In this document: positions 1 through 64,000 of the stretch, piece after piece
How the letters are laid out: every line of letters begins with the position of its first letter
Numbering within the stretch: position 1 is the stretch's first letter
DNA from: Oceanispirochaeta sp.
GTDB lineage: Bacteria; Spirochaetota; Spirochaetia; DSM-2461
Direction: 5' to 3'
Length of the DNA stretch: 64,000 nt
Assembly: GCA_963666275.2 (NCBI GenBank)
Contig: CAXXOA010000001.1
Span: 2,208,001 to 2,272,000, forward strand
Notes under the pieces: model-generated
What the model was told of the DNA's origin: nothing
Database searches by the model: none
Seen by the model: only the letters and a program-made list of their open reading frames with translations
Made by a program: the position numbers and the translations under genes

Positions 1-429
1 TCCGTATTTTTCAAGGATAACAAAATCGCCCGCCTTTTCAGTAAACTGGGTATCAGAGTATATCTCTCCTTTCATTCCCGCATCGATCTGATAGGATTCG
101 GGAAGATTCAGGAGTTCCTCTTCCGAAACCTGCAGCTCCGTTTCCGGGATTTCCCCGATAACCAGTTCATCATTGAATTTCAGATACAGGAAAGACTGCA
201 CTCCCTGCAGAACCTCCACTTCCATCACCCGCCCCTGAACATACAGGGGAACAACAGGCAACGGAGCCTCTTCAATGACTTCCTCTACAACCTGAACTGC
301 CGGAGGCGGAAAGAGAGCCTCCAGAACAAGAGGATCCTCGGGCTGCTCCTGAGGTTCTGCAGTTCTGCAGGACAGGAGACCTCCCAGGACAAAGAGCAGG
401 AGAAAACTATTCAAATATCTTTTCTGCAT
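1..429 (-). CDS. Lipoprotein, runs off the window edge; possible FlgT C-terminal-like beta domain
   Basis: Absent from the ORF track and translated by hand: MQKRYLNSFLLLFVLGGLLSC-RTAEPQEQ..., lipobox LLSC, open to base 1. It overlaps the stop of the upstream gene. The fold call is a weak visual resemblance. Confidence 0.75.
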   Translation of the reverse strand, partial: MQKRYLNSFLLLFVLGGLLSCRTAEPQEQPEDPLVLEALFPPPAVQVVEEVIEEAPLPVVPLYVQGRVMEVEVLQGVQSFLYLKFNDELVIGEIPETELQVSEEELLNLPESYQIDAGMKGEIYSDTQFTEKAGDFVILEKYG

Positions 430-1732
430 AGAGAATATCCTTTTCCAGGTAGGTATCGACGGTCCTTCCGTCAGGCCCGACTAACAGAGCGGTATTGTAG
501 GAAGAGAGATCCGGCAGATACAGTTCCCTGACCACTTCAGACTTTTGAAAGAGATTTTTATCTTCCGATTCATGCCATTCATCCGAAACAATAAGAAATC
601 TGTTTAAACCGACCTGGCCGGGAATAGAATGAATCATTCCCCAGGGCCCCTGATAACCCGATGCGGTATATATCCTGTCGCCTGTCAGGGGGAAGTCCGT
701 ATCCAGCATAACGATCCTTTTCCGGGCTTCATCCGACAGGACCGTATTCAGGATAAACGGCAGAGACCGATCAATAACATCAGATACATCTTCCGCCTTC
801 AACCCGGAAAAGGGGATGTCGTAGGAGGCCAGAATTTCTCTCCTTCGGTAATCGAATATCTGAAGTCTCAAAACGCTGAGCCGCTGAGAAATACGGATTT
901 CCCCCTTCAGCCCCCACTGACAGGTTGCCCTTGAGGAAACATCCGCTCTTGTTTTTGATTTCAAATCATGGATCAGAACCGGGAAAAAACCGGAAAGGTG
1001 GAGTCTCATTCCCATCCATTGGGAAACAATGTCCTCATCGGCTCTGAAATCTGCCCCGTCAAGGGTCATGAATGGCAGCTCTGTGAAAGAGAACTCCCCA
1101 TTCTGGATCTCATAGTACTGATAAAACTTTACCGGAAAGGGCTCAACATAGATTGTACTGGTCTGATGGGGTTCCTGTTTTTGCTCCAACCGGTACTGGA
1201 TTTCATTCAGAATATCCGGCAGAAGGAATTCCCACTCGCTGCTAAGATTATCCAGAATTCTATAACTGTAGATAACATCCTCGATAGTGTTACGGGGATA
1301 GACTGCCACCATGAGAAAGTACTTATCCGCAAACCGGGAGATGTTGACAGTAGAAAAATAATCCAGAGGGAAGCGGTCTTTTCTGATTCTGTATCCGATT
1401 TCAAGAATATCCCGGGGACCGGTGTTGGGATATTCCTGTGCCAGCCACTCATTCAGACTGTAGGGTTTAAACAGGTTCTGCCTGACATACGCCTTTGCCA
1501 GATCTCCATAGATTCTGTCTGAAACCTCCGGGGGAATATCTCCCTGGACTTCGGGAAGGAAGAGTCCTATGGAAGGGACGGTTTCCTCCTGGGCGTCATA
1601 GAGCTCCTGTACCGCAGGAACGGCCTCCTCCTGAACAGGCTCTTCTGACGATTCAAAGATTCCGGAAGCACTGAGAGGCAATAAGGGAAAAAGGATGAGA
1701 AGGAATATTTGAAAAATATTTTTTTTCTGCAT
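407..1732 (-). CDS. Exported protein with two predicted alpha/beta domains (CsgG/TolB-N-like, tentative), in the CIS operon
   Basis: Start re-placed at MQKKNIFQIFLLILFPLLPLSA (signal peptide). It lies directly downstream of the tube gene. The fold is inferred from the secondary-structure pattern only. Confidence 0.65.
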   Translation of the reverse strand: MQKKNIFQIFLLILFPLLPLSASGIFESSEEPVQEEAVPAVQELYDAQEETVPSIGLFLPEVQGDIPPEVSDRIYGDLAKAYVRQNLFKPYSLNEWLAQEYPNTGPRDILEIGYRIRKDRFPLDYFSTVNISRFADKYFLMVAVYPRNTIEDVIYSYRILDNLSSEWEFLLPDILNEIQYRLEQKQEPHQTSTIYVEPFPVKFYQYYEIQNGEFSFTELPFMTLDGADFRADEDIVSQWMGMRLHLSGFFPVLIHDLKSKTRADVSSRATCQWGLKGEIRISQRLSVLRLQIFDYRRREILASYDIPFSGLKAEDVSDVIDRSLPFILNTVLSDEARKRIVMLDTDFPLTGDRIYTASGYQGPWGMIHSIPGQVGLNRFLIVSDEWHESEDKNLFQKSEVVRELYLPDLSSYNTALLVGPDGRTVDTYLEKDILYAEKIFE

Positions 1733-1751
1733 TTTTAAACAGGAAAGGGGA

Positions 1752-1779
1752 TTACCCGGGATTGAATCACCCCGGGTAA
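1752..1779 (-). promoter_or_regulatory. Intercistronic hairpin after the tube gene (terminator or mRNA stabiliser)
   Basis: TTACCCGGG...CCCGGGTAA 9-bp perfect stem just after the tube stop codon; no clear U-tract. Confidence 0.5.
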
Positions 1780-1783
1780 ACAC

Positions 1784-2212
1784 CTATTTCCATTCTCCGT
1801 CTTCATAGACGATAGAAATGGTTTCCGTCATAGATCCCACTTCCTGACTGTTCAAGTCGGACATGGTCCATCCGCAGGGAACACATTCAAACAGGTTCCG
1901 TCTTGTAATTTCGCTCTGTCCGTCCCGGTCTACCAGAACAATAGAGACCGCTTTCCTTTCGGGAATCCCTCTTTCCACTGTTTTCCACCAATCCCGCAAT
2001 ACAGTATCTTTGGGATCGCAGTTTCGTGAAAAAGAGACCACATCGTACTTCACTTTTCCCGGGATTTTCCTGGCATTTCTATCGACCCCACCGATATCAT
2101 CAGTGATTTCGGCCGTAGCGCCCAGACCTGTTACAGAGGTAAAGTTACCATAATCCACACCGTCAATTTCGACTTTGAAATTGGTCTTCATCGTTGGTAC
2201 ATAATCAGCCAT
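1784..2212 (-). CDS. CIS tail tube protein (T4 gp19 / Afp1-Afp5 family)
   Basis: 142 aa with FKVEIDG..GNFTSVTGL, RKIPGKVKY..V..SR, LRDWWK, ERKAVSIVL.D, NL.EC.P..W and ETISIVYE, the typical tube pattern; adjacent to the sheath gene. Confidence 0.93.
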   Translation of the reverse strand: MADYVPTMKTNFKVEIDGVDYGNFTSVTGLGATAEITDDIGGVDRNARKIPGKVKYDVVSFSRNCDPKDTVLRDWWKTVERGIPERKAVSIVLVDRDGQSEITRRNLFECVPCGWTMSDLNSQEVGSMTETISIVYEDGEWK

Positions 2213-2235
2213 CTTTCTTCTCCTTCTTAAAAGAT

Positions 2236-3459
2236 TTATTCAGACAATGTCTTTTGCGAAACGCGGAATACGACAAATTCGGCCGGTTTGGCCGGCGCAA
2301 TTCCCACTTCACAAACAACATAACCTGCATCAATGGATTCCGGAGGATTCAGTTCATCATCACAGCGGACAAAAAATGCCTCCTCGGGAGAATCGCCAAA
2401 CAGAGCCCCTTCTTTCCAGAGGCGCAAACAGAATGCCGTGAGATTCCTGACAATCTGCTTCCACAGGGACCGGGTATTCGGTTCGAACACCACCCAGTTG
2501 GTGCCGTCCTGTATAGCTTTTTCAACCATACAGAAAAGACGACGGATGTTAATGTATTTCCATTCCGGGTCGGAACTGAAAGTCCTGGCTCCCCAGACAC
2601 GGATGCCTCTACCGTCAAACTCTCTGATGCAGTTGATCCCTTTGGGATTCAGCAGTTCCTGCTCTGCATCGGTCAGATTGTATTTCAGCCCGGTAGCTCC
2701 CCGGAAAATTTCGTTGGCAGGAGCTTTGAAAACTCCTCTGGTGCTGTCTACCCGGCCGTACACGCCGGCAATACCACCGCAGGGTGGGGCATAGACATCC
2801 GTATCATTATCGGGATCGTACATTTTTACCCAGGGAAAGTAATAGGCTCCCATGGTAGAATCCCGTGGCATGGGCATGGTATCTATCCCCTTTTCCAGAG
2901 TTTCCGGTGCATCCAGGACGGCAACCCGAAATCTGTTTTTTTCACAGTGGGACAGGATGGCGTCCTGAGCCGCCGGTTCGGTAACGCCGGGAGCACAGAC
3001 TATGGAAATATCACCGATTTCATCAAAAGCACAGAGGCCGGACCTTTTTCCCGGTCCTTCATCTTTTCCTATGATCAATTTGGTAATCCCATCGGGATTC
3101 TTTACTATAAATGGTTCTTCCACTGTTTCAGGTTTTGCCTTGGCGTCCTTGGTCTGATCCTTCTCACTCTCTTTACCAGCCGCTTTCTGTGCGGGTATTT
3201 CCATCAGATTGTTGATATAGCACTTGGTGCCGCCATTCTGAAAGAACTGATATACCGAATGAGAGAGCCATCCGTTTTTGTGCATACCGCCGAAGGTTTT
3301 AGTATATTGCGTCCAGTTGGTAACGAGGGTGGCTTCATTAACAGGCCCTTTTTCTGCAACTCCAAGAAAACCCACCACATTGGTAGCACCGGCTTCCAGA
3401 GGTTTCGATCCGCTGGAAACTTCTTCAACATATACACCGGGTGTCAAATACTGTGGCAT
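2236..3459 (-). CDS. CIS contractile tail sheath protein (Afp2/3/4 family)
   Basis: YLTPGVYVEEV N-terminus, AYYFPWVK, RGVFKAPAN, LNPKGINCIR, GIRVWGART, WKYINIRR, WVVFEPN and GIAPAKPAEFV motifs. Confidence 0.97.
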   Translation of the reverse strand: MPQYLTPGVYVEEVSSGSKPLEAGATNVVGFLGVAEKGPVNEATLVTNWTQYTKTFGGMHKNGWLSHSVYQFFQNGGTKCYINNLMEIPAQKAAGKESEKDQTKDAKAKPETVEEPFIVKNPDGITKLIIGKDEGPGKRSGLCAFDEIGDISIVCAPGVTEPAAQDAILSHCEKNRFRVAVLDAPETLEKGIDTMPMPRDSTMGAYYFPWVKMYDPDNDTDVYAPPCGGIAGVYGRVDSTRGVFKAPANEIFRGATGLKYNLTDAEQELLNPKGINCIREFDGRGIRVWGARTFSSDPEWKYINIRRLFCMVEKAIQDGTNWVVFEPNTRSLWKQIVRNLTAFCLRLWKEGALFGDSPEEAFFVRCDDELNPPESIDAGYVVCEVGIAPAKPAEFVVFRVSQKTLSE

Positions 3460-3486
3460 AATCCGATTTCTCCTTCCTCAATTTCT

Positions 3487-4038
3487 TTATTTTTTTACAG
3501 CAGAAAACTGCCGTTGTATGACTCTCACCACCCGCTCTTCCTGAGACGAGTTTATTCCCAGCTGTATACACAGATCCCAGCGGTAGGGTTGAAAAGGCTC
3601 CAATTCCCCGGGAAGAGGATAGGAGGCATCAGAATCAAGAAGGTTCATCATGGCTTTTCCCGATTCATTGCCGTACCAGTTGTAGTCTCCCAGAGTAAAA
3701 AAGGGATTATCCTCCACACTCCGATGGATACGGGCGGAAACATCCAGTGCCCTGATGGCTGATTTAAAAGCCGGAACCAGGGCAACCCTCAGGTCCACCA
3801 TCCGGGGAACGGGAACCTGAACTTCTACAGAACTGTCCGGGGATTTCCCGCCGGGTTTTACGATTCTCAGAGTTTCATTTCTATTTCTGCCGTGTCCCTG
3901 TTTGATATCCAGAAGGACAATGACAATTTCCTCCCGGTATTTGCCTTCCCATAGAGAGACGGGGATTCGGGGAAACCATGAGACAAGAGCCTCCCGGATC
4001 TGATTCAGTGAATAACTGAGAACTGCAGCCTGATCCAT
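3487..4038 (-). CDS. Putative Afp16/Pvc16-like tail terminator (cap) protein
   Basis: Size (183 aa) and position immediately upstream of the sheath match Afp16; sequence resemblance is weak. Confidence 0.5.
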   Translation of the reverse strand: MDQAAVLSYSLNQIREALVSWFPRIPVSLWEGKYREEIVIVLLDIKQGHGRNRNETLRIVKPGGKSPDSSVEVQVPVPRMVDLRVALVPAFKSAIRALDVSARIHRSVEDNPFFTLGDYNWYGNESGKAMMNLLDSDASYPLPGELEPFQPYRWDLCIQLGINSSQEERVVRVIQRQFSAVKK

Positions 4039-7000
4039 CAGTATTCGGACCTCCTGTCTTCAATGACAAGTCCTTCAAGATAGAGGAGCTCATCGGGCCG
4101 GATAGAGATTTTATCCTGTTCCAGACCTGTTGATTCGTCAAAAAGCCTGATGTCCTCGACATGATGGATGGAGGAAATACGATCCAGAGTTCTCTGGATA
4201 AACTCTTTCTGAAGGGAAGCGCCGAACTCCCAGCCGTTTCCATCGTTTCCGCCTACAAGCGGATGCAGAACCTGTGCAATCGCGCTGTTTATCTGATCTT
4301 TTGCCGAACGGGCTTCTATGACCTCTTTTCGGAAAACCAGCTTCAGACGAATTTTGACGGACCGATACAAAGGGCCTGAAACCTGCAGTTTTGTCCCCAC
4401 CAGTTTCCTGACAGACAAATACTCTTTTACCCTGCGCAGCAGTTCCGAAGAAGGATAGAGCTTCTCTTTCAGATCGATAGATTCTCTTCCCGGCAAAATG
4501 ATCACGACCACCTCTCCCCGGCTGTTGACTTTGGGCAGACAGATGGAACGGCCCACCGACGAAGAGGCTTCATAGGAGAGCCAGGCAAAGTCCTCGGATG
4601 TGACAGCCCGGTTCCGGCTCCGGAATATTCCGGAAGCCCTTTTTTTAAGGTTTTCCAGTGATTCCAGGTCTGCTCCGCCCATGGCGGGCAGAGGGTTTTC
4701 CACACCCGCAAGGAAAGGAAGGCTCTCCCGGAGGACTTTAACCTGGCCTGCTCCGATATTTCCCCTGACTCCGCCACCGGCAGAGCACTGCCGTATAACG
4801 ATATTATTCTTTCCCCTGGGGGGAATAACGCCTTTTTTTCCATCTCCGAAGAGGATTTTGTTCTTTTGATAGTCCAGGACATAATGCCGGGAAACCGCCG
4901 TGGATTCATGAAAGTGCGGAACCTGATGGTAAGTTACCCAGACTTCCTCTTTTCCTGATCCGGTCTGTTCTTTTCGAACAGCTCCGGGACCTTCTTCCTG
5001 TTCTATGAGGCTCCGTTCGTTTTCGGGAGGATAGACATCCTCCCTTACCTCGATCACAATTCCCGGAAGAATTGGATAGCGGACCAGATCATACTCCTGC
5101 AGAGGCGATCCGCTGCCGGATCCCAGCTTTTCATTATAGAATGTCTGCTTGTTGGATCCGTAAACCGAATTCAGATGCACATTTTTTATGACAGGCATGG
5201 ATTCAAAACTGCCGTTTTCGAATACGACCCGCATCCAGCAGAGACTCTGTCCATACTGCTCTTCCTGTTTCCAGTCGACGGGGATCTGAAACTCAATGAA
5301 TCCTGATCTGTGAAATGAGTCGGTAAAATCGTTAACATTCAGCTTTTCCCAGGTATTATCCCGGCGGTACTCCCATCGAAGAGTGATCTGCCTGTTTTTC
5401 CTGTGAACCAGGTCTTCCCTGTAAAAATCCTGCCTGTCTTTTTCATCCAGTTCGAAAAAAAGAGAGGATTCTCCCGCAGGCAGTGGGTGTTCAAATCCGA
5501 AACCCGTGGCCGGTGCGCTTTCATCATTCACCGTGATTAATGTCACAGGATCTGTGGGTTCCTGCTTTTCTGCGGCTTCAAAATTTTTTCGTATTTCACG
5601 GGTGTGATCACTGTAGGCGAAATCCGAATATACCTTCAGATTCTCTACTGACCGGAACCCTGAATCATAGCTCAAACGCAAGCGGGAAACCACAGGAGGA
5701 ACAATCTTTTCAGAAAAATACCAGTTCCATTTGCCATCAGGACTCTGGGAGTATCCGCCCCCTTTGCCCAGATCCTCTACAGAAATTCTTACCCGGATCC
5801 AGGTGGACAGGACTCCGTTGACCTCTTTTTCCCGGATATCATCGGGACAGAGAAAAGAGATCACTCCGGACTCGCAAAATGCCTTTGTTCCATCCCGAAA
5901 AGAATAACTGCCGCTGGCATACGCCTCTTCTCCGGGGGTTGATACTCCCAGGATCATCCAGTCCTTTCCGTTCCAGTATTCATAACGCATGGAGAGAGAG
6001 TCTCCCGGAAAAGACGGGCTGACAGCTTCATTCAGAAGGACATTGATCTGAATTTTCGCTCCCTTCTTAGAAAAGACCTCATGGGATGAAAGATAGAAGA
6101 TATCATTCACAACAGGAGCTTCCTGAAAAGGCTTGAAATCCTTGTTCAGATCTAATGGGATAAAAGTTACAGAGTTGAAAAGACAGCTGTCCGGTGCCAG
6201 TCCGTCTCCGGAAAAGATAAGCTTTGTTACCATACCATGGCAGTCAAAACAGCTTTTTTCCCGCGGCATCTCGTCAAGACAGGCGCGGATATAAAACCCT
6301 TCCTGCCCGTCTATCTCTCTGGATGCAATGTTCAAGGGCCCGCTGAAATAGACTGTATTCTCTTTTCGTCTCTCCCCTTTATGAAAATAGGCGGGCTCAA
6401 CGGGCTGCCAGCGTTCGCCGTCCCAGAGAGACCAGCTGAAAAAGCGGATCAATTCACTGGCTGCTGAAGCAACCTCTCCTGCCTGTTTCATCTGTAGACA
6501 GACCAGATTGGATTCCTGGAGGAACTGAAAATCTGCCGACTGTATATACAGGTACCGGCTCACTTCATCCGAAGCCCGGAAGAGGGGGAACCCTTCCCCC
6601 TGGTGGTGAAGAGGTTCTGTAAAATCACTGATTCTGGATTGAAAAGAACTTATACAGGAGACAATCCGGTTTTCCCGGATCCCTATCCTTTTGTCTGTTT
6701 CAAACGATATGGCCTGATCGCCGTCATTCCGTCCAGTAGAGACACGAAAGCCTTTTTTGATATCCAGAAGCCCCTCGTATCCGGCTGTGGGCTTGAAGGT
6801 TAGAAGAACCCTTGAAGCCTGGGGAGAGGATAGAGAGAGCCCCATAAGATCAAGAAGAGCCAGATAGGTCTTTTCGGGAACTTTGTTTAAACGGAACAGA
6901 ACCATTTCTGTCATCCATGAGAAGAGTTCGACCAGGGTGACGCCGGGATCCGAAGGATTGTGGTTCGTCCATTCAGGGGTATAATGGGGAATCAAAGAGA

Positions 7001-7058
7001 GAGCTTCTTCGCGGATCTCTTTATATGTTTTATCATCCAAATTGGGACTGGGTATCAA
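4038..7058 (-). CDS. CIS baseplate assembly protein (Afp11 / gp6 / baseplate J-like)
   Basis: PNLDDKTY, PEWTNHNPSDPGVTLVELFSW, LNKVPEK.YLALLDLMG, ILFGDGKKG.IPP, GGADLESLE and RAVTSEDF motifs. Confidence 0.93.
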   Translation of the reverse strand: MIPSPNLDDKTYKEIREEALSLIPHYTPEWTNHNPSDPGVTLVELFSWMTEMVLFRLNKVPEKTYLALLDLMGLSLSSPQASRVLLTFKPTAGYEGLLDIKKGFRVSTGRNDGDQAISFETDKRIGIRENRIVSCISSFQSRISDFTEPLHHQGEGFPLFRASDEVSRYLYIQSADFQFLQESNLVCLQMKQAGEVASAASELIRFFSWSLWDGERWQPVEPAYFHKGERRKENTVYFSGPLNIASREIDGQEGFYIRACLDEMPREKSCFDCHGMVTKLIFSGDGLAPDSCLFNSVTFIPLDLNKDFKPFQEAPVVNDIFYLSSHEVFSKKGAKIQINVLLNEAVSPSFPGDSLSMRYEYWNGKDWMILGVSTPGEEAYASGSYSFRDGTKAFCESGVISFLCPDDIREKEVNGVLSTWIRVRISVEDLGKGGGYSQSPDGKWNWYFSEKIVPPVVSRLRLSYDSGFRSVENLKVYSDFAYSDHTREIRKNFEAAEKQEPTDPVTLITVNDESAPATGFGFEHPLPAGESSLFFELDEKDRQDFYREDLVHRKNRQITLRWEYRRDNTWEKLNVNDFTDSFHRSGFIEFQIPVDWKQEEQYGQSLCWMRVVFENGSFESMPVIKNVHLNSVYGSNKQTFYNEKLGSGSGSPLQEYDLVRYPILPGIVIEVREDVYPPENERSLIEQEEGPGAVRKEQTGSGKEEVWVTYHQVPHFHESTAVSRHYVLDYQKNKILFGDGKKGVIPPRGKNNIVIRQCSAGGGVRGNIGAGQVKVLRESLPFLAGVENPLPAMGGADLESLENLKKRASGIFRSRNRAVTSEDFAWLSYEASSSVGRSICLPKVNSRGEVVVIILPGRESIDLKEKLYPSSELLRRVKEYLSVRKLVGTKLQVSGPLYRSVKIRLKLVFRKEVIEARSAKDQINSAIAQVLHPLVGGNDGNGWEFGASLQKEFIQRTLDRISSIHHVEDIRLFDESTGLEQDKISIRPDELLYLEGLVIEDRRSEY

Positions 7059-7452
7059 TTTCGCCTCGCTCCAGATAAAAAGGGTAAACCATGTTGAAAT
7101 AGGTATTGACTGACCGCAGGAGATAGCTAATTCCTACATGAAACTTTGTCTCATCTTCAGGATCCTCCCTGACTTCCACATTCTGCAGAATGATTCTATG
7201 CTCCCACTTTGTGAGGGCTTCTTCCACATAGTATTGAGCCAGAGACCTTGTCCGGGAATTGTTGGGTGCAAAAACCAGACTATTCAGATCACAGCCGAAG
7301 TCCGGCCTCATGACCCGTTCTCCTCTGGTGGTGCCCAGAATTATTTTTATAGACTCTTCCACCGATTCTTTACCAGCTATGCTTTTGATGCATCCCTGCG
7401 AGTCGATACCGAAATCTATTGAAAACCCTTTTCCCAGAAAAGAAGAATCCAT
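7033..7452 (-). CDS. gp25/GPW-like baseplate wedge protein (Afp9)
   Basis: FLGKGF, ESIKIILGT.RGERVMRPDFGC.L, L.KWE.RI and NMVYPFYL motifs; ATG at 7452 preceded by GAAGGAG. Confidence 0.93.
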   Translation of the reverse strand: MDSSFLGKGFSIDFGIDSQGCIKSIAGKESVEESIKIILGTTRGERVMRPDFGCDLNSLVFAPNNSRTRSLAQYYVEEALTKWEHRIILQNVEVREDPEDETKFHVGISYLLRSVNTYFNMVYPFYLERGEIDTQSQFG

Positions 7453-7765
7453 GAAAGGCAACTCCTTCAATCAATAAAATACGTTGTGTTATTTTTAAGA
7501 ATGAATTGAGAATTGTAAAGTAGCCTTTCAGTGCCATTTTCTGTAATACATTTCCCATATATCTACTACTTAAAGTATTTTTTTGTTTATTTATAACACT
7601 CAAATACTACTTTCAGGGCTTTTCAGTTATATGTAAATTGGGTTTTATTTTTAAATTCATAAATTATCATTGATATATTTATAAAATCCTGTATTAATGT
7701 TGTATGTTATTCAGATAACAAGAGATTATTTCAGTACGAGGATTATCAGAAAACAGGTAAAAAAA
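7453..7765. promoter_or_regulatory. AT-rich divergent promoter region of the CIS locus
   Basis: Non-coding gap between the two divergent arms, with repeated TACTACTT at 7564 and 7605. Confidence 0.6.
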
Positions 7766-8389
7766 ATGAAAATAGCAATTTTCAGCAAACATCCCTTAAT
7801 TTCAGAAATGATGACTCATTACTTCAGTTCTCTGGGAAGGGATATGAATATCTATTCGTATTATCCTGAAGAAATGGGATCGTTGAGAAAGGTTTTTGAC
7901 TACATTATCCTGAACAACCTGTGCCAGTTTGGGGATATAACGGCTTATGTGCAAAAAGCGCAGGAGTTTGTCAAAAACCGGAAAAACCTGATTCTTATCA
8001 ATGGTGACCATATGAACTGCCATATTAACGGATTTACCGTGTTTAGCGGAGCCAACAGCCTGCAGGATTTGACTCTTGCTATTACAAGCTCTTCCCCCTC
8101 TCCCAAAGATATGTCCCGGCCCTTTTCCATGCAGGAAATGATCTCCCATATGCCCCGGTCTTCACAGTTGCAGAATGATTTTTCTGATCTAACCCGGCAT
8201 CAGAAGGATATTTTAGGGTTTCTTTTAACCAATATGGATTATACCGTGATTGCCGATCATTTTGGAATTTCGATTAATACTCTGAAAAAACATAATACCA
8301 ACATCTTTAAAAAAATGAATGTTAGATCCCGGAATGAATTACAAAAACTCCTTATCCGGTCAGCCGTGTTATCCGAGTCCCAGACATAA
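7766..8389 (+). CDS. LuxR-family HTH regulator with a degenerate receiver-like N-terminus
   Basis: C-terminal LT.HQKDIL..L......IA..FGIS.NTLKKH.TNIFKKMNV.SR.EL is a LuxR HTH; start placed at MKIAIFS. Confidence 0.85.
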   Translation: MKIAIFSKHPLISEMMTHYFSSLGRDMNIYSYYPEEMGSLRKVFDYIILNNLCQFGDITAYVQKAQEFVKNRKNLILINGDHMNCHINGFTVFSGANSLQDLTLAITSSSPSPKDMSRPFSMQEMISHMPRSSQLQNDFSDLTRHQKDILGFLLTNMDYTVIADHFGISINTLKKHNTNIFKKMNVRSRNELQKLLIRSAVLSESQT

Positions 8390-8408
8390 GTTTCAGGAGG
8401 TTTTCATA

Positions 8409-9041
8409 ATGAATGTTTTACAGACAGGTTTTGTTTCAGACAATCAGGATCCGGATCAGCTGGGGAGAGTCAAACTCTCCCTTTATCTGTCTGAAGTCGC
8501 CACAGAAACAGACTGGCTTCCTGTGATTCAGGGAATCGCCGGAGATGACAAGGGGATCTTCTGTCTTCCCGATACGGGGGATTTTGTGTTGGCTGTTTTT
8601 TCCGACAGCAGCCTGAAAAAGGGCTATGTTCTGGGCAGTACCTGGACCCAGGACGCAGCCCTCCCCCTCTCTGAGGAAAACGGTGACGCCGATCTGAACG
8701 GAGACGGCAACAACGCCTTGAGGATGATCAGAAGCAAATCGGGTCAGCGCATTATTCTGGACGATACCGAAGGGGCTGAGAAGATCCAGGTTCTCAACAC
8801 CGACGGCACCAGCCGGCTGGAACTCAATGCCGAAGAGGAGATGATCAGTCTGCTGAGCGAGCAGGATGTGACCCTGAATGCCAAAACAACAGTGAGCATT
8901 AGGACCGAAGAGATGACAGTAGAAACAGACGGAGACCTTACCATTCAGTGCGATAATCTGGGAGTGGAACCCGGTGGGGATGCCAATCTGAAAGGCAGCG
9001 GCGGAATAGTTCTGGAAGGCAAAGGCGTAGGGATAAACTGA
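8409..9041 (+). CDS. gp5/gpV-like spike protein (OB fold plus beta-helix, no gp27 hub)
   Basis: G.V.DNQDPDQLGRVK, TDW.PV, G.FCLPD.GD.VL, GYVLGS.W and SKSGQRIILDD motifs, then beta repeats; AGGAGG RBS before ATG 8409. Confidence 0.88.
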   Translation: MNVLQTGFVSDNQDPDQLGRVKLSLYLSEVATETDWLPVIQGIAGDDKGIFCLPDTGDFVLAVFSDSSLKKGYVLGSTWTQDAALPLSEENGDADLNGDGNNALRMIRSKSGQRIILDDTEGAEKIQVLNTDGTSRLELNAEEEMISLLSEQDVTLNAKTTVSIRTEEMTVETDGDLTIQCDNLGVEPGGDANLKGSGGIVLEGKGVGIN

Positions 9042-10927
9042 TGGCCTGGGGATTCAGCACTATACTGGAAGAGTTTAAACAGGATTACTATGACCCTACC
9101 GATCCCATTGACCGGATGGTATACGAGGAAAACCAGAGGAAACAGAACTTCTCCTTCGGGATCGTTACGGATAATCAGGACCCGGACAAACGGGGGCGTA
9201 TCAAAGTTCACTTACCCATGATTGCCAAAGACTACATCAGCAGATGGATCTGGATATTCCGCCCCTACGGGGGAGATAACAAGGGGATCTGGGCCCTGCC
9301 TGATATCGGTGATCAGGTGATGATCGCTTTTATCAGAGGCGATATCCATCACCCCGTCTGCCTCGGTGGAATGTATACTCCGAGGCACAGGCCTCCGATC
9401 AAAGACAATCCGGACAACAATATCAAAGCCATCAAAACCAAAGGCTGTTACCTTCTTATGGACGAGACTCCCGGAGAAGAGCGGATGGAAGCCTCCCTCA
9501 AGGACGGACAGATCCGCGTGGTGATCGATACCAAGGGCGTGCATCTGACCAATGAATTGGGAGGTATCGATATCCAGTGCCGGAAACTGACCATTGCCGG
9601 AGGGGCAGTCCAGTTTCAGACCGAAAAAGACCTGAGCCTCAAGACAGGTGGAAATCTGACCATGGAATCCCAGAGCACCCTGGCCCTCAGCGCTGGCGGA
9701 GAGATTACCATAAAGGGTAGCTCTGTCGACCTGAAAGGCAGCACGGGAGTCACCGCCGAGGGCAAACAGATAGCCAAGGAGAGTGATCCTGTAGCGGGTA
9801 TGGACCTGCACGACATAGAGGTTCCCTCCAGCAAAGGAACCCAAAAAGTCCCGGCTATCCCCCACCCTTATATGGGAAAACTGGTAGATAAACTGAGCGG
9901 CGATGTTTCTGTAGGCGGCAAAGCCGCAGCTACACAGGGCTCGAAAAGTGAATTCGGTGCTCCCGGTCATTTCCCGATGCTCCCGGGAATCAAGTTTTCC
10001 AGCAATCCCGACAATATGGGAGAGGTCACAGGCGGCTGCATCGACAGCGTAAAAATCAATGGCAACCCGGCGGCAGTTTTAGGCAGCACGGTCAGCACCT
10101 GTGACGATGCGGGCCAGAGCGACCACTGTACGGTAGTCGCACCCGGCACGGTAGTCACCTTCCCCATCCAGTACCCCGGGCAGGACCCGGAGCAGTACAA
10201 ACGGGACGGCGGATTGCCGATCAATGTGTCAAACCCTGCAGTGTATACTCCGGAAGATATTGCCTACAGGGATCAGCCCAAGAGCCTGACCGCCCTGCAG
10301 TGGAGTGCCAGCGAGGTCAACAAAGGCGAAGAGGTTACCCTCAGCTGTTCCACCAGCGGAGTGAAAGACGGTGCGGGGGTGATGTTCAGTATCTATCCCG
10401 AAGGGGCGAACACGGAGGTTGATCCGCCTTTGATGGATATCAGGGGCAAAAACAAAGGCAGCCGGGCTGAGGTGAAGTGGATTGCCAAAGACATTCGCAA
10501 ACCCGACGGGGATCAGCCTATGAAGTGGTTCTTTACTGCCTGGACGCTGTATTGTCCGAAAGAAGAGAGCGGTGAGATTCGGGTGCTGAATCCCAGAGTA
10601 ATAGATATGGAGTGGGAGAAAGACGCTGTATTCTGGGGAAATGAAATTAAACTTATTATCAATTCTTTTGAAGCAAGTAATTCGTCTAAAAATTACTCTT
10701 TAGAATTATGGGAGCAGGATATCTCAAATCCCGATGATTTCATTAACAACCAGGAAATTTCGATAACTGATGATTCCTTTGAAATAACCTACACATTAGA
10801 CTTTGATCTATCCCTTGTATCTGATTTTAACAGTGAAAAAGAGTACCAGTTGTACTGCAGAATTCTTGATAAAGAAGGAAATGAACTAAAGACCTCCCCT
10901 ATTTGTGAAATGCATGGAGATTACTAA
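9041..10927 (+). CDS. gp5-like spike fused to a PAAR domain and a C-terminal beta-sandwich extension
   Basis: OB fold (GIVTDNQDPDKRGRIKV, LPDIGDQV), beta repeats, then a PAAR-like region (PHPYMGKL, VSVGGKAAA, VKINGNPAAVLGS.V.TC) and a ~250-aa extension. TGATG coupling to the upstream spike gene. Confidence 0.85.
   Translation: MAWGFSTILEEFKQDYYDPTDPIDRMVYEENQRKQNFSFGIVTDNQDPDKRGRIKVHLPMIAKDYISRWIWIFRPYGGDNKGIWALPDIGDQVMIAFIRGDIHHPVCLGGMYTPRHRPPIKDNPDNNIKAIKTKGCYLLMDETPGEERMEASLKDGQIRVVIDTKGVHLTNELGGIDIQCRKLTIAGGAVQFQTEKDLSLKTGGNLTMESQSTLALSAGGEITIKGSSVDLKGSTGVTAEGKQIAKESDPVAGMDLHDIEVPSSKGTQKVPAIPHPYMGKLVDKLSGDVSVGGKAAATQGSKSEFGAPGHFPMLPGIKFSSNPDNMGEVTGGCIDSVKINGNPAAVLGSTVSTCDDAGQSDHCTVVAPGTVVTFPIQYPGQDPEQYKRDGGLPINVSNPAVYTPEDIAYRDQPKSLTALQWSASEVNKGEEVTLSCSTSGVKDGAGVMFSIYPEGANTEVDPPLMDIRGKNKGSRAEVKWIAKDIRKPDGDQPMKWFFTAWTLYCPKEESGEIRVLNPRVIDMEWEKDAVFWGNEIKLIINSFEASNSSKNYSLELWEQDISNPDDFINNQEISITDDSFEITYTLDFDLSLVSDFNSEKEYQLYCRILDKEGNELKTSPICEMHGDY
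10055..10596 (+). repeat. Direct repeat copy 1 (PAAR end plus first extension domain)
   Basis: High-identity match to 14706-15247, with the same 4651-bp offset at both ends. Confidence 0.95.
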
Positions 10928-10931
10928 GGAT

Positions 10932-12035
10932 ATGCCAATGAAACAGAAGATCCTCATACTCTTATGGCTTATTGCCAATATCAATATTTTTTCAAATGAT
11001 CTCTTCACTCCCAAGATAAATCATGGGGAACTGATAGAACTGAATGTAAACACCATCGCTCAAACTCTGGGTATAAGTGAAGAGGACGTTAAGGCCCATC
11101 CCCCGGAGAAAGAGGGATTCGGTCCCATAGAAAGTTATGGGGAATATCATGAATTCTTTCAGATCCTATCTATGATACCCCGCGGTTTTTTCATACAGGA
11201 TATACCGGAAGAAGGGCTTACTTTCTATCGGGTAATGTATGAGGTGGAACAGCAACATGCCATTACCGATGAAGTACTCTGTTATGAGCGAATATTCTAC
11301 CAGGATAGAGACACGGGGGAAATTATTCTGAGTTATGAAGACTATATGAACTATAAAGCCAGAGGTTGGCAGTTAAGTACACCGGAAATTGAGAAGGGTG
11401 TAATGCTTATTGTCAGAAACGGCAGCTATGACGGTGTTATGGTTTACCGGTTGTGGTATGAGGATGTTTACGAAATGGAAGATCCTCCCCGGTATGAGAC
11501 AAAAAATAGGCATGAAGCTTTTGTATACTTTTTTGGTGATGGAGAAAAAACAGCTGTTCCCGATAACTTTGAAGACCCGGATATCCATATTACCGCATCC
11601 AATCCTCTTATAGACAGGGATGATAGATTCAAATACACCATACAAAACGCTTTCGATCAGAATCCGGCCACCAGTTATGTGGAGGATACGGAGGATGACT
11701 TAATGGAGGTAAGTATTTCTTTTTCTGACGAGTATTACAATGCTTTATTGGATAAGAATATTTCAATTGTATCTAGACGAATTATAAATGGATATGCTCA
11801 GGATGGAAATTTATATCAACTAAACAATCGTATTAAAAAAGAAAAAAGTTATGAGTTAGTAGATAATTTCCTAGATTATCAAATAATGCCAAGAAAATAT
11901 ACTGAACTTGGTGTTGGTTATAGAATAATCGTCAAAGACATATATAAAGGATCAAAATACAACGATACATGTTTAGCAGAATATGATTGGAAAATGAATA
12001 TTGGAGATTGGATTTTTGGAGGTTATGATGAGTAA
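10932..12035 (+). CDS. Exported protein with a C-terminal discoidin/F5-8-like domain; candidate immunity protein
   Basis: Signal peptide MKQKILILLWLIANINIFS; NAFDQNPATSYVE...INGY...NNRIK...KGSKYNDTCLAE pattern; 8-nt overlap with the effector gene. The immunity role is inferred. Confidence 0.7.
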   Translation: MPMKQKILILLWLIANINIFSNDLFTPKINHGELIELNVNTIAQTLGISEEDVKAHPPEKEGFGPIESYGEYHEFFQILSMIPRGFFIQDIPEEGLTFYRVMYEVEQQHAITDEVLCYERIFYQDRDTGEIILSYEDYMNYKARGWQLSTPEIEKGVMLIVRNGSYDGVMVYRLWYEDVYEMEDPPRYETKNRHEAFVYFFGDGEKTAVPDNFEDPDIHITASNPLIDRDDRFKYTIQNAFDQNPATSYVEDTEDDLMEVSISFSDEYYNALLDKNISIVSRRIINGYAQDGNLYQLNNRIKKEKSYELVDNFLDYQIMPRKYTELGVGYRIIVKDIYKGSKYNDTCLAEYDWKMNIGDWIFGGYDE

Positions 12036-14460
12036 AGCTCATATCCGGAATCTACCTATCCCTTATTTTTCTCAGAGAGAAAATATGTATGAATGGAAAG
12101 AGAGAGAACCAAAGGAAATTTGGAGTGATGAACAGGAGAAAGACATCCCAAATCCAAATGCTGGTAATGTAATTTACTGGACAGCTGAGGATGAAGTAGC
12201 TAATGCAAACCATAAAGAAGGAACACCTAAAAAAACAGAGACCATGTCCCTTTGCAGTTGTAACATAACCTGTCTGGCAATGCTGCTTCAATACTGCGGA
12301 ATAACCGATGATACTCCTGACGATATAATGGAAAAAATCTTCTCCGCAGCTACGGATGAAGATAATGATGAATTAAGGGCTATCAAGGAAGAGAATTATT
12401 CACATGGGCCATCGAATGTATTAAGCATAAGATCCCACAAACGAATTGTAAAAGCCTTATATAATATCGATACGGTTGATTTAGGTTACTCCAGCAACCT
12501 GGAATACCTTAAGGAAACAGTGGCCAGCGGTTTTCCTGTCATGATTAGTTGTGGAATTCTTAGACGTCACACAGAATCATTCTACCAAAGCATTATTGAT
12601 GGAGCAAGTAACGCTCATCTATACTCATACTCCCATGATGGAATAAGAAATGTTCATGATGATTTACTCTCAATTTACAGGAACAATTATGGGACCAGCT
12701 ATGAGGAAGATCTTTCTGAAGCTCTGGAAGAATTAGAAGCTGCATCTACAGATGAAGAAATAAACACTGCCAATCAGAAAATTGAAACGATTGAGAATCA
12801 GCAGGAACAAGTAAAAGAAGAAGTTCTTCAGTACTGTCTTGATGATTATAGAACACACGGTCATTATATCGTTGTAAGAGGATTTACCGAGGATTCTGTC
12901 ATAATCAACGATCCATGGGGTGATCCAACAGATTTCAATGGCAATTTTCCCAGCGATGGGAAGGGAAATTACTACAACAGTTCCCCCTTTGGAGATAATA
13001 TTACCATTTCCCTTGAGGACTTTGAAAAACAGTATAATGCAGACGGTACTCTTTGGTCGTCCTTAGTAATTAGACATAATCTGTGGAACTTCGTATTTGC
13101 TTCAAATACGGATAGAAGAGTCGTCCCTCCGCAAACTCTTCTTAATGGTTTTTATGAGCAAGAAATCTATGAGTACGGGGGTTACCCCATGAAAAGGAGT
13201 AATCTCTGGCATAATGGGATTCACCTGAAAGCCGACAACATAAGAGGAGTCTATCCTATCGGTCCTGGTCAAATCATCGCCGCAAGGATTCTGGATGAAG
13301 ACTTAAGCAACCCGGACAATAATCCTGCTCCAATTAATGGTAATAGATGTTTTGTTCTGATAAAACATAATTTAAATATCAACAGTGAAATCAAATCTTT
13401 CTTTTCACTATATATGCATTTAAAACCTGAAGAAAATCTGGAATCGAAAATATCAAACTATCCGGTACAACCCCTGCAAGCGGATTGGTTGGAGGAGATA
13501 ATCTTTCGTTCTAAAAAAGTCATGAAAGTAAAAGATAGTAGGACTCCCTCCATCTTCAGTGTTGAAGATGATAGAAATCTTGGCTCATTTACAGCAGGAA
13601 CATTATTCCCCTATGAGAGCTGTGATGATCAAAAAATCTACTTCAATTTTGAAATATCTGGACAAACAAGAGAATGCTACTCCTTTATGACAGATGATTT
13701 CTATATTTATCCAAGTGCCTATAAAAGCAATTCAGAAGAGATTATGGATAAATATCAAAGTGTTCTTGATTCATTAGCCCAGGGCAGAACAACATATTTC
13801 ACAGAACTGCCTGATCCTGTAATAGAAGTGACCGCGTCCACATGTATCGGAAAAACTGGAGTCTTTGGTGGTTATAATGCAGAAAATAGAGGAATGATTC
13901 ACCTTGAAATATTCAGCGACGATATTATTATACCTCAATTTGATGAATATGGGTTTAATCCAGAGCCTATCTATCTTGAGGATTCACCTACTGCAATGTG
14001 TAACAGAGAAGAAATGATAGGTCTTTTTGATAAATTTGGCTTATACAACACCATTGCAGAAGGATCACGATTTATCCATCTACAGGATGGAATCATTTCT
14101 AAAGCGGAAATGCAGGCGTATTATAATCAGAAGCCGGCAATTCTGAGAAATATGATTTGCCAACATAAAAGTGAATGGTATGAAGGAATCAATTGGGAAG
14201 ATGAGTTAGCGAATGCGGTGGGAGTCCCTTTTGGTATTCCTTTAATCCATAATGTATTGGAAGACAAATTAATAGAAAACCTGCAGGAGTATATTAACAG
14301 AATTTATAACCCCTACAAATGGCTGAATGATGGAGATTGTTTGAATGCCATGAATCTGGAATCCTCTGATAATCTAGCAAACGGGTGTGCCACATACTAT
14401 CACCCTATAAAATTCCTTGAATGGCTTGTGGAATATCAGAACCAAGTTATTACAGATTAG
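12028..14460 (+). CDS. Candidate CIS effector: N-terminal C39-like cysteine peptidase plus WHIX-like (degenerate M23-like) region
   Basis: LPIPYFSQ, SCNITCLAM (Cys), GHYIVVRG (His), INDPWG (Asp); then GGYP....LWHNGIH, FFSLYMHL, IHLEIF and YYHPIKFLEWL. No signal peptide; AT-rich. Confidence 0.75.
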   Translation: MSKAHIRNLPIPYFSQRENMYEWKEREPKEIWSDEQEKDIPNPNAGNVIYWTAEDEVANANHKEGTPKKTETMSLCSCNITCLAMLLQYCGITDDTPDDIMEKIFSAATDEDNDELRAIKEENYSHGPSNVLSIRSHKRIVKALYNIDTVDLGYSSNLEYLKETVASGFPVMISCGILRRHTESFYQSIIDGASNAHLYSYSHDGIRNVHDDLLSIYRNNYGTSYEEDLSEALEELEAASTDEEINTANQKIETIENQQEQVKEEVLQYCLDDYRTHGHYIVVRGFTEDSVIINDPWGDPTDFNGNFPSDGKGNYYNSSPFGDNITISLEDFEKQYNADGTLWSSLVIRHNLWNFVFASNTDRRVVPPQTLLNGFYEQEIYEYGGYPMKRSNLWHNGIHLKADNIRGVYPIGPGQIIAARILDEDLSNPDNNPAPINGNRCFVLIKHNLNINSEIKSFFSLYMHLKPEENLESKISNYPVQPLQADWLEEIIFRSKKVMKVKDSRTPSIFSVEDDRNLGSFTAGTLFPYESCDDQKIYFNFEISGQTRECYSFMTDDFYIYPSAYKSNSEEIMDKYQSVLDSLAQGRTTYFTELPDPVIEVTASTCIGKTGVFGGYNAENRGMIHLEIFSDDIIIPQFDEYGFNPEPIYLEDSPTAMCNREEMIGLFDKFGLYNTIAEGSRFIHLQDGIISKAEMQAYYNQKPAILRNMICQHKSEWYEGINWEDELANAVGVPFGIPLIHNVLEDKLIENLQEYINRIYNPYKWLNDGDCLNAMNLESSDNLANGCATYYHPIKFLEWLVEYQNQVITD

Positions 14461-14560
14461 GCCAAAACATTCCCATAGCCTGTTCCGGCGGCATGGGAAA
14501 TCCTGGAGAAAGGAGAAATTCTCCGGGTTAAGTATTGGAGGCGCCGCAGGGTCTGCCCCG

Positions 14561-14612
14561 GGACTGGTCGAAAGCAAGCTTTATGCTCGCCCATGCAACC
14601 CGGGTAGACGGG
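14561..14612. repeat. 52-nt dispersed non-coding element, copy A
   Basis: 40/52 ungapped identity (hand count) to 27561-27612. Confidence 0.7.
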
Positions 14613-14672
14613 ACCGTCTCAAAGCCTGACCCCGCCGCAGGCGGGGAAACTCCCTAAAATCAGAGGATCAGC

Positions 14673-15593
14673 ATGATTACTGGCAGCAACATCAAAGCCA
14701 TCAATATCAATGGCAACCCGGCGGCAGTTTTAGGAAGTACTGTCAGCACCTGTGACGATGCGGGCCAGAGCGACCACTGTACGGTAGTCGCACCCGGCAC
14801 GGTAATCACCTTCCCCATCCAGTACCCCGGGCAGGACCAGGAGCAGTACAAACGGGACGGCGGTTTGCCCATCAATGTGTCAAACCCTGCGGTGTATACT
14901 CCGGAAGATATTGCCTACAGGGATCAGCCCAAGAGCCTGACCGCCCTGCAGTGGAGTGCCAGCGAGGTCAACAAGGGAGATGAAGTCACCCTGAGCTGTT
15001 CCACCAGCGGTGTAAGAGAGGGCGCGGGAGTGATGTTCAGTATCTATCCCGAGGGGGCGGATACGGCAACAGATCCCCCTTTGATGGATATCAGGGGAAA
15101 AAACAAAGGCAGCCGGGCTGAGGTGAAGTGGATTGCCAAAGACATTCGCAAACCCGACGGGGATCAGCCTATGAAGTGGTTTTTTACCGCCTGGACGCTG
15201 TATTGTCAGAAAGAAGAGAGCGGAGTTATACAGGTGTTGAATCCCAGGATAACAGATGTGTCATGGAAAAAGAAATCCTGTTTTCTGGGAGAGAAAGCGG
15301 AACTCACTATTAAGAGTTTTGAGATGAGTAATAAATCTCCTACAATCTCTATTGAACTTTGGGAAGAAGATGAGAATAGTCCTGATGATTTTGTACTTAC
15401 ACAGGAAGAAAAAATCGACTCTGACGAAATCTCAGTAACCATACCCTTTGATTTTTCACAGGAAGAACTGGAAAGACTCTCCGATTTTGATATGGACACG
15501 GAAGGTGATCTTGAAATATTTCCTGTTCTGAAATACCAGGATGAGAAACTGGACACGAAACCCGGAATAGTACGAATAAAGACAGGAGCCTGA
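14673..15593 (+). CDS. Orphan, 5'-truncated spike/PAAR C-terminal module with an alternative terminal domain
   Basis: Near-identical to the C-terminal part of 9041-10927 up to VLNPR, then divergent. It lacks the OB fold, the beta-helix and most of PAAR. Confidence 0.85.
   Translation: MITGSNIKAININGNPAAVLGSTVSTCDDAGQSDHCTVVAPGTVITFPIQYPGQDQEQYKRDGGLPINVSNPAVYTPEDIAYRDQPKSLTALQWSASEVNKGDEVTLSCSTSGVREGAGVMFSIYPEGADTATDPPLMDIRGKNKGSRAEVKWIAKDIRKPDGDQPMKWFFTAWTLYCQKEESGVIQVLNPRITDVSWKKKSCFLGEKAELTIKSFEMSNKSPTISIELWEEDENSPDDFVLTQEEKIDSDEISVTIPFDFSQEELERLSDFDMDTEGDLEIFPVLKYQDEKLDTKPGIVRIKTGA
14706..15247 (+). repeat. Direct repeat copy 2
   Basis: Matches 10055-10596. Confidence 0.95.
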
Positions 15594-15596
15594 GTT

Positions 15597-16751
15597 TTGA
15601 AAAAGTATTTTTTATTCTTATTACTTATGATCAGCACATACCTGAGCGCTACCACTTTAAACGAGTTTGTTCCCTACAATATGTATGACACGCCCCGGGA
15701 AGAGATAGAAGATTTCTACAACTTTGCCGTTGAGAATAATATTCCTACCGCGGGAATAACCACTCTGGATCAAATGCATGTTCTTGCCAGGGGAGTGAAA
15801 AAGCTCTTCCGTATATATAAGGAAGAGATAGGCGGACATACCTTCTATCACGCTTTCTATACAACAAGGCGTCACGGCCTTGCTCGAGAAAATGACCCCT
15901 ATTTTAGAGATGATATTACTGAGGACGATATAACTTGTGCAAGAATGATTGATCCCTGGGTGGATAATCTTTATGAATTTATGGATGACAAACCCGAGTT
16001 TGGCAAAATTGAAGATAATCCCTATCCAATGATTTACCAGAGGCTTTACCTGGAGACAGGGAATGGATTGAAATATCTGGATGAGGCGGAATATTTTCTT
16101 TCGTTCAACCGTCCGGGTCCCACAACAATTGGAATAGAAATTGGATCCCTGCAACCCTGGTCTCTGGAGGATGAATTTGGTTATTGGTCAGTTCTTTATA
16201 TTAAAAGTAAACAGTTAGGAATGTATGATTCAGTATCCTATGGACAATCTCATAGGGCCAAACGTGTTTACCTTGATGAGGAAGGTGAGAACATAGGACA
16301 GATAGATATTGAAGCCAGCAATCCTCTGATCGATTCCCAAAGACCTTTCCGCTATCTGATTCTCAACGCCTTCGATCAGAATCCGGCCACCAGTTATGTG
16401 GAGGATACAGAAGATGATTTGATGGACTTTGTAGGATTGTATTCAGATTCTTTACAAGTTTATCTACATAATAAAAAAACTGAATTAATAGGATTAAGAT
16501 TAGTTAATGGTTTTGCAAAAAATCAAAGACTATATTTTGAGAATAACATAATTACAAAAATTGGAAGTAATATCCTTAAAAAAACAATAGATTATCAGTT
16601 CATCAAGTATCCAGCACCTCAAATGTCTATTGGGATAGGATTTGGCGCAACAGAAATTAGTAAAGGAACAAAGTTTAATGACACTTGCTTAGCTGAGATT
16701 GATTGGCAACTAACAGATGGATCTTACCTTATAGGAGGTCGGTTTGAATAA
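15597..16751 (+). CDS. Paralogous exported discoidin-domain protein; candidate orphan immunity protein
   Basis: Signal peptide MKKYFLFLLLMISTYLSA; shares ASNPLID, NAFDQNPATSYVEDTEDDLM and NDTCLAE with 10932-12035; N-terminal half divergent. Confidence 0.75.
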   Translation: MKKYFLFLLLMISTYLSATTLNEFVPYNMYDTPREEIEDFYNFAVENNIPTAGITTLDQMHVLARGVKKLFRIYKEEIGGHTFYHAFYTTRRHGLARENDPYFRDDITEDDITCARMIDPWVDNLYEFMDDKPEFGKIEDNPYPMIYQRLYLETGNGLKYLDEAEYFLSFNRPGPTTIGIEIGSLQPWSLEDEFGYWSVLYIKSKQLGMYDSVSYGQSHRAKRVYLDEEGENIGQIDIEASNPLIDSQRPFRYLILNAFDQNPATSYVEDTEDDLMDFVGLYSDSLQVYLHNKKTELIGLRLVNGFAKNQRLYFENNIITKIGSNILKKTIDYQFIKYPAPQMSIGIGFGATEISKGTKFNDTCLAEIDWQLTDGSYLIGGRFE

Positions 16752-17169
16752 TTCTCGTATAAGAAATCTTCCAATTCCTTATTTTTCTCAACGGGAGAAT
16801 CTTTATTCTTGGAAACAAAGAGAGCCAGCATACAAAGGTATTGATGAAGTAACACAATTGCCAATTTCTAATCCCAATAAAGGTAACATCATCCAATGGA
16901 CATCAGAAGATGAAGCTATAGATCCAACCCATAAAGCAGGTACTCCAAAAAATCAAAGATCCCTGGCATATAGCAGCTGCAATATAACCTGTCTCTGTAT
17001 GGTGCTGAATTACCTGGGGATTTCCCATGAAACCCCGACTCAGATGCTTGAAAAAGCCTTTGATGTGAACGACCCCAAAAACACTGATTTTCTCAATCTT
17101 CTTAATGAAAGCGGATTAATCCTGAAACACAGGATTATCATCGGAAATGATATCTTTCACAAAGGTTGA
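16744..17169 (+). pseudogene. Truncated paralog of the C39-like effector
   Basis: IRNLPIPYFSQREN and SCNITCL are retained, but the His/Asp motifs and the WHIX-like region are absent. The frame runs into the antisense 3' end of udk. Confidence 0.8.
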
Positions 17170-17754
17170 AAGCACCTGCAGGGCGTTGGCGTTCATGCCC
17201 CCTTCGGGAATGATGATATCGGCGTAGCGTTTGGTGGGCTCGATAAACTCGAAATGCCCGGGGCGCACCACGTCCATATACTGCTTGATCACCGACTCCT
17301 GGGTTCTGCCCCGTTCGTTCACATCCCGCTGGAGCCGCCGGATAAAACGGATGTCATCGGGGGTATCCACAAAGATTTTAAGATCCATCAGATCCCGGAT
17401 GGGCTTTTCCGCAAAAATCATGATCCCCTCGAAGATAATGACCTTATGGGGTTCCACCCGGATGGTATCGTCCATCCTCCGGTGGTGGACAAAGTCGTAC
17501 TGGGGCATATCGATGGCTTTGCCGTTTTTCAGGTCCTTCAGATGCTGATACATCAGATCCTTGTCAAACGCATTGGGGTGGTCGAAGTTGAAGTCGGTGA
17601 TATTGCTGTTGGTGATAAACTCGGCGGACCGGTAGTAATTGTCCTGGGGAATAAACACAAAGTCCGAAATGCTCTCTGAGATCTTGCGGACAATGGTAGT
17701 TTTGCCCGATCCTGATCCCCCTGTAATGCCAATTAATACCGGTGCCTCTCTCAT
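17116..17754 (-). CDS. udk: Uridine kinase
   Basis: [39 protein letters not shown] and [16 protein letters not shown] motifs. Confidence 0.95.
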
Positions 17755-18560
17755 CACTGCTCTTCCTGTGCCTTCTGTTCTTCGATCTGCATCTCCAGAT
17801 CCGCCAGTTTTACCTGCAGAGCCTGAAGACTCTTTTCCAGACGCTTTTTCTGGGATTCCAGCTTTTTCAGGGTCATAACCGGTTCGGGCTTCTCCTTGCG
17901 GATAGCCTGTTTTACCTGATCCTGACTCTGGCCTTCCTTGAACGCACTCTCCAGCTCCTTCCGTTTCTGGGGTTCTTTCACAGAGGCGACGATTTTCATA
18001 TTTTCGTAACCGATCTCGGGGTCCACATCCATGGCGTAGACCTTCATAATCGATTTGGCCGAGTTCCGGTTCATCCCTAAAGCCCGGTCGACATAGTCTT
18101 CAAAAATGGCATGTTTCTGCTGGCACAGATCCAGGGCCTGAATCAGCAGTTTGCCGAAGTCTTTCATAACCTTGCCGTTGACAGACATGTACTTGTCCCG
18201 GATCTCCTGTGTGAGATCCCTGAACCGGGGATCCTCTTCAAATACATTGATATAGATTCCCTTCTCTTCCGCTACTTTCAGAAGGTTGTGGAAAATATCC
18301 CAGAAAAGGATGGTATGGGACCGCATGGTCACCTCCCCTTCGTGGCGGGTAAACTGAATATGGTGGGCAAACTCATGGATTGCCGTATAGACAAGGGCAT
18401 TATCATCGGTGAAATTTTTATTGTGAATGATAATTTCCTGCTTTTCCGGATGGTAGAGACCATCCACTTTTTTGCTGTTTTTCCCTGAAAATACAACAGA
18501 AAAATCGACCACTTCCGAATCTATCTGCAGCAGTTTTTCTTTTACCTGGTCCTGATTCAT
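17754..18560 (-). CDS. Hypothetical protein with an HEXXH zincin (SprT-like) motif and a C-terminal coiled coil
   Basis: TAIHEFAHH...H...FW; stop/start overlap with udk. Confidence 0.7.
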
Positions 18561-18710
18561 ATAATATCCTTCACTCCAGCCCCTTTCAAACGGATCAAAC
18601 CTGTTATCAGGGGTATTTTTCTCATCGAATTTTGTCCTTACTCTAATGGGTCAGCTCCGATTTGTCCAGATCTCTGGTAACCCTCAGTGGAGCTGTGATA
18701 GTATCATTTC

Positions 18711-20600
18711 ATGAATTTGATATCCGTGGACAAACTGACCATTAGCAAAGGAGGTCGCATCCTTGTGGAGGATGCTTCCTTCGGTATAGATACGGGGGAT
18801 AAAATTGCCCTGATTGGAACAAACGGCTCGGGAAAATCCAGCCTTATCAAGGTGCTGACGGGCAGAGACAACCCCGACGGAGGCACTGTATCCACCAATA
18901 ACGACCTCTATCTGAGCCAGGTGGAACAGCATCCCGCCTTCGAAGACAATGAAACCATTATGGACTTTATTTTCAGGGATGCCTCTCCCCAGATGGCCCT
19001 GGTCCGGCAGTACGAAACCGTTACATCCCGTATGGAGTCGGGAGATGTCTCGGAAGAGATTATGGAGAGCTTTCATGACCTTACCGATCAGATGGAAAAA
19101 CAGGGCTGCTGGGAGCTGGAGAGCCGGGTAAAATCCCTCTTAAGCGAACTTTCTCTTCATGACTTCACCTCTCCCATGAATGTCCTTTCCGGCGGTATGG
19201 TTAAAAAAGCCGCTCTGGTCAGGGCGCTTGTACAGGATTCGAACCTCCTGATTCTGGACGAACCCACAAACCATCTGGACATTCCCACCATTGAATGGCT
19301 GCAGGAGTATCTGAACAAGATGGATCAGGCTGTGATTCTTGTTACCCATGACAGGTATTTCCTTGAGAGGATCTGTACAAGGATTCTTGAAATTGATGAT
19401 CAGGGAATCTATCAGTACAAGGGCAACTACAGTCAGTATCTGGAACAGAAAGCCATACGGCAGAATATTGAAGAGAGGCGTCAGGCCCGGATCGAATCGA
19501 TCCTTCGAAAGGAGCTGAAGTGGATTTCCAGGGGGCCCCGGGCCAGAGCCGGGAAGGACAAACTCCGGACAGCCAACTACTACAACCTGATGGATCAGCA
19601 GGTTACTGATCAGGTGGCGGGAGCCGAGTTTTCCTCCTCCTACAGACGGCTGGGAAAGAAGATCCTCCATCTGAAAAAAATCGAATTCTCCTATGGGGAG
19701 AAGAAGGTTATCAATCCCTTTACCTACCAGTTCCGGCGGGGAGAAAGGATCGGACTGATAGGCCCCAACGGATCGGGCAAGACAACTTTTCTGAATCTGA
19801 TCAGCGATAGGCTGCAGCCCGATACAGGGAGCATCGATACAGGGATCAATACACATTTCGGATACTTTGACCAGACAGGAACGGTTCTGGAGGGGGATCA
19901 GAAGGTCATCGACTATCTCACAGAGTATGCCGAAACCATCACTCTGGCCGACGGTTCCCGTCTGAGCCCGTCTCAGCTGCTGGACCGCTTCCTCTTTCCC
20001 AAGTCGCTCTATTATACGCCGATCAAAGACATTTCCGGAGGTGAGAGACGGCGGCTCTACCTGATCAGGATCCTTCTGACCAATCCGAACTTCCTGCTCT
20101 TTGACGAACCTACCAATGACCTGGACCTGCAGACCCTGACCATGCTGGAAGAGTACCTGCAGGACTTTCCCGGATGTGTGGTTCTTGTCTCCCATGACCG
20201 GTATTTTCTGGACAGGGTGACTGACTTTCAGTTTGTTTTTGACGGATCCGGCAATATCCGGGGCTATGCGGGTAACTACTCGGACTACAAGTATGCCGAA
20301 GAAGAGGAGGAATCCCGGAAAAAACAGGAGTCCCGCCAGCAGAAAAGCGAAACAAAGCAGAAAGTGAAGACCGAGAAACCCCGGAAACTCTCCTATAAGG
20401 AAAAGAAGGAGTTTGAATCTCTGGAAGAGGAGATCATGATCCTGGAAGAGGAGATAGAGTCACTGGAAAAAACCTTCTCTGCCGCCGGATTCGGCGGTGA
20501 AGAGAGTGCGGAGAAGGTCAAAGAGTACAACAGCAAGAAAGAACTGCTTGATTATAAGTATTCCCGCTGGGAAGAGCTGGGAGCTCTGGATCAGAGCTGA
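18711..20600 (+). CDS. ABC-F family ATPase (Uup-like)
   Basis: Two ABC domains (GTNGSGKS, GPNGSGKT, two DEPTN motifs), no transmembrane segments, C-terminal KLSYKEKKE coiled coil. Confidence 0.93.
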   Translation: MNLISVDKLTISKGGRILVEDASFGIDTGDKIALIGTNGSGKSSLIKVLTGRDNPDGGTVSTNNDLYLSQVEQHPAFEDNETIMDFIFRDASPQMALVRQYETVTSRMESGDVSEEIMESFHDLTDQMEKQGCWELESRVKSLLSELSLHDFTSPMNVLSGGMVKKAALVRALVQDSNLLILDEPTNHLDIPTIEWLQEYLNKMDQAVILVTHDRYFLERICTRILEIDDQGIYQYKGNYSQYLEQKAIRQNIEERRQARIESILRKELKWISRGPRARAGKDKLRTANYYNLMDQQVTDQVAGAEFSSSYRRLGKKILHLKKIEFSYGEKKVINPFTYQFRRGERIGLIGPNGSGKTTFLNLISDRLQPDTGSIDTGINTHFGYFDQTGTVLEGDQKVIDYLTEYAETITLADGSRLSPSQLLDRFLFPKSLYYTPIKDISGGERRRLYLIRILLTNPNFLLFDEPTNDLDLQTLTMLEEYLQDFPGCVVLVSHDRYFLDRVTDFQFVFDGSGNIRGYAGNYSDYKYAEEEEESRKKQESRQQKSETKQKVKTEKPRKLSYKEKKEFESLEEEIMILEEEIESLEKTFSAAGFGGEESAEKVKEYNSKKELLDYKYSRWEELGALDQS

Positions 20601-21814
20601 TCCTTCCACTCCCGCCATTTCAGAATGATAGAATCACGTAGCTGCTGGAATATATTGCCTTTTGGAATATCCACACCGGCCAGTACGGGAAGCTCCGCCA
20701 GCTTGACTGACCCCAGATAGTAGGAGACACTGCCGATCTGCTGATCCTCTGCCACCGGGGCAGTGATCATCTCCTGCAGATCCACCTTCATAAAGACCGC
20801 GGACTCTTCTGATTCTTTGAGAAAAGCCTCGGCTCTGTGATCAATAACAGGGGTCAGAAACTGGCTCCCGCCCTTCCATATCCGCTGTTCGGTCAGGACA
20901 GGCTGAGTCAGTTCGGTATTATCATAGTTGTCATAGCCGTAATCCAGCAGGAGAGCCGACTCTTCGGCCCTCCGGACAATCCCCTGAAAATAGGACTCCG
21001 TATGAACCCCCATAATCACAGAGATCAGCCTGGTCCCCTCACGCAGAGCGGTTCCTGTAAAGTTAAAACCCGATTCATCGATATATCCGGTTTTCAGGCC
21101 GTCAATGCCTTCATAGTCTCCCAGGAGCCTGTTGGTGTTGGTCTTCCTCCGGGGAACCTGTATCCTGTAGGTCAGGTCCTCCCTCAGATTTTCTGGGAGC
21201 GGATACATCATAAAGGGTACTGAATGGAGCTCCTCCAGAGCTTCCGGATAGTCCTGGATGTAGAATCGTGCCAGCCGGGCGTATTCCTCGGCTGTCACCA
21301 GGTTCAGCTCGCTCCAGCCGTCGGGATCCACAAAAAAAGAGTGTTCCAGCCCCAGCTGATCGGCCTTTTCATTCATTTTCCGGACGAAGGCTCCCACGCC
21401 CGGGCCGATCAGATCAGCCAGGGCATAGGCCGCATCGTTGCCCGATGCGACGGCCAGCCCCTTCATAAGATCCAGAACGGTGACCTCCTGGCCCTCTTCC
21501 AGCCCCATCAGGGATGACCGGGGCGGCCGGGAGAAGGAGGAACCTTTTTCGTCTATAGTAATGATCTGCCCTTTCTGGAGGGTGCCGTCGGAAAGGGCAT
21601 CATAGGCCAGATAAAGGGTCATCACTTTGGCCATCGAGGCGGGAGGTATGGGCAGATCTCCCTCCCGTTCATAAAGGATCCGTCCTGTATCAAACTCCAT
21701 GAGAACCGCAGACCGGGCGATGAGCTGTTCTTCGGGAAATTCCTGTGCCAGAAGGCCGGAAAAAGAAAGAACAGCCAGAAACGCAAGAAGAAAAGTCTTT
21801 TTCCCTCTGATCAT
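20591..21814 (-). CDS. dacA: D-alanyl-D-alanine carboxypeptidase (S11)
   Basis: PASMAK (SxxK), SGNDAA (SxN) and GLKTGY motifs; signal peptide. Confidence 0.9.
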   Translation of the reverse strand: MIRGKKTFLLAFLAVLSFSGLLAQEFPEEQLIARSAVLMEFDTGRILYEREGDLPIPPASMAKVMTLYLAYDALSDGTLQKGQIITIDEKGSSFSRPPRSSLMGLEEGQEVTVLDLMKGLAVASGNDAAYALADLIGPGVGAFVRKMNEKADQLGLEHSFFVDPDGWSELNLVTAEEYARLARFYIQDYPEALEELHSVPFMMYPLPENLREDLTYRIQVPRRKTNTNRLLGDYEGIDGLKTGYIDESGFNFTGTALREGTRLISVIMGVHTESYFQGIVRRAEESALLLDYGYDNYDNTELTQPVLTEQRIWKGGSQFLTPVIDHRAEAFLKESEESAVFMKVDLQEMITAPVAEDQQIGSVSYYLGSVKLAELPVLAGVDIPKGNIFQQLRDSIILKWREWKDQL

Positions 21815-23103
21815 GAATTGTCCGTATTATTAAAATGGGCTTTAAAAACTTTGATCATGTCCAGATGATCCTGTATTCCCGCAGTCTCCCGAATGCTGTG
21901 CATACTCCACAGAGGGTTTCCCACATCCACCGCGGGGATTCCCAGACGGGCGGCGGCGATGGGCCCCAGAGAGCGCCCTCCCCTGACATCCGACCGGTTC
22001 AGATAGGTTTGACAGGAAACCCCTGCCCGGGAACAGAGTTCCCTGAATTCCGCAGCTGTTTCGCCTGTGGAGGCGTAGCTCCAGTTGGCATTGAACTTGA
22101 CCACCGGCCCTTTATTGAGCAGAGGAACGGCATTTTCATCGTAGAGATGGGTAAAATTGGGATGCAGACCATGGGCCTGGTCGGCGGAAATCATAAAAGA
22201 AGACCTGCCTGAACGCAGAAAATCCTCCCGGCTGCCTCCGGAGGCCAGAACGATCCTTTCCAGAATCTGTTCCAGAAAGGAGGAATCCGCCCCATGGGGT
22301 GTAAGGCTGCCCATCTCCTCGTTATCGAAAAGCGCGGCCACAGAGACGGCTTTTGATTTTCCCGCCTCTTTCAGAGCTGTCAGAGCGGCATGACACATAC
22401 CCAGATTATCAATCCGTCCGGAAGTGAAGTAACTTCCCTGCCATCCGGCTCTTTCAGCCCCCATGGTATCGCAGACCAGAAGATCCGCTTCCAGGATACT
22501 GTCGGCGGCAATCCCTTCTTCCCCGGCAATCAGGCTGTAGAGACTCTCGGATCCCTCCTTTACAGGTTCGCCCAGCAGAAGAGAGAGATGGGTCTGGGGA
22601 TTATAGTCAAACCCCTTGTTCAGTTCCCGGTTCAGATGGATCGGAGGATTGGGAATCAGGCAGGAGGCGCCCTCTTTTTTATAGAGCCGGGATTCCAGCC
22701 CTGAGGACGTTCTGACAATCAGACGCCCCGCTATGGTCAGATTCCTGTCCAGCCAGGTGGAAAGGATAGGACCTCCCAGAACTTCCAGACCCGCTTTCAA
22801 CACTCCACTCTGAAGGGAGAGGGTATCTCCTTTCAATCGGAACCCGGGACTGTCCGTATGGGCTGCGATCAGCCTGAAGCCTTCATCGGAAGGCCGGAGC
22901 TCACCCGTGTGAAAAGCAATCAGGCTGCTTCCGTTCCGGACCACATAGTAGCCGGTCTGAGGTTCCAGATTCCAGGAAAGGGATTCATCCAGCTTTTTAT
23001 ACCCTGAAGATTCCAGAATAACCGAAGCCTCTGCCGCCCCGTGAAAGGGGGTCACAGAGGCATCCAGAAAGTGAAAAAGATCTTTAATGATTGTATCGCT
23101 CAT
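21811..23103 (-). CDS. M18 family aminopeptidase
   Basis: AHTDSP, STWLDRNL, RIDNL, FDNEEMGS, SADQAH..HPN and SMHSIRE motifs. Confidence 0.93.
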   Translation of the reverse strand: MSDTIIKDLFHFLDASVTPFHGAAEASVILESSGYKKLDESLSWNLEPQTGYYVVRNGSSLIAFHTGELRPSDEGFRLIAAHTDSPGFRLKGDTLSLQSGVLKAGLEVLGGPILSTWLDRNLTIAGRLIVRTSSGLESRLYKKEGASCLIPNPPIHLNRELNKGFDYNPQTHLSLLLGEPVKEGSESLYSLIAGEEGIAADSILEADLLVCDTMGAERAGWQGSYFTSGRIDNLGMCHAALTALKEAGKSKAVSVAALFDNEEMGSLTPHGADSSFLEQILERIVLASGGSREDFLRSGRSSFMISADQAHGLHPNFTHLYDENAVPLLNKGPVVKFNANWSYASTGETAAEFRELCSRAGVSCQTYLNRSDVRGGRSLGPIAAARLGIPAVDVGNPLWSMHSIRETAGIQDHLDMIKVFKAHFNNTDNS

Positions 23104-23112
23104 GAATTAAAA

Positions 23113-23814
23113 TCAGTCTCTCCGTCCGAGGATTCTCAGTATAAAAAGGAACATGTTGATGAAATCCAGATAAAGTTTCAGAGCTCCCAGAATGGAAAGC
23201 TTCATAAAGGTATCGTTGTCGCTGCTGTAGCTCATCTGACGGCTCATATTTTTAATCATCTGTGTATCGTAGGCGGTAAGACCTGTAAAAAGGAGAACAC
23301 CTGCATAGGAGATGATATAGTCCATACCGGGGCTTCTGAGGAACATATTGATCAGGGACGCCGCGATCAGGCCGATCAGCCCCATGAAAAGGTAATGGCC
23401 CATGCCGGACAGGTCCCTTTTGGTGGAGACCGCATAAAGACTCATGGCTCCGAAAAGAGTCGCTGTGGCGAAAAAGGCATTATAAACGGTCCCCAGACCG
23501 TAGACCAGAAAAATACTGGACATATTGATGCCGTTCAAGGCCGCATAGACAGCAAAACTGATCATAGCCGACCGGACTGGCATCTGCATAATCCGGGCGG
23601 ACAGGCGGAAGACAAGTACCAGCTCGGCAATAATCAGTCCGAACATCAGCATGGGGTTTCTGATAACCTGATAGAACAGAGCTGTTCCGACGAATCCCCG
23701 GGCGACCACGGCCGTCAGGAATAGACCTGCGGTCATCCAGAGGTAGACATTTTTCAGTATGGTTCGTTCCTGAACAGCCGCCTGTGTACGGGTATTCTTA
23801 AAAGCATCACTCAT
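23113..23814 (-). CDS. Bax inhibitor-1/YccA family membrane protein
   Basis: VYLWMTAGL, TKRDLS, LTAYDTQ.IK and GAL.LYLDFIN.F motifs; AAGGAG before ATG 23814. Confidence 0.92.
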   Translation of the reverse strand: MSDAFKNTRTQAAVQERTILKNVYLWMTAGLFLTAVVARGFVGTALFYQVIRNPMLMFGLIIAELVLVFRLSARIMQMPVRSAMISFAVYAALNGINMSSIFLVYGLGTVYNAFFATATLFGAMSLYAVSTKRDLSGMGHYLFMGLIGLIAASLINMFLRSPGMDYIISYAGVLLFTGLTAYDTQMIKNMSRQMSYSSDNDTFMKLSILGALKLYLDFINMFLFILRILGRRD

Positions 23815-23950
23815 TGTTAAATCTCCTTGTAAGCTCATGTGAGAGCCGGTAATGGATAAATATATTTCTTAAATTGCAGTTAAAATATACTCATAATTAT
23901 AAAAAAAGCAAAGCAGCGAAAGGTTTCACACTCTATAAAAGGATTTTCAG

Positions 23951-23979
23951 TTGACAGATGCTCTGTTTTTCGTGAGAAT
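23951..23979 (+). promoter_or_regulatory. Putative sigma70 promoter of the ABC operon
   Basis: TTGACA-N17-GAGAAT. Confidence 0.5.
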
Positions 23980-24019
23980 GGTTACATGTTTCTACGCATA
24001 AGAACAAGGAGAAAAGTCA

Positions 24020-25054
24020 ATGAAATCTGCTACTTTGAAAATAACCGGTATTTTTCTATTATTACTGGTCCTGTTTGCAGGATGCTCCAAAACAGATGAA
24101 AGTGCTTCTGAACCGCAGGCTGCGTCAGAAGAGAAAGCCCCGGCTCCGGAACCCCTTAAAATTGGAATTACCAAAATTGTGGCTCACCCCGCACTGGATG
24201 CCCTGGAACAGGGTGCTGTGGAAGTGATCAAAGAGACCTATCCGGATGCCCAGTTCGATCTGCAGAACGCCAACGGAGAAATGTCGACAGCCACCTCGAT
24301 TGCCCAGAAATTCAAGGCCGACAAAGTGGATCTTGCCATCGGTATTGCCACCCCTACAGCACAGGCCCTTGTGAATACAATCAAAGACACTCCCATCCTC
24401 TATTCAGCGGTAACCGATCCCGTGGATGCAGGCCTGGTAGACAGCTATGACCAGGGCGGTGCCAATGTAACAGGTATCTCCGACATGACCCCCGTAAAAG
24501 ACCAGATCAAACTGCTGTCAACACTGACAGATCTTAAAACTCTGGGACATATATACACTTCCAGCGAAGCCAATGCTGTCCGTCTTGCAGAGATGGCGGA
24601 AGAAGCCTGTGCAGAACTGGGAATAGAGTTTATAGGAACCACCGTATCCAACTCGGCAGAAGTAAAACAGGCCGCCCAGACCATCGTCGACAAGGTTGAC
24701 GGTCTTTATATCAGCACGGACAACACTGTGGTTTCCGCCCTGGCCGCTGTCACAGATGTAGCCAACAGAGCGGGAAAACCCCTGATGTCTGCCGACCCCA
24801 GTTCGGGAGCGGACAACGATGTTCTCATCGCCTGGGGATTTGACTACTACAAAATGGGAAAAGCCGCCGGAAGAATGGCTGTGGAAGTCCTTCAGGGTAA
24901 AAAAACAAGCGATATCCCCACGATGTTCATGACAAGCGTGGATGACATCGATCTGCTGATCAACCTGGATGTGGCCAAACAGCTGGGAATAACCTTTCCC
25001 GACGACCTGATTGCCAAAGCCGCCACTGTGATCGAAAACGGAGCCATAAGGTAA
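24020..25054 (+). CDS. ABC transporter substrate-binding lipoprotein (aromatic amino acid / TrpX-like family)
   Basis: Lipobox FAGC; HPALD, IATPTAQA, AVTDPV.AGLV, NVTGISD and TDNTVVS motifs. Confidence 0.9.
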   Translation: MKSATLKITGIFLLLLVLFAGCSKTDESASEPQAASEEKAPAPEPLKIGITKIVAHPALDALEQGAVEVIKETYPDAQFDLQNANGEMSTATSIAQKFKADKVDLAIGIATPTAQALVNTIKDTPILYSAVTDPVDAGLVDSYDQGGANVTGISDMTPVKDQIKLLSTLTDLKTLGHIYTSSEANAVRLAEMAEEACAELGIEFIGTTVSNSAEVKQAAQTIVDKVDGLYISTDNTVVSALAAVTDVANRAGKPLMSADPSSGADNDVLIAWGFDYYKMGKAAGRMAVEVLQGKKTSDIPTMFMTSVDDIDLLINLDVAKQLGITFPDDLIAKAATVIENGAIR

Positions 25055-25092
25055 GCAGAACCCCCTGAGGGAAAAGAAAAAGTAAAACCCCG

Positions 25093-25121
25093 CGGGGCTG
25101 GTGGAAACCAGTCCCGTTTTT
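25093..25121 (+). terminator. Intrinsic terminator or attenuator after the binding-protein gene
   Basis: CGGGGCTGG-TGGAAA-CCAGTCCCG followed by T5. Confidence 0.65.
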
Positions 25122-25211
25122 CATGTAAGATGATTTCCTGACAGTTACTACAACTGTCAGGTAACCATCTTATATAGATAATTCTGTATGTAAAATGAGA
25201 AAGAGGAATAT

Positions 25212-26126
25212 ATGATTGAAGGTATTTTAGTTGAAGGACTGATATACGGAATCCTGGCTCTGGGAGTGTTTATTACATTCCGGATACTGGATTTTCCCGA
25301 TTTGACCGTTGACGGCAGTTTTCCTATGGGAGCGGTTATAACAGGCAGCTGTCTGACCGCAGGGGTTCACCCCCTCCTGAGCATTCTGATCGCATTTGCC
25401 GGAGGCTGCCTGGCCGGTATGGTCACGGCGATGATCCACAATAAACTGAAGGTTCCCAACCTTCTGGCGGGTATCCTGACCATGACCATGCTCTATTCGG
25501 TGAATATCCGGATCCTGGGCAACAGAGCCAATCTGCCTCTGATGAAGACCAGAACCATTATTACCGATGTGATGGGAATGACCGAGTCATTTCTCGGCTA
25601 CAGCGGAACTCTCCTTCTGTTTTTCCTTATTGTGTTTTTCCTTGTGAAGATCCTTCTGGATCTCTTTTTCCTGACCGATATGGGGCTCTCACTGGGTGCC
25701 ATGGGTAACAACGAGCAGATGGTAATTACCCTGGGGGTGAATCCGGAAGTTATGAAACTGATCGGTGTTGGTCTTTCCAACGGACTGGTTGCCACGGCCG
25801 GCGCCTTTGCCGCTCAGTATCAGGGCTTTGCCGATGTCAACCTGGGGCAGGGAATCGTCGTACAGGGCCTGGCCATGGTTATGCTGGGAGAGTTTATCCT
25901 GTCTTCCAACAAAATCTATATACTCACCTTCAGAGTTCTTCTGGGAGCGATCCTTTTCAAGGCCATCATGTATTTCGGACGCTACTACGGATACTACATC
26001 CATCTGACCCCCAACGACCTGAAGCTGATCACGGGACTCCTGATTATCCTCTCCCTCTACCTTTCCCGGTTTAAGAATACCAATATAAAACAGCTAGTAA
26101 TGACAGCAGTGGGAGGCAGGAAATAA
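25212..26126 (+). CDS. ABC transporter permease
   Basis: FRILDFPDLTVDGSFP, LLAGILTMTMLYS.N and QYQGFADVN.G.G motifs; hydrophobic. Confidence 0.92.
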   Translation: MIEGILVEGLIYGILALGVFITFRILDFPDLTVDGSFPMGAVITGSCLTAGVHPLLSILIAFAGGCLAGMVTAMIHNKLKVPNLLAGILTMTMLYSVNIRILGNRANLPLMKTRTIITDVMGMTESFLGYSGTLLLFFLIVFFLVKILLDLFFLTDMGLSLGAMGNNEQMVITLGVNPEVMKLIGVGLSNGLVATAGAFAAQYQGFADVNLGQGIVVQGLAMVMLGEFILSSNKIYILTFRVLLGAILFKAIMYFGRYYGYYIHLTPNDLKLITGLLIILSLYLSRFKNTNIKQLVMTAVGGRK

Positions 26127-26917
26127 TGATTGAACTGAAAGATATCAATATGATTTTCGGTGAAGGGACTCCCAACCGGAACCATGTGCTGAGAGATGTG
26201 AACTTCCATGTGAAACAGGGGGATTTCATTACCATTGTAGGATCCAACGGAGCGGGAAAAACAACCCTCTACAATGCGATTTCCGGTCACTATCCCGTGA
26301 CTTCCGGAGAAGTCCTTTTCAATGGTTCGGATGTAACAAGAATGCCCGAATACAAAAGGGCCGGCTTTATAGGAAGGATCTTTCAGGATCCTCTCCTGGG
26401 AACCGCGGGAAACATGTCCATTGAAGACAATATGGTCATTGCCGCCTATAAGGGCATGAAAAAGATCCGGAAAACTCTGAACAGAAAAAAAAGGGAACAG
26501 TTCAAAGAGCTCCTTGTTCAGCTTGAAATGGACCTGGAATCCCGCCTTAAAAACAACGTGGCCCTCCTTTCGGGAGGCCAGAGACAGGCACTGACTCTGC
26601 TTATGATGGTTATGTCCAAACCGGAGCTGATCCTTCTGGATGAGCACACAGCCGCTCTGGACCCGCGGAATGCCGCCAAGGTGATGGAACTGACTTTCAA
26701 GTTTATTAATGAATACAACCTGACGGCCATGATGATTACCCACAATATGCAGCATGCCATCGATTATGGTAACCGTCTGATCATGATGGACAAGGGAGAG
26801 ATCATCCTCGATGTGTCGGGAGAAGATAAAAAAGAGCTGACCGTTCAGAAACTTGTGAATAAATTTCATGAAATCCGCAAGGAAGATTTTCTAAACGACG
26901 AAGCCCTGCTATCATAA
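26126..26917 (+). CDS. ABC transporter ATP-binding protein
   Basis: GSNGAGKTT, LSGGQRQ and LLDEHTAALDP motifs. Confidence 0.94.
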   Translation: MIELKDINMIFGEGTPNRNHVLRDVNFHVKQGDFITIVGSNGAGKTTLYNAISGHYPVTSGEVLFNGSDVTRMPEYKRAGFIGRIFQDPLLGTAGNMSIEDNMVIAAYKGMKKIRKTLNRKKREQFKELLVQLEMDLESRLKNNVALLSGGQRQALTLLMMVMSKPELILLDEHTAALDPRNAAKVMELTFKFINEYNLTAMMITHNMQHAIDYGNRLIMMDKGEIILDVSGEDKKELTVQKLVNKFHEIRKEDFLNDEALLS

Positions 26918-26975
26918 ACGGGAATAGAACTATATTGGGATCTGTTCTGAAAAAAACAGATCCGGGAGGAATATT

Positions 26976-27419
26976 GTGGCAAAGAAAGTGGTACTGGCCA
27001 ATGATCACGGTGCAGTGGAGTTGAAAGAAGAGATCAAATCCTTTCTGGAAGCGGAAGGATATGAAGTGAATGATCTTGGTGTAGCCGCCGAAGAAGCGGC
27101 GGATTATCCTGACCAGGCTGAAAAAGCCTGCCGGGAGTACCTGAAAGGGGGGTACGAGTTCGGTATCGTATTCTGCGGAACAGGGATCGGAATATCCATG
27201 GCTGCCAATAAAATTGATGGTATACGCTGTGCTCTGCCCCAGAACAGCTTTGCCGCAGAGATGGCCAAGGTACATAACAATGCCAATATTCTTTCTTTCG
27301 GCGGAAGAATAGAGTACACGGACAGTGTCAAAGATATGGTCAAAACCTTTATGGACCATGATTTTGAAGGCGGCCGTCATGAACGCCGGGTCAACAAGAT
27401 CATGGATCTGGAAAAATAG
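26976..27419 (+). CDS. rpiB: Ribose-5-phosphate isomerase B
   Basis: NDHG, DYPD, CGTGIGISMAANK, HNNAN and FEGGRHERRV motifs. Confidence 0.93.
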   Translation: MAKKVVLANDHGAVELKEEIKSFLEAEGYEVNDLGVAAEEAADYPDQAEKACREYLKGGYEFGIVFCGTGIGISMAANKIDGIRCALPQNSFAAEMAKVHNNANILSFGGRIEYTDSVKDMVKTFMDHDFEGGRHERRVNKIMDLEK

Positions 27420-27434
27420 GCTGTGCTTCAGCTG

Positions 27435-27466
27435 AAAAAATCCCTGCGGCTGCAGGGATTTTTTTT
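27435..27466. terminator. Bidirectional intrinsic terminator
   Basis: A6-TCCCTGC-GGCT-GCAGGGA-T8. Confidence 0.8.
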
Positions 27467-27533
27467 GGCTCTCTATCCAACTGCCAGGGGATTCTCTCAT
27501 GAGAACGGCCTCTCCCCCTCTGTCCCTTTCTCC

Positions 27534-27677
27534 CCCTTCGGCTCCGCTCAGGGACCAAAAGGGCTGGTCGGAAGCCAGCTACCTGCTCGCCTATGCAGCC
27601 GTAGGAGACGGGGAAGTATGTTTATAAAATTTTATTTTGCTCCCCTCAACCCATGATCCCTGAGGGGAGCCGAAGGG
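27534..27677. repeat. REP/MITE-like element with 24-bp inverted arms enclosing copy B of the 52-nt element
   Basis: CCCTTCGGCTCCGCTCAGGGACCA ... TGATCCCTGAGGGGAGCCGAAGGG (22/24 complementary); related arms occur at 49276-49299 and 49635-49682. Confidence 0.75.
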
Positions 27678-28382
27678 TTACGAGATGGCGGTTTCCAGGG
27701 CCAGTTTCATCATCTGGGTAAAGGTGGTCTGGCGCTCCTCGGACGTGGTGGCTTCTCCTGTTACCAGGCTGTCGCTGACTGTGAGGATTGTCAGAGCCTG
27801 AATGCCCTTTTTAGCTGCGATTGTGTACAGGGCCGCCGCTTCCATTTCCACAGCCAGGACGCCGTGACGGGACCAGAGTTTCCACTCTTCCGGATCGTCA
27901 TTGTAGAAAATATCCGTAGACAGGATATTTCCCGCATGAAAGGGCTGATTCAGACTCTTCGCCGCTTCTACCGCTTTGGCAAAGAGTTCGTAGCTGGCAG
28001 TGGGGGCAAAGTGCATTCCCTTGAAGGTTACGTTGTTGATGCAGCTGTCTGTGGAGGCGCTCATACCCAGAATGATATCCCGGATTTTCACGCTTTCATG
28101 AAGGGCTCCGCAGGAACCGATCCGCATGATCCGTTTGACTCCGTAGTCTTTAATAAGTTCGTTCACATAGATTCCGATGGAGGGAACTCCCATACCGCTA
28201 CCCTGAATGGAAACTTTCTTTCCCTTATAGGTTCCGGTATATCCGTACATACCTCTCACTTTGGTATAGCACACAGCATCTTCGAGAAAATTTTCCGCAA
28301 TGAATTTTGCTCTCAGAGGATCTCCGGGCATCAGGACTGTTTCAGCAATATCTCCGGGTTTGGCTCCAATATGTATACTCAT
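27678..28382 (-). CDS. deoD: Purine nucleoside phosphorylase DeoD-type
   Basis: [36 protein letters not shown] and ERQTTF motifs. Confidence 0.96.
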
Positions 28383-28533
28383 GATCAAGCTCCTTATACA
28401 GGTTTCCTATAACCTGCCTTTATTCCGCATAATTATCATTTTAAATGATAGTTCACCATTTGAAAAATTAAAACCCCGATCCCACTTTGTCAGACTTCCC
28501 GGCGGGGAGAGCAATATTCCTGATCAGGACAGC

Positions 28534-28562
28534 TTGACAGTCCCCCCCTTTTTCATTAATCT
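28534..28562 (+). promoter_or_regulatory. Putative sigma70 promoter of the tRNA gene
   Basis: TTGACA-N17-TAATCT just upstream of the tRNA. Confidence 0.55.
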
Positions 28563-28573
28563 TCACTCCAGAT

Positions 28574-28647
28574 GGTCGACTAGCTCATTTGGATAGAGCG
28601 CTTCCCTCCGGAGGAAGAGGTGGTGGGTTCGAATCCCGCGTCGATCA
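28574..28647 (+). tRNA. tRNA-Arg (anticodon CCG), CCA not encoded
   Basis: Cloverleaf: acceptor GGTCGAC/GTCGATC, D stem GCTC/GAGC, anticodon stem CTTCC/GGAAG with loop CTCCGGA, T arm GTGGG-TTCGAAT-CCCGC. Confidence 0.96.
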
Positions 28648-28652
28648 ATTCA

Positions 28653-28687
28653 AGGCTTCATGAACTTGTTCATGGAGCTTTTTTTTA
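28653..28687 (+). terminator. Intrinsic terminator after tRNA-Arg
   Basis: GCTTCATGAAC-TT-GTTCATGGAGC hairpin followed by a T run. Confidence 0.75.
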
Positions 28688-28848
28688 TTAATTCAGGATT
28701 CGAAACGGAATGTAAAAATTATTGAATTTATGTTTATTTTCATGATTCTTCCAGGGCCGGTGGATTAATTCTTATGAATGCTCTATCTTCCAATACTGTC
28801 TAATGATTTATTATTCAAAGAACTGACAACAGGAAAGAGACAACTGAG

Positions 28849-29913
28849 ATGAAAAAAATATTCACCCTGCTTGCCATTGCCATACTTCTTATTCTGATAC
28901 CAGCCTGCGAACAGCCCACAGGTGAAGACAAAGAGAACCCGGATCCCTCCTCACAGGAGGATTCACCCCAGGAAGAAGAAGGGGCTGTAACCTTTTCCGA
29001 CCCTGTTCTTGAACAGGCTGTGAGAAACAATATCCATAAACCGGAAGGCCAATTAACACGGGATGACTGCCGGCAGGTTATTGCGCTGGATCTGTATAAT
29101 ACGGAACTGAAGGACATATCAGGGATCAGATACCTTACAAACCTCTACTCTCTCTATTTAAGGAATTCTCAGGTTTCAGATATATCGGAACTGGCTGATT
29201 TAACGGCCCTGAATGTACTGGGACTGGAAAACAATGCCATAGTAGATATCACTCCTCTGGCAAACCTTACTTCCCTGAAAACCCTGGAACTTAATGACAA
29301 CAGTATCTCTGACATCTCTTCTCTGGCAAAACTGGTTAACCTTGAAAAACTGAACCTCCGGGATAATGCCATAACCGACATATCCTCTCTGGAAAATATG
29401 GCGAACCTGAAAAGTCTGGATTTAAGAGACAATCAGATCTCAGATATTACGGTTTACCGGGGTTTTACAAATATCACCAAAGTTTATCTGAACCACAATC
29501 TTGTCTCGGATCTGACTCCCCTCTCAACCCTGGATCAGCTTACAAGTATCCTGGCCGAAGAGAATCAGATTTCCTCCCTCCCTTCTCTTAACCGCTTAAC
29601 CCTGGTGGATAACCTTATCATCAGCGGCAACGATATTTCTGATATTAGCGAACTGGCCTATCTGACCAGTCTCAGGGCTCTGGAAATGGCAAATAACAAA
29701 GTTTCCTCTGTGGAATCCCTGAAAGATATAGAATACCTCCTGTATGTCAATCTGAAGGGAAATCTGATAAGTGATGTATCCCCTTTAAAAAATACTATGG
29801 GCAAACACTCCCTCTCCTACACACTGAATATCAGAGACAATCCTCTGTCAACCGAATCGGTCAGTCAGCATATTCCCGACCTGCAAGACTCGGGGGTTGT
29901 TGTATATCACTAG
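28849..29913 (+). CDS. Leucine-rich-repeat lipoprotein (internalin-like 22-aa repeats)
   Basis: Lipobox IPAC; repeated LxxLxLxxNxIxDISxLxxL; FSDPVLEQAVR cap. Confidence 0.9.
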   Translation: MKKIFTLLAIAILLILIPACEQPTGEDKENPDPSSQEDSPQEEEGAVTFSDPVLEQAVRNNIHKPEGQLTRDDCRQVIALDLYNTELKDISGIRYLTNLYSLYLRNSQVSDISELADLTALNVLGLENNAIVDITPLANLTSLKTLELNDNSISDISSLAKLVNLEKLNLRDNAITDISSLENMANLKSLDLRDNQISDITVYRGFTNITKVYLNHNLVSDLTPLSTLDQLTSILAEENQISSLPSLNRLTLVDNLIISGNDISDISELAYLTSLRALEMANNKVSSVESLKDIEYLLYVNLKGNLISDVSPLKNTMGKHSLSYTLNIRDNPLSTESVSQHIPDLQDSGVVVYH

Positions 29914-29994
29914 AAACAAAAAGGCTCTCCCCAAGGAGTTCAGAGATCTGTATAATAATGATCAGACTATAAAAAATATAAGAAGGAATACCTG

Positions 29995-30282
29995 ATGATT
30001 GCTATTTTTGCTGATTTTCCTCTGAAATCCGACAAAGTGGATGAGTTTCTTACCGCTGTGGCCCCCCTGATCAAAGCCTCCAACGAAGAGGAGGGCTGTA
30101 TCAGATACGAACTCCATAAAGCTCTGAATGAAGAGAATACCTACCTGATGATTGAAGAATGGAAAGATCAGGCTGCCATTGATTTTCACAATCAGACAGA
30201 ACATTTTACAACGATCGTTCCCCTATTCAGGGATATGCTGAGACAGGAGCAGAGAGTGGTACTCCACTCCAAAACACTCTAG
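29995..30282 (+). CDS. ABM-family (putative quinol) monooxygenase
   Basis: EEGCIRYEL and IEEWKD.AAI..H..T.HF motifs. Confidence 0.88.
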   Translation: MIAIFADFPLKSDKVDEFLTAVAPLIKASNEEEGCIRYELHKALNEENTYLMIEEWKDQAAIDFHNQTEHFTTIVPLFRDMLRQEQRVVLHSKTL

Positions 30283-30704
30283 TCAGAGTTCCCGGACCGC
30301 AGCCCTAGAGATTCCAGCCATTGAATCGCTTCTTCCTCGCTGGAAAACTCCCGGGAGGGAATGCCGACCTCTCCCTGATCTTTTCCTTTATCGATCAGGG
30401 AAATGGTATACTCCTTGAGGGCCCCGCCCAGAAGCATGGCCCGGGCCACCTGACCATTCTCTTCCGCCCAGTCGGAGATCCTGGAAAAGAACTGTATTCC
30501 CTCGGGAGTCCCCCCTTCCAGATGTCTCAAATCGGAGATGACGGCAAACTTTTCAAGAGAATTTTCTGACAGACATTTTTTATAATCTTCAAAAAACTGC
30601 CGAGCCCCTTCAATATTCCAGGACCGGAAAAAACGCATGATTACAATTTCACCGTGAACCGAGAGCTCATACTCCCCATGAGGATCAAATTCCATTTTTC
30701 TCAA
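30279..30704 (-). CDS. Hypothetical protein (STAS/SEC14-like)
   Basis: 141-aa alpha/beta protein ending FSSEEEAIQWL. Confidence 0.65.
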   Translation of the reverse strand: MRKMEFDPHGEYELSVHGEIVIMRFFRSWNIEGARQFFEDYKKCLSENSLEKFAVISDLRHLEGGTPEGIQFFSRISDWAEENGQVARAMLLGGALKEYTISLIDKGKDQGEVGIPSREFSSEEEAIQWLESLGLRSGNSD

Positions 30705-31018
30705 GAATCTCCTTCTGTTGCTTCAGATACAAATTCTAGTTTATCAGAGGGTTTTCATCCAGATTTTCCTGATAGATTTATAGCTGAAAGCAGAAAATCA
30801 GAAGGGATTCTGTTTGTTCCGGCAGATGCCGGATAGAGAATGGAATTTACCGGGACTGTCATTTATATTTCCGTATCAAAAGGAAGAGCATCTGAAACAT
30901 CCTGCTGTATTTTGCCTCTCGTAAACTCTAAAATCAAATAAGGAAAATAAAAGATCATTTGTTTTTAAGATCCCGCGGATTTTATCCTGTATAGTGTCCT
31001 ATAAAGAGGCTGTATTGT

Positions 31019-32191
31019 ATGATTAAAAAGTTCTCTCCCCTGATAATCCTGTCCTTTATTGCTTTCATCTCACTGGGCCTTCCCGACGGTCTTCTGGGTG
31101 TAGCCTGGCCCGGTATCCGTGCCAGCTTTACCCTCCCTCTGGACGCGATGGGCTACTATCTTGTCACCATGACGGCGGGCTATACTCTCTCAAGTTTTTT
31201 TAACGGTTACTTTGTTAAAAAGATAGGACTGGGTGGACTTCTGGGATCCAGCTGCATTCTCACAGGGATCTCCCTTTTTATCTATACCATGACTCCCTAC
31301 TGGTTTATTTTCATCCTGGCTTCCTTTCTGGGAGGAATCGGCGCCGGCGCCATTGATGCGGGACTGAATACCTATATAGCCCAGAATCACAGTGAAAGGA
31401 TGATGCAGTGGCTTCATGCCTGTTTCGGAGTGGGCATAACCACAGGCCCCCTGATCATGACGATGGGGATCGCTTTCACAGGTTCCTGGCGCCGGGGATA
31501 CACAGTTGTGTTCCTGATTCAGATCCTTCTGGGAGTCCTGTTTTTTTCCTCCCGGAAACTCTGGTATCCCATCCATCTGAAAGAAGAGAATCACAGGAGT
31601 GAGGATGCCCCCCTGAGAGAATCCTTCAGATCCCTTCCGGTATGGCTGAGTATGTTCATATTTTTTATCTACGTGGGAACAGAAATCGGTATGGGACTCT
31701 GGGCCTTTACGTTTCTGACCGAAGCCCGGGGTATTTCTGAAATGGCCGCCGGCTTTGTCACAGGAAGCTACTGGGCCGTATTCACTCTGGGACGAATCCT
31801 GGCAGGTCTCTACGGCCGGAAAATATCATTGAAGGTCCTGATGAACAGCTGTATCCTCCTCTCCATAGCGGGAACTCTGATGCTGCTTCTGCCTCTTCCT
31901 GCTGTGTTCACCATGGGGGGAATCTGTCTGACAGGATTTGCGGTGGCCCCCATCTTTCCCGGTCTGGTTTCGGACACGGAAATCCGGGTGGGCCGCAGGC
32001 ATCTGACCAATGCCATAGGGATGCAGTTTTCCATCGCCGGGATCGGTGCGGCCGTTATGCCCTCCCTGGCGGGGGTCCTGGCCCGGAAATGGGGGCTGGA
32101 GATGATCCCCCTGTTTGTTCTGACGGCGGAGCTGCTCCTTCTGGGGGGATATGCCCTTTCCCATGGGTCCAGGCCCTCTGAAGAGGAATAG
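31019..32191 (+). CDS. MFS transporter
   Basis: FISLGLPDGLLGVAWP N-terminus, about 12 hydrophobic segments, GAIDAGLN. Confidence 0.9.
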   Translation: MIKKFSPLIILSFIAFISLGLPDGLLGVAWPGIRASFTLPLDAMGYYLVTMTAGYTLSSFFNGYFVKKIGLGGLLGSSCILTGISLFIYTMTPYWFIFILASFLGGIGAGAIDAGLNTYIAQNHSERMMQWLHACFGVGITTGPLIMTMGIAFTGSWRRGYTVVFLIQILLGVLFFSSRKLWYPIHLKEENHRSEDAPLRESFRSLPVWLSMFIFFIYVGTEIGMGLWAFTFLTEARGISEMAAGFVTGSYWAVFTLGRILAGLYGRKISLKVLMNSCILLSIAGTLMLLLPLPAVFTMGGICLTGFAVAPIFPGLVSDTEIRVGRRHLTNAIGMQFSIAGIGAAVMPSLAGVLARKWGLEMIPLFVLTAELLLLGGYALSHGSRPSEEE

Positions 32192-32295
32192 AGAAAAAGT
32201 CTCTGTCCCTGCGGGTGAAATTCCATTAATATTGAATTAGAATTCCAGAAACTACATCTATACAAGAGGACATACTGCAACCCGGGAGGCAGATC

Positions 32296-33135
32296 ATGAA
32301 AGTAAGAGACAAACGCAAATTAACAGGAATCTTTCTGTTTTCCCTGCTGATTCTACCCCTTTTTCAGGGATTCTCAGAAGAAAGGGATCTCTTTTCTCTG
32401 GATATTTCCGGGGAATACGGCTTCACAAATATTCTGAAGCATGAAATCCAGAGAGACGAAACCGGTGATAAAGGGGATATTTTCAATTACAAAACACAGG
32501 GCGGCCAGGATATCCTCTTCTCCTACTTCCGCTATCAGGCAGATCTGACAATAAGGGAAAAGCATCATGCCCTTTTTCTCTTCCAGCCTCTGAGACTGGA
32601 TACCCGGGCGGTGATTGATTCGGATTTCCGCTACAATCAGCAGGACTATTCAGAGGCGGACGGCGAACTCTCTCTGGTCTACTCTTTTGATTTCTGGCGC
32701 TTTTCCTATCAGTATGACCTGATAGAACCTCCCGGATTTTTTCTAAGCCCCGGTTTATCCTTTCAGATCCGCAATGCTCTGATCATATTCAAAACAGAGG
32801 AGAACGGAAAAGAGTCCATACAGAGTGATATTGGACCGGTTCCCATACTCAAGGTCAAAACCGGCTATGAATGGCCCCAGGGAACCTATGTTCTATTTGA
32901 AGGAGACGGATTTTACGCGACCAACAGGTTTTTTAATGGCGCCGATTACCCTTTCACGGGGTATATATACGATCTCTCCCTGAGGGGGGGATACGATTTT
33001 ACGAAAAGATTCGGTTCCTATGTGAATTTCCGTTTTCTGGGAGGCGGTGCGGAAGGAACCAATGATAAGGACGAGTATACCTACAACGATCTTCATACAT
33101 TCAGCTTTACCCTGGGAGCCACAGTCCATCTGTAG
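32296..33135 (+). CDS. Probable outer-membrane beta-barrel protein
   Basis: Signal peptide, aromatic-rich amphipathic strands, C-terminal FSFTLGATVHL. Confidence 0.65.
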   Translation: MKVRDKRKLTGIFLFSLLILPLFQGFSEERDLFSLDISGEYGFTNILKHEIQRDETGDKGDIFNYKTQGGQDILFSYFRYQADLTIREKHHALFLFQPLRLDTRAVIDSDFRYNQQDYSEADGELSLVYSFDFWRFSYQYDLIEPPGFFLSPGLSFQIRNALIIFKTEENGKESIQSDIGPVPILKVKTGYEWPQGTYVLFEGDGFYATNRFFNGADYPFTGYIYDLSLRGGYDFTKRFGSYVNFRFLGGGAEGTNDKDEYTYNDLHTFSFTLGATVHL

Positions 33136-33171
33136 GCTCCCCGAGGATAAAGCAGGAATATGACAGGGATT

Positions 33172-33199
33172 TCCCGGTAAAAGAGATTTTTTACCGGGA
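33172..33199. terminator. Hairpin between convergent genes
   Basis: TCCCGGTAAAA...TTTTACCGGGA 11-bp stem. Confidence 0.6.
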
Positions 33200-33206
33200 C
33201 ACTTTC

Positions 33207-34304
33207 CTAGCGGTCGACCCGGGCTCCCCCGCCGCCGACAATTTTCTCGACCTCTGCCAGAGAAGCCATGGTGGTGTCTCCGGGAGTGGTCATGGCCAGG
33301 GCCCCATGGGCGGCGCCGTAATTGACGGCTTTATCCGCATCATTGTAGGTGAGGAAGCCGTAAATCAGTCCTGAGGCAAAGCTGTCGCCGCCCCCTACCC
33401 TGTCCATGATTTCAAGGTTCGGTCTGTGGACAGCTTCATAGATCTCACCGTCGTACCAGGAAATGGCTCCCCAGTCGTTGACTGTTGCGGTTTTTACACC
33501 CCTGAGGGTTGTCGCTGTGGCTTTGAAGTTGGGGAAAGCGGAAATGGCCTTGCTGATCATCTTTTTAAAGCTGTCAGTTTCAAGATCTGTCAGATTTTCA
33601 TCTGTTCCTTCCACTTCAAATCCCAGACAGGCTGTAAAATCCTCTTCGTTGCCGATCATCACATCCACATAGCTGGCGATTTCCCTGTTCACTTCCTGGG
33701 CTTTCGCTTCCCCGCCGATGGCTTTCCACAGGGAGGGGCGGTAGTTCAGGTCGTAGGAGATGATGGTTCCATATTTCTTAGCCGCCTTCATGGCTTCGAT
33801 GACAACTCCGGGAGTTGTTTCCGAAAGGGCTGCGAAAATACCTCCGGTATGAAACCAGCGGACTCCCTGGGAGAAGATTCCCTCCCAGTCGATATCGCCC
33901 TCTTTGAGCTGGGATACCGCTGTGTGTCCCCTGTCGGAACAGCCCACGGCCCCTCTGATACCGAATCCCCGCTCTGTAAAATTCAGACCGTTCCGGGACT
34001 CCCGTCCGCAGCCGTCGTATTTGACCCATTTGATAAGAGAGGTATCCACGCCGCCCTGAAGGATAAGATCTTCCACAAGGCGCCCCACAGGATTGTCTGC
34101 AAAGGCGGTAACAACCGCAGCGCGCATGCCGAAACAGCGTCTGAGGCCTCGGGCTACATTGTATTCGCCGCCGCCCTCCCAGGCCTGAAACTGGCGGGTT
34201 GTATGAATACGGCCTTCGCCCGGATCCAGGCGGAGCATGACTTCGCCCAGAGAAAGGATATCGTATCTGCACTGATCGGCAGGTTTAATTGTCAGTTTAC
34301 TCAT
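33207..34304 (-). CDS. kdgK: 2-keto-3-deoxygluconate kinase (PfkB family)
   Basis: GEVMLRL, GGGEYNVA, DLNYRPSLW and DRVGGGDSFASG motifs; adjacent to eda. Confidence 0.88.
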   Translation of the reverse strand: MSKLTIKPADQCRYDILSLGEVMLRLDPGEGRIHTTRQFQAWEGGGEYNVARGLRRCFGMRAAVVTAFADNPVGRLVEDLILQGGVDTSLIKWVKYDGCGRESRNGLNFTERGFGIRGAVGCSDRGHTAVSQLKEGDIDWEGIFSQGVRWFHTGGIFAALSETTPGVVIEAMKAAKKYGTIISYDLNYRPSLWKAIGGEAKAQEVNREIASYVDVMIGNEEDFTACLGFEVEGTDENLTDLETDSFKKMISKAISAFPNFKATATTLRGVKTATVNDWGAISWYDGEIYEAVHRPNLEIMDRVGGGDSFASGLIYGFLTYNDADKAVNYGAAHGALAMTTPGDTTMASLAEVEKIVGGGGARVDR

Positions 34305-34324
34305 TACTTCAGATTCTCCCGTTC

Positions 34325-34984
34325 TTAATAGTCTGCAGCCAGTTTAACTGTGTCTTTGACTATGGTTTCAATTTTGTCCCAGTTACCCGCATTGATATCA
34401 TCGGCTTTACCTACCCAGGTTCCGCCGGCACAGGCAATCTGGGGAATGGAAAGATAGTCTCCCAGGTTTCCTGTGTTCACCCCGCCGGTAGGCATGATAT
34501 GGATTCCCAGATGCTTATAGGGAGCAATGATATTGGAGAGCATTTTCGTCCCCCCCATCGCTTCGGCAGGGAAGAATTTGACCATGGTGATACCGAACTG
34601 CATTATCTGTTCCAGTTCAGAAGGAGTGCAGAATCCGGGAAAGAAAGGATAGCCCGACTTGATGGCTTCCTCGACAATCACGGGATTGAAACCGGGAGCA
34701 ACCGCAAATTTGGCACCCGCATTGAAAGCTCTGTGCAGATCGTCCTTGTTCAGAACTGTACCGGCGCCCAGGACCAGATCAGGAAACTGAATAGCTGCTT
34801 CTTTTATGATCCCTTCAGCCGCTTTCGTTCTGAAAGTGACTTCAGCCGCTTTGAGACCGCACCGGCTCAGGATCTCACACATTTTTACTCCGTCTTCCAC
34901 TTTTTCAATGGCAAGCACAGGGACAACTTTCACATTACCCAGGGCTTCAACTATGGCATCACATTTCTGCTGATAGGAACTCAC
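34325..34984 (-). CDS. eda: KDPG/KHG aldolase
   Basis: EVTFRT, GAGTVL, TPSE, VKFFPAE..GG and MPTGGV motifs. Confidence 0.94.
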   Translation of the reverse strand: MSSYQQKCDAIVEALGNVKVVPVLAIEKVEDGVKMCEILSRCGLKAAEVTFRTKAAEGIIKEAAIQFPDLVLGAGTVLNKDDLHRAFNAGAKFAVAPGFNPVIVEEAIKSGYPFFPGFCTPSELEQIMQFGITMVKFFPAEAMGGTKMLSNIIAPYKHLGIHIMPTGGVNTGNLGDYLSIPQIACAGGTWVGKADDINAGNWDKIETIVKDTVKLAADY

Positions 34985-35225
34985 TACACACTCCTTGGTT
35001 TCGCGGTGATATTCTTTTTTGAAACACCGTTTTAAAAATATAATTCATTATACATACCTGGCTCCGTCGGGACAAGAAGAAATTTCTGAATTCCAGCAAG
35101 TTCCCGTCAGTTCTTTTATCTGACAACTTTCGGAGAAACACAGTGTAGTCCGGGAGGAACAAATACAGTGAGAATAAACAGGCTATGATCCGCCCACAGG
35201 CGGAGGATAGGAATCTGAGGAAGAA

Positions 35226-36263
35226 CTAGGAGTGGTCCGCCAGGAGGATCCGGCATGTATCCAGGAAAGTCCGGACAGCCTGCTCTCCTGTGGCCCAGGA
35301 GGTTATAAGCCTGACGGCTGTATGATTTTCATCCGTTTTCTCCCAGGTATAAAACAGATATTCCTTCTGAAGCTGCTCTATCACTTTATCGGGAAAAACT
35401 GGAAAAATCTGATTGCTGGGGGATTCCACCAGAAAAGGACAGCCCAGGGCTTTCAGTTCCCCTGTGAGGAGCTGTGCCATCCGGTTGGCATGTTCCGCCA
35501 GTGTAAAGTAGAGATTATCCCTGAAGAGTTCCCGGAACTGGATTCCCGTAATCCATCCTTTTGCCAGCAGGGCTCCCCTCTGTTTGATGAGAAAGCGGAA
35601 ATCCTCTTTCAGGGACGGATTGCTGATGACAAGGGCTTCTCCGAAGAGGGCGCCGTTTTTTGTCCCTCCGATAAAAAAAGCATCCGAATAGAGGCACATG
35701 TCTTTCAGAGTCAGTCCTGCTCCCGGTACGGTCAGGGCGGCCCCCAGACGGGCTCCGTCCACGTAGAGGAGTAGGTTCTTTTCCCGGCAGAAACCGTACA
35801 GCTCCTTCAGTTCTGAAAGAGTATAGATGGTTCCCAGTTCTGTAGTATTGGAAATATAAACAAGACGGGGTTTTACCATGTGCTCAAAATGATGCTCCAC
35901 AAGAACCGGCTCAATTGACCGGGGAGTTAATTTGCCCTCCCGGGCGGGAACAGTCAGAACTTTATGACCAGTCGCTTCAACAGCCCCGGTCTCATGGGTA
36001 CTGATATGACCGGACTCTGCAGCGATACAGGCTTCATGGGGCCTGAGAAAGGAACTGATGGCCAGCAGATTGGTCTGGGTTCCCCCGGGGATCAGATGAA
36101 CATCAAGATCTTCCCTTCCGGTCAGGTTCTGAAGGATCTCGATGAAATCCCGGGTGTGCCTGTCCTGGCCGTACCCGTCCTCCTGATTGCCGTTATTGGC
36201 CCCAATAGCCTTTAAAATATCAGGATGAGCTCCCTCGCTGTAGTCATTCTGAAAACTGATCAT
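35226..36263 (-). CDS. ltaE: Low-specificity L-threonine aldolase
   Basis: SFQNDYSEGAHP, GGTQTN, HETGAVEATGHK, DGARL and GGTKNG motifs. Confidence 0.88.
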   Translation of the reverse strand: MISFQNDYSEGAHPDILKAIGANNGNQEDGYGQDRHTRDFIEILQNLTGREDLDVHLIPGGTQTNLLAISSFLRPHEACIAAESGHISTHETGAVEATGHKVLTVPAREGKLTPRSIEPVLVEHHFEHMVKPRLVYISNTTELGTIYTLSELKELYGFCREKNLLLYVDGARLGAALTVPGAGLTLKDMCLYSDAFFIGGTKNGALFGEALVISNPSLKEDFRFLIKQRGALLAKGWITGIQFRELFRDNLYFTLAEHANRMAQLLTGELKALGCPFLVESPSNQIFPVFPDKVIEQLQKEYLFYTWEKTDENHTAVRLITSWATGEQAVRTFLDTCRILLADHS

Positions 36264-37159
36264 TCCCTCTCCTCTCTTTGGCTCTGCACGATTAACCAGG
36301 GTGTTACAATTTCAAGGAACTCCTCAGGAGATTCCTGATGGGGTAGATGCCCCGACCGGGGGATGATTTCCATTCTGGCTCCTGGAATGAGAGACTGCAT
36401 GATCTCACCCGATGAGGCGGGCAGAACCCTGTCCATCTCACCCCAGACAATCAGTACGGGAAGATCAAGCCGGGACAGGTCATCCCGGAACCGTTCACTC
36501 TTGTCAAGCCACAGGGAGAACCTGCGGAGAATGGAAAAGTAGGCGTGCCTCTGCCTGTTGTCGGAAACCCTGTCATGGACCCGTTCATAGAGAAAATCCC
36601 GGTCCTTCCGGGACATCCCCTCCAGATCGGCATAATAGGGATTCAGAGATTTAAAGGCTTCCACAGGCTGGTTCTTTAAACGGCTGTAGAGGAATTCCCC
36701 CACTACCGGCATAAGAAAAAGGAGACTGGAAAGACTGATTTTCTGCTTCTGCGGAACCAGGGCGCCGTCAGCCAGTACCTGAGAGATCATCCTATCGGGA
36801 TAATGCAGCCCACTATACTGAATCAGCATGGCTCCCAGGGAACTTCCTATAAAATGGGCCCTCTGAATATCCAGGACATCAAGAAACTCCAGAAGAGAAT
36901 CTTTCAGAAAATCCATCGTGTAGGAACGGGAGGGTTTATCGCTTCTGCCGAATCCCGGTAGATCCGGAGCCACTATCCTGTAATTCCGGCTTAAACCGGG
37001 GATAACATGGCGCCAGGTATCAGCCTCATCGGCCAGTCCGTGGATGAGAACGCAAACAGGCTTATCCTCTCCGGCAGTATCAAGATAGAAGAGATTCAAT
37101 CCCGACTTATCAAGCCGGACCGATGAGGCGTATGTCTTCAGATCATCCCAGACATTCAT
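36260..37159 (-). CDS. Alpha/beta hydrolase
   Basis: LIHG, DLPGFGRS, GSSLG nucleophile elbow, WGEMD and GHLPHQE motifs. Confidence 0.92.
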   Translation of the reverse strand: MNVWDDLKTYASSVRLDKSGLNLFYLDTAGEDKPVCVLIHGLADEADTWRHVIPGLSRNYRIVAPDLPGFGRSDKPSRSYTMDFLKDSLLEFLDVLDIQRAHFIGSSLGAMLIQYSGLHYPDRMISQVLADGALVPQKQKISLSSLLFLMPVVGEFLYSRLKNQPVEAFKSLNPYYADLEGMSRKDRDFLYERVHDRVSDNRQRHAYFSILRRFSLWLDKSERFRDDLSRLDLPVLIVWGEMDRVLPASSGEIMQSLIPGARMEIIPRSGHLPHQESPEEFLEIVTPWLIVQSQREERE

Positions 37160-38232
37160 GAGCGGACCCTTTTATTGAGATGGGAATATTCCCTGTCTTT
37201 CATAATCACATGCCGATAGACAAGGTCCTGGGATATATAGTTCAGGAGGGTGATAGGATCCGTTTCATTCTGTCTGAAAAGATCGATGAGAGTACTGAAA
37301 CGGGAAATCAGTTTATTATGCTCCAGAATATGTTCCTTAAGCCCCGGATAGGCCAGTCCTTCCAGGATAGCTTCTTCCGCCCGGAAGTGCTCTGTCACGT
37401 GATGGAGCATCTCATCCAGAGAGGATTCAAGATAATCCGTATCCGTGTGTTTCAGAACCGAATCCAGGATTTTATTGGAATACTGGAAAATCTCCCGGTG
37501 ACGGAGATCTATATCATCGATACCCGCCGAATACTCATGCTTCCATTCAAGTCTCAGTGCACTGTCGGGTACGGACTCTTCTGTTTCTGTTCGGTTTATA
37601 TCCTCGGGAGACATGACCGCAAGGTTCCGTCCGGAATCTTTGGCATGATAGAGGGCCTCATCCGCCCGGGTAAACCAGCTGTTGAAAGTCTCTCCGCTGC
37701 GGAAGGAACTGATCCCGATACTGACAGTCACATCCGCCAGTTCTTTCAAGGGGGATGTTTCTATCCTGTCACGGATCTTTTCCGCCAGGATCAGGGCATT
37801 TACCCCGGTGGTATCTGAAGCGAGAATCAGAAATTCCTCCCCTCCCCAGCGGGCGAAACAGTCGGTTTTACGGCAGATACCCGTGATGGTCCGGGCCACC
37901 TGCTTTAACACCCTGTCGCCGAAATCATGACCGTAACTGTCATTAATCCTTTTGAAATGATCCAGATCCAGGATAAGAAGGGATACGGGTGTCTGAAAAC
38001 GGTTGCATCTGTGCATGGCATTGAGGATACTGGGCTCAATAGCGCGTCTGTTCATAAGACCTGTGAGCATATCTGTCATGGAGAGGCTGTCAAGTTTTCT
38101 GTTTTCTGCCCGGAGCTGACTGTTTTCCTTTCCCAGCTCCCGGACAGAGCTTCTGAGAGAGGACATTTTCAGGGTAAGGAAAACTATGGATCCTACTAAA
38201 ATAACAAAAGCACAGATAAAAAAGATCAGCAC
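37156..38232 (-). CDS. Membrane-anchored diguanylate cyclase with a C-terminal hemerythrin domain
   Basis: N-terminal TM segment; RKTD I-site and RWGGEEF; then ID..H..., HF..EE, H..EH and H....D iron-ligand pattern. Confidence 0.88.
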   Translation of the reverse strand: MLIFFICAFVILVGSIVFLTLKMSSLRSSVRELGKENSQLRAENRKLDSLSMTDMLTGLMNRRAIEPSILNAMHRCNRFQTPVSLLILDLDHFKRINDSYGHDFGDRVLKQVARTITGICRKTDCFARWGGEEFLILASDTTGVNALILAEKIRDRIETSPLKELADVTVSIGISSFRSGETFNSWFTRADEALYHAKDSGRNLAVMSPEDINRTETEESVPDSALRLEWKHEYSAGIDDIDLRHREIFQYSNKILDSVLKHTDTDYLESSLDEMLHHVTEHFRAEEAILEGLAYPGLKEHILEHNKLISRFSTLIDLFRQNETDPITLLNYISQDLVYRHVIMKDREYSHLNKRVRS

Positions 38233-38350
38233 TAAAATACCCTTCTATTTTCAGATACACCTGATTCCGCCATTATCCTGTAATGCCGCAGATGACTTTT
38301 CTAAAGTTAATCCATTATATTGAAAATCCCCGATTAGGTAAAACAGATTT

Positions 38351-39025
38351 TCATAAAGATTCTTCCATCTGCGTTTCCAGGCTATTCAGACCCTTTTCAA
38401 GGGGATGCCCCGGAGAGATTAGAGCCCGGCATTTTCCCAGAATTTCCCGGGACTTCTCGGGATACCCGTAAAAGCTGTAGATTTCAGCCAGTTCCAGATA
38501 GATCTCATACCGGGTTTCCATAAGCAGACTGGCCTGTTCCAGATATACCAGAGCCTCTTCAAGATCTCCCTCCTCCCGCAGGGAGAGAGCTTTCAGGTAG
38601 TGGAGCTCCGGATCCCTGCCGGAACGGGCGAGCCCCCTGTCCAGAAGGGAATCCGCCTCCCGGGATCTTCCCGTATTCAAATAGATTCTGCTCAGGTATT
38701 TGATGCAGTCTATATCCTCCTCACTCCGGGAAGCCAGTTTTTCCCAGACCTTTGCCGCCTTATCCCGGTTCCCGGAAAAATAGAGTGTCCGGGCATAGAG
38801 TTTTTCCGCATCCCCATCAAAAGTCCTCCCTCCGCATAGTTCTTCCAGAATGATCAGGGCGGTCTCCCTGTCCCCCTGATTGTAGAGAACCGCCGCTTTT
38901 TTCAGCTGTTCCTCCCTGACAGCCTGTCTGTGTTCTCTTCTGCCGCTGCATCCCGTAAACACAAGGACCGCCAAAACGATTAGCACCAGGAAGTTCTCTG
39001 TTTTTACTGTTGTTCTTCTACTCAT
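38351..39025 (-). CDS. TPR-repeat lipoprotein
   Basis: Lipobox FTGC; helical TPR-like repeats; divergent from the giant gene. Confidence 0.8.
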   Translation of the reverse strand: MSRRTTVKTENFLVLIVLAVLVFTGCSGRREHRQAVREEQLKKAAVLYNQGDRETALIILEELCGGRTFDGDAEKLYARTLYFSGNRDKAAKVWEKLASRSEEDIDCIKYLSRIYLNTGRSREADSLLDRGLARSGRDPELHYLKALSLREEGDLEEALVYLEQASLLMETRYEIYLELAEIYSFYGYPEKSREILGKCRALISPGHPLEKGLNSLETQMEESL

Positions 39026-39053
39026 ACAGGGGCTTACGGATTTTTTTTCCTCT

Positions 39054-39086
39054 GTGATTCAATTTTTTCCTCTTTTTTTGAATCAC
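39054..39086. promoter_or_regulatory. Inverted repeat in the divergent promoter (candidate operator)
   Basis: GTGATTCAA-N15-TTGAATCAC. Confidence 0.45.
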
Positions 39087-39141
39087 CCTTTATTTTTCTC
39101 CTGTAGTACAGGGTAGATCCCCCCTATAGGAAGGTTATGTT

Positions 39142-42100
39142 ATGAGAAACAGGTTTATCTCTTTACTCCTTGTACTGTCTTTTCTGCCTCTGCCTGTCAG
39201 TCCGGAACAGGGAGCCCCTTCTCTGTCTCTACCGGAGGAATCATCATGGACAGTCTATGACATCCATCGATCCCTTTCGGAAAGTCTCTCCCATTCGGAT
39301 CTGAATCTCCTATTAACAGGAATGGACCAGCTTGAAAGGGAATTCCTCTACAGGACGGAAGGGGGAAACCTCCTTTTTGACAGTAAAAATGATCCCCTTC
39401 TGAGGAGCAGTGATCCCGCTGAGATAGAACAGGACAGAACCCTTTATGAAAACCGGGCCCGTGCCATTCAGGAGACCCTGCTTTCCCAATGGGAGGAAAA
39501 GGCCCAGAAAGCAAGAACTGTTCTTATGACACCCCTGTCTCAGGGGCAGACAGCACTATCGGAGACAGTGGAGAGGGAGCTGGATCTCTTCCGGCAGAGG
39601 ATATGGGAAGAGACAGACAAGATGATCTGCTACAGGCTGGACCGATTCAACTACTTCAGAAAAAAGGATAATTTCTCACTGCGCAGAAAAAGCGAAGACC
39701 AGACTGCACTCATGGCAGCCGCAGAGCTGACAGAAAGGGTGAATGATGAAACCCGGGAGATCCTGCAGATACTGGAAAAACCATTAGACAGGGAAAGCGG
39801 TGCTGCAGTCAGCCAGGCGTCCTTTTCTCCTGATTCCTGGGAAGAGAGCTTTGACAGGGAGTTCCGGAAGGGCCTTGAAAAATGGCAGAAAGCGGAAGAG
39901 GAAATCCTTTCCGGCCGTATAGACTGGGAACTGGAGCTTTCTGAAAAGTACAGAGAAACCGAAGCCGCCTGGGACAGGTCAATGCAGATTTTCTCAGATA
40001 CAAGGAAAGCCTGGATAGAGGAGATGAAGGATCTCTACAGAACGGGCCTGAACGCATGGGATCTGCAGCAGGAAGAGTATCAGGAAAAGTTTGAAACCAT
40101 GGCCAGGCAGATGGAGGAGGACTCTATCCGTCAGGAGGAGATATTCCTTTCCCGCGTAACAGAGTCTCTGGATATCTACAGGGAGAGTCTGCAGTACAGG
40201 GATTCGGCAGAGAAAAATATTCAGTATTACCAGAGTAAAATCCGGGAATTGGAGGATCTGAAAGCCAATAGCCGGAACAGAATAGACAGCATTGAAACCG
40301 GTATGGCCGCTGCCATGTTTGCCATGAGATTGAATGAGGGCAAACTTCAGAATTCTCAGGTGGAACTTCAGGATCTGCAGAACACTCTGGAATTGCTTCA
40401 GAATGAACGGCAGGAGATCGGGGATGATCTTGATGCTGTGAATGGACGGATTGAAGATTCTGAAGATCTTGAAGAAGAGCTTCAGGACCTGCTTGAAAAA
40501 CAGCAGAATCTGAGGGAAAGGCTGATTGAAGTGAATGAGCAGATTGAGGACACAGAAAATGGAATAGTGACTCTGGAATCAGATATACTTAGAGAACAGA
40601 GGATCCTCGACTCCTACTACACTTCTTATGCCCCCCAGCTGAATGCCATAGCCCTGGAAAGGGGGTATATCATCAGCTATGACATAAAACGTTCTGATTT
40701 TCTGAAGGAAAAAGAGACATGGGAATCCCTGAGCAAAGAGTTTTCCGGGCAGATGAAAAGGGCCGAAGAGGACCTGATCTCTCTTCAGGCGGAAGCCGGC
40801 GCTTATGACACATCGGTCCCCTCTTCCTCCCTGGAACAGGAGATTGCCAGAATGGAACTGGTCACGGAATACCTTTTCCATCAGCTTGCCGTATCAGAAG
40901 CTGTGATGGAATACGCCTCACAGGACACATCTCTCCGACCCCGGGATTCTCAGACACAGGAGGATTACGATGAGGCTCTTTCCAGCCTGGAAGAAGGGGA
41001 AAGGGAATACCTCAGCTTCCAGTCCCGTCTGGACTCGCTCAGAGAGGACCTGACAGGGCTGCAGGAACAGATCCTGGCAAAGGAAAAGGCTCTTCAGGAA
41101 ACCCTGGAGGCTCAGACAGAAGCGGGAAAAGCCTATGAAATGTCCCAGGAGATCTACAGGAACAGTGACATATCCCTTCTGCAGGCCGGAATCAGCAGCC
41201 TACAGGATCAGCTGGATGCCTGGTTCCAGGGAAAAGACTCGGCCCCCCCGGAACGTCAGACACTCTATACAGAATATATCCATGCCGGACAGGCCGACTG
41301 GGTCAGGGAAAAAGAGGAAGCTGCCAGGACTCTGCTGCGGGATCTGACAGGAGAGGAAACTCTCATGGAGAGCGATAACATTACCAATACAGAGGATCTG
41401 TCCCTTCTTATCGCCAATCTTGAAAATCTTGATCCCCGAAGAACTGCATCAGCAGAAGAGTGGGAAAACCAGCTGATTTCCTGCGGTTTTGAACAGGGAG
41501 ACTACGAGTATGAAATCCTTCAGAATCAATTCGGCACAACCCCTTTTCATAGACTCTCTCTGGATAAAGCCCTCCGGGATCTTATCAGGGAACAGAAACA
41601 GAAGTACTGGAATAATGCCCTCCTGGAGGAGAGGCTCCGTCAGGAAGATGACCCATCCCGGAACCTTCAGGAGGATCTGGATAGGGCTCTAAACAGCCTT
41701 TTACTAGAAAAAACAGAGCTTATGATTCTGATCGGAGGCTATCTGAAAGACGGCGGAGAAGTCCTTGCTCCCTACAGGGAGTATATATCTTTTCTGAAAG
41801 ATCAGGGATTCCGGCTGGAACAGGACTCTCTGGATGGCCTGATTCAATTGAGAGAGCTGCTGAACAGACAGCTGGCAGGAGAAATCGGAAAAGAAGAGCT
41901 TTTAACCCTGGTATCAGAACAGGGCGGCCCGGCACTCTGGCTGAGTTATCTAAACGGAGACAACAGCGATATGCCCCCGGAACTTTCCTTCCTGGATATC
42001 TTTCCGGAGGCATCCTATGATGAGGTTCTCCGTGCCCGGGGCGCTCTCTTTGCAGGTGAGTGTATACAGCAGTTCAACACGGGGGCAGAGGTCCTTTTCA

Positions 42101-45100
42101 ATTCATCGGGAATTGATATGGAAACGCTTCTTGAGAGTCTTGAAACCCCGGAAGATCTCAGGCAGTTTTATTCAGATTTTATGAGAGACCCGGAAATTCC
42201 CCCCTCTCTATTATCTCTGGTGGAAAAATACCTGCATTCCCGTTTTGCCGGCCAGTGGGAGGCACTGCTAGCAGACTGGAGTGGTACGGAGGAAAGATGC
42301 GAAAATCTGGAAGACCTGATGGAAGGGATGGAAAGTAACCAGAGTGACGACGAAAAGCTGACTCTTCTGGAAAATAACGGATTCAGCGACGAGGTAGCGG
42401 AACTCCGCAGATACAGGCTTCTCGAGTCATGGCAGACCTTCCTCAAGAACCCGGACAGTCCTGATTTGCCTGAGGGGGAAATGTGGTTGCTGTTCCGGAA
42501 CAGTCATGAAACCGGTGAGATCGATTATGAAACCCTCACTTCTCTGGAAGTTTCCCTGGAAAACCTACCGCCACTCATACCCTATACTTCCTATGGGGGC
42601 AAATCGCTTTTTGAACATATAGAATCTCATTACGGGGACCTTGGATTCACCGGCAGGATCCGTATGATTGAGGAACTCAAGGGATTTCAGTCCGGTACAG
42701 ACGGGGTCCTCTGGTATCTGGAGCAGCAGCTCCACTCACGTTATACAGAGGCCCTGGAGAACAGGGAGTATGCGGCCTTTCTGGAACGAGTCAAATCCAT
42801 AAGAAGAGAGAGCGGCAGTGATGCCCATGAAGAGCTCTTTATGAAAGAACGGATTGGCCAGGCAGGGGATCTTTTACGAGGGGAAACCTCCCTGATTGCT
42901 CAGGAAGACTCTTTCGAAACTCTGGCGGACAGGCTCATATCCATGACAGGTTTAATGGAAAGCCGGGAAAAAGAGAGGAATCAGCTCCAGAGGGAAAAGG
43001 ATATTTTTGCCGAATCTCTCTCCCTGTATAAACAACTTATTATAGACCAGAATTTTGAGGACTTTACTAAAGCCAAATCACTCTATGGGCAGACAAAAAG
43101 TGAAATGGAAACGTTGAGAACCACCTATGGTGAATTACTGGGAGAATATCAGACAGCCCGGAACGCTGTGGAAAGCTCTTACACCCGGTACAAAAAGTTG
43201 AAACTGGACCTTCAGAAGGCCGAAGAAATTCTGGATTATGCGGGGTGCGCCTATGAATCAGTCTCCTACAGTATTGATACTCTCCGGGATCAGAGACAAC
43301 AGGCCTATGATGATTCCCTGAAGGCTCTGGAGATTCTCAAAAGCATTCAGCTGGAGGGAAAAACAGAGATAGAAGCGGATGCCCAGTGGGCTCAGGCCCT
43401 GGAGGAGTACCGGCAGAGGCTGTCTGCTTTGAATCAGATTGGATCTGCCAGGGAAAATCTTGACGAACAAATGGATTCTCTCACAGCAGCCAGGGAAAGG
43501 GCCTTTTCTCAGATGGGAGACACTCTGAAAAAGGTCTTTAATCAATACGGACAGGATTCTCTTATTATGCTCCGGGGAGAAATCCCGACACAGCCCATGT
43601 CGGACTGCACAGTGTTTTCCAATGGCAATCTGGGCTCCTATTTCGACGCAGAGAATATTCAGGAGATCTTTACCGGTGATGCCTGCCGCTGGCTGGAGAG
43701 TATAAAAAACCTGAACTCCCAGGAGGTACTGAAACTTTTCACATTCGCCTACTATCATGAGTTCGGAGGCAGGGTAAACCTTTTTTCCAACTCCCAGCAT
43801 AAGAATCTTCTGGATACAAAAGGCGATTTCTTCAGAAAAGCCTGTATCGGCTATGAGGGTGATATGAACACATATCGGAGCGGCGGGTATTCATCCCGGG
43901 AGGTGACAAGAAAAATCCATCGGCCTGACGGAAGCATTAAAAAAGTATTCATTAAGCCCGAAGTCTGGTTAAAAGAACATACAGGGTCCTATTACAACCG
44001 TGTGGTCAATGATAAAAGCCTGGTCAATCTCTACAGCTTTTTTAAAATTGTCATGCAGAAGGGATTTTTTCTGGCTGAAATGGAAGACAGTATGGCCATG
44101 GAACTTTCAGATCTGGCATGGGATTACCTGAACGATGTGGCCAAGGACGAACAGGAAGATGAAAAAAATATTTTCGGTAAACTGAACAGTCTGGGCAGGG
44201 ACATCAGGGAGAAAAGGCATGCCATCAAAAAGATAAAGAACAATGGCGGTTTTGACGGAACCGCCAAAAGACAGACTCTGCTTGATATGGGAGCAGAGAT
44301 TTCTAATCATACAAGCCTGATCCTGGGTTTTGACAGTCAAATGAAATCCCTTATGAACAGCGGTTCTGTTACAACCGCAACTCTTCTGAGAGATATAGCC
44401 CAGATCAGCGGATCCCCTCTGAAGGAGAGTTCCAGAGAATTGCTGAAACAAATTTTTCAGGAGACCGGAGATTCCTATGAAACCAACAGACAGGCTCTGC
44501 AGAAGCTCTATGGGGATCTTGAAAAAATCTGCAGCATCAGCCGGAATGCTGTTGCTGCAAGAGAGAATGAACTGTCTTCGGAAAGAACAATTCTTCTGGA
44601 GCAGATGCGGGTCTTTTCCCGGAAGGGGGATCTGGAAAAATATAAGGACCTGGCATTGAACCTTTTCGAATCCCCCTCCTATCTGGAGGGAGAGAGTCAG
44701 ATACAAAGGGGTGATCTTCTTCTTGAGACCCCTTCCTTCAGTCCAAGGGGTTTCCTGAATAATCTGAATGCCTATGGGGCCTCTCTGTCCTCGCTCTACA
44801 GAAAACGGCTTGAAATGATCAAACAGAAAACCTATCGCCAGTTGGAACTGGATGTTGAGGAGTTTCAGCAGAGAAGGAAAATCTGGCAGCAGCGCTTTCA
44901 GGAACAGATGGATGACGGCATGGCCCAATGGAAGCTCTCGACTGAGCGGATGATAGGACAGAGAGAAAAATGGCGTGAACAGTTTCTCAGGGAGTACAGA
45001 TCCAAAGACAGTCTCTGGACCATCCGGATGGAGAACTTTTACAGAAACAGAGAATCCTGGATTTATGAAACAACTCTCAATGCCTGTGAGGCCGGAGCGG

Positions 45101-48100
45101 ACTTTATGCAGGAGGAGTACGGCCTGAAGGCAGATCAGCTGATCAATCAGTCCCGGTATTTTCTGATTCCCTCCGTTGGAAATGCCCTTCCGGATGTATC
45201 GGAAATTCTCAATGATGCCATGGAAGGCATCAAAGTGGATCAGATACTCGCTTCCTTTTCCAGCCGAAACGGCAGGATCAGCAGCGGCGGCGCCCTCATC
45301 ACACCTCCTGTCTCTGTTTTTCAGCCCCGTCCCATAGACGCCAGACCTCTTCTGGAAGAACAGAGGGATCTGAAAGAAAAGTTCCGGAAATCCCTTGTCA
45401 TAACTCTGGCCTATCAGATGACGGATGCGCTGAAAGAGACAGAAACATCAGTTCAGGACTCCATAGAAGATGCCAACAGATCCACGGATAACTCAGTGGA
45501 AGACACCCTTGTGAGCAGCGGATATTACAGGAGGGGAAATACATTTTCCCGGCAGATCATTATCGATAAAAGTGTTCTGGGGGGAAATGAAACGGAAACC
45601 CAGAGAATTGAGGCGTTCAGAGACTTTCAGGCCCCCTCCTTTGATCATGGAGTGGAACTCTCGGTAAACAGCCTCAAACATCTGAGCAGTACCCTTATCC
45701 AGGCCCGTGTGGAAAAAGCACAGACCAATATGCAGCACTATCTGGATCTGATATTCGGCAGGGAAAAGGACAGAGAAGGTAATGAACTTGATATCCGTAC
45801 GGGACTGGACGAAGGATTTCTCTCCTATCTGGAAAATCAGGAGACGGCCTTCAGGAGTTCCGCCCAGTATAACGGGGGATTTACAGATGAGAACGGCAAA
45901 TGGCAGACCGAAGGAAAACATACCGAAACAGCAGGGCTCTTCTATTTCCATGTAGGCTATGCTCCCGAAATGAAAGAGAAAAAGCCCGAAGAAGTAAAAT
46001 CCGAAGGTTACGGAGAGATGGGACGCATCTTCAGAGCCTTTAAAATTCACCAGGCCCGTATGTACAGGGGATTCTCTGTGATGGATATGCCCCGGTACAA
46101 CCAGAAACTCTGGGATGATGATGCGGACAATGACGGAAGTTCTGACTCTCTTGTGGGGGCTCCCTCCATGCGAAGCCTAACTGATATTGCCATGAATATA
46201 GCCGTATCTGCCGTCCTGGGTCCGGGAGTGGGAAATCTTGTACTCACCGCCGCCCTGAACCTGGTGGATGATGCCCTTTTCACAGCCCTGGATGTGCAGA
46301 ACGGCCAGCAGAAATCCGGAAAAGCCTGGGGAGACTTCCGCCGGAAAACCGCCATGACAGCCGTTACAACAGCCTCCGGGGCCGTTTTTCAAAAACTGGA
46401 CGGCCTCACTATGATGTCAGAGGCTTCCGGCAGTATGACAGCTGAAGTGATCACTGATACAGCTATTGCCGGGACTCAAACGGCTGTAAATTCAACAGCC
46501 CTGGCAGCGATTGGTAATATTGAGGACTGGAAAAGCTTTGATACGGAGAGTTTTCAGAAGCAGGCATCACTTGAAAATAACCGGGAAGCCTATTTGAACG
46601 GAATGAGCGGCGCGGCTGTCTCCTCTTTGATCGATACCGGAGCTTTCGGATACATAAAAAGTATGAAGACCAACGCAGATAAACTGAGTCAGCTGGCGGG
46701 AGGGCTGACCTCCTCCGGGATGGAATATGCTCTGACAGGAGAGACAAAACTCAATATTGTAAATCTGAGCATGCTCGGTCTGCAGGGAAAAAGCGGTTTA
46801 GTCTCTTCCGGCCTCCTTGAACTGAATCTGGGCGGCAGCGGTTCCCTGCTCTCTATCGGCAACGGCGGGACAGACATCAGTGCGGGAACCATCGGTTCAG
46901 CTCTCAGGGGACTGGAAATCTATCAACATAACCGGGAAATACGGGAATCCGACATGGATACAAGAATGTCTCTAGCCATGAGAACACTGGTTTCATCAGA
47001 AATGGAACAGACGGAACAGCAGTACCGGGACATCCTCAATCATAAAATTGCGTTTACTTCTGTTCAGGAATCGGGTTATGATGGAAAAACCACCATGAAT
47101 GAAGACGGCAAAAAGTCCATAGAATTAAACAGCTCAGACTTAACCAGTTTTGACCTGGCAGTCCTGCTGGCCCATGAATCCTTCCGGGACGGTGTTATCA
47201 GTGACAAAGACTCACAGAACAGAGAAACCCAGGATGCCGTCCGCTCCCATATGGATGTGTCTTCCGCCATTCAGGATACCTACGGATCATCCTATCTGAG
47301 CATTGATAATAACAAGGAAGCCCGCATCTATAAAATGTACCAGAACGGCATGATTTCCAAAGAAGATTTAGGAAACTATGCACTGAAGAATTATGATTCC
47401 TCGGCGGATTATTGGAAGTTTACATCTGACGGCAACATTATTTTTGATGGAAAAAAGAATCTCTATGATGAAAATGGAAAACTTCTTGATGAATATGAAG
47501 GGAACGGAGGTTTCACGGACTCCCTTGCTGCAATGCTTGGTATTTCAAAGAAAGCTGCCAATCAAATGATGGTGAATGCGGGTTGGTCATGGGAGAATGG
47601 TACATTTAAAGCCAATGGCGTAGATGTTTTAAACAATGGAAATACAGCATTAAATACCTCAGATCAAATGAAAGCCCAGTATTTTGTCCAGAGAGATTAT
47701 GTTGATAAGTTATGGTCGACCTATGCAGGTGATATGAGAGCAATGGCAACTGCCATGCAGGAAGATCTTTTCATTGCAAGCAATGATGGAGATTTCAATT
47801 CCACTCAAAAACATATGCTCGATATGATCCCAGGATTACAATCCATGGGAAATCAATTGAAAGTAGCTCTATACGGAGATTCTAGTCATTCAGGAATGCT
47901 GGATCAGGATAGGTTTGATAATTACCACGACTCAAATGTCTCAGGTGCATTTCAGGAAATCAAAGATAATTGGAGTTATACAGATGATAATCCCATGTAT
48001 AGACTTATTGGAGATGGTAAACCCATAGATCCTATTGAAGGAGACGATTATATTACTGTTTGGTCTAGCTATGCAAATGGAAATGAACATGGTTGGAATG

Positions 48101-48444
48101 GTGGAGAAGCCGTTGATTTTGGTACTGATCGTAAAAATCATCCTCTTTTTACTACTCAGTTTGAAACTATACGTACTAATGATTTCAATTTAGGATGGGA
48201 TAAAGGTGATATAAATAAAGGTACTGGTTATACATTAAGATCTGACTCTGATTTATTTTATTTAAAATATGGACATATGCAAGCATCATCTTTTGCTTCA
48301 AGCCAATTGCAAAACTTGATAAATACTGCAAGCCAGTCAGAATTATGGCGTTTCATGTTGCCTCCTGGTTATCAGATAGGAAATATTGGAAATACAGGAC
48401 ATTCAACAGGCAAACATTTACATTGGGAATTCTATCCATATTGA
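39142..48444 (+). CDS. Giant (3100 aa) exported coiled-coil protein with a C-terminal M23-like peptidase domain; candidate polymorphic toxin
   Basis: Signal peptide, long acidic coiled coils, hydrophobic Gly/Ala-rich segment near aa 2350, terminal H...AVDF / YGHM / IG.IGNTGHSTGKHLHWE; AT-rich 3' end. Confidence 0.75.
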   Translation: MRNRFISLLLVLSFLPLPVSPEQGAPSLSLPEESSWTVYDIHRSLSESLSHSDLNLLLTGMDQLEREFLYRTEGGNLLFDSKNDPLLRSSDPAEIEQDRTLYENRARAIQETLLSQWEEKAQKARTVLMTPLSQGQTALSETVERELDLFRQRIWEETDKMICYRLDRFNYFRKKDNFSLRRKSEDQTALMAAAELTERVNDETREILQILEKPLDRESGAAVSQASFSPDSWEESFDREFRKGLEKWQKAEEEILSGRIDWELELSEKYRETEAAWDRSMQIFSDTRKAWIEEMKDLYRTGLNAWDLQQEEYQEKFETMARQMEEDSIRQEEIFLSRVTESLDIYRESLQYRDSAEKNIQYYQSKIRELEDLKANSRNRIDSIETGMAAAMFAMRLNEGKLQNSQVELQDLQNTLELLQNERQEIGDDLDAVNGRIEDSEDLEEELQDLLEKQQNLRERLIEVNEQIEDTENGIVTLESDILREQRILDSYYTSYAPQLNAIALERGYIISYDIKRSDFLKEKETWESLSKEFSGQMKRAEEDLISLQAEAGAYDTSVPSSSLEQEIARMELVTEYLFHQLAVSEAVMEYASQDTSLRPRDSQTQEDYDEALSSLEEGEREYLSFQSRLDSLREDLTGLQEQILAKEKALQETLEAQTEAGKAYEMSQEIYRNSDISLLQAGISSLQDQLDAWFQGKDSAPPERQTLYTEYIHAGQADWVREKEEAARTLLRDLTGEETLMESDNITNTEDLSLLIANLENLDPRRTASAEEWENQLISCGFEQGDYEYEILQNQFGTTPFHRLSLDKALRDLIREQKQKYWNNALLEERLRQEDDPSRNLQEDLDRALNSLLLEKTELMILIGGYLKDGGEVLAPYREYISFLKDQGFRLEQDSLDGLIQLRELLNRQLAGEIGKEELLTLVSEQGGPALWLSYLNGDNSDMPPELSFLDIFPEASYDEVLRARGALFAGECIQQFNTGAEVLFNSSGIDMETLLESLETPEDLRQFYSDFMRDPEIPPSLLSLVEKYLHSRFAGQWEALLADWSGTEERCENLEDLMEGMESNQSDDEKLTLLENNGFSDEVAELRRYRLLESWQTFLKNPDSPDLPEGEMWLLFRNSHETGEIDYETLTSLEVSLENLPPLIPYTSYGGKSLFEHIESHYGDLGFTGRIRMIEELKGFQSGTDGVLWYLEQQLHSRYTEALENREYAAFLERVKSIRRESGSDAHEELFMKERIGQAGDLLRGETSLIAQEDSFETLADRLISMTGLMESREKERNQLQREKDIFAESLSLYKQLIIDQNFEDFTKAKSLYGQTKSEMETLRTTYGELLGEYQTARNAVESSYTRYKKLKLDLQKAEEILDYAGCAYESVSYSIDTLRDQRQQAYDDSLKALEILKSIQLEGKTEIEADAQWAQALEEYRQRLSALNQIGSARENLDEQMDSLTAARERAFSQMGDTLKKVFNQYGQDSLIMLRGEIPTQPMSDCTVFSNGNLGSYFDAENIQEIFTGDACRWLESIKNLNSQEVLKLFTFAYYHEFGGRVNLFSNSQHKNLLDTKGDFFRKACIGYEGDMNTYRSGGYSSREVTRKIHRPDGSIKKVFIKPEVWLKEHTGSYYNRVVNDKSLVNLYSFFKIVMQKGFFLAEMEDSMAMELSDLAWDYLNDVAKDEQEDEKNIFGKLNSLGRDIREKRHAIKKIKNNGGFDGTAKRQTLLDMGAEISNHTSLILGFDSQMKSLMNSGSVTTATLLRDIAQISGSPLKESSRELLKQIFQETGDSYETNRQALQKLYGDLEKICSISRNAVAARENELSSERTILLEQMRVFSRKGDLEKYKDLALNLFESPSYLEGESQIQRGDLLLETPSFSPRGFLNNLNAYGASLSSLYRKRLEMIKQKTYRQLELDVEEFQQRRKIWQQRFQEQMDDGMAQWKLSTERMIGQREKWREQFLREYRSKDSLWTIRMENFYRNRESWIYETTLNACEAGADFMQEEYGLKADQLINQSRYFLIPSVGNALPDVSEILNDAMEGIKVDQILASFSSRNGRISSGGALITPPVSVFQPRPIDARPLLEEQRDLKEKFRKSLVITLAYQMTDALKETETSVQDSIEDANRSTDNSVEDTLVSSGYYRRGNTFSRQIIIDKSVLGGNETETQRIEAFRDFQAPSFDHGVELSVNSLKHLSSTLIQARVEKAQTNMQHYLDLIFGREKDREGNELDIRTGLDEGFLSYLENQETAFRSSAQYNGGFTDENGKWQTEGKHTETAGLFYFHVGYAPEMKEKKPEEVKSEGYGEMGRIFRAFKIHQARMYRGFSVMDMPRYNQKLWDDDADNDGSSDSLVGAPSMRSLTDIAMNIAVSAVLGPGVGNLVLTAALNLVDDALFTALDVQNGQQKSGKAWGDFRRKTAMTAVTTASGAVFQKLDGLTMMSEASGSMTAEVITDTAIAGTQTAVNSTALAAIGNIEDWKSFDTESFQKQASLENNREAYLNGMSGAAVSSLIDTGAFGYIKSMKTNADKLSQLAGGLTSSGMEYALTGETKLNIVNLSMLGLQGKSGLVSSGLLELNLGGSGSLLSIGNGGTDISAGTIGSALRGLEIYQHNREIRESDMDTRMSLAMRTLVSSEMEQTEQQYRDILNHKIAFTSVQESGYDGKTTMNEDGKKSIELNSSDLTSFDLAVLLAHESFRDGVISDKDSQNRETQDAVRSHMDVSSAIQDTYGSSYLSIDNNKEARIYKMYQNGMISKEDLGNYALKNYDSSADYWKFTSDGNIIFDGKKNLYDENGKLLDEYEGNGGFTDSLAAMLGISKKAANQMMVNAGWSWENGTFKANGVDVLNNGNTALNTSDQMKAQYFVQRDYVDKLWSTYAGDMRAMATAMQEDLFIASNDGDFNSTQKHMLDMIPGLQSMGNQLKVALYGDSSHSGMLDQDRFDNYHDSNVSGAFQEIKDNWSYTDDNPMYRLIGDGKPIDPIEGDDYITVWSSYANGNEHGWNGGEAVDFGTDRKNHPLFTTQFETIRTNDFNLGWDKGDINKGTGYTLRSDSDLFYLKYGHMQASSFASSQLQNLINTASQSELWRFMLPPGYQIGNIGNTGHSTGKHLHWEFYPY

Positions 48445-48460
48445 TTGAGGAGGGAAGAAT

Positions 48461-48994
48461 ATGAGATTAAAAAAAGTAATTATATACAGTCTCATAGTTA
48501 TATATCTAGTTTCATGTAATAAAGCAAAAGAGGACAAAAACATAGATACAAATGATAGTATTATGATTAAAACCAACACAATAAATACTTTAAATGAAGA
48601 AGCAGATATTTTGAGTTCTGACAAAACTGATATTTCGGATTTTACGAACTTTCAGGAGTTGTTTGAAAATCTTCCTATGCCAACAAGTTTGATTGCAAAA
48701 TTTGGAGAAAAGTCATATCTTGGAACATTTTATATTGGAAAAGATGGTATTGAAGAAGCTGTATTTGAAAGCAGTGGGTATGAAATTATCATAGATTCAG
48801 TGGATATAACAGAAAAGCTATTTACTGTAAATTTTTCATTATTAGATACAGGTAATGAGGTAAAAGAAGCAACTGGAGAAGTTTTCTCTTACACTTTAAG
48901 AGTTACTCTTAGTGATTTACTTAATGCCTATAAAAACTCAGAAAATAGATTAAGAATGGAAATACAAGGTAAAAAAGTTGGAGCGAAACCATAA
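48461..48994 (+). CDS. AT-rich lipoprotein; candidate immunity protein
   Basis: Lipobox LVSC; GAGGAGG RBS; 16 bp after the giant gene and as AT-rich as its tip. Confidence 0.7.
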   Translation: MRLKKVIIYSLIVIYLVSCNKAKEDKNIDTNDSIMIKTNTINTLNEEADILSSDKTDISDFTNFQELFENLPMPTSLIAKFGEKSYLGTFYIGKDGIEEAVFESSGYEIIIDSVDITEKLFTVNFSLLDTGNEVKEATGEVFSYTLRVTLSDLLNAYKNSENRLRMEIQGKKVGAKP

Positions 48995-49061
48995 CTATGA
49001 ATATCCTTTTGTTAGTTGATATTTTCAATTCCTATTACCGAGCAGAGCAAAACTCCATGTG

Positions 49062-49202
49062 GCCCCCAACCCCTAAAGGGTCGTCATTTGCAGGTTAATC
49101 TGAAACCTGATTAATCGACAGCAAAAAATAGAGGCTAAAAATAATAATCCTATACTGATGAAGTGCCTCCCCTTTAGGAGCCGGGGGCCTTCAACAGAGC
49201 AG
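49062..49202. mobile_element. ~140-bp MITE/REP-like element, copy 1
   Basis: Imperfect inverted ends GCCCCCAACCCCTAAAGGG / CCCTTTAGGAGCCGGGGGC; direct repeat of 49455-49594. Confidence 0.65.
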
Positions 49203-49275
49203 ACACCTCTTATCATTAGGAAAAAAATCTTAAGAGTGTTATGGTGTAGAGGATGGTTCTTTTCATAAACAATTG

Positions 49276-49682
49276 GGCTTCGGCTCCGCTCAGCCACCGG
49301 GTTTTCTAATTAGTGTAATTAAGACCAAACCACTATATAAAACTTTTTCACTCTCATCCCAAAGGAAGCATGAGCTTGTTTAACTTATTCTAGCTCACCC
49401 ATAATGTCTTTTTGGAATAGATGAGCTAACCTGCCAATTTCAAAATACCGTGAAGCCCCCAACCCCTAAAGGGTCGTCATTTGCAGGTTAACCTGAAACC
49501 TGAATAATCAGCAGCAAAAAATAGAGGCTAAAAAAATATTCCAATACAGAAGAGGTGCCTCCCCCTTAGGGGCCGGGGGCCTTCAACAGAGCAGCTAATC
49601 CCTCACCAAAAAAAACACCCCTACACAGAACCAACGGTGGCTGAGCGGATGGTTGCTGAGCGAAGTCGAAGTAGCCGAAGCC
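49276..49682. repeat. REP-like inverted arm pair, right arm interrupted by a related unit
   Basis: GGCTTCGGCTCCGCTCAGCCACCG (49276-49299) versus CGGTGGCTGAGCGGA[24 bp]GCCGAAGCC (49635-49682). Confidence 0.7.
49455..49594. mobile_element. ~140-bp MITE/REP-like element, copy 2
   Basis: Closely similar to 49062-49202. Confidence 0.65.
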
Positions 49683-49740
49683 ACGGATTTTGAAAAAAAC
49701 ACCTTAAATTGTATAGGACCTGCATTGAGCGAAATCGAAT

Positions 49741-50616
49741 CTACCGAACCCCCGCCATAGCCAGTTTCAGCGACAGATACCGGGTCTCCTCCGAGTCCGA
49801 GCGGGATGTGAGAACCACCGGGACTTTTAAACCAGCCAGGATTCCCGCATTGCGGCATCCCGGGGTCAGGGAAAAAGCTTTATACACACCATTGGCCGAA
49901 TTCAATTCCGGAAACAGCAGAATATCAGGATGACCCGCAATGGCGCTTTCTATGCCTTTCAGCTTAGCTGCTTCAGCGGAAAATGCCGCGTCCAGAGCCA
50001 TGGGGCCTTCTACCAGGGCTTCTCCCCAATCCATTGCCGCCAGAGCAGCCGCATCCATGGTACTGGGAATTTTCGAATTTTTTTTCTCTACCGGGGCAAT
50101 GCAGATCGCTTCGGGAATGGGAATCCCCAGCTTTCGTGCCATTAGAATGGCATTTTTAAGGATTTCCGTTTTCTGATTCAGATCAGGGGCAATATTGATG
50201 GCTGCATCAGTAAGAAAAAAAGGACGGGGTAGAATCGGATGGTCAAACAGGCTTATATGGCTGATAAGGCCATCCTGTAAAATCAGCTTCCTCTCTTTAT
50301 TCAGAAGAGCTTTTGTAAATACGGATGTATGAACCAGTCCTTTCATTACCACATCCGCCTCACCGGCAGATGCCATCCCGGCGGCAATAAAAGAAGCTTC
50401 TTCGTCATTTCCTGCGATTTTTATCTCTACCCCGTCCAGAGGTATTTCCAGATTATCTGCTTCCGCAGTAATTTCCTCTCTGCTGCCGATGAGAATAAAC
50501 TCACCCAGTCCCTCTCGCCTGGCTCTGTCCACAGCAAGGAGTGAATCCTTATGCCGGGCCTGAACAACAGCGATCCGGCAGGACTTTCCCGGTATGAGGA
50601 GTTCCTCAAAAGTCAC
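49741..50616 (-). CDS. ptb: Phosphate butyryltransferase
   Basis: DVVMKGLVHT, TDAAINIAP, VEGPMALDAA and VPVVLTSRSD motifs; follows buk. Confidence 0.9.
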   Translation of the reverse strand: MTFEELLIPGKSCRIAVVQARHKDSLLAVDRARREGLGEFILIGSREEITAEADNLEIPLDGVEIKIAGNDEEASFIAAGMASAGEADVVMKGLVHTSVFTKALLNKERKLILQDGLISHISLFDHPILPRPFFLTDAAINIAPDLNQKTEILKNAILMARKLGIPIPEAICIAPVEKKNSKIPSTMDAAALAAMDWGEALVEGPMALDAAFSAEAAKLKGIESAIAGHPDILLFPELNSANGVYKAFSLTPGCRNAGILAGLKVPVVLTSRSDSEETRYLSLKLAMAGVR

Positions 50617-51698
50617 GGCACATACTCCTGAACGGGATGAATTCCCCTTAGAGCCGCCAGGGCATTATCTGCCAGGGCTTCCAGCTCCCGCTCTCCGGGG
50701 ATGATATAAACCGGAGCCAGGAAGGCAGTCCGCCTTTTAATCTCCTCGATCAGGATCCTGTCCCTGGCAAGGCCACCTGTCAGCACAACGGCATCCACCC
50801 GGCCTTCCAGGGTGGCTCCGTGTTTGGCTATCTCCTGAGAAATCTGCAGAGCCATGGCTTTATGTACTAGCACACTCTTCTCATCTCCCATTTTGACCTG
50901 ATTCTCGAAGGGGATCATATCCCGGGATCCCATATAGGCAAAAACTCCCCCCTCTCCGACTATTTTTTTCCGCAGTTCCTGACGGGTATAGCGGCCGGAA
51001 AGGGCCAGTTCCACCAGAGGCCACACAGGCAGTCCACCGCTCCTTTCGGGAGAAAAGGGTCCTTCCCCGTCGAGTCCGTTATTCACATCGATAACTTTCC
51101 CTTTCCGGTGGGCCCCCACAGTAATGCCGCCCCCCATATGACAGACAATGAAATTCAACTCATCATAGCTGTGCCCCAGCTGGGCGGCTACGATGCGGGC
51201 AACGGATTTCTGATTCAATGCATGGAATATACTTCTCCGTTCCAGTTCGGGCATTCCTGAAATTTTAGCTTCCGCCAGCTGTTCATCCACAACCACCGGA
51301 TCGGCTATAAAGGCCCTGCAGGAGGCGCCGCTCAGTTCTCTGGCAACTCGAGCCGCCAGAATGGCTCCCAGATTGCTGGCATGCTCTCCGTAGCGGGCGT
51401 TTTTCAGATCATCCAGCATGGGGGCATTCACACAATAGACACCGCCCGCAAGAGGATGAAGCAATCCCCCCCTTCCGATTACGGCATGAATATCGGGATT
51501 CCTCCCGACACTGCCTATAAAATCCTCCAGGAACTGGTATCTGTAATCCTCCTGGTCCGCAATGCTGCTGAAACGCTGAAGATCCTCTATGGGGTGCGAG
51601 ATCTCAAGAACCTTCACCTCCTCCCTGTTCTGAAAGAGAGCCAGTTTGGTGGTGGTCGATCCGGGATTAATAACAAGGATGTGATAGAATTCAGGCAT
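50613..51698 (-). CDS. buk: Butyrate kinase
   Basis: INPGSTTTK, GRGGLL, HASNLG, DPVVVDE, FHALNQK and GEGPFSPERSG motifs. Confidence 0.96.
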   Translation of the reverse strand: MPEFYHILVINPGSTTTKLALFQNREEVKVLEISHPIEDLQRFSSIADQEDYRYQFLEDFIGSVGRNPDIHAVIGRGGLLHPLAGGVYCVNAPMLDDLKNARYGEHASNLGAILAARVARELSGASCRAFIADPVVVDEQLAEAKISGMPELERRSIFHALNQKSVARIVAAQLGHSYDELNFIVCHMGGGITVGAHRKGKVIDVNNGLDGEGPFSPERSGGLPVWPLVELALSGRYTRQELRKKIVGEGGVFAYMGSRDMIPFENQVKMGDEKSVLVHKAMALQISQEIAKHGATLEGRVDAVVLTGGLARDRILIEEIKRRTAFLAPVYIIPGERELEALADNALAALRGIHPVQEYVP

Positions 51699-53113
51699 CA
51701 GCTGGCAATTTCCTCCTGATAGTATTTCAGAGCCTTATCAATCATTTTCAGATTCAACTCAATGAGCTCCTTTTTTCTGACACTCCCCGGAAGGATCTTC
51801 TTCAGAACCTCTTCATCCGCAACACCGGAGATTTTCAGATAGATTGTAAGCATGATGATATTGGCTGTCGCCAGGATACCGCTCTCCCGGGCCATTTCTG
51901 AGGCGGGAATATACAGATCCTGAACATCCTTCCTCTCCACTTTCTGACTGACCAGAGAGGAGTTTACAAGGATGAGACCTCCCGGTGTGACATCTTCTTT
52001 GAAAGAGAGCAGAGACGGTGTATTGAGGGCAATAAGCACATTGGGAGAGTCCACCACAGGAGAACCGATAGGCCCGGGCGAAACAATAACACTGGCATTG
52101 GCCTTTCCTCCCCTCATTTCGGGGCCGTACGAGGGAAGCCAGGTGGTATTGAAACCCTCTGCGATAGCCATATCCGCCAGTAGTTTGCCCGCAGAAAGAA
52201 CGCCCTGCCCTCCGAAGCCGGCTATTTTAACTCTCTGTTCTTCTATATCCATGTCTCTGTTCAGATTGGGAAGTGAGCCTCCTTCCTGGAGAAGATCCAC
52301 AAGGCCCTGATCATCGAGAAAAGGAAGTGAATCATCGGGAGTTCCCGGTTTTTCCGAATTGTCTCTGAAATTCCTGACAGGATAGAGGGGTTCCAGATTC
52401 TCCTGCATCCATTTCCGTGCCTGAACCGGATCCATCTTCCAGTTGATGGGACAGGGCGAGAGGATTTCCACAAAAGAAATACCCTTTTTATCCATCTGAT
52501 TCTGCAGGGCCTTGCGGAAGACTTTCCTGGCCTTCAGAACTTTAGCCGGAGTCGAAAAGGAGACCCGTTCAATAAATACCGGAGTTTTCAGAGCGTCCAT
52601 GACTTCTGCCATGCCGATAGGGTGACCGTCCCTGCCTGCAGACCGTCCCAGAGGAGTGGTCAGCGTCTTCTGCCCCTCCAGGGTTGTGGGAGCCATCTGA
52701 CCTCCGGTCATACCGTATATGGCATTATTCACAAAAAACACAGTCATATTCTCACCCCGGTTGGCGGCATGGATAATTTCTGCGGTTCCTATGGCGGCCA
52801 GGTCGCCGTCTCCCTGATAGGAGATAAGAATTGCATCCCTATGGGTTCTTCTGATACTTGTGCCCACCGCGGGAGCCCTTCCGTGGGCACACTGGATGTT
52901 TCCCGTATCCATATAGTAATAGGCAAAAACAGAACATCCCACAGGAGAGAGGAATATGGTTCTGTCCTGAATATCCAGTTCCACAAGGAGCTGGGCAATC
53001 AGTTTGTGAGCCGTCCCATGACCGCATCCGGGGCAGTAGTGGGTCACTTTCTGTCCGGGCCCTTTCCGTTCAAAGGTATCGTAGAATGCTTTGGGTTTAT
53101 CCAGCAGAATCAT
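51698..53113 (-). CDS. 2-oxoacid:ferredoxin oxidoreductase, fused beta (TPP) and gamma subunits (Vor-type)
   Basis: HYCPGCGHG, QGDGD, YGMTGGQMAPTT; then AGFGGQG and PSYGPEMRGG. Confidence 0.92.
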   Translation of the reverse strand: MILLDKPKAFYDTFERKGPGQKVTHYCPGCGHGTAHKLIAQLLVELDIQDRTIFLSPVGCSVFAYYYMDTGNIQCAHGRAPAVGTSIRRTHRDAILISYQGDGDLAAIGTAEIIHAANRGENMTVFFVNNAIYGMTGGQMAPTTLEGQKTLTTPLGRSAGRDGHPIGMAEVMDALKTPVFIERVSFSTPAKVLKARKVFRKALQNQMDKKGISFVEILSPCPINWKMDPVQARKWMQENLEPLYPVRNFRDNSEKPGTPDDSLPFLDDQGLVDLLQEGGSLPNLNRDMDIEEQRVKIAGFGGQGVLSAGKLLADMAIAEGFNTTWLPSYGPEMRGGKANASVIVSPGPIGSPVVDSPNVLIALNTPSLLSFKEDVTPGGLILVNSSLVSQKVERKDVQDLYIPASEMARESGILATANIIMLTIYLKISGVADEEVLKKILPGSVRKKELIELNLKMIDKALKYYQEEIAS

Positions 53114-54177
53114 TGCGGTCCTCCTCCCTCGGGGGCTATGGTTTTCTGAACAATTTCATCCACAGAAGGGATCACGCCTCCCAGCCAGAGGAAACGGGAG
53201 ACCCTGGCACGTCCCCCTGCAACCCGTTCCACATCATCCGCCATCTGACCATTTGACATTTCTGCGGCAATGACTCTTTCTACCTGTTCTGAGAGCTCAC
53301 GTAGTCTCTTTTCCGGAAAGGGGAAAAGAGTCCGGGGTCTCAGAAGTCCCGCTTTGATCCCCTGGTCCCGCAGCTGTTTGACTGCGGACTGGCAGATCCT
53401 TGAGGTTATTCCATAAGCCACAAAAAGGACCTGTGCATCTTCGCATCCTGTTTCCTCCCACAGGCAGGTTTCTTCTGTAATCTGATCATACTTTTCCTGG
53501 AGATGCCAGTTATGGTCACTCTGCAGTTTGGGATCCATCAATATGGAGGTCACCAGATTCTTCCGGCTTTCCGCATCCCCATAGAGGGCCCAGTCTTTTC
53601 GTTTGCCATGGAGAACCTTATCGGGAAGCTGAACCGGTTCCATCATCTGACCGATGTAGGCGTCGCCCAGGATCATGACGGTGATCCTGTACCTGTCAGC
53701 AAGATCAAAGGCCCGGTAGGTCAGATCACACATTTCCTGCACCGAATTCGGTGCCAGGACCAGATTCCTGTAATTGCCGTGACCGCCCCCCTTTACAGTG
53801 ATATTATAATCGCTCTGTTCGGGCCATATATTTCCCAGTCCCGGGCCGGCCCGCTGTATATCCACAACCACACAGGGCAGCTCGGCTCCGGCTATGTAGG
53901 AGAGACCTTCCGCCATCAGGGATATTCCCGGTCCTGACGAAGCCGTCATCACACGGGCTCCCGCTCCTGCAGCTCCGTAAAGCATATTCACCACGGAAAC
54001 TTCCGATTCGGCCTGAAGAAAGCAGCGTCCGGAAGTTGTAAAGTACCGGGCAGCCGCATGGGCAATTTCACTGGCCGGGGTAATGGGATAGCCGAAAAAG
54101 TGGGTGGCTCCTCCCATTAACGCTCCATGGATAACAGCTTCATTCCCTTTCATAAGTCGTTTTATCTTCTCAGCCAT
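53110..54177 (-). CDS. vorB: 2-oxoisovalerate-type 2-oxoacid:ferredoxin oxidoreductase alpha subunit
   Basis: [27 protein letters not shown] and RAGPGLG motifs; start at MAEKIK. Confidence 0.88.
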
Positions 54178-54391
54178 CTTCCCCGTCTCCTTTATAGACA
54201 GTGATTGCTCCCGGTTCGGGACACACATAGAAGCATAGACCGCAGGCTGTGCATTTTTCTGGTTTTGATACGGCATACTGGTATCCCAGGATATTTATCC
54301 CGGATCCAATGGAAAGGCAGTGATTGGGACAGGCGTTTACACAGAGGCGGCACCCCTTACAGAGTTCGGGATGGATAAGGGATTTATTCAT
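54170..54391 (-). CDS. 2x[4Fe-4S] ferredoxin (delta subunit)
   Basis: [12 protein letters not shown] and [12 protein letters not shown]. Confidence 0.93.
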
Positions 54392-54924
54392 TCCAGGCCT
54401 CCGAAAAGATCTTCTGTGCCTTCTCCGAAAAAGTTGATGCCGCTGATGGATTCAGCCAGTTCGTGCGGTATGGCTGAAATATCCAGGGTATGTCCGGGGC
54501 ATCCCAGGCTCGCACAGACAGAAACCCTGCCGCTGCCTCCCGGCAGAAAAAGGTTTAATCCTTTTGAGGAACCACATCCCTCTTCATGGCAGTGATACTC
54601 CTCCATAAGGGGAGCATGGCAGTAGGGACAGAACCCTTCCAGAAGGGTCTGATCCGTATACTGGGGGAGAAAGCTGAAAAGTTTGGCATGACTGCCCCAG
54701 AAAGCATCTATGAAAGCCAGTCCTTTTGTACCATTAATGGAAAGTTCCAGTTTGATGGAAGGCTCTCCATGAATGTGAACACTGTCAACCATAAGATTGT
54801 GTCCTCTGGGACAGAAAACAGATTCTACGAGCAGAAACTCCTGATCGGCCCTCTTCACAAGCCGTAATCCTCTGGGAATAACTGTTCTGAATTCATCGGG
54901 AATCCTGTTTGACCGTAGTTCCAT
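54388..54924 (-). CDS. Cys/His-rich hypothetical protein heading the vor-buk-ptb operon
   Basis: CPRGH, CPYC, CHEEGC and CASLGCPGH motifs; ATGA overlap with the ferredoxin gene. Confidence 0.75.
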
Positions 54925-55293
54925 AGCTCTCTCCTGATTGATATGTCACTTTTTTTAATATTTTATATTCAGGAATTCATTACAAATTCTAAACACACAG
55001 TATTACATCAGTCAAATGTTTTCCTGAATTTCTGATTTCGCAATTTTTCCTGAATATTTATTATATAAATAATTATTTAATAAAGGAGATAAACAGTGTT
55101 GATTTAATGAAGACAAGATAGTCGGATTTTGAAGTATATAGAGACTCTATAGAGAAACGCTTCTCTGGACGAAAACTCATTGACCTCCCTGCTGAAATGA
55201 GAATAAGATAAGTCAGAAAACAAATAGATGGATGGGAAGATCCAGACTTTTTGAATAATTTGAAAAAGTAGTTATTCAAAAATATATTTAAAA

Positions 55294-55327
55294 AGCCCGC
55301 AGAATGATACTGCGGGCTATTTTTTTA
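55294..55327. terminator. Intrinsic terminator downstream of tyrS
   Basis: AGCCCGCAG-N7-CTGCGGGCT flanked by A and T runs. Confidence 0.8.
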
Positions 55328-55347
55328 TAATCAGAAAGCTTTGAGAC

Positions 55348-56592
55348 TTACTTGACGATGAAGCGGAAGAACCGTTTTTTCCCGGCTTTCAGAACAATTT
55401 CTTTTTCACCGTCCTCTTCCACGACAGAGTCCAAACCTATAACAGCATCCACATCGCTGTTCTTTTCTCCATTGATGGCAGCCCCGTTCTGAGAGACCAG
55501 TCTGCGGGCTTCACTTTTTGAGGAACAGAGACCGGACTGGACATAAAGATCCATAATATTCACTCCGGTTTCCAGTTCTGTAACGGCTATTTCCCCGGAA
55601 GGCATTCCCGACTTATCCTGAGCTCCTCCGGCGCTGAAAGCCGCTTTGGCTCCTTCCAGGGCTTTAGAGGCTTCCTCTTCTCCGTGAATGATTTTTGTCA
55701 GCTCATAGGCAAGAATCTCTTTGGCTTTATTAATTTCCTGACCTTCCAGAGCCCCGAGTTTTTTACACTCCTCGGTGGGAAGGAAGGTATAGAGCAGAAG
55801 GAATTTCTCCACATCCGCATCAGCCACGTTTCTCCAGTACTGGAAGAACTCGTAAACTGAAGTCATTTCAGGATCCAGAAAAATGGCTCCTTTTTCGGTT
55901 TTACCCATTTTCTTGCCATCAGACCGGGTTACCAGAGGGAATGTGAGACCGATGGCCTCACCTCCTTCCACCCGGCGGATAAGCTCCATACCGGCTACGA
56001 TATTTCCCCACTGATCGTCACCGCCGATCTGGAGAATACAGTTTTCCCTTCTGTATAGTTCCAGGAAGTCGTAGGACTGGAGGAGCTGATAGTTAAACTC
56101 AATAAAGGAAAGTCCCTTTTCCAGTCTTTTTTTGTAGGATTCAAAAGTCAACATTCGGTTAACGGAAAAGTGTTTTCCGATATCCCGTAAAAATTCAATA
56201 TAGTTCAGAGGGGCCAGCCAGTCTGCATTATCCACAAGTTTGGCCTTATCCCCGTCGAATTTGATAAAATTGGAAATTTGAACTTTCAGTTTTTCCGCAT
56301 TTTCCTTGATCTGATCAATGGTGAGCATTTTCCTCATGTCCGACTTTCCCGAAGGATCACCTATACGGGCGGTTCCCCCTCCGACGAGAATGACAGGAAG
56401 ATGCCCTGCTTCCTGAAGATGATGCATGGCAAAAAGAGGCACCATATGGCCCACATGCATGGAAGGTCCCGTGGGATCGACACCGACATAAATCCTGACA
56501 GGTCCCTCATCCAGTTTCTTGTTCAGCAGATCCTCGTCTGTACACTGTTTGAAAAAACCCCGTTCCTTCAGGACGGCCAATGCCTTGTTCAT
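55348..56592 (-). CDS. tyrS: Tyrosine--tRNA ligase
   Basis: YVGVDPTG, HVGH, QIGGDDQWGNI, KMGKT and C-terminal S4 domain. Confidence 0.97.
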   Translation of the reverse strand: MNKALAVLKERGFFKQCTDEDLLNKKLDEGPVRIYVGVDPTGPSMHVGHMVPLFAMHHLQEAGHLPVILVGGGTARIGDPSGKSDMRKMLTIDQIKENAEKLKVQISNFIKFDGDKAKLVDNADWLAPLNYIEFLRDIGKHFSVNRMLTFESYKKRLEKGLSFIEFNYQLLQSYDFLELYRRENCILQIGGDDQWGNIVAGMELIRRVEGGEAIGLTFPLVTRSDGKKMGKTEKGAIFLDPEMTSVYEFFQYWRNVADADVEKFLLLYTFLPTEECKKLGALEGQEINKAKEILAYELTKIIHGEEEASKALEGAKAAFSAGGAQDKSGMPSGEIAVTELETGVNIMDLYVQSGLCSSKSEARRLVSQNGAAINGEKNSDVDAVIGLDSVVEEDGEKEIVLKAGKKRFFRFIVK

Positions 56593-56926
56593 AATTTACC
56601 ATCTCCATTAAATCAATATAGGTTAAAGGATTTTACCTGAAAGGGGTGATTGTGACAAGAAGAATCCACCTCTATAACACTGGTAGAACTACTCAGGGCT
56701 TATCTGGATCTATAATGGTTCTCCTCTCGGGAATTCCATTCAGTTTTTTTGTATCAGATGTGTAACCCCAATACCGCAATCTCGGAAACCCCAACAAATA
56801 TGACTTTTTTACAAATGTATAATAAACTGGACATACAATATCATTTATGTTAACTTAGCCCTAATTATCAATATGATAGGCAAATAATCAAAAAAAGTTA
56901 AAAATACATAAAATCCGGAACTGACA

Positions 56927-58663
56927 ATGAATACAAACTTGAAATCTCACCTTTTTTTTGATTCTGACGTCCTAGAACAACAAAGAAAAAAGCTTACACG
57001 CACTTTTATCATCCAACTTTCTGTGGCAATCATAATACTTCTGTGCGCTTTACTTATCAATCATTTCTGGAAGATCTTCGATCTCTATGCTTTCAGCTTT
57101 GATTTTCTCATACTTATGTTTATTGTTGGCTGGTTTCCTGCCCTGCATAAGACAAATATTTTTCTGAAAACGGGAATATCTATGCTCATTCTAAGTCATT
57201 CAATTGATCTTACAGATGAGTTGATTTTCCTTAACATAGAGGAATGGCGTGGAACTATACCCTATTATATGATCTCTCTTCTGAGCATTATGTTAATGAT
57301 GACAGGAGTATATCAGAATAAAAAAACCAGGCTTCTTCAGGAACAGGAAACAAATCTGCTTCTGTTTCAGGACAGTTTAACCGGTCTGCCCAATAGAAAA
57401 CTCCTATACAGACAAATGGAGGGAATCCTTAATTTTTCTGAGAGATCCCCTATCAATCATGCTGTAATGATGCTGGATTTTGACAATTTTAAAAGCGTCA
57501 ATGACACTCTCGGACATAATACCGGTGATATGTATCTGAAGAAAATATCAAATACAATTAAAAATGAAATCCGTAAATCAGATTTATTAGCCAGGATAGG
57601 GGGCGATGAATTTTGTATTGTATTCAGCAATATAAAAAGAATCAACGAATTGGTGCACCAGGCAAACAGAATTCTGAATATCATTAATCGGCCATACCTG
57701 GTGGAAAATGAAATAATTCATCTCAGCGCCTCCATCGGCATCGCGGTATATCCCCATGATGGAATGACGATCAATGAACTGATGAAATCTGCTGATACAG
57801 CTCTGAATAAGGCAAAATCTTCGGGTAAAAATTCTTTCCATTTTTTTGATTTAAAAATGAAAGATGAAGTGCAAAGGTATCATAATCTTTCGGTCCATCT
57901 TAAATCGGCTCTTAAGAATCAAGAAATATATACCGTTTTTCAGCCTATTGTTTCTGATTTTCATGGAAAAGCGGAAAAATTTGAGGCCTTGATGCGATGG
58001 TATAATCCCTGCCTGGGCTCCGTAAGCCCTGAGGATTTCATCACTATTGCAGAAGATACAGGTATGATAATTTCACTGGGAGAATGGATCTTAAGAGATA
58101 GCTGTCAGAAAATGATGGTATGGATGAAGACCCATGAAGAAACCCCGGTATTGTCTGTCAATATTTCTGCACAACAATTGAAAGATAAATGGTTTCTCAA
58201 AAAAATTGACGATATTCTTGAAAATACAGGCTTTCCTCCTGAACAGCTGGAACTGGAAATAACAGAGACCCGTTCGATCCAGAAACTTTCCGCCACGTCC
58301 AATATCCTCAATGAGATAAAAGACAGAAAAATCAAACTGTCACTTGATGATTTCGGGACCGGCTATTCATCACTCAATTATATAAGAAAGCTTCCCCTGG
58401 ATACACTTAAAATTGATAAAAAATTCATTGATGATATGGAACAGGGAGAGCGGGGAGAAAAACTGCTGGCCTGCATCATTGAACTGGCTAAAACACTTAA
58501 TCTGAATGTCATTGCAGAAGGTATTGAGAAACAAAATCAGGCAGAGTTTGTGCTCAGAAATGGATGCCATTATATGCAGGGCTATCTTTTCTCCACACCG
58601 CTGGAGTTTTCAGAGTTACTCAAATCCAGCAGATGGCCTGTAACAGGACATTTCCCTCTATAG
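56927..58663 (+). CDS. Membrane GGDEF-EAL c-di-GMP enzyme
   Basis: N-terminal TM segments, RIGGDEF, FEALMRW, DDFGTGYSSL and IAEGIE motifs. Confidence 0.92.
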   Translation: MNTNLKSHLFFDSDVLEQQRKKLTRTFIIQLSVAIIILLCALLINHFWKIFDLYAFSFDFLILMFIVGWFPALHKTNIFLKTGISMLILSHSIDLTDELIFLNIEEWRGTIPYYMISLLSIMLMMTGVYQNKKTRLLQEQETNLLLFQDSLTGLPNRKLLYRQMEGILNFSERSPINHAVMMLDFDNFKSVNDTLGHNTGDMYLKKISNTIKNEIRKSDLLARIGGDEFCIVFSNIKRINELVHQANRILNIINRPYLVENEIIHLSASIGIAVYPHDGMTINELMKSADTALNKAKSSGKNSFHFFDLKMKDEVQRYHNLSVHLKSALKNQEIYTVFQPIVSDFHGKAEKFEALMRWYNPCLGSVSPEDFITIAEDTGMIISLGEWILRDSCQKMMVWMKTHEETPVLSVNISAQQLKDKWFLKKIDDILENTGFPPEQLELEITETRSIQKLSATSNILNEIKDRKIKLSLDDFGTGYSSLNYIRKLPLDTLKIDKKFIDDMEQGERGEKLLACIIELAKTLNLNVIAEGIEKQNQAEFVLRNGCHYMQGYLFSTPLEFSELLKSSRWPVTGHFPL

Positions 58664-58671
58664 AAAAAAAA

Positions 58672-58689
58672 CCGCATCCGGAGATGCGG
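58672..58689. terminator. Terminator between convergent genes
   Basis: CCGCATC-CGGA-GATGCGG preceded by A8 (U-tract on the minus strand). Confidence 0.7.
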
Positions 58690-58720
58690 CTTGTATAGTA
58701 AAAAATTAAGTGCCTTTGAA

Positions 58721-60106
58721 TCAGGATCTCTTATAGTTTCTGATTTCCTGTCTCAGTCTGGCTGCCAGTTCGGCACGGGGAACCCGGATCTGCTCCATAG
58801 AGTCCCGGAACCGGACAGTCACATCGTTGTTGTCCTTGCTGTCGTAGTCAACGGTTACACAGAAAGGTGTACCGATCTCATCCTGCCGTCTGTAACGGCG
58901 GCCGATGGCGCCGCTCTGATCGTAGAAAGTGGCGAAGTCTTCAGAAAGCTCTTTCTGAATGTCTTTAGCCAGTTCGGCCAGGCCGTCTTTTTTAACAAGA
59001 GGCAGTACCGCCACTTTGACAGGCGCCACATTGGGATGCAGGTGCAGAACGGTTCTCACATCGGGATTGCCGTTTTTATCCTCACCGATAGTCTCTTCAT
59101 GGTAGGCGTCCATCAGACAGACGAGAACACTTCTTGTAAGCCCCGCGGAGGTCTCGATGACATAGGGGATGTACCGTTCATTGCTCTGGGGATCCAGATA
59201 GTTGATCTCCTTGCCGCAGTACTCGCTGTGTCTTCCCAGGTCGAAGTCGGTTCTGTTATGGATACCTTCCTGTTCCTCCCAGCCGAAGGGATATTTGTAT
59301 TCCACATCGTAGGCGTCTTTGGCATAGTGAGCCAGCTCACCGGGGCCATGCTGGTGAAAATGCAGATTTTCAGGGAGTATACCCAGCTTTTCAATGTAGT
59401 ATTTCATTCTCTGTTCTTTCCAGTAATCGAACCATTCGTCGTCGGTACCGGGTTTGACAAAGAACTGCATCTCCATCTGTTCGAACTCACAGGTCCGGAA
59501 GATAAAGTTTTTCGTTGTGATTTCGTTTCTGAAGGCTTTTCCCACCTGGGCAATTCCAAAGGGAATCTGAACCCGGCTGGTATCAACCACATTTTTGAAG
59601 TTTACAAAAATCCCCTGAGCGGTTTCGGGACGCAGATAGATAACCGAACCGGAATCCTGAACGGGACCCAGATGGGTGGTAAACATAAGATTGAACTGGC
59701 GGGGTTCTGTCAGCTCGCCACCGCATTCGGGGCATTTCTTGCTGTCGATATTCTCCTGAGCCAGTTTATCCTCGCGAAAACGGGTCTTACACTGTTTACA
59801 GTCCACCAGGGGGTCAGAAAAGTTTTCCACATGACCGGAAGCTTCCCAGGTTCGGGGGTGCATCATGATCGCCGCATCCAGACCGACAATATTGTCCTGC
59901 ATCCGGGTCATTTCCTTCCACCAGATCTCCTGGATATTCTTTTTCAGTTCCACACCCAGAGGGCCGTAATCCCAGGTGGCGGAGAGACCGCCGTAGATCT
60001 CACTGGAGGGATAGACAAATCCCCGGCGCTTTGCCAGAGATACAATTTTTTCCATGGAAGCGCCGAATTCATTGGCAACCTGATTTGCTTTTTTCTCTTT
60101 AGCCAT
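58721..60106 (-). CDS. glyQS: Glycine--tRNA ligase (homodimeric type)
   Basis: [32 protein letters not shown] and [14 protein letters not shown] motifs. Confidence 0.96.
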
Positions 60107-60110
60107 ACTC

Positions 60111-61586
60111 TTATGCTGTCTCCTTCTGTATTTGTTCACTTAATGCTTTGATCCGCCATGCCGCTTTGGATACCCCCAGCAGGCGAATCGATTCAAATAG
60201 AGGGGGAGATATCCGGGTACCCGTAATGGCAACTCTCAAAGGCTGCAGAATCTGCCCCATTTTAATTCCCAGCTCCTCCGCTTTATCAAAAAAGATCTTT
60301 TCATTCTCTTCATCGCTGCGGGCTTCAAAACCCTCCAGCAGGGCGGAACAGGAGTCCAGGATAGCAGGTATGTCTTTCAATTCCATTTTCTTGGGAACCG
60401 CATCAGCCGTTTCATAGGAATCAATGTCTTTGAACAGAAAACGGATCATCTCTGAAACATCGGTGGTCAGTTTCAGTCTTTCACGGATCAGAGGAAAGGC
60501 ACCGTCAAACACGGCCATCTCTTCTTCCGTCACAGGGTCAGACACAACTCCGTCCTTCTGCAGCTCCGGCAGAAGCAGAGCTTTCAGGGATTCAGGATCT
60601 CTCTGGCGGATATACTGACCGTTGAACCACTCCAGCTTTTTGTAGTCAAAAACCGCCGGGGATTTACTCAGCTTTTCCAGAGAGAAAAGCTGTTCCAGAT
60701 CCTCTTTGGTAAAAAATTCCCGGGAATCGTCAAAGGACCACCCCAGAAGAGTTATATAGTTGATGATGGCCTCGGGAAGATAGCCTCCTGTACGGAAGTC
60801 TTTCAGAGACGTGGCTCCGTGCCTTTTGGAAAGCTTGGAACCGTCCTTTCCCATTACCAGAGGAAGATGGCAGTACTTGGGAGGTTCCCAGCCGAAGGCT
60901 TCATACAGCAGCACATGGAGAGGTCCCGAGGGGATCCACTCCTGGGCTCTCATGATATGGGTGATCTCCATAAGGTGATCATCAATCACATTGGCAAGAT
61001 GATAGGTGGGAAACCCGTCTGTTTTAACAATGACAGGGTCAGGACTGACGTCGCTGTTCTTCCGGGTAATGTCGCCCATGATTTCGTCATGGAACGTGGT
61101 TTTTCCCTCCATGGGAACTTTCAGACGGATAACGCAGGGTTCTCCCGCTTCTTTCCGTTTCAAAGCTTCCGCAGGATCCAGATCCCGGCAGTGCCTGTCG
61201 TAGCCCTGGACTTTGGATTTATTTTTTTTCTGTTCTTCCCTTACAGCATCCAGCCTTTCGGAAGTACAGAAACAGTAATAGGCTTTGCCGTCCTTCAGGA
61301 GTTTCTCTGCATAGTCCTGGTAAATAGCGAAGCGCTCAGACTGTACATAGGGTCCGAAGTCCCCTTTATCGGGACCTTCATCCCACTGAACACCAAGCCA
61401 TTCCAGTGTATCATACAGATCCTGTAAAGACTCATCGTTGTACCGTTCCCTGTCGGTATCTTCAATTCTCAGAATAAACTTCCCGCCCTGGGAACGGGCA
61501 TAAAAATAGTTAAAAAGCGCCGTCCTGACTCCACCGATATGCTGCAGCCCGGTAGGAGACGGTGCATAACGAACACGCACTGACAT
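60111..61586 (-). CDS. gltX: Glutamate--tRNA ligase
   Basis: [19 protein letters not shown] and KLSKR motifs. Confidence 0.97.
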
Positions 61587-61755
61587 GATATATCCTTCAG
61601 ATTTGACAGAATTTCTTCGGTGATTATAGCTGTTTCAAAGCGGAATGACCAGAGGAAATTTAAGGGAATTGCCCCACTGGTTTTATCTGCCCTATTGATT
61701 CGTATTCTCATATCCGCCGATAATTACGGAAAATTCATATTTGGAGGAACCAGTC

Positions 61756-62439
61756 ATGAGAATCCACTATTTTCAGCATGTCTCTTTTGAAGGACCCGGT
61801 TCCATAAGCCAATGGGCCAGGCAGAAGGGGCACACGCTCACGGGAACAGAGCTTTTCAAGGGATCTCCCCTTCCGCAGCTGACGGAGGTGGATTTCCTGA
61901 TTCTGCTGGGAGGTCCCATGAGTATTCATGATACGGACCAGTACCCCTGGCTCACCCGGGAGGCGGCTTTTGTAGAAAAAGCTCTGAAAGCGGAAATTCC
62001 CCTTTTGGGGATCTGCCTGGGAGCTCAGCAGATAGCCCATGTTCTGGGAAGCAGGGTCATACAGGGAGAGGAAAAAGAGATAGGCTGGTTTCATCTTGAA
62101 AGACATATGGAAGCACCCGGAGACTTTCCCCTTCCCTCAGGACCTGCCTTTCACTGGCATGGTGAGACCTTCGAAATACCGGAACAGGCAGTTCCCCTGG
62201 CGTACTCCCAAGCCTGCAGGAATCAGGGATTCCTTTACAAAAAACGGGTAGCGGGACTTCAGTTTCATCTGGAATCCACTCGGGAGAGTGTCTCCGCACT
62301 TGTGGAAAACGCCGCATCCGAACTGATTCCAGGCAGGTATATACAAAATGCCGAAACGATTCTGAGAGAGGATGCCCCCTATGAAGGGCTGAACAGCAAA
62401 ATGGCCGGCATACTGGATTATTTATCTCCCGGAGGCTGA
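61756..62439 (+). CDS. Class I glutamine amidotransferase-like protein
   Basis: QHVSFEGPG, LGGPM, GICLGAQ, WHGE and QFHLE motifs; GGAGG before ATG 61756. Confidence 0.9.
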   Translation: MRIHYFQHVSFEGPGSISQWARQKGHTLTGTELFKGSPLPQLTEVDFLILLGGPMSIHDTDQYPWLTREAAFVEKALKAEIPLLGICLGAQQIAHVLGSRVIQGEEKEIGWFHLERHMEAPGDFPLPSGPAFHWHGETFEIPEQAVPLAYSQACRNQGFLYKKRVAGLQFHLESTRESVSALVENAASELIPGRYIQNAETILREDAPYEGLNSKMAGILDYLSPGG

Positions 62440-63275
62440 TCTCCCGGCGTAAAACCCTTTTCGTATATGTATTCGGGATAAAACCCCAGCCTGGTATCAC
62501 TGTCGATTCCGGCAATGCGCTCCATTTCCCCGTCGGTCAGTTCAAAATCAAAGATATCTCTGTTCTCTGCCATTCTTTCAGGATTCACAGATTTGGGGAT
62601 GCAGATGATTTCCCTCTGGAAATGCCATCTCAGGGTAATCTGAACGGGATTTTTGCCGTATTTTTCTGCAAGTTCCTGCAGAAAGGGCATCTGCAGTACC
62701 CTGCCCTTCATAATGGGTGACCAGGCTTCCACTCTGATATTCCGGCTGTTGCAGTAGCTGACAAGGTCCTCCTGCTGAAGGCCCGGGTGGAGTTCCACCT
62801 GATTCACAGCCGGTACGATATCACTCTTCCCTATCAGATCTTCCAGATAGGCGGGAGTGTAATTGCTGACTCCGATGGATCGGATCCTCCCCACCCGGTA
62901 CAGCTCCTCCATGGCCTTCCAGGATTCCAGTGCGAGAGGCCGGGGCCAGTGAATCAGATACAGATCCAGATAATCGGTCTGCAGGGCATCAAGAGACTTT
63001 TCAAAGGAAGCTTTTGTTTTCTCATAACCCAGATCATCCATCCAGACTTTGCTTGTAATAAACAGTTCTTCCCTGGGAATCCCGCTGTCTTTTAACGCCA
63101 GCCCCACACCTTTTTCATTTTTATAGTAGGAAGCCGTATCGATATGCCTGTATCCGCACTTTAAGGCCTCCAGCACGGCTTCGCCGGCAGATTTATCATC
63201 CATAGTAAATGTTCCATAACCGAGGGCTGGAATGGAAAGGCCGTTGTTCAGGGTAAACGAGGTATCAGATTTCAT
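62418..63275 (-). CDS. Aldo/keto reductase
   Basis: GYRHIDTA..Y.NE, LDLYLIHWP, IGVSN and IPKS motifs. Confidence 0.94.
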   Translation of the reverse strand: MKSDTSFTLNNGLSIPALGYGTFTMDDKSAGEAVLEALKCGYRHIDTASYYKNEKGVGLALKDSGIPREELFITSKVWMDDLGYEKTKASFEKSLDALQTDYLDLYLIHWPRPLALESWKAMEELYRVGRIRSIGVSNYTPAYLEDLIGKSDIVPAVNQVELHPGLQQEDLVSYCNSRNIRVEAWSPIMKGRVLQMPFLQELAEKYGKNPVQITLRWHFQREIICIPKSVNPERMAENRDIFDFELTDGEMERIAGIDSDTRLGFYPEYIYEKGFTPGDQPPGDK

Positions 63276-63345
63276 AATGTAGCGTCACTCCTTGATTTAT
63301 ATCTTCATCCCGGGGAGAGAAGTTTTAAACTATTATAACAGAAAA

Positions 63346-63369
63346 AACCACCGGCACAAACCGGTGGTT
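63346..63369 (-). terminator. Intrinsic terminator
   Basis: AACCACCGG-CACAAA-CCGGTGGTT with an A run on the left. Confidence 0.7.
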
Positions 63370-63395
63370 CTCCATTCTTTACGATTCGGGAATGT

Positions 63396-64000
63396 TTACT
63401 GAATAGAAGAGGATGCGGGATTCTGACTCAGCAGGTTGTCCACCTCACTCTGCAGTTCCTGAGACTGGGCCACAGTGGAATCCAGAGAAAGTCCTTCGTC
63501 TTCTGTGAACTTGATACTGGCTTCGAGGATATCAATTCTGGATGTGTTCCTTTTCATTTCCAGATTATTGGTGCTGATATAGCGGGCATTGAGTTCCATC
63601 TGTTTGTTATGGCTGTCAATCTGATTGAGCAGTTCATCAGTCTTTCTTTCAAGAGCATAGCGCTGTTTTCTGTTTTCTGTTATCTGTGCGTTCAGCTTGC
63701 TTTTCATTTCAGCATCATTGACAGACTGAAACAGGGAATACAGTTCACCTGCCTGTTTTTTTACCTTGGTCATGGTGATGGAAATCTCTCTCACAAGGGC
63801 TTCCATATCCACAACTTCTGACTGAAGAGTGTCTATCTGAGCCTGAAGTTCTCCATTCTGGGTAGTCATATCGCTGTTGCTCTGGGTAAGCACTTCAATT
63901 TCCGCACGGGATTCGGGGATATCGACTGCGTAGGGAGTCGTCCTGGCTGCAAATACATTTCCTGATATAAGTAATATTCCTGTTAACACCAACAAAATCT
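63396..64000 (-). CDS. Exported coiled-coil protein, 5' end outside the window
   Basis: Signal-peptide-like ..ILLISGNVFA followed by heptad repeats; frame open to the window edge. Confidence 0.7.
   Translation of the reverse strand, partial: ILLVLTGILLISGNVFAARTTPYAVDIPESRAEIEVLTQSNSDMTTQNGELQAQIDTLQSEVVDMEALVREISITMTKVKKQAGELYSLFQSVNDAEMKSKLNAQITENRKQRYALERKTDELLNQIDSHNKQMELNARYISTNNLEMKRNTSRIDILEASIKFTEDEGLSLDSTVAQSQELQSEVDNLLSQNPASSSIQ

Follow-up and report, generated by a model that had tools for sequence, protein, structure and literature searches.

The locus analysed here raises the question of how a spirochaete deploys a contractile injection system (CIS) of the extracellular (eCIS) gene type: as a particle released by lysis, or as a machine fired from inside the cell in the manner of a T6SS. 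Of a ~44 kb CIS cluster, the window, a 64,000-nucleotide stretch of an Oceanispirochaeta sp. genome, covers just the right third, in its positions 1–17169. Another ~27 kb of the cluster lies leftward of base 1, so the window coordinates cut it. In those 27 kb are three DUF4157 cassettes and genes for a second sheath, a second tube, a LysM tube initiator, the N-half of VgrG, an AAA+ ATPase, and a tape-measure-like protein, such that the cluster has an arm of DUF4157 cargo besides its spike arm. Its right end is a decayed cassette, with housekeeping genes from position 17116 onward.

Structural genes within the window are encoded on the minus strand. These include a gp25-like sheath initiator (Cis9/Afp9-like; 7033–7470; PF04965, 2.1e-25), the 1006-aa gp6/Baseplate_J-type baseplate protein Cis11 (4038–7058; PF04865; TIGR02243, 5.3e-85), the 407-aa Cis2-like sheath protein 1 (2236–3459; PF04984 and PF17482), and a Cis1/Afp1-like inner tube protein (1784–2212; PF06841, 5.1e-23; TIGR02241; a CIS1_fam match fell under its cut-off). 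The Afp/PVC-type tube, sheath, gp25, and Cis11 genes listed in the first-pass annotation were thus all found in place. Its Afp16-like gene stood less firmly. This 183-aa protein (3487–4038, minus strand) had no Pfam, NCBIfam, or PDB sequence match, but in a language-model atlas it adjoined Pvc16_N clusters (first match 0.93, 209 features in common), and the cluster of that first match carries PF14065 (Pvc16_N) in 46% of its members. We treat it as a lead only, to a probable Afp16/Pvc16-like cap or terminator.

The structural operon comprises 21 tightly packed genes running from gp25 to the AAA+ ATPase, with all gaps ≤80 bp. Its baseplate set consists of Cis9, Cis11, and Cis12-like and Cis13-like proteins, and it further encodes two sheaths, two tubes, the LysM tube initiator, split VgrG, the probable cap, and the AAA+ ATPase. 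A chaperone and the tape-measure-like protein are encoded just downstream, beyond a 226-bp gap. Core parts were all matched by Pfam, NCBIfam, and PHROG profiles. Models for TssC, TssK, TssM (IcmF-related), and TssL (DotU) had no match in the 97% complete genome. The machine therefore differs from a canonical T6SS, as first proposed, in having no recognizable TssB/C-type sheath (VipB), TssK, TssM, or TssL encoded in the genome, and its AAA+ protein is Cdc48-like (Cis15) rather than ClpV. The cluster is almost certainly a CIS of the eCIS gene type.

Similarity to solved structures places the machine away from the insecticidal particles of Serratia and Photorhabdus. Sheath 1 was closest to the Streptomyces CIS (8BKY, 4.7e-116) and Halogeometricum (9EZM, 2.2e-114) sheaths, while Pvc2 (1e-51) and Afp2 (9.1e-45) were far less similar. 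Cis11 was closest to its Streptomyces CIS counterpart (9GTP, 2.7e-69), with AlgoCIS (1e-9) and Pvc11 (5.6e-4) well behind (PDB codes were assigned via their papers). A tree of 86 sheaths recovered a spirochaete clade (SH-aLRT 99) apart from the Afp clade and grouped Streptomyces sheaths separately; this tree came from a quick LG+G4 run, its base is unresolved, and Afp was the sole lysis-released representative in it. Both lines of evidence agree with a sheath outside the lysis-released Afp clade. By sequence, the nearest solved relatives are the Streptomyces CIS, which is cytoplasmic, and the haloarchaeal "T6SS", which is membrane-bound, rather than Afp/PVC. The parts shared with Afp/PVC are nevertheless many (tube, several sheath paralogues, LysM tube initiator, gp25, gp6-like baseplate protein, P2_I-like protein, VgrG/PAAR, AAA+ ATPase, and probable cap). 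Besides its separate clade and low similarity, the spirochaete system differs in its split VgrG, in the exported, lipoprotein, VWA, and FHA genes within its operon, and in cargo, which is insecticidal in Afp/PVC and apparently antibacterial here (peptidoglycan hydrolases with exported partners).

Across a 226-bp divergent intergenic region (7471–7696) presumed to hold promoters, the plus strand encodes a GerE/LuxR-type regulator (7697–8389; PF00196, 2.2e-9) and the spike arm. GerE genes adjoin 25.8% of eCIS loci according to PMC8213781. VgrG is split into one N-half and two or three alternative C-halves. Spike A (8319–9041; 240 aa) is a VgrG C-half with OB fold and beta-helix (PF04717, 1.4e-16; NF033848 VgrG_rel positions 374–542). 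Spike B (9041–10927; 628 aa; PF04717, 1.8e-23) joins a VgrG C-half to a PAAR-like stretch and a variable C-terminal tail; its PAAR score was 25.3 bits against a cut-off of 27, which homologues in relatives exceed. A third full copy lies on another contig, and contig 2 carries an auxiliary island of spike, effector, and exported protein genes.

Cassettes of the spike arm, all on the plus strand, follow a layout of spike tail, exported protein, and hydrolase. After the spike B tail comes an exported 376-aa protein (10905–12035), a candidate immunity protein with a signal peptide and a C-terminal NADase-type discoidin (glycan-binding) domain (PF25302, NF047619). It is followed by an 819-aa effector candidate (12001–14460) without a signal peptide, bearing an N-terminal C39-like papain-fold peptidase domain (PF13529, C39_2, 1.3e-12). 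The C-terminal half of this protein had no Pfam match at E≤5, and its residues 391–500 resemble the N-terminus of an M23 effector from a relative (pairwise E 8e-5). A second, decayed cassette spans 14673–17169. It begins with a 306-aa orphan copy of the C-terminal part of spike B bearing another tail (14673–15593; 72% identity to spike B residues 329–620, with protein divergence beginning after ~residue 510), and continues with a second exported discoidin-domain protein (15597–16751; 384 aa; a paralogue of the 376-aa protein in its C-terminal 147 residues only) and a truncated C39-like effector (16744–17169; 141 aa; 50% identity to residues 10–130 of the 819-aa protein). The two cassettes share a homology handle (10052–10637, repeated at 14703–15289; 587 bp, 90.8% identical by blastn). 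The spike arm had been described as carrying signal-peptide proteins and effector cassettes; both cassettes indeed contain an exported protein, and their contents vary between relatives.

The left arm is also a cassette array with repeated homology handles. Here, the tape-measure-like protein, L1087, is preceded by a tail-assembly-chaperone-like gene and followed by eCIS_core (DUF4157) proteins. Its C-terminus recurs three times as orphan fragments, each at the head or end of a further cassette composed of the fragment, a DUF4157 protein, a hydrolase with a common N-terminal domain, and an exported protein. By layout, this order resembles that of Sle1 and Sle2 from the Streptomyces lividans particle, a large tape-measure-related protein followed by a DUF4157-core protein (Nagakubo et al. 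2026, PMC13277306). The spirochaete locus differs in the threefold repetition of the L1087 C-terminus and in cassettes that contain wall hydrolases with exported partners.

Canonical T6SSs encode VgrG/PAAR effector islands and Tae/Tai-type pairs of hydrolase and immunity protein. In gene content, the system resembles them in its variable effector cassettes linked to the spike, an auxiliary spike island elsewhere in the genome, and predicted periplasmic partners for wall hydrolases. Its hydrolases include M23 (8.3e-15), NlpC/P60/CHAP-like (a CHAP/NlpC_P60 match of ~0.01, with catalytic motifs visible by eye), and C39-like enzymes, all without signal peptides. An exported partner adjoined the hydrolase in all three left-arm effectors, in both window cassettes, and in 4 of 4 cassettes examined in relatives, and cassette contents varied among otherwise syntenic relatives. 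Since the hydrolases have no signal peptide and each lies beside an exported protein, the arrangement fits antibacterial toxin–immunity pairs, in which the exported neighbours would be periplasmic immunity proteins. We consider it probable that the cluster is antibacterial and encodes immunity. Immunity would also be required against released particles, such that these proteins do not discriminate between modes of firing.

Of possible relevance to the firing mode is a four-gene module within the structural operon, encoding an outer-membrane-type lipoprotein, an exported periplasmic protein (exp_458), a VWA protein (VWA_395), and a zinc-ribbon/FHA protein. The first two are the exported proteins that had been noted after the tube gene. 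exp_458 (407–1783, minus strand; 458-aa ORF) has a signal peptide when read from the ATG at 1732, its likely start. lipo_168 (168 aa, minus strand) occupies 1–429 with its first 143 codons and continues leftward to G000:C1:2207923; its lipobox Cys21 is invariant in 9 of 9 homologues. An AF2 model of exp_458 (pLDDT 84.8) contained two tandem TolB-N/CsgG/PelC/FlgT-like domains (Z 10–12). Its top structural match was the FlgT-containing LPHT ring (Z 12.2, rmsd 3.2, 125 aligned), followed by TolB (Z 12.1), the curli complex (11.2), and PelC (11.2). Complex prediction for exp_458 and lipo_168 scored 0.71, against 0.00 for the best of three controls; 116 of 157 solved complexes but only 2 of 215 mismatched pairs attain this mark. 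The prediction runs shared at least 54% of contacts, partner pLDDT was at least 73, and the predicted interface includes residues invariant in the alignments. Thus, exp_458 is predicted to bind the adjacent lipo_168.

VWA_395 is bitopic, with a periplasmic VWA domain, one TM helix, and a cytoplasmic zinc ribbon; its first MIDAS aspartate, judged by eye, is apparently replaced. The fourth protein is cytoplasmic. In Pseudomonas aeruginosa, the H1-T6SS activation pathway consists of TagQ, TagR, PpkA, and Fha1. By analogy, the module has a similar chain: a lipoprotein, a periplasmic protein, an inner-membrane protein whose VWA domain is periplasmic, and an FHA protein. However, the spirochaete VWA protein has no kinase domain, and the cluster has no kinase or phosphatase; Pfam scans of its ORFs found no protein kinase that could supply the FHA domain. 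Directly after the Cis12/13-like genes come those for the VWA and FHA proteins, in the position occupied in Streptomyces by the gene for the bitopic firing factor CisA (PMC12237407).

The envelope genes had been expected to travel with the locus, and they largely do. Among 201 Spirochaetia genomes scanned, a sheath was present in 13 and absent from 188. The exp_458 profile matched 12 of the 13 sheath-positive and none of the 188 sheath-negative genomes, while VWA_395 matched 12 of 13 and, weakly, 1 of 188. By tblastn, 5 of 16 spirochaete loci had no exp_458 homologue; one of these contigs stops in or at the sheath gene, and at least two others (L031 and L040) have downstream sequence. A search of 63 non-spirochaete loci with sheaths of this family, nine of them haloarchaeal, recovered none of the four genes. 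From this distribution, the module appears specific to the lineage.

Our tentative best explanation of the whole is an eCIS-type machine for interbacterial antagonism that is coupled to the envelope. The module would tie the cytoplasmic machine to the envelope as anchor, exit site, or trigger, with the exported proteins possibly forming a trans-envelope complex. The machine would fire outward from the living cell, as a T6SS does, rather than after lysis; hydrolases would be delivered to the periplasm of competing bacteria and cleave the peptidoglycan there, and the adjoining exported proteins would shield sister cells. Envelope-coupled firing from inside the cell is itself a possibility to which we give somewhat less than even weight. 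It is weakened in that released eCIS, too, have a tape-measure-like protein, a chaperone, a cap, and an AAA+ ATPase, and that release, self-protection, or regulation would be equally plausible roles for the module.

The closest precedent is the "T6SS" of Halogeometricum borinquense (Zachs et al. 2024, PMC11566945). Both share an eCIS-lineage gene set, and the N-terminus of the Cis13-like protein recurs in proteins from haloarchaeal loci with sheaths of this family. As described there, DUF4157 proteins and their downstream partners are experimentally demonstrated toxin–immunity pairs, and the cluster is associated with a lineage-specific membrane protein and has no TssJLM. The differences lie in the host, an archaeon with one membrane and an S-layer as opposed to a diderm, and in the candidate anchor, six TM helices in Halogeometricum (PMC11566945) and a four-gene module across the diderm envelope here. 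Membrane binding and contact-dependent killing were demonstrated for the haloarchaeal system (PMC11566945), whereas in the spirochaete system both are hypothetical.

A less likely explanation, and in our estimate a rather doubtful one, is a classical extracellular CIS that assembles in the cytoplasm, leaves by an unrecognized lysis or export route, binds targets through a Cis13-like fibre, and injects the same hydrolases. The module would then act in release (as an envelope-disrupting device replacing holin, endolysin, and spanin), in self-protection against kin particles, or in regulation. The parts list is that of a full eCIS, including AAA+ ATPase, tape-measure-like protein, chaperone, and probable cap; DUF4157 cassettes and a GerE regulator occur in catalogued eCIS loci, and antibacterial eCIS toxins with some immunity pairs are documented (PMC8213781). 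The C-terminus of the Cis13-like protein was modelled (pLDDT only 68.6) as a jelly-roll domain similar to carbohydrate-binding modules (Z 10–11.4 over ~120–130 residues), which haloarchaeal homologues do not have. Such a knob argues for extracellular target binding by a receptor-binding fibre. It is, however, as conserved as the rest of the protein rather than hypervariable, and therefore not a typical strain-specific receptor binder. Peptidoglycan hydrolases of the cluster could help release, but an exported partner for each, within variable cassettes, is the pattern of toxin and immunity, not of a lysis module. A crude hydrophobicity filter found no holin-like ORF in the cluster, and crude scans found no lysis cassette there or in the flanks (~12 kb left and 6 kb right). 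The first-pass statement that holin and endolysin are absent thus held for holins, while the 819-aa protein weakly matched an endolysin (phrog_10051, 2.7e-5). Moreover, the nearest characterized relatives are not released particles, and a cytoplasmic FHA protein beside a bitopic membrane protein is hard to fit to a pure release role.

Intracellular action of the Streptomyces type is unlikely. Particles would remain cytoplasmic until VWA_395, as a CisA analogue, recruited them to the membrane and envelope stress fired them, with the hydrolases attacking the producer's own wall in regulated cell death or an abortive response. CIS-Sc of S. coelicolor (Casu et al. 2025, PMC12237407; Casu et al. 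2023, PMC10066040) provides the closest solved sheath and Cis11, requires a bitopic membrane protein whose gene directly follows those of the baseplate, and works within a monoderm, where it brings about the death of the producer; as far as PMC12237407 describes it, neither tail-fibre nor TssJLM homologues were recognized. The analogous Sle1/Sle2 pair is packed in the Streptomyces particle (PMC13277306). Yet the CisA likeness is one of position and bitopic layout. CisA has a cytoplasmic N-terminus and periplasmic C-terminus (PMC12237407), while in VWA_395, which carries a VWA domain, the topology is reversed. Streptomyces also has no counterpart to the spike-arm cassettes, the periplasmic partner proteins, or the lipoprotein/periplasmic pair of the spirochaete cluster. 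The exported partner by each hydrolase, the arrays of orphan cassettes, and the auxiliary spike island indicate intercellular conflict rather than suicide. In addition, the Streptomyces system serves a developmental programme, which spirochaetes, as unicellular diderms, do not have.

A defective prophage tail or puncture-only tailocin beside unrelated cassettes is very improbable: tail-like genes do match phage Pfam families and a third sheath-family gene elsewhere in the genome shows that phage-type tails occur here, but no capsid, portal, terminase, or integrase turned up when all ORFs of the 44 kb were scanned with Pfam, the AAA+ ATPase, DUF4157 proteins, Pvc16-like lead, and CIS-specific NCBIfam matches are those of a CIS, and the entire cluster is syntenic across families with sheath identities of 82–91%.

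For the envelope-coupled machine that we favour, a literature search found no characterized spirochaete example. An eCIS-lineage machine with a T6SS mode has already been demonstrated in haloarchaea (PMC11566945), making such a system less unprecedented than first thought. The spirochaete cluster represents a distinct, horizontally spread lineage that occurs patchily (sheath in 13 of 201 Spirochaetia genomes), most likely serving interbacterial antagonism.

The structural genes in the window are transcribed leftward from position 7470, with gp25/Cis9 at their head (7033-7470, minus strand). The same strand then encodes Cis11 (4038-7058), a 1006-aa Baseplate_J/TIGR02243 protein, and a protein of 183 aa (3487-4038), followed by sheath (407 aa; 2236-3459) and tube (142 aa; 1784-2212). 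Next come exp_458, an ORF of 458 aa that carries a signal peptide (407-1783), and the gene for a lipoprotein (lipo_168), which starts at 429 and extends beyond the window. On the plus strand, a GerE/LuxR regulator begins at 7697; according to Geller et al., GerE regulators adjoin 25.8% of eCIS loci (PMC8213781). Housekeeping genes begin at 17116, and the gene set that the first-pass annotation had read on both strands of 1-17169 was confirmed. The 183-aa protein had no match in profile searches, and PDB sequence searches with it, with L243 and with the Cis13-like protein described below gave nothing meaningful. Its protein atlas neighbours were Pvc16_N clusters (top match 0.93, 209 shared features). 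As this placement comes from the atlas and neither profiles nor the PDB gave a match, the name Afp16-like is a reasonable lead, short of a result.

The operon continues for ~27 kb to the left of base 1, on contig C1 of the Oceanispirochaeta genome (G000, GCA_963666275.2; 5.27 Mb in three contigs, G+C 47.5-48.1%, rated 97% complete), where the window itself occupies 2208001-2272000. After the lipoprotein come a DUF1257 protein (G000:C1:2207511-2207912), a Tail_P2_I/Cis12-like protein, a 519-aa Cis13-like protein, whose N-terminus weakly resembles CIS13_fam, a zinc-ribbon/FHA protein of 125 aa and the 395-aa VWA_395, which combines a signal peptide and a VWA domain with a single TM helix (326-344) and a zinc ribbon at its C-terminus. 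These are followed by a second sheath (511 aa) with a second, Cis5-like tube; a CIS_tube/LysM protein (Cis7); the N-half of VgrG (Phage_GPD, gp27-like; G000:C1:2199965-2201014); an NrdG-like radical-SAM activase (G000:C1:2199414-2199968, or L002:3414-3968, minus strand; Fer4_12, 3.7e-32); a Cdc48-like AAA+ ATPase (Cis15; PF00004, 8.4e-29), 73-86% identical in relatives; a pentapeptide-repeat protein (G000:C1:2196893-2197621) and a 160-aa protein; and a tail-assembly-chaperone-like protein (phrog_508, 7.7e-9). The last gene encodes L1087, a 1087-aa protein without family, which we read as tape-measure-like from its position after the chaperone-like gene. No intergenic gap from gp25 to the ATPase exceeds 80 bp; the exported and membrane proteins therefore belong to the structural operon.

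The baseplate set of an eCIS is present, comprising gp25 (Afp9), gp6/J (Afp11), a P2_I-type protein (Afp12), the LysM initiator (Afp7), VgrG (Afp8) and PAAR (Afp10). Among the sheath genes of the cluster PF04984 and PF17482 matched twice, as did PF06841 among the tubes. Elsewhere on the contig, at G000:C1:1640069-1640536, a 490-aa frame gave a further Phage_sheath_1 match (2.0e-8), the third in the genome, which may belong to a prophage or a second tail-like system. The DUF1257 and pentapeptide-repeat proteins are conserved parts of the cluster, DUF1257 being present in 11 of 16 spirochaete loci and one Bdellovibrionota locus. The NrdG-like activase stands between the VgrG N-half and the ATPase at 39-58% identity in all relatives with contig coverage there. 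We know of no CIS role for a radical-SAM activase of the NrdG type. A LysR gene and metabolic genes form the left border, and ~6 kb past it lies an 841-aa protein made almost entirely of ankyrin repeats (L003:3873-6398; G000:C1:2171873-2174398).

To place the machine, both sheaths were compared with solved structures, whose PDB codes were linked to their papers by full-text search. Sheath 1 matched those of S. coelicolor (8BKY, 4.7e-116) and Halogeometricum borinquense (9EZM, 2.2e-114) best, followed by weaker matches to Pvc2 (1e-51), Afp3 (8.1e-50), Afp2 (9.1e-45), the Anabaena thylakoid CIS (1.4e-40) and AlgoCIS (7.5e-39), and no T6SS sheath was among its matches. Sheath 2 ranked its solved relatives likewise. 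For Cis11 the best solved match was the Streptomyces baseplate protein 9GTP (2.7e-69), compared with 1e-9 for AlgoCIS and 5.6e-4 for Pvc11. A quick maximum-likelihood tree of 86 sheaths (LG+G4, SH-aLRT support only) united all 18 spirochaete sequences in one clade (99), with one Bdellovibrionota and one Arcobacter MAG as sister (98). At the base, the branching order relative to the Afp clade, a Streptomyces/Deinococcus/Actinomycetota group, a Methanoperedens group and a large group including haloarchaea was unresolved. The PVC, MAC, AlgoCIS, S. coelicolor and H. borinquense sheaths were placed by score ranking, with S. clavuligerus, other haloarchaea and Afp2-4 as stand-ins in the tree. By score the class IId CIS-Sc is the closest solved system, yet the spirochaete clade stood apart in the tree. 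It lies outside Afp, the one lysis-released clade included, and forms a lineage of its own.

A canonical T6SS was ruled out by genome-wide searches of this 97% complete genome, in which models for VipB (PF05943), TssK (PF05936), DotU (PF09850) and the IcmF-related family (PF06761) found no match, each being detected in an E. coli control. The reading that no recognisable TssB/C sheath or TssL/M is encoded thus held genome-wide. Within the cluster scan the same was true of ClpV; the AAA+ protein there is Cdc48-like, in contrast to that of a canonical T6SS. A prophage or tailocin was dismissed, as scans of the cluster ORFs found no head, replication or integrase genes.

The closest named relatives of the sheath (72-89% identity) bear only the titles Spirochaeta, Spirochaetaceae, Spirochaetales, Alkalispirochaeta, Treponema, Breznakiella and Treponemataceae, and Treponema succinifaciens DSM 2489 carries a copy with 78% identity on its plasmid pTRESU01. 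The original call of a probable spirochaete was therefore right. Strong sheath matches were found in 6 of 41 relatives including G000; among other genomes of the same genus the figure was 2 of 10. Across the class, 13 of 201 Spirochaetia genomes carried the sheath (10 of 108 genera), at 75-91% identity across families. Together with the plasmid-borne copy, this high identity suggests that the cluster spread horizontally. Cultured carriers are T. succinifaciens DSM 2489 (plasmid), Breznakiella homolactica RmG30 and Alkalispirochaeta alkalica DSM 8900, and the relatives are gut, termite-gut and sediment spirochaetes.

Conservation of the envelope genes with the locus, on which the first-pass proposal of an anchored machine depended, was borne out. 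A profile of exp_458 matched 12 of the 201 Spirochaetia genomes, all within the 13 that carry the sheath, and none of the other 188; the only miss was an 80% complete assembly of 510 contigs with the sheath at a contig end. VWA_395 was found in 12 of the 13 and in one of the 188, a weak match at 25% identity. In 79 named loci searched by tblastn, the exported protein was detected in 11, the lipoprotein in 9, and the FHA and VWA proteins in 7 each of the 16 spirochaete loci, counts that include many contigs ending early; none of the four genes was found in any of the 63 non-spirochaete loci. No exported-protein homologue was found by tblastn in five spirochaete loci, at least two of which (L031 and L040) have sequence after the sheath. 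A word-based search for exp_458 returned only 6 proteins, and the family was recovered by tblastn and profile.

An AlphaFold2 model of exp_458 built with 14 homologues (pLDDT 84.8, pTM 0.81) predicted that the alpha/beta domain shared by the TolB N-terminus, CsgG, PelC, LpoB, HpaA and FlgT occurs twice, at residues 50-186 and 187-333. VIA-align scored the FlgT-containing LPHT ring highest (Z 12.2, rmsd 3.2, 125 aligned), followed by TolB (12.1), the curli complex (11.2) and PelC (11.2), while Foldseek placed TolB on top (6.8e-5); the protein atlas pointed weakly to these families too. Many proteins of the TolB-N/CsgG/PelC type are periplasmic, and they are often ring-forming parts of envelope machines. 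By itself, this predicted likeness of fold gives no function.

The neighbouring lipoprotein, whose lipidated cysteine is invariant in 9 of 9 homologues, appears to be a partner of exp_458. Complex prediction with the mature proteins scored 0.71 (runs of 0.66, 0.76 and 0.71), whereas none of three controls rose above 0.00; contact agreement was at least 54% and partner pLDDT at least 73. Among solved complexes 116 of 157 reach a score of 0.71, compared with 2 of 215 mismatched pairs; these frequencies carry over only roughly, since our own alignments were used. In the predicted interface, lipoprotein residues 32-44 face domain 1 of exp_458, and invariant residues take part on both sides (L34 and P41 of the lipoprotein, P90 and W96 of exp_458). 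The model supports, short of demonstrating, binding of the two proteins. A particle put together in the cytoplasm cannot include exported proteins, whose place of action must therefore be the producer's envelope. Candidate roles there are anchor, exit site, trigger, release device or self-protection, between which the sequence does not discriminate. In gene order, FHA and VWA follow the Cis12/13-like genes, which is where Streptomyces has the gene for CisA, a bitopic membrane protein needed for firing (PMC12237407); its topology is opposite to that of VWA_395.

The H1-T6SS of P. aeruginosa offers a parallel, as TagQ, TagR, PpkA and Fha1 are a lipoprotein, a periplasmic protein, a VWA membrane protein and an FHA protein. 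The spirochaete module resembles that threonine-phosphorylation pathway (TagQRST-PpkA-PppA-Fha1) in architecture only; Pfam scans found no kinase or PP2C domain in any cluster ORF, and on the kinase the likeness fails. Closer to the eCIS lineage, Zachs et al. describe a haloarchaeal "T6SS" that is membrane-bound and contact-dependent, has toxin-immunity pairs with DUF4157 and includes a six-TM protein as the candidate anchor; extended particles perpendicular to the cytoplasmic membrane in cryo-ET served as the in situ criterion for such anchored systems (PMC11566945). Here the corresponding conserved, cluster-associated membrane protein is VWA_395, with its zinc ribbon in the cytoplasm; it is an analogue of the archaeal T6SS/T6SS-iv anchor candidate, which is a six-TM protein.

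The spike arm begins on the plus strand with two C-halves of VgrG (Phage_base_V) in the 8319-10927 region, spike A of 240 aa and spike B of 628 aa with a PAAR-like stretch. The PAAR score of the window spike was 25.3 against a cut-off of 27; the copy on contig C2 and those of relatives scored above it. VgrG is thus split, with its gp27-like N-half 15 kb away in the main operon, two gp5-like C-halves here and a third on contig C2, an arrangement that suggests interchangeable spike tips. After spike B follow an exported 376-aa protein with an NADase-type discoidin domain and an 819-aa protein with a C39-like peptidase domain and without a signal peptide, both on the plus strand. A second plus-strand cassette repeats this order in reduced form. 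It opens with a 306-aa copy, at 72% identity, of residues 329-620 from spike B; next comes another exported discoidin protein (384 aa), whose last 147 residues are 46% identical to those of the first, and what is left of the C39-like gene is a stump of 141 aa (50% identical). A 587-bp stretch of DNA recurs as a handle at 10052-10637 and 14703-15289 (90.8% identical). A His-rich motif seen by eye had suggested an M23-like C-terminal half in the 819-aa protein, a reading that was rejected; the sole likeness of this half was a pairwise match (E 8e-5) to the N-terminus of an M23 effector in a relative. As Pfam gave no support for M23 at E<=5, we call only the C39-like domain. G+C across these cassettes (10001-14000 and 16001-18000) is 0.38-0.43 against ~0.48 for the genome, which fits recent acquisition of cargo genes. 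Other stretches in that range are 28001-30000, 48001-50000 and 56001-58000.

Past L1087, the left arm carries three further cassettes, each with a DUF4157/eCIS_core protein (~270 aa, HExxH motif), a protein without a signal peptide and an exported protein. The proteins without signal peptides are CHAP/NlpC_P60-like (E ~0.01), a 250-aa protein of no assigned kind and M23 (8.3e-15); their exported partners have a signal peptide or are lipoproteins. All-against-all BLASTP showed that the three effectors share an N-terminal domain of ~80 residues, that the DUF4157 proteins are 48-51% identical and that three orphan ORFs repeat the last 100-250 residues of L1087 at 75-85% identity. One of these ORFs stands at the head of the second cassette, one at the head of the third, and one at the end of the array. 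With handle repeats and variable cassettes on both arms, the layout is that of polymorphic toxin loci. An auxiliary island lies far from the main cluster, at G000:C2:~624134-629537 (L112:8134-13537). The third full spike/PAAR, encoded there, has a prealbumin-like tail and 1548 bp in common with spike B (85.8%). It is accompanied by a 777-aa protein, an exported YARHG-domain protein and then two IS66 transposase genes of identical length. For the 777-aa protein Pfam found no family, and an NlpC/P60 reading from a Cys/His motif seen by eye was dropped.

Five relatives' loci are syntenic from the spike arm through the DUF4157 arm. None of the five contains a counterpart of the cassette genes in the window, namely those for the two exported proteins of 376 and 384 aa and for the C39-like protein. 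One relative instead has a 970-aa protein of no known kind with an ankyrin lipoprotein, and another a 1333-aa M23 protein with an exported 456-aa protein. In the cultured gut treponeme T. succinifaciens (L106, pTRESU01 1-25985), the cassettes come directly after the Cis12-like gene. Two M23 proteins are encoded there, each with an exported SH3 protein behind it, and an IS3 element and additional spike/PAAR fragments separate the copies. In all four of these relatives' cassettes a protein without a signal peptide precedes an exported one.

Geller et al. reported antibacterial eCIS toxins, DUF4157 as a cargo marker and some immunity pairs, and described immunity genes as absent for most antibacterial toxins (PMC8213781). 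In our cluster the DUF4157 toxin-immunity pairing is seen in gene organisation only, as an effector with an exported partner in three cases. Nagakubo et al. described tape-measure-related cargo paired with a DUF4157 protein (PMC13277306), and Casu et al. a cytoplasmic Streptomyces CIS that requires the membrane protein CisA (PMC12237407). Given these reports and the haloarchaeal system, the general idea is already known. Hydrolases with exported partners in variable cassettes fit effectors better than a lysis module, and the system is very likely an antibacterial CIS of the eCIS gene type.

The tape-measure-like protein, chaperone, probable cap and ATPase are common to released and cell-bound members of the lineage and do not discriminate between modes of firing. 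Release as an extracellular particle, which we consider rather doubtful, draws on the Cis13-like protein. Its N-terminus matched CIS13_fam at 38 bits (cut-off 370), and a model built with 14 homologues (pLDDT 68.6) predicted a conserved N-terminus shared with haloarchaeal proteins of ~414 aa, a helical region and a C-terminal jelly roll (~365-519), which the haloarchaeal homologues lack. The best structural matches of this jelly roll were carbohydrate-binding modules (Z 10-11.4, rmsd 2.6-2.8, 121-129 aligned), along with certain receptor-binding domains of phages or toxins, so that the whole could be a short fibre with a glycan-binding knob. However, the C-terminal domain is conserved like the rest of the protein (82-85% in close relatives, 41-52% across families), with the exported protein only 33-56% identical in the same close relatives; it therefore does not look like a typical fast-evolving receptor binder. 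Release is further disfavoured by the lack of a holin or classical endolysin cassette in Pfam scans from ~12 kb left to 6 kb right of the cluster. Outside annotated genes, a crude hydrophobicity filter, which is not proof of absence, found no small TM ORF in the cluster. The first-pass observation that lysis genes are missing thus extends to the flanks.

An intracellular role as in Streptomyces is quite improbable.

Envelope-coupled firing from inside the cell remains the single likeliest mode, tentatively preferred at a little below an even chance. The original interpretation is partly supported: the machine is of the eCIS type, its sheath lies outside the Afp clade and the envelope genes are conserved with the locus; cell-anchored firing is something we infer, at that same tentative level. 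In the proposed mechanism, an outer-membrane lipoprotein would hold a periplasmic, TolB-N/CsgG-like and possibly ring-forming exp_458. This protein would signal or dock through the bitopic VWA protein and the zinc-ribbon/FHA adaptor to the baseplate, and the eCIS-type machine would fire through the diderm envelope, on contact or envelope damage, without TssJLM. That spirochaetes independently invented such a lipoprotein-exp_458-VWA-FHA trans-envelope coupling for a phage-tail-like gun is conceivable, if doubtful.

How eCIS-lineage, phage-tail-derived machines couple to cell envelopes is an open question, and anchors have so far been hinted at only in haloarchaea (the six-TM protein) and Streptomyces (CisA). 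To our knowledge, a defined envelope module has not been described for any diderm that carries an eCIS-type machine. The spirochaete lineage offers a defined four-gene candidate with near-perfect co-occurrence and a confidently predicted periplasmic complex; as it co-occurs with the machine in cultured strains, the question is directly testable. What is new here is the spirochaete lineage itself, together with a diderm envelope module of different composition, a VgrG divided so that its C-half exists in alternative versions, and arrays of orphan cassettes in polymorphic-toxin style, which one CIS carries on its spike arm as well as on its DUF4157 cargo arm. As the first-pass annotation had supposed, no characterised spirochaete CIS was found in the literature searched, although catalogues of eCIS may list spirochaete loci. 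Within that literature, this would be the first interbacterial weapon system for spirochaetes.

Follow-up and report, generated by a model that had tools for sequence, protein, structure and literature searches.

How can a trimeric central spike be closed by a single tip when that tip is a continuation of one of its own chains? Among the contractile injection systems covered by the literature consulted, the three-to-one mismatch between spike and tip is answered either by a free monomeric PAAR protein or by an apex built from three identical chains, and PAAR or gp5.4 is described as a monomer sitting on a trimeric flat tip (PMC12407873; papers are cited here by PMC number for the parts of their text that were available). 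The window, which is the whole stretch of 64,000 nucleotides analysed here, contains two overlapping gp5-type spike genes, the first of which ends bluntly whereas the second continues into a PAAR domain and a further extension. A preliminary description of this DNA had proposed that two short chains and one fused chain would resolve the mismatch in a 2:1 spike. This proposal gains support from a permuted base strand in the fused PAAR, from an in-register 2:1 structure model and from the joint retention of both chains at the genome level with no free PAAR found. Two blunt chains and one fusion probably make up a single 2:1 heterotrimeric central spike of an eCIS-like machine.

The gene pair and its neighbourhood

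The features of the window that are considered below are the following.

1784..7470, minus strand: divergent structural operon with gp25 (7033-7470), baseplate J (4038-7058), sheath (2236-3459) and tube (1784-2212)
7697..8389, plus strand: LuxR-type regulator, directly upstream of the pair
8409..9041, plus strand: blunt gp5-type spike chain of 210 aa (P0001, ORF1), with an OB fold, a family-specific acidic loop and a beta-helix with a flat end (...GVGIN)
9041..10927, plus strand: gp5-PAAR-extension fusion of 628 aa (P0002, ORF2), whose ATG overlaps with the stop codon of the preceding blunt gene (TGATG)
9149..9736, plus strand: gp5 portion of the fusion (aa 37-232), in which an OB fold is followed by a beta-helix predicted to stop in register with the blunt chain
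9737..9760, plus strand: short linker of the fusion (aa 233-240), in which strand 237-239 is the predicted first PAAR base strand
9761..10144, plus strand: PAAR domain of the fusion (aa about 241-368), with three repeats and a putative His3-Cys metal site and without the C-terminal V-x-I-G base strand
10280..10924, plus strand: two tandem Ig-like beta-sandwich domains of the fusion, a likely cargo adaptor, the last one differing between copies
10905..12035, plus strand: protein that has a NADase-type glycan-binding domain and, judged by eye, begins like a signal peptide, a candidate immunity protein or partner
12001..14460, plus strand: Peptidase_C39-like protein, candidate cargo by position
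14673..15593, plus strand: orphan module made of the last third of a PAAR and an extension with a different end, containing a 587-bp repeat of 10052-10637 (90.8%)
15597..17169, plus strand: downstream of the orphan module, a second protein with a NADase-type domain and a short C39-like fragment

Both chains consist of an OB fold followed by a beta-helix, the arrangement used to recognise gp5/VgrG central spikes, and match Phage_base_V with 61 bits in ORF1 and 83 bits in ORF2 (Pfam cut-off 23.8). They share 28% identity over 216 columns (E 2e-23) and are, by sequence, paralogues; the blunt and fusion subfamilies each have their own invariant residues. The distance from the conserved glycine to the helix end is 204 residues in the blunt chain and 192-193 in the fusion. 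ORF1 terminates at the last helix strand; ORF2 runs on into a PAAR domain that scores 25.3 bits, slightly below the Pfam cut-off of 27, the PAAR of a second fusion copy in the same genome (on C2) reaching 34.8 bits. The three PAAR repeats and the His3-Cys ligands are present in the fused domain, and the ligands of this putative metal site (His257, His275, His310 and Cys354) are retained in 69, 63, 68 and 66 of 69 aligned fusions, respectively. The TGA stop of ORF1 shares letters with the ATG start of ORF2, and the junction is covered with zero differences by a contig from a public run, which may be the source sample itself. A gp27 hub domain was found in neither ORF; the hub (Phage_GPD) is a separate 349-aa gene (L010:9966-11015, minus strand) that precedes the window by about 7-8 kb. 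The preliminary description had reported two gp5-like chains of similar length with OB fold and beta repeats, their TGATG coupling, a first chain ending at the beta-helix with a second entering PAAR, and a hub in neither chain, and it was accurate on each of these points.

The roughly 250 residues that follow the PAAR in ORF2 are predicted to form two tandem Ig-like beta-sandwiches (model pLDDT 90). This extension, like the second fusion copy, was absent from the earlier account.

Two properties of the pair were discarded as evidence. TGATG coupling is no indicator of stoichiometry, since only 2 of 10 related pairs have it and the genes of the others lie 10 to 1090 bp apart. Complementary charges on the two helices (16 acidic and 6 basic residues in the blunt chain, 11 and 10 in the fusion) were abandoned because the blunt chain of genome G031, whose minimal pair measures 216 and 365 aa, is basic.

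The divergent structural operon extends past the window start, where a second sheath, a CIS_tube-LysM gene, the stand-alone hub, an AAA ATPase and eCIS_core genes are found. Compared with the eCIS core gene list (PMC6899500), the eCIS/PLTS components present are the tube (Afp1/5), the sheath (Afp2/3/4), the Afp7 LysM protein, the Afp9 gp25, the Afp11 baseplate J and the Afp15 AAA ATPase, the equivalent of Afp8 being a separate hub together with two gp5 genes. The Afp16/Pvc16 cap gave no match with PF14065, a search whose control likewise matched nowhere, and DotU (TssL), the component chosen to probe for the membrane complex of a classical T6SS, was not detected in the 97% complete genome with a query whose control matched in E. 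coli. By its gene content, the spike pair belongs to an eCIS-like cluster. The roles given above to the C39-like peptidase (cargo) and to the NADase-type-domain protein (immunity) are candidate assignments from gene position. A phage origin was also considered and rejected, as 50,697 phage records yielded 1 weak partial match and none covering 80%.

The genome harbours three gp5 OB folds, namely those of the window pair and that of the fusion on C2, which is 90% identical to the window fusion over 518 aa. This second fusion has no blunt neighbour, its downstream genes are different and its end is a SpaA/prealbumin-like domain (weak match). The homology between the two loci starts 20 bp before the ATG and retains the last codons of the blunt gene; the C2 fusion is therefore likely a copied cassette. 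Searching the genome for a free PAAR (PF05488) returned only the two fusions and the orphan module, and DUF4280 had no match, its control also matching nowhere.

A permuted PAAR joined by a short strand

The usual PAAR tip is a separate chain with the PAAR near its start and a base strand at its C-terminus; the fused PAAR departs from this layout, being located behind gp5 and missing that strand in all 67 fusions that could be scored. Free PAARs start at the first PAAR motif and finish with a V-x-I-G strand, whereas in the fusions a similar strand sits directly before the first PAAR motif. When one pattern and one window were applied to both groups, a V-x-I/V-G strand after the metal-site cysteine occurred in 32 of the 35 PAAR-first proteins but in none of the 67 fusions (70 were taken and 3 are cut before the cysteine), many of these rows being close kin and hence not independent. 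The three misses among the free PAARs comprise one protein that ends V-x-I-A, one in another register and one fusion fragment.

The last helix turn and the first PAAR motif are separated by 17-20 residues in all 69 fusions (19 residues in 57 of them), a near-constant spacing that leaves no long flexible tether. Four fusions stop immediately past the last hairpin, so that the linker strand would be the sole candidate for their third base strand. Taken from these alignments, the fused PAAR is circularly permuted, with a short fixed linker strand in place of the missing C-terminal base strand.

Structure model of the 2:1 assembly

A complex of two copies of P0001 and one of P0002(1-375) was predicted with ESMFold2 from custom alignments of 120 and 69 rows. 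The 2:1 complex scored 0.89 and the best of three controls 0.01, this being the sole assembly modelled, so that the score gives no ranking against 0:3, 1:2 or 3:0. Of 157 solved complexes, 116 attain the mark used for such scores, as do 2 of 215 mismatched pairs, counts that are only roughly valid for this prediction. At least 95% of the contacts agree between runs and partner pLDDT is at least 84. In the model, residues 207-209 of blunt copy 1 contact the PAAR strand 337-339 of the fusion as well as residues 222-223, the last strand of blunt copy 2 (aa 207-209) pairs with the linker strand 237-239, and fusion residues 286-289 are also in contact. Both blunt C-termini are placed in register beneath the single PAAR, and both structure models show a short, structured linker. 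The modelled contacts match the geometry predicted by the 2:1 idea without proving it; the high score may stem from likeness to solved VgrG-PAAR spikes, and it does not rank stoichiometries because paralogues of a trimeric family that has solved VgrG-PAAR structures can pass by such likeness.

Co-occurrence of blunt and fused chains

The named relatives of the pair are Spirochaetota. Among the 38 genomes of the own family (a search at the order level returned the same 38), 6 carry a gp5 spike and all 6 show a blunt gene followed by a fusion, either directly or after one intervening gene. Of 401 genomes sampled from the phylum, 15 had a PF04717 match, of mixed kinds. Most of 32 genomes chosen for holding a fusion or blunt locus have both kinds, typically a single blunt gene with between one and five fusions, and the genes are often widely separated. 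Every one of the five near-closed genomes (1-3 contigs; G000, G010, G297, G453 and G455) has a single blunt gene together with one or more intact fusions. Two overlapping sets of 15 and 21 genomes were searched and yielded no free full-length PAAR of the subfamily, the full matches all lying in long frames.

In a second family, an unbiased set of 256 genomes at least 90% complete gave 21 with a match: 8 with both kinds, 3 with the blunt chain only (G357, G510, G520), 4 with the fusion only (G560, G598, G631, G639), 2 with partial gp5 only (G111, G653) and 4 with weak hits. The blunt gene of G510 lies 12 bp from a contig end and that of G520 on a 2.7-kb contig, and a baseplate gene of G639 is cut by a contig end on the side where G357 carries its blunt gene. 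With the queries used, CIS_tube-LysM had no match in G357, G560 and G631, the hub none in G560 and baseplate J none in G598 and G631. G357 has the blunt chain only, and the extension sits on its hub. Within the chosen set, G464 has the blunt chain only in a fragmented assembly, and G450 has the fusion only, the sheath and baseplate queries finding no match there. These one-type genomes are many, and our own reading of them as truncated or decayed suggests that, among the genomes examined, no complete and well-assembled machine lacks either the blunt chain or the fusion.

The expectation that a fusion always stands beside a blunt paralogue failed. A blunt gene was present in the fetched flank of 20 of 96 fusion loci (12 of the 46 with at least 3 kb upstream), and the other 76, as well as the C2 copy, carry the fusion alone; the link between blunt chain and fusion therefore holds per genome and not per locus. 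The preliminary description had also counted homologous loci with the fusion alone as evidence against a 2:1 spike. As worded, this objection stands on the same 76 loci; as a test it does not, because most of the lone fusions are satellite cassettes and one blunt gene is retained in the near-closed genomes, which makes adjacency at the locus unsuited to judge pairing, and it was rejected for that purpose. The combination of a blunt gp5 and a gp5-PAAR fusion is a real, conserved feature of spirochaete eCIS-like systems.

Origin of the pair

A quick tree was built from 80 gp5 domains. In it, the 27 fusion rows all group together (SH-aLRT 97), and fusion and blunt chains together are separated from 41 other gp5s (96, midpoint root), the grouping of the blunt chains having a support of 48 only. 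Duplicates and rows covering fewer than about 170 profile positions were left out, and L066, which a score cut had labelled 'single', is counted among the 27 fusions. Outside spirochaetes, the loci retrieved by the same query contain a single gp5 or VgrG that stops at the same flat motif, and many of them, from Methanoperedens and Chloroflexota, also carry a free PAAR of the same subfamily. The tree is compatible with a single old duplication and a fusion to the neighbouring gene thereafter, although it does not order these events. A gp5 gene with a free PAAR gene next door may have been duplicated, the second copy then being fused to the PAAR and the redundant C-terminal base strand lost.

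Proposed mechanism and alternative explanations

According to the reading preferred here, two blunt chains and one fusion would wind a single triple beta-helix on the gp27 hub. The three helices are predicted to end in register, and the fusion would then turn, through a link of 2-5 residues, into strand 237-239, which together with strands near 286-291 and 337-339 would form the three-strand PAAR base; the last strands of the two blunt chains are predicted to pair with 237-239 and 337-339, and the single fused PAAR would cap the spike tip. Since the base layer would be shared and the link is short, a second or third fusion chain would place its own linker strand and cone at the site of the first PAAR, and the resulting clash would therefore require two of the chains to be blunt. 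The blunt chain may be the constant part, usually encoded by one gene per genome, and the one to five fusion cassettes interchangeable tips, with one tip type per particle. The Ig-like or SpaA-like ends of the fusions would load cargo encoded next door (here the C39-like peptidase), and extra fusion cassettes and orphan modules would alter the tip while leaving the blunt chain unchanged. Extended to spirochaete eCIS-like machines in general, we lean on balance towards an obligate, hard-wired 2:1 spike in which a permuted PAAR forces two blunt partners and the dispersed fusion cassettes are swappable single-copy warheads on a constant blunt scaffold.

The two chains might instead build separate homotrimers as alternative particle types, one a tipless blunt spike and the other a fusion spike in which one PAAR caps and two hang aside. 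Paralogous spikes need not mix, since VgrG1 and VgrG2 of Serratia, where PAAR is essential, were concluded not to form heterotrimers (PMC4924876), and T4 assembly proceeds without gp5.4 (PMC12407873); there is usually no linkage between the satellite fusion cassettes and the blunt gene, and G357 has the blunt chain alone, with the extension on its hub, although the missing CIS_tube-LysM match weakens this example. Separate homotrimers nevertheless appear unlikely, as a linker of 2-5 residues whose strand lies within the PAAR base would leave little room for two displaced cones, and every near-closed genome keeps its blunt gene, yet no free PAAR was found that could serve it.

Helix length and register are common to both chains, and co-assembly in several ratios (3:0, 2:1, 1:2) according to expression levels would make 2:1 one of several working forms. 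Several fusions beside one blunt gene per genome could even favour fusion-rich trimers, and the need for T6SS VgrG heterotrimers has been traced to effector loading and not to a fixed composition (PMC8668125). This is a quite improbable outcome given that each subfamily has invariant residues of its own and the identity between them is only 28%, which fits fixed roles, and that a 1:2 trimer would clash just as a 0:3 trimer does. Proteolysis offers another route to an ordinary trimer, as T4 gp5 is processed by cleavage: the fusion would be a polyprotein cut before its PAAR to release a free tip, and the blunt chain a spare spike. A cut in this short and structured linker would remove or strand the base strand, for which the fused PAAR has lost its C-terminal substitute, and cleavage is accordingly very improbable.

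If the 2:1 reading is true, a covalent tip on one of three chains would be a third answer to the spike-tip mismatch and would provide a naturally asymmetric triple beta-helix of fixed ratio. It also accounts for the pattern of one blunt gene and many fusions in gut and sediment spirochaetes. Additionally, these two proteins can be used to test if paralogous spike chains select their partners, and in what way, partner choice in T6SS VgrG heterotrimers having been argued so far mostly from genetics.

Comparison with known systems

In the literature searched, which covered few subscription papers, no title or abstract describes a blunt spike chain paired with a gp5-PAAR fusion, no paper was retrieved on fusions of VgrG and PAAR, and almost nothing was found on injection systems of gut and sediment spirochaetes. 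The main text of a PAAR survey (PMC8651086) does not contain 'fusion', 'Spiroch' or 'Phage_base_V', and its tables could list this architecture; the accessible parts of PMC10715212 and PMC13250141 hold nothing relevant to the pairing of blunt and fused spikes. A 2:1 spike with a built-in tip was thus not found in this literature. PLTS of Treponema and Spirochaeta have already been listed, and hub and baseV can be separate genes (PMC4122934).

The eCIS/PLTS spikes (Afp8 with Afp10, Pvc8 with Pvc10) are the nearest relatives, since the closest solved sequences and folds for both chains come from them (S. coelicolor 9GTR, Algoriphagus 7AEF, Anabaena 7B5H) and the pair lies in a cluster with tube, sheath, LysM, hub, gp25, baseplate J and AAA ATPase, a machine known here from its genes. 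Those three entries contain three chains of a single spike sequence, whereas here there are two gp5 paralogues and a PAAR that is permuted and fused to one of them, no free PAAR having been found. The loci of Methanoperedens and Chloroflexota (L081-L120) share the PAAR subfamily (37-40% identity to the PAAR region of the window) and the flat gp5 end but, unlike the window pair, have one gp5 or VgrG and a free PAAR that keeps its C-terminal base strand, which is likely the ancestral state.

T4 gp5-gp5.4 and T6SS VgrG-PAAR resemble the proposed spike in their flat triple beta-helix, single cone cap and His3-Cys metal site (PMC12407873), and differ in that their tip is a separate monomer on a homotrimer and not covalently continuous with one chain. 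P2 gpV-type spikes also unite spike and tip within one gene, although three copies of the same chain build their fused apex around iron at an HxH site (PMC12407873), in place of a whole pseudo-threefold PAAR; an HxH motif near the C-terminus is absent from the sequences of the pair, the blunt chain having no HxH end. The VgrG heterotrimers of the Vibrio cholerae and Aeromonas dhakensis T6SS resemble the pair in that plain and extended paralogous chains have been proposed to share one trimer. These were inferred from genetics, the need for them was traced to effectors and their loading, and their cap is a free PAAR (PMC8668125, PMC8651079), whereas in the spirochaete pair the geometry of the tip itself would fix the ratio of the chains.

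The Acidic Loop of the Blunt Chain

The blunt gp5-type spike chain (P0001) carries an acidic loop that is a signature of its family:

Window 8670-8715: acidic loop, P0001 aa 89-102

Five of its residues (E90, N91, D95, N97 and N102) are invariant in 121 sequences, and the D-x-N-x-D-G spacing resembles that of a calcium-binding loop. In the predicted assembly of two blunt chains and one gp5-PAAR-extension fusion, residues 96-110 of P0001 contact a neighbour chain.

Variation in Fusions and Hubs

Fusion loci and fusion-related cassettes vary as follows:

L013:832-1386 (genome G031): GNAT acetyltransferase-like gene (by eye), between blunt and fusion
L044:1333-3222 (G297): split fusion copy in two reading frames, with the break inside the gp5 part
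L009:15547-19733: a pair of almost identical cassettes, transposase-like (by eye of the IS66 type), after the second fusion cassette on contig C2 of the same genome as the window
Window 14673-17169: orphan cassette in which a PAAR end with an alternative extension is followed by both a second NADase-type-domain gene and a short C39-like fragment

The G031 fusion is minimal (365 aa), its C-terminal end lying directly after PAAR, and the second fusion cassette on C2 sits within an AT-rich stretch, behind a possible tRNA end. Behind the fusion, the orphan cassette holds a 587-bp repeat with 90.8% identity to window 10052-10637, within the fusion gene; this repeat could make swapping of the fusion's end possible.

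The same Ig-like/SpaA-type module as in the fusions also extends gp27 hub genes:

L130:13970-15706 (G357): extended hub gene
G297, contigs C1 and C2: extended hub genes
G631:C69:10229-11263: extended hub gene

The module was also seen with Pfam, and sequence comparison matched a hub extension to a fusion extension at E 7e-9. G297 has seven full-length hub matches within frames of 531-622 aa, which suggests that the hub is a second part that carries cargo. As a separate observation, an NrdG-like radical SAM gene recurs between hub and AAA ATPase in several eCIS-like clusters:

L010:9415-9969, minus strand
L067:3747-4319
L064:3806-4402

Tandem Blunt Pairs and a Polymorphic-Toxin-like Pair

Two tandem blunt gp5 paralogues occur at each of four loci:

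L080:567-1891
L107:5911-7265
L109:5947-7270
L108:3050-4487

No PAAR was detected within these loci, three of which adjoin a sheath-like gene or a contig end. Their hosts are GC-rich MAGs titled Proteobacteria/Rickettsiales, and the pairs are possibly an independent two-chain spike.

Elsewhere in the window lies a long reading frame, with a small lipoprotein-like gene behind it:

Window 39142-48444: 3100-aa ORF that looks, by eye, like a signal peptide at its start, a long coiled coil through its body and an M23 peptidase at its end

The two genes look like a polymorphic-toxin pair.

What the first reader, a model, noticed from the sequence alone, without database searches (positions are those of the whole stretch)
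38351..48994. Giant exported coiled-coil protein with an AT-rich M23 tip and downstream lipoprotein: candidate polymorphic toxin system
Seen: 3100 aa with a Sec signal, over 2000 aa of helical stalk, a hydrophobic Gly/Ala segment and a terminal M23-like domain. GC falls from 38/60 (46201-46260) to 17/60 (48181-48240) and stays low through the adjacent lipoprotein gene. There are no RHS/YD, haemagglutinin or RTX repeats. A TPR lipoprotein gene is divergent. Known: M23 enzymes cut peptidoglycan, and toxin tip plus immunity pairs often differ in composition from the stalk. It loosely recalls the very large Leptospira proteins of unknown function. Inference: a contact-dependent toxin on an alpha-helical stalk.
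Basis: partly seen in the sequence, partly recalled or inferred. Interest (0 to 1): 0.8.

Follow-up and report, generated by a model that had tools for sequence, protein, structure and literature searches.

The report
Spirochaete pump-linked giant polymorphic toxin
This 3,100-residue spirochaete protein ends in a swappable tip predicted to cut bacterial cell walls, is followed by a matching lipoprotein that likely protects the owner, and travels across the phylum with a TolC/twin-RND pump gene cluster that probably exports it, so it is likely an undescribed weapon-delivery system for fighting other bacteria.

Summary
Observation confirmed; the toxin reading is supported by genomics but untested at the bench. 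Homologues (26 of 61 relatives; 998 cluster representatives) keep the body up to an HExxR/YDSSADYW junction and then swap tips: 152 tips fell into 41 clusters, 140 read by motif as wall-enzyme types (M23, YkuD-like, papain-like, CHAP/NlpC, M15). Most tips are followed by a different AT-rich exported gene. The window's own M23 tip and lipoprotein recur together as a silent cassette behind a full-length gene in another genome (lipoprotein E 7e-9), in an array sharing 97-99% identical DNA. It adjoins the giant gene in many lineages, co-occurs with it (23 of 24 carriers), and flanks TIGR04388 giants in 7 of 10 neighbourhoods. Here it is split: the TPR gene stayed with the giant gene, and the rest lies 560 kb away beside a second tip-partner module. 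The scan noted this cassette beside a giant protein before on other DNA (e1-3518258); tip polymorphism was not in the lines shown. Export through the pump, toxicity and neutralisation are inferred. Nine paper searches found no description.

The parts
38351..39025 (-). TPR lipoprotein; first gene of the conserved TPR-lipoprotein-TolC-adaptor-Ig-Ig-RND-RND cassette, left beside the giant gene when the cassette was split in this clade
   Evidence: Pfam TPR; homologues head the cassette in 10 of the 20 neighbourhoods and in G359; stays beside the giant gene in G003, G004, G010
39142..48444 (+). 3100-aa giant carrier protein with exchangeable tip (predicted polymorphic toxin)
39142..39207 (+). predicted Sec signal peptide (aa 1 to about 22)
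   Evidence: hydrophobic N-terminus in 21 of 23 full-length homologues; no signal-peptide predictor run
39208..45909 (+). conserved N-terminal domain (about aa 20-390) and long E/K/R/Q/L-rich helical stalk, length-variable, patchy coiled coil
   Evidence: BLAST blocks, composition, heptad test, SMC match
45910..46917 (+). conserved Gly/Ala-rich, partly hydrophobic helical bundle (aa 2257-2592); candidate membrane-crossing part
   Evidence: alignment A1; hydropathy peak at aa 2353; AlphaFold helices; fold matches only generic helical bundles, Z 8 or less
46918..47391 (+). pre-tip domain with H2678-E2679-x-x-R and E2695-T-x-x-A-x-x-x-H2703; predicted zincin-like fold, candidate self-processing domain
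   Evidence: HExxR in 150 of 152, second motif in 116; pLDDT about 68-94; deuterolysin Z 6.1 and SjiH Z 6.3, both under the Z 8 caution mark
47392..47418 (+). junction motif YDSSADYWK after which homologues diverge
47419..48444 (+). exchangeable AT-rich tip: spacer plus M23-type zinc peptidase (about aa 2950-3100) with a long H..D spacing (H2983/D2992), H3045, H3092-x-H3094
   Evidence: the same tip class is in G037, G024, L154, L257, L283
48461..48994 (+). AT-rich lipoprotein (GC 0.28), predicted cognate periplasmic immunity protein
   Evidence: homologue follows the same tip in L283 (z 13.3, best of 50 downstream genes, next 2.5; BLASTP E 7e-9); no Pfam/NCBIfam/PHROG family
49048..49594 (.). 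two copies of a ~155-bp palindromic element downstream of the lipoprotein (not shown to belong to the system)

Best explanation
The giant gene encodes a conserved helical carrier with an exchangeable tip, here an M23-type peptidase predicted to cut peptidoglycan, followed by a matching lipoprotein that likely neutralises it, and it is probably exported by a dedicated TolC-adaptor-twin-RND machine to attack neighbouring bacteria. Steps: (1) Sec export to the periplasm (inferred from the signal-like N-terminus). (2) The TPR, small and two Ig-fold lipoproteins likely chaperone or anchor the chain at the TolC/adaptor/RND1/RND2 complex, which threads or holds it across the outer membrane (inferred from gene linkage only). 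(3) The helical stalk would span to a neighbour, and the Gly/Ala bundle would bring the tip into its periplasm (inferred). (4) The zincin-like domain may release the tip, as the HINT domain is thought to in the Leptospira-type giants (weakly inferred). (5) The tip would cut cross-links, while the lipoprotein protects the owner and its siblings (inferred from co-travel and matching compartment). (6) Tips and partners are swapped as units from silent cassettes (architecture shown; the recombination event itself inferred). My odds: polymorphic toxin-immunity 0.85; cassette is its export or display machine 0.6; self-cleavage by the pre-tip domain 0.35.
For: Body conserved, tips not: G004 core 58% / tip 20% identical to the window, G037 (another family) core 24% / tip 35%; the second module of this genome vs G006 core 51% / tip 80% with a 71% identical downstream gene. 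152 tips in 41 clusters. Partner genes: 28 of 32 modules have an adjacent gene, 26 of these with a hydrophobic N-terminus; tip GC is below body GC in 23 of 27; a second set gave 50 of 61 with an adjacent gene, 43 hydrophobic. Pairing: related downstream genes in 7 of 24 pairs with related tips vs 10 of 354 others. FGE-domain lipoproteins follow papain-like tips; FGE proteins are shown T6SS immunity proteins in 10.1101/2021.05.21.445229 (abstract). G359 holds the full locus: 8-gene cassette, divergent 3157-aa gene, partner, then silent tip+partner cassettes sharing 566-1376 nt at 97-99%, one bearing the window's tip and lipoprotein homologue. In the G328 array nuclease tips are followed by genes that read as cytoplasmic, including Imm70 and Imm11. 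Cassette marker and giant gene co-occur in 23 genomes, 3 have the giant only, 1 the marker only, 34 neither, of 61. The cassette is adjacent to giant genes in other classes (5 of 11 neighbourhoods) and to TIGR04388 genes (7 of 10).
Against: No toxicity, neutralisation, secretion or localisation data. Some full-length genes lack an adjacent partner: G020 and G024 have none found, G323 and G303 run into housekeeping genes; 11 of 61 in the second set. The window's lipoprotein is not significantly like the partners behind two other same-class tips (G037 z 2.7, L154 z 0.1; L257 z 0.3). Most tip labels are my motif readings: 27 of 35 tested proteins had no Pfam hit. The pre-tip domain has canonical HExxH in 1 of 152. 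In this genome the pump genes lie 560 kb from the giant gene, and the second module is only 46% identical, too far for easy recombination. G321, G331, G236 and G057 show the cassette with no giant gene in the stretch fetched. I recall no precedent for protein export by an AcrB-type RND, and a TolC channel could pass only an unfolded or single-helix chain (recalled). The G328 modules share only the pre-tip domain with this family, and the nuclease ones lack it.
Confidence: 0.65

Rival explanations
1. It is a polymorphic toxin, but the TolC/RND cassette is not its conduit: the cassette anchors or energises the stalk in the envelope, or serves another task, and the toxin leaves by another route such as vesicles or type II secretion.
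For: The giant protein has a Sec-type N-terminus, unlike type I substrates. The cassette and giant gene are unlinked in this clade and in G024, G060, G031. Both permeases keep only the first of the two TM4 aspartates of AcrB (AcrB motif recalled).
Against: Near one-to-one co-occurrence and adjacency in several classes, with the RND2 stop overlapping or near the giant gene start in G243, G323, G354 require some obligatory link.
Confidence: 0.2
2. The protein is a structural envelope filament or appendage whose tip remodels the cell's own wall during assembly; the lipoprotein is a regulator and the tips drift.
For: Most tips are wall-enzyme types; one full-length copy per genome is usual; some copies have no partner gene; the TIGR04388 family is named Lepto_longest and described as a putative structural protein (recalled).
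Against: Unrelated folds replace one another at one junction, silent tip+partner arrays exist, tips cross family borders with their partners and are AT-rich, and some tips are nucleases or carry PT-TG.
Confidence: 0.1
3. It is a domesticated phage tape-measure or tail protein with a lytic tip, part of a tailocin-like particle.
For: Long helical proteins with hydrophobic segments and terminal wall hydrolases are typical of tape measures (recalled); the tip's last 25 residues match phage peptidases and a Gp16 chain.
Against: No PHROG family matches the body of the window protein or of 3 homologues; it has a signal-like N-terminus; the conserved neighbours are pump genes, not tail genes.
Confidence: 0.04

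Closest known systems
Polymorphic toxin systems (Zhang et al. 2012, PMC3482391), e.g. CDI, Rhs, MafB
   Same: Constant 5' body with variable C-terminal domain, adjacent partner gene, silent toxin+partner cassettes with shared DNA, a candidate processing domain before the tip.
   Different: The carrier has no RHS, FilH or other listed repeat and no Pfam/NCBIfam family; tips are mostly wall-enzyme types rather than nucleases; the linked trafficking genes are TolC/adaptor/twin RND, words absent from the 300,000 characters of that paper held.
TIGR04388 Lepto_longest giants (LA_3725/LIC10502 type)
   Same: 2,000-3,200-aa exported proteins with variable ends, a following AT-poorer-than-body partner gene, and the same TolC/Ig/TPR/adaptor/twin-RND cassette in 7 of 10 neighbourhoods; weak two-way profile matches. 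PMC4751964 notes a pre-toxin HINT in LA_3725 (passage read).
   Different: The window protein does not match TIGR04388; it has no HINT, whereas 5 of 7 such giants tested do; it has a zincin-like pre-tip domain and two Ig lipoproteins rather than one. That LA_3725 belongs to TIGR04388 is recalled, not tested.
MdtABC-TolC / MuxABC-type twin-RND efflux pumps
   Same: Outer-membrane factor, adaptor above the TIGR01730 cut-off, and two AcrB-family permeases.
   Different: All named RND equivalogs score far below cut-off; extra TPR, small and Ig-fold lipoproteins; tied to a giant polymorphic protein.
T6SS wall effectors with periplasmic immunity (Tae5/Tlde1 DUF2778, Tse3/Tsi3 FGE)
   Same: L,D-transpeptidase-like toxic domains with periplasmic immunity (10.1101/2020.02.18.954545, passages) and FGE-domain immunity (10.1101/2021.05.21.445229, abstract) parallel the family's YkuD-like tips and FGE partners.
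   Different: No T6SS gene was recognised in the neighbourhoods; no tip matched DUF2778 in Pfam, so the YkuD label is a motif reading.

Membership tests
Polymorphic toxin systems | Constant body with variable C-terminal domains | tested here: met
Polymorphic toxin systems | Standalone toxin cassettes sharing DNA with the full-length gene | tested here: met
   G359 array, 97-99% over 566-1376 nt; in the window's own genome the second module is only 46% identical in protein
Polymorphic toxin systems | Adjacent partner gene that varies with the tip | tested here: met
   exceptions G020, G024, G323, G303
Polymorphic toxin systems | Tip is toxic and is neutralised by the partner | not testable with these tools
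   needs a bench assay
Polymorphic toxin systems | Export signal or trafficking genes | tested here: inconclusive
   signal-like N-terminus and linked pump cassette; route not shown
TIGR04388 Lepto_longest | Match over the model's curated cut-off (45 bits) | tested here: not met
   no hit in G000 or 9 homologues; two homologues hit below cut-off
TIGR04388 Lepto_longest | Pre-toxin HINT domain | tested here: not met
   no HINT in the window protein; present in 5 of 7 family-f39 giants
CDI / Rhs / RTX toxins | FilH, RHS/YD or RTX repeats and their partner transporter | tested here: not met
Peptidase M23 | HxH motif, upstream catalytic His and H..D zinc ligands | tested here: met
   five residues invariant in 4 of 4; H..D spacing is 8 residues, not the usual HxxxD (recalled)
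Peptidase M23 | Pfam PF01551 gathering score | tested here: not met
   22.5 bits vs 28.7
Peptidase M23 | M23 fold and peptidoglycan cleavage | tested here: inconclusive
   tip model pLDDT under 50; activity not testable
Zincin metallopeptidases (pre-tip domain) | HExxH motif | tested here: not met
   HExxR in 150 of 152, HExxH in 1
Zincin metallopeptidases (pre-tip domain) | Zincin fold | tested here: inconclusive
   deuterolysin Z 6.1, rmsd 4.0, 104 aligned; SjiH Z 6.3, rmsd 4.2, 130 aligned; CapP Z 4.3
Tripartite RND efflux pumps (linked cassette) | Outer-membrane factor + adaptor + RND permease | tested here: met
Tripartite RND efflux pumps (linked cassette) | Intact proton relay and small-molecule export | tested here: inconclusive
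   first TM4 Asp kept, second replaced in both permeases; other relay residues not checked
Phage tape-measure proteins | PHROG match and tail-gene context | tested here: not met

The most novel reading that the evidence does not exclude
Spirochaetes have a phylum-wide, undescribed protein secretion system built on a heteromeric RND pump (TolC, adaptor, two AcrB-type permeases, TPR and Ig lipoproteins) that exports or displays giant helical polymorphic toxins; the Leptospira TIGR04388 giants and this family are its two cargo branches (HINT-processed and zincin-processed), and the aromatic-rich C-terminus of the tips may be a targeting signal.
Probability: 0.5. Interest if true: 0.93.

Novelty: new variant of a known kind. 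Interest (0 to 1): 0.83.

Why it matters
I know of no well-described interbacterial weapon native to spirochaetes (recalled). This system spans gut treponemes, free-living spirochaetes and the Leptospira family, and would explain the longest unexplained proteins in these genomes. If the cassette is the exporter, an AcrB-type pump would be moving a protein, a new secretion route, and genes now annotated as drug efflux would need re-reading. The family is also a library of dozens of predicted wall-cutting enzymes, each with a candidate inhibitor, and every step is directly testable in laboratory strains.

Tried and rejected
Complex prediction of tip + lipoprotein + zinc gave no verdict (score 0.00); the 3-row partner alignment used was weak. 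AlphaFold on aa 2590-3100 gave pLDDT 42 with the tip unresolved, and its fold search gave nothing above Z 5. Foldseek on the core model found no match at E<=0.001; the core profile found no solved relative. The lipoprotein found only itself in the protein database search. The ESM Atlas gave unnamed clusters at 0.90 and a Peptidase_M91 lead at 0.88 (32% of members) for the pre-tip domain, a lead only. A metagenome scan with the tip profile returned 75 loci, of which I read only the best, L154. A single-protein scan of named genomes found nothing. No sigma-70 promoter or terminator lies between the TPR and giant genes. No RNA holder listed. G048's hit to the small lipoprotein was rejected as spurious (no cassette). 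My ORF pruning first hid the G003 partner gene; it is an FGE lipoprotein. Tape-measure origin and TIGR04388 membership were considered and rejected. Five non-spirochaete labels with true modules (Fibrobacteria, Clostridia, Lachnospiraceae, Collinsella, Clostridium MAGs) were not taken as range extension, since mis-binning was not excluded.
Full report
OBSERVATION. The GC counts are exact (38/60, 17/60). The tip plus lipoprotein fall in the lowest 0.6% of 900-bp bins of the contig, and GC3 drops to 0.19. The protein has no internal repeat and only two weak family matches of note: M23 at the very end (E 1.3e-4 for the tip, below cut-off) and SMC at 1207-1468. Heptad periodicity is patchy (23 of 146 windows at p<0.02). 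A tip profile finds M23-type proteins in 19 of 20 PDB hits, and five candidate active-site residues are invariant in 4 of 4 aligned tips.

THE FAMILY. The C-terminal 1101 aa match 26 of 61 related genomes. A core profile matches 23 of 301 genomes of the phylum and 998 cluster representatives. Named relatives are Spirochaetaceae and Treponema. Full-length members run from about 1,900 to 4,200 aa. Similarity ends shortly after an HExxR motif (H2678) and a YDSSADYWK junction. Of 177 stored proteins, 165 reached the end of the core and 152 had tips of 200 aa or more; these fell into 41 clusters. I assigned 140 by motif: M23 58, YkuD-like 35, papain-like 33, CHAP/NlpC 12, M15 2. The set is partly redundant and the motif labels are recalled. 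Pfam confirmed M23 in 3, M15_4 in 2, NlpC/P60 in 2 and PT-TG in 1 of 35 proteins tested; 27 had no hit. Body and tip have different histories: against the window, G004 is 58% identical in the core and 20% in the tip, while G037 from another family is 24% and 35%.

PARTNER GENES. Of 32 modules in fetched loci, 28 had an adjacent same-strand gene and 26 of those had a hydrophobic N-terminus; tips were AT-richer than bodies in 23 of 27 and partners in 24 of 27. A second set from a DNA-pattern scan gave 61 core-bearing ORFs (6 are frameshift fragments, and at least 4 loci repeat the first set); 50 had an adjacent gene and 43 of these were hydrophobic. Related partners followed related tips in 7 of 24 pairs against 10 of 354 other pairs; by my reading all but one of those 17 pairs share a tip class, the exception sharing an SH3 domain. 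FGE-domain lipoproteins follow papain-like tips and NADase_transloc-domain proteins follow YkuD-like tips. Against this, G020 and G024 have no partner found, G323 and G303 run into housekeeping genes, and the window's lipoprotein is not significantly like the partners behind same-class tips in G037, L154 or L257.

THE DECISIVE LOCUS. G359, reached through L283 (record titled Alkalispirochaeta sp.), has a 3157-aa gene, its partner, and then silent tip+partner cassettes sharing 566-1376 nt at 97-99% identity with the gene or each other. One cassette carries the window's tip (46-62% identity in four of the seven 50-aa blocks from aa 2750, 50% in a fifth) and a lipoprotein homologous to the window's (25% over 166 aa, E 7e-9; z 13.3, best of 50, next 2.5). 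The window's pair therefore travels as a unit between lineages. Similar arrays occur in G268, G243 and G328. In G328 six modules share a 310-825-nt leader at over 99%; nuclease-type tips are followed by genes with no evident signal peptide, among them Imm70 and Imm11. G328 shares only the pre-tip domain with this family and lacks the cassette marker, so it is indirect support. The window's own genome has a second, truncated 1053-aa module (C1:1673889-1670728) whose tip and FGE partner are 82% and 71% identical to those of the full-length G006 gene.

THE CASSETTE. Beside that second module lies a run of small lipoprotein, TolC-type factor, adaptor, two Big_5 lipoproteins and two AcrB-family permeases (C1:1677329-1689007). 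In G039, G020, G041, G116 and G359 this run, headed by a TPR gene, is divergent from the giant gene; in G243, G253, G323 and G354 it is upstream on the same strand. In G000, G003, G004 and G010 the TPR gene stayed with the giant gene and the rest moved. One Ig lipoprotein, used as marker, scores E<=1e-50 in 24 of 61 relatives (next best 8.6e-19): 23 also have the giant gene, 3 giant-bearing genomes lack it (one 85% complete, one only a broken fragment), and 34 have neither. Eight of the 17 marker sequences came from these genomes, and kin are not independent. Among 11 further marker neighbourhoods (10 from other classes, plus G057), 5 had a giant gene with profile matches adjacent, 1 a large open ORF, and 5 none in the stretch fetched. 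TIGR04388 matches 35 of 45 genomes of family f39, two homologues of our family weakly, and not the window; the same cassette, with one Ig gene, flanks 7 of 10 such genes, and 5 of 7 carry PT-HINT. I could not confirm its 'energy-dead' permease: both permeases keep the first TM4 aspartate and lack the second.

STRUCTURE. A model of aa 2257-2777 (pLDDT 73, pTM 0.62) shows a Gly/Ala-rich helical bundle and then an alpha/beta domain. The only listed rows confined to that domain are SjiH (Z 6.3) and deuterolysin (Z 6.1), both HExxH zincin-type folds by my recall; Z under 8 is weak. The motif is HExxR in 150 of 152, with a downstream ETxxAxxxH in 116, so a variant metal site is possible but unproven. 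It sits where HINT sits in the Leptospira-type giants.

MECHANISM AND RIVALS. Shown: modular architecture, tip exchange, partner co-travel, cassette linkage. Inferred: Sec export, passage or display through the TolC/twin-RND complex, delivery of the tip to a neighbour's periplasm, wall cleavage, neutralisation, self-processing. I put the toxin-immunity reading at 0.85 and the cassette as export machine at 0.6. The main rival keeps the toxin but gives the cassette an anchoring or unrelated role; self-wall remodelling and a tape-measure origin fit poorly.

LITERATURE. Nine searches found no description of this system in the open library, which lacks most subscription papers. PMC3482391: I read passages and the first half of the Background; it defines polymorphic toxins by variable C-termini, cassettes and adjacent immunity, and the held 300,000 of 357,715 characters contain no RND, TolC, AcrB, M23 or Leptospira; its supplement was not seen and may bear on novelty. 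PMC4751964 (passages) notes a pre-toxin HINT in LA_3725. PMC2387172 (passages) lists LA3725/LIC10502 under an unrelated name. 10.1101/2021.05.21.445229 (abstract and outline) and 10.1101/2020.02.18.954545 (passages) give precedents for FGE immunity and L,D-transpeptidase-like toxins.

VERDICT. A real and widespread system: a new variant of the polymorphic toxin kind with an unlisted carrier and, possibly, a new secretion route. Interest 0.83.

Noticed in passing
family-wide, last residues of the tips (window 48427-48441): Tips end in F/W/Y in 61 of 144 cases (12% inside tips; 9% of 583 genome ORFs); 67 of 144 have two or more aromatics in the last five residues; per-cluster mean 0.38. Possible C-terminal targeting signal; several Leptospira-type tips end in KK instead.
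   Followed up: partly
window 49048-49594: Two 89% identical copies of a ~155-bp palindromic element downstream of the lipoprotein; only one further partial copy in the genome.
   Followed up: partly
L001:11917-15142 (G000 C1:1673916-1677141): Between the second module and the pump cassette lie two more lipoprotein genes (121 aa, GC 0.33; 313 aa), possible orphan immunity genes, and a 127-aa ORF that looks like a GIY-YIG nuclease (recalled motif).
   Followed up: no
L230:3728-4507, L235:4390-5187, L238:11664-12467: A 259-267-aa gene with no Pfam family sits directly upstream of the giant gene in three genomes of other classes; an ECF-type sigma gene takes that place in G064.
   Followed up: no
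L134-L135, L138-L139, L151, L153: In Leptospira-family loci 900-1060-aa genes lie between cassette and giant gene; the two tested (G130) carry Lcl_C and CHB_HEX_C_1 domains.
   Followed up: no
L086-L087 (G328 C1:789000-818000): Six tip modules with a near-identical leader, interleaved with IS elements, nuclease tips, Imm11, Imm70 and many orphan lipoproteins; no full-length carrier of this family was found in that genome.
   Followed up: partly
L272, L282: Full-length genes behind RND pairs on contigs labelled Fibrobacteria and Clostridia; transfer or mis-binning not resolved.
   Followed up: no
G359 C1:1346894, 4160449, 4323364: One genome holds three full-length giant genes, at least two with arrays of silent cassettes.
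   Followed up: partly
window 37156-38232: GGDEF + hemerythrin gene next to the TPR gene, syntenic in G003 and G004; probably unrelated.
   Followed up: no
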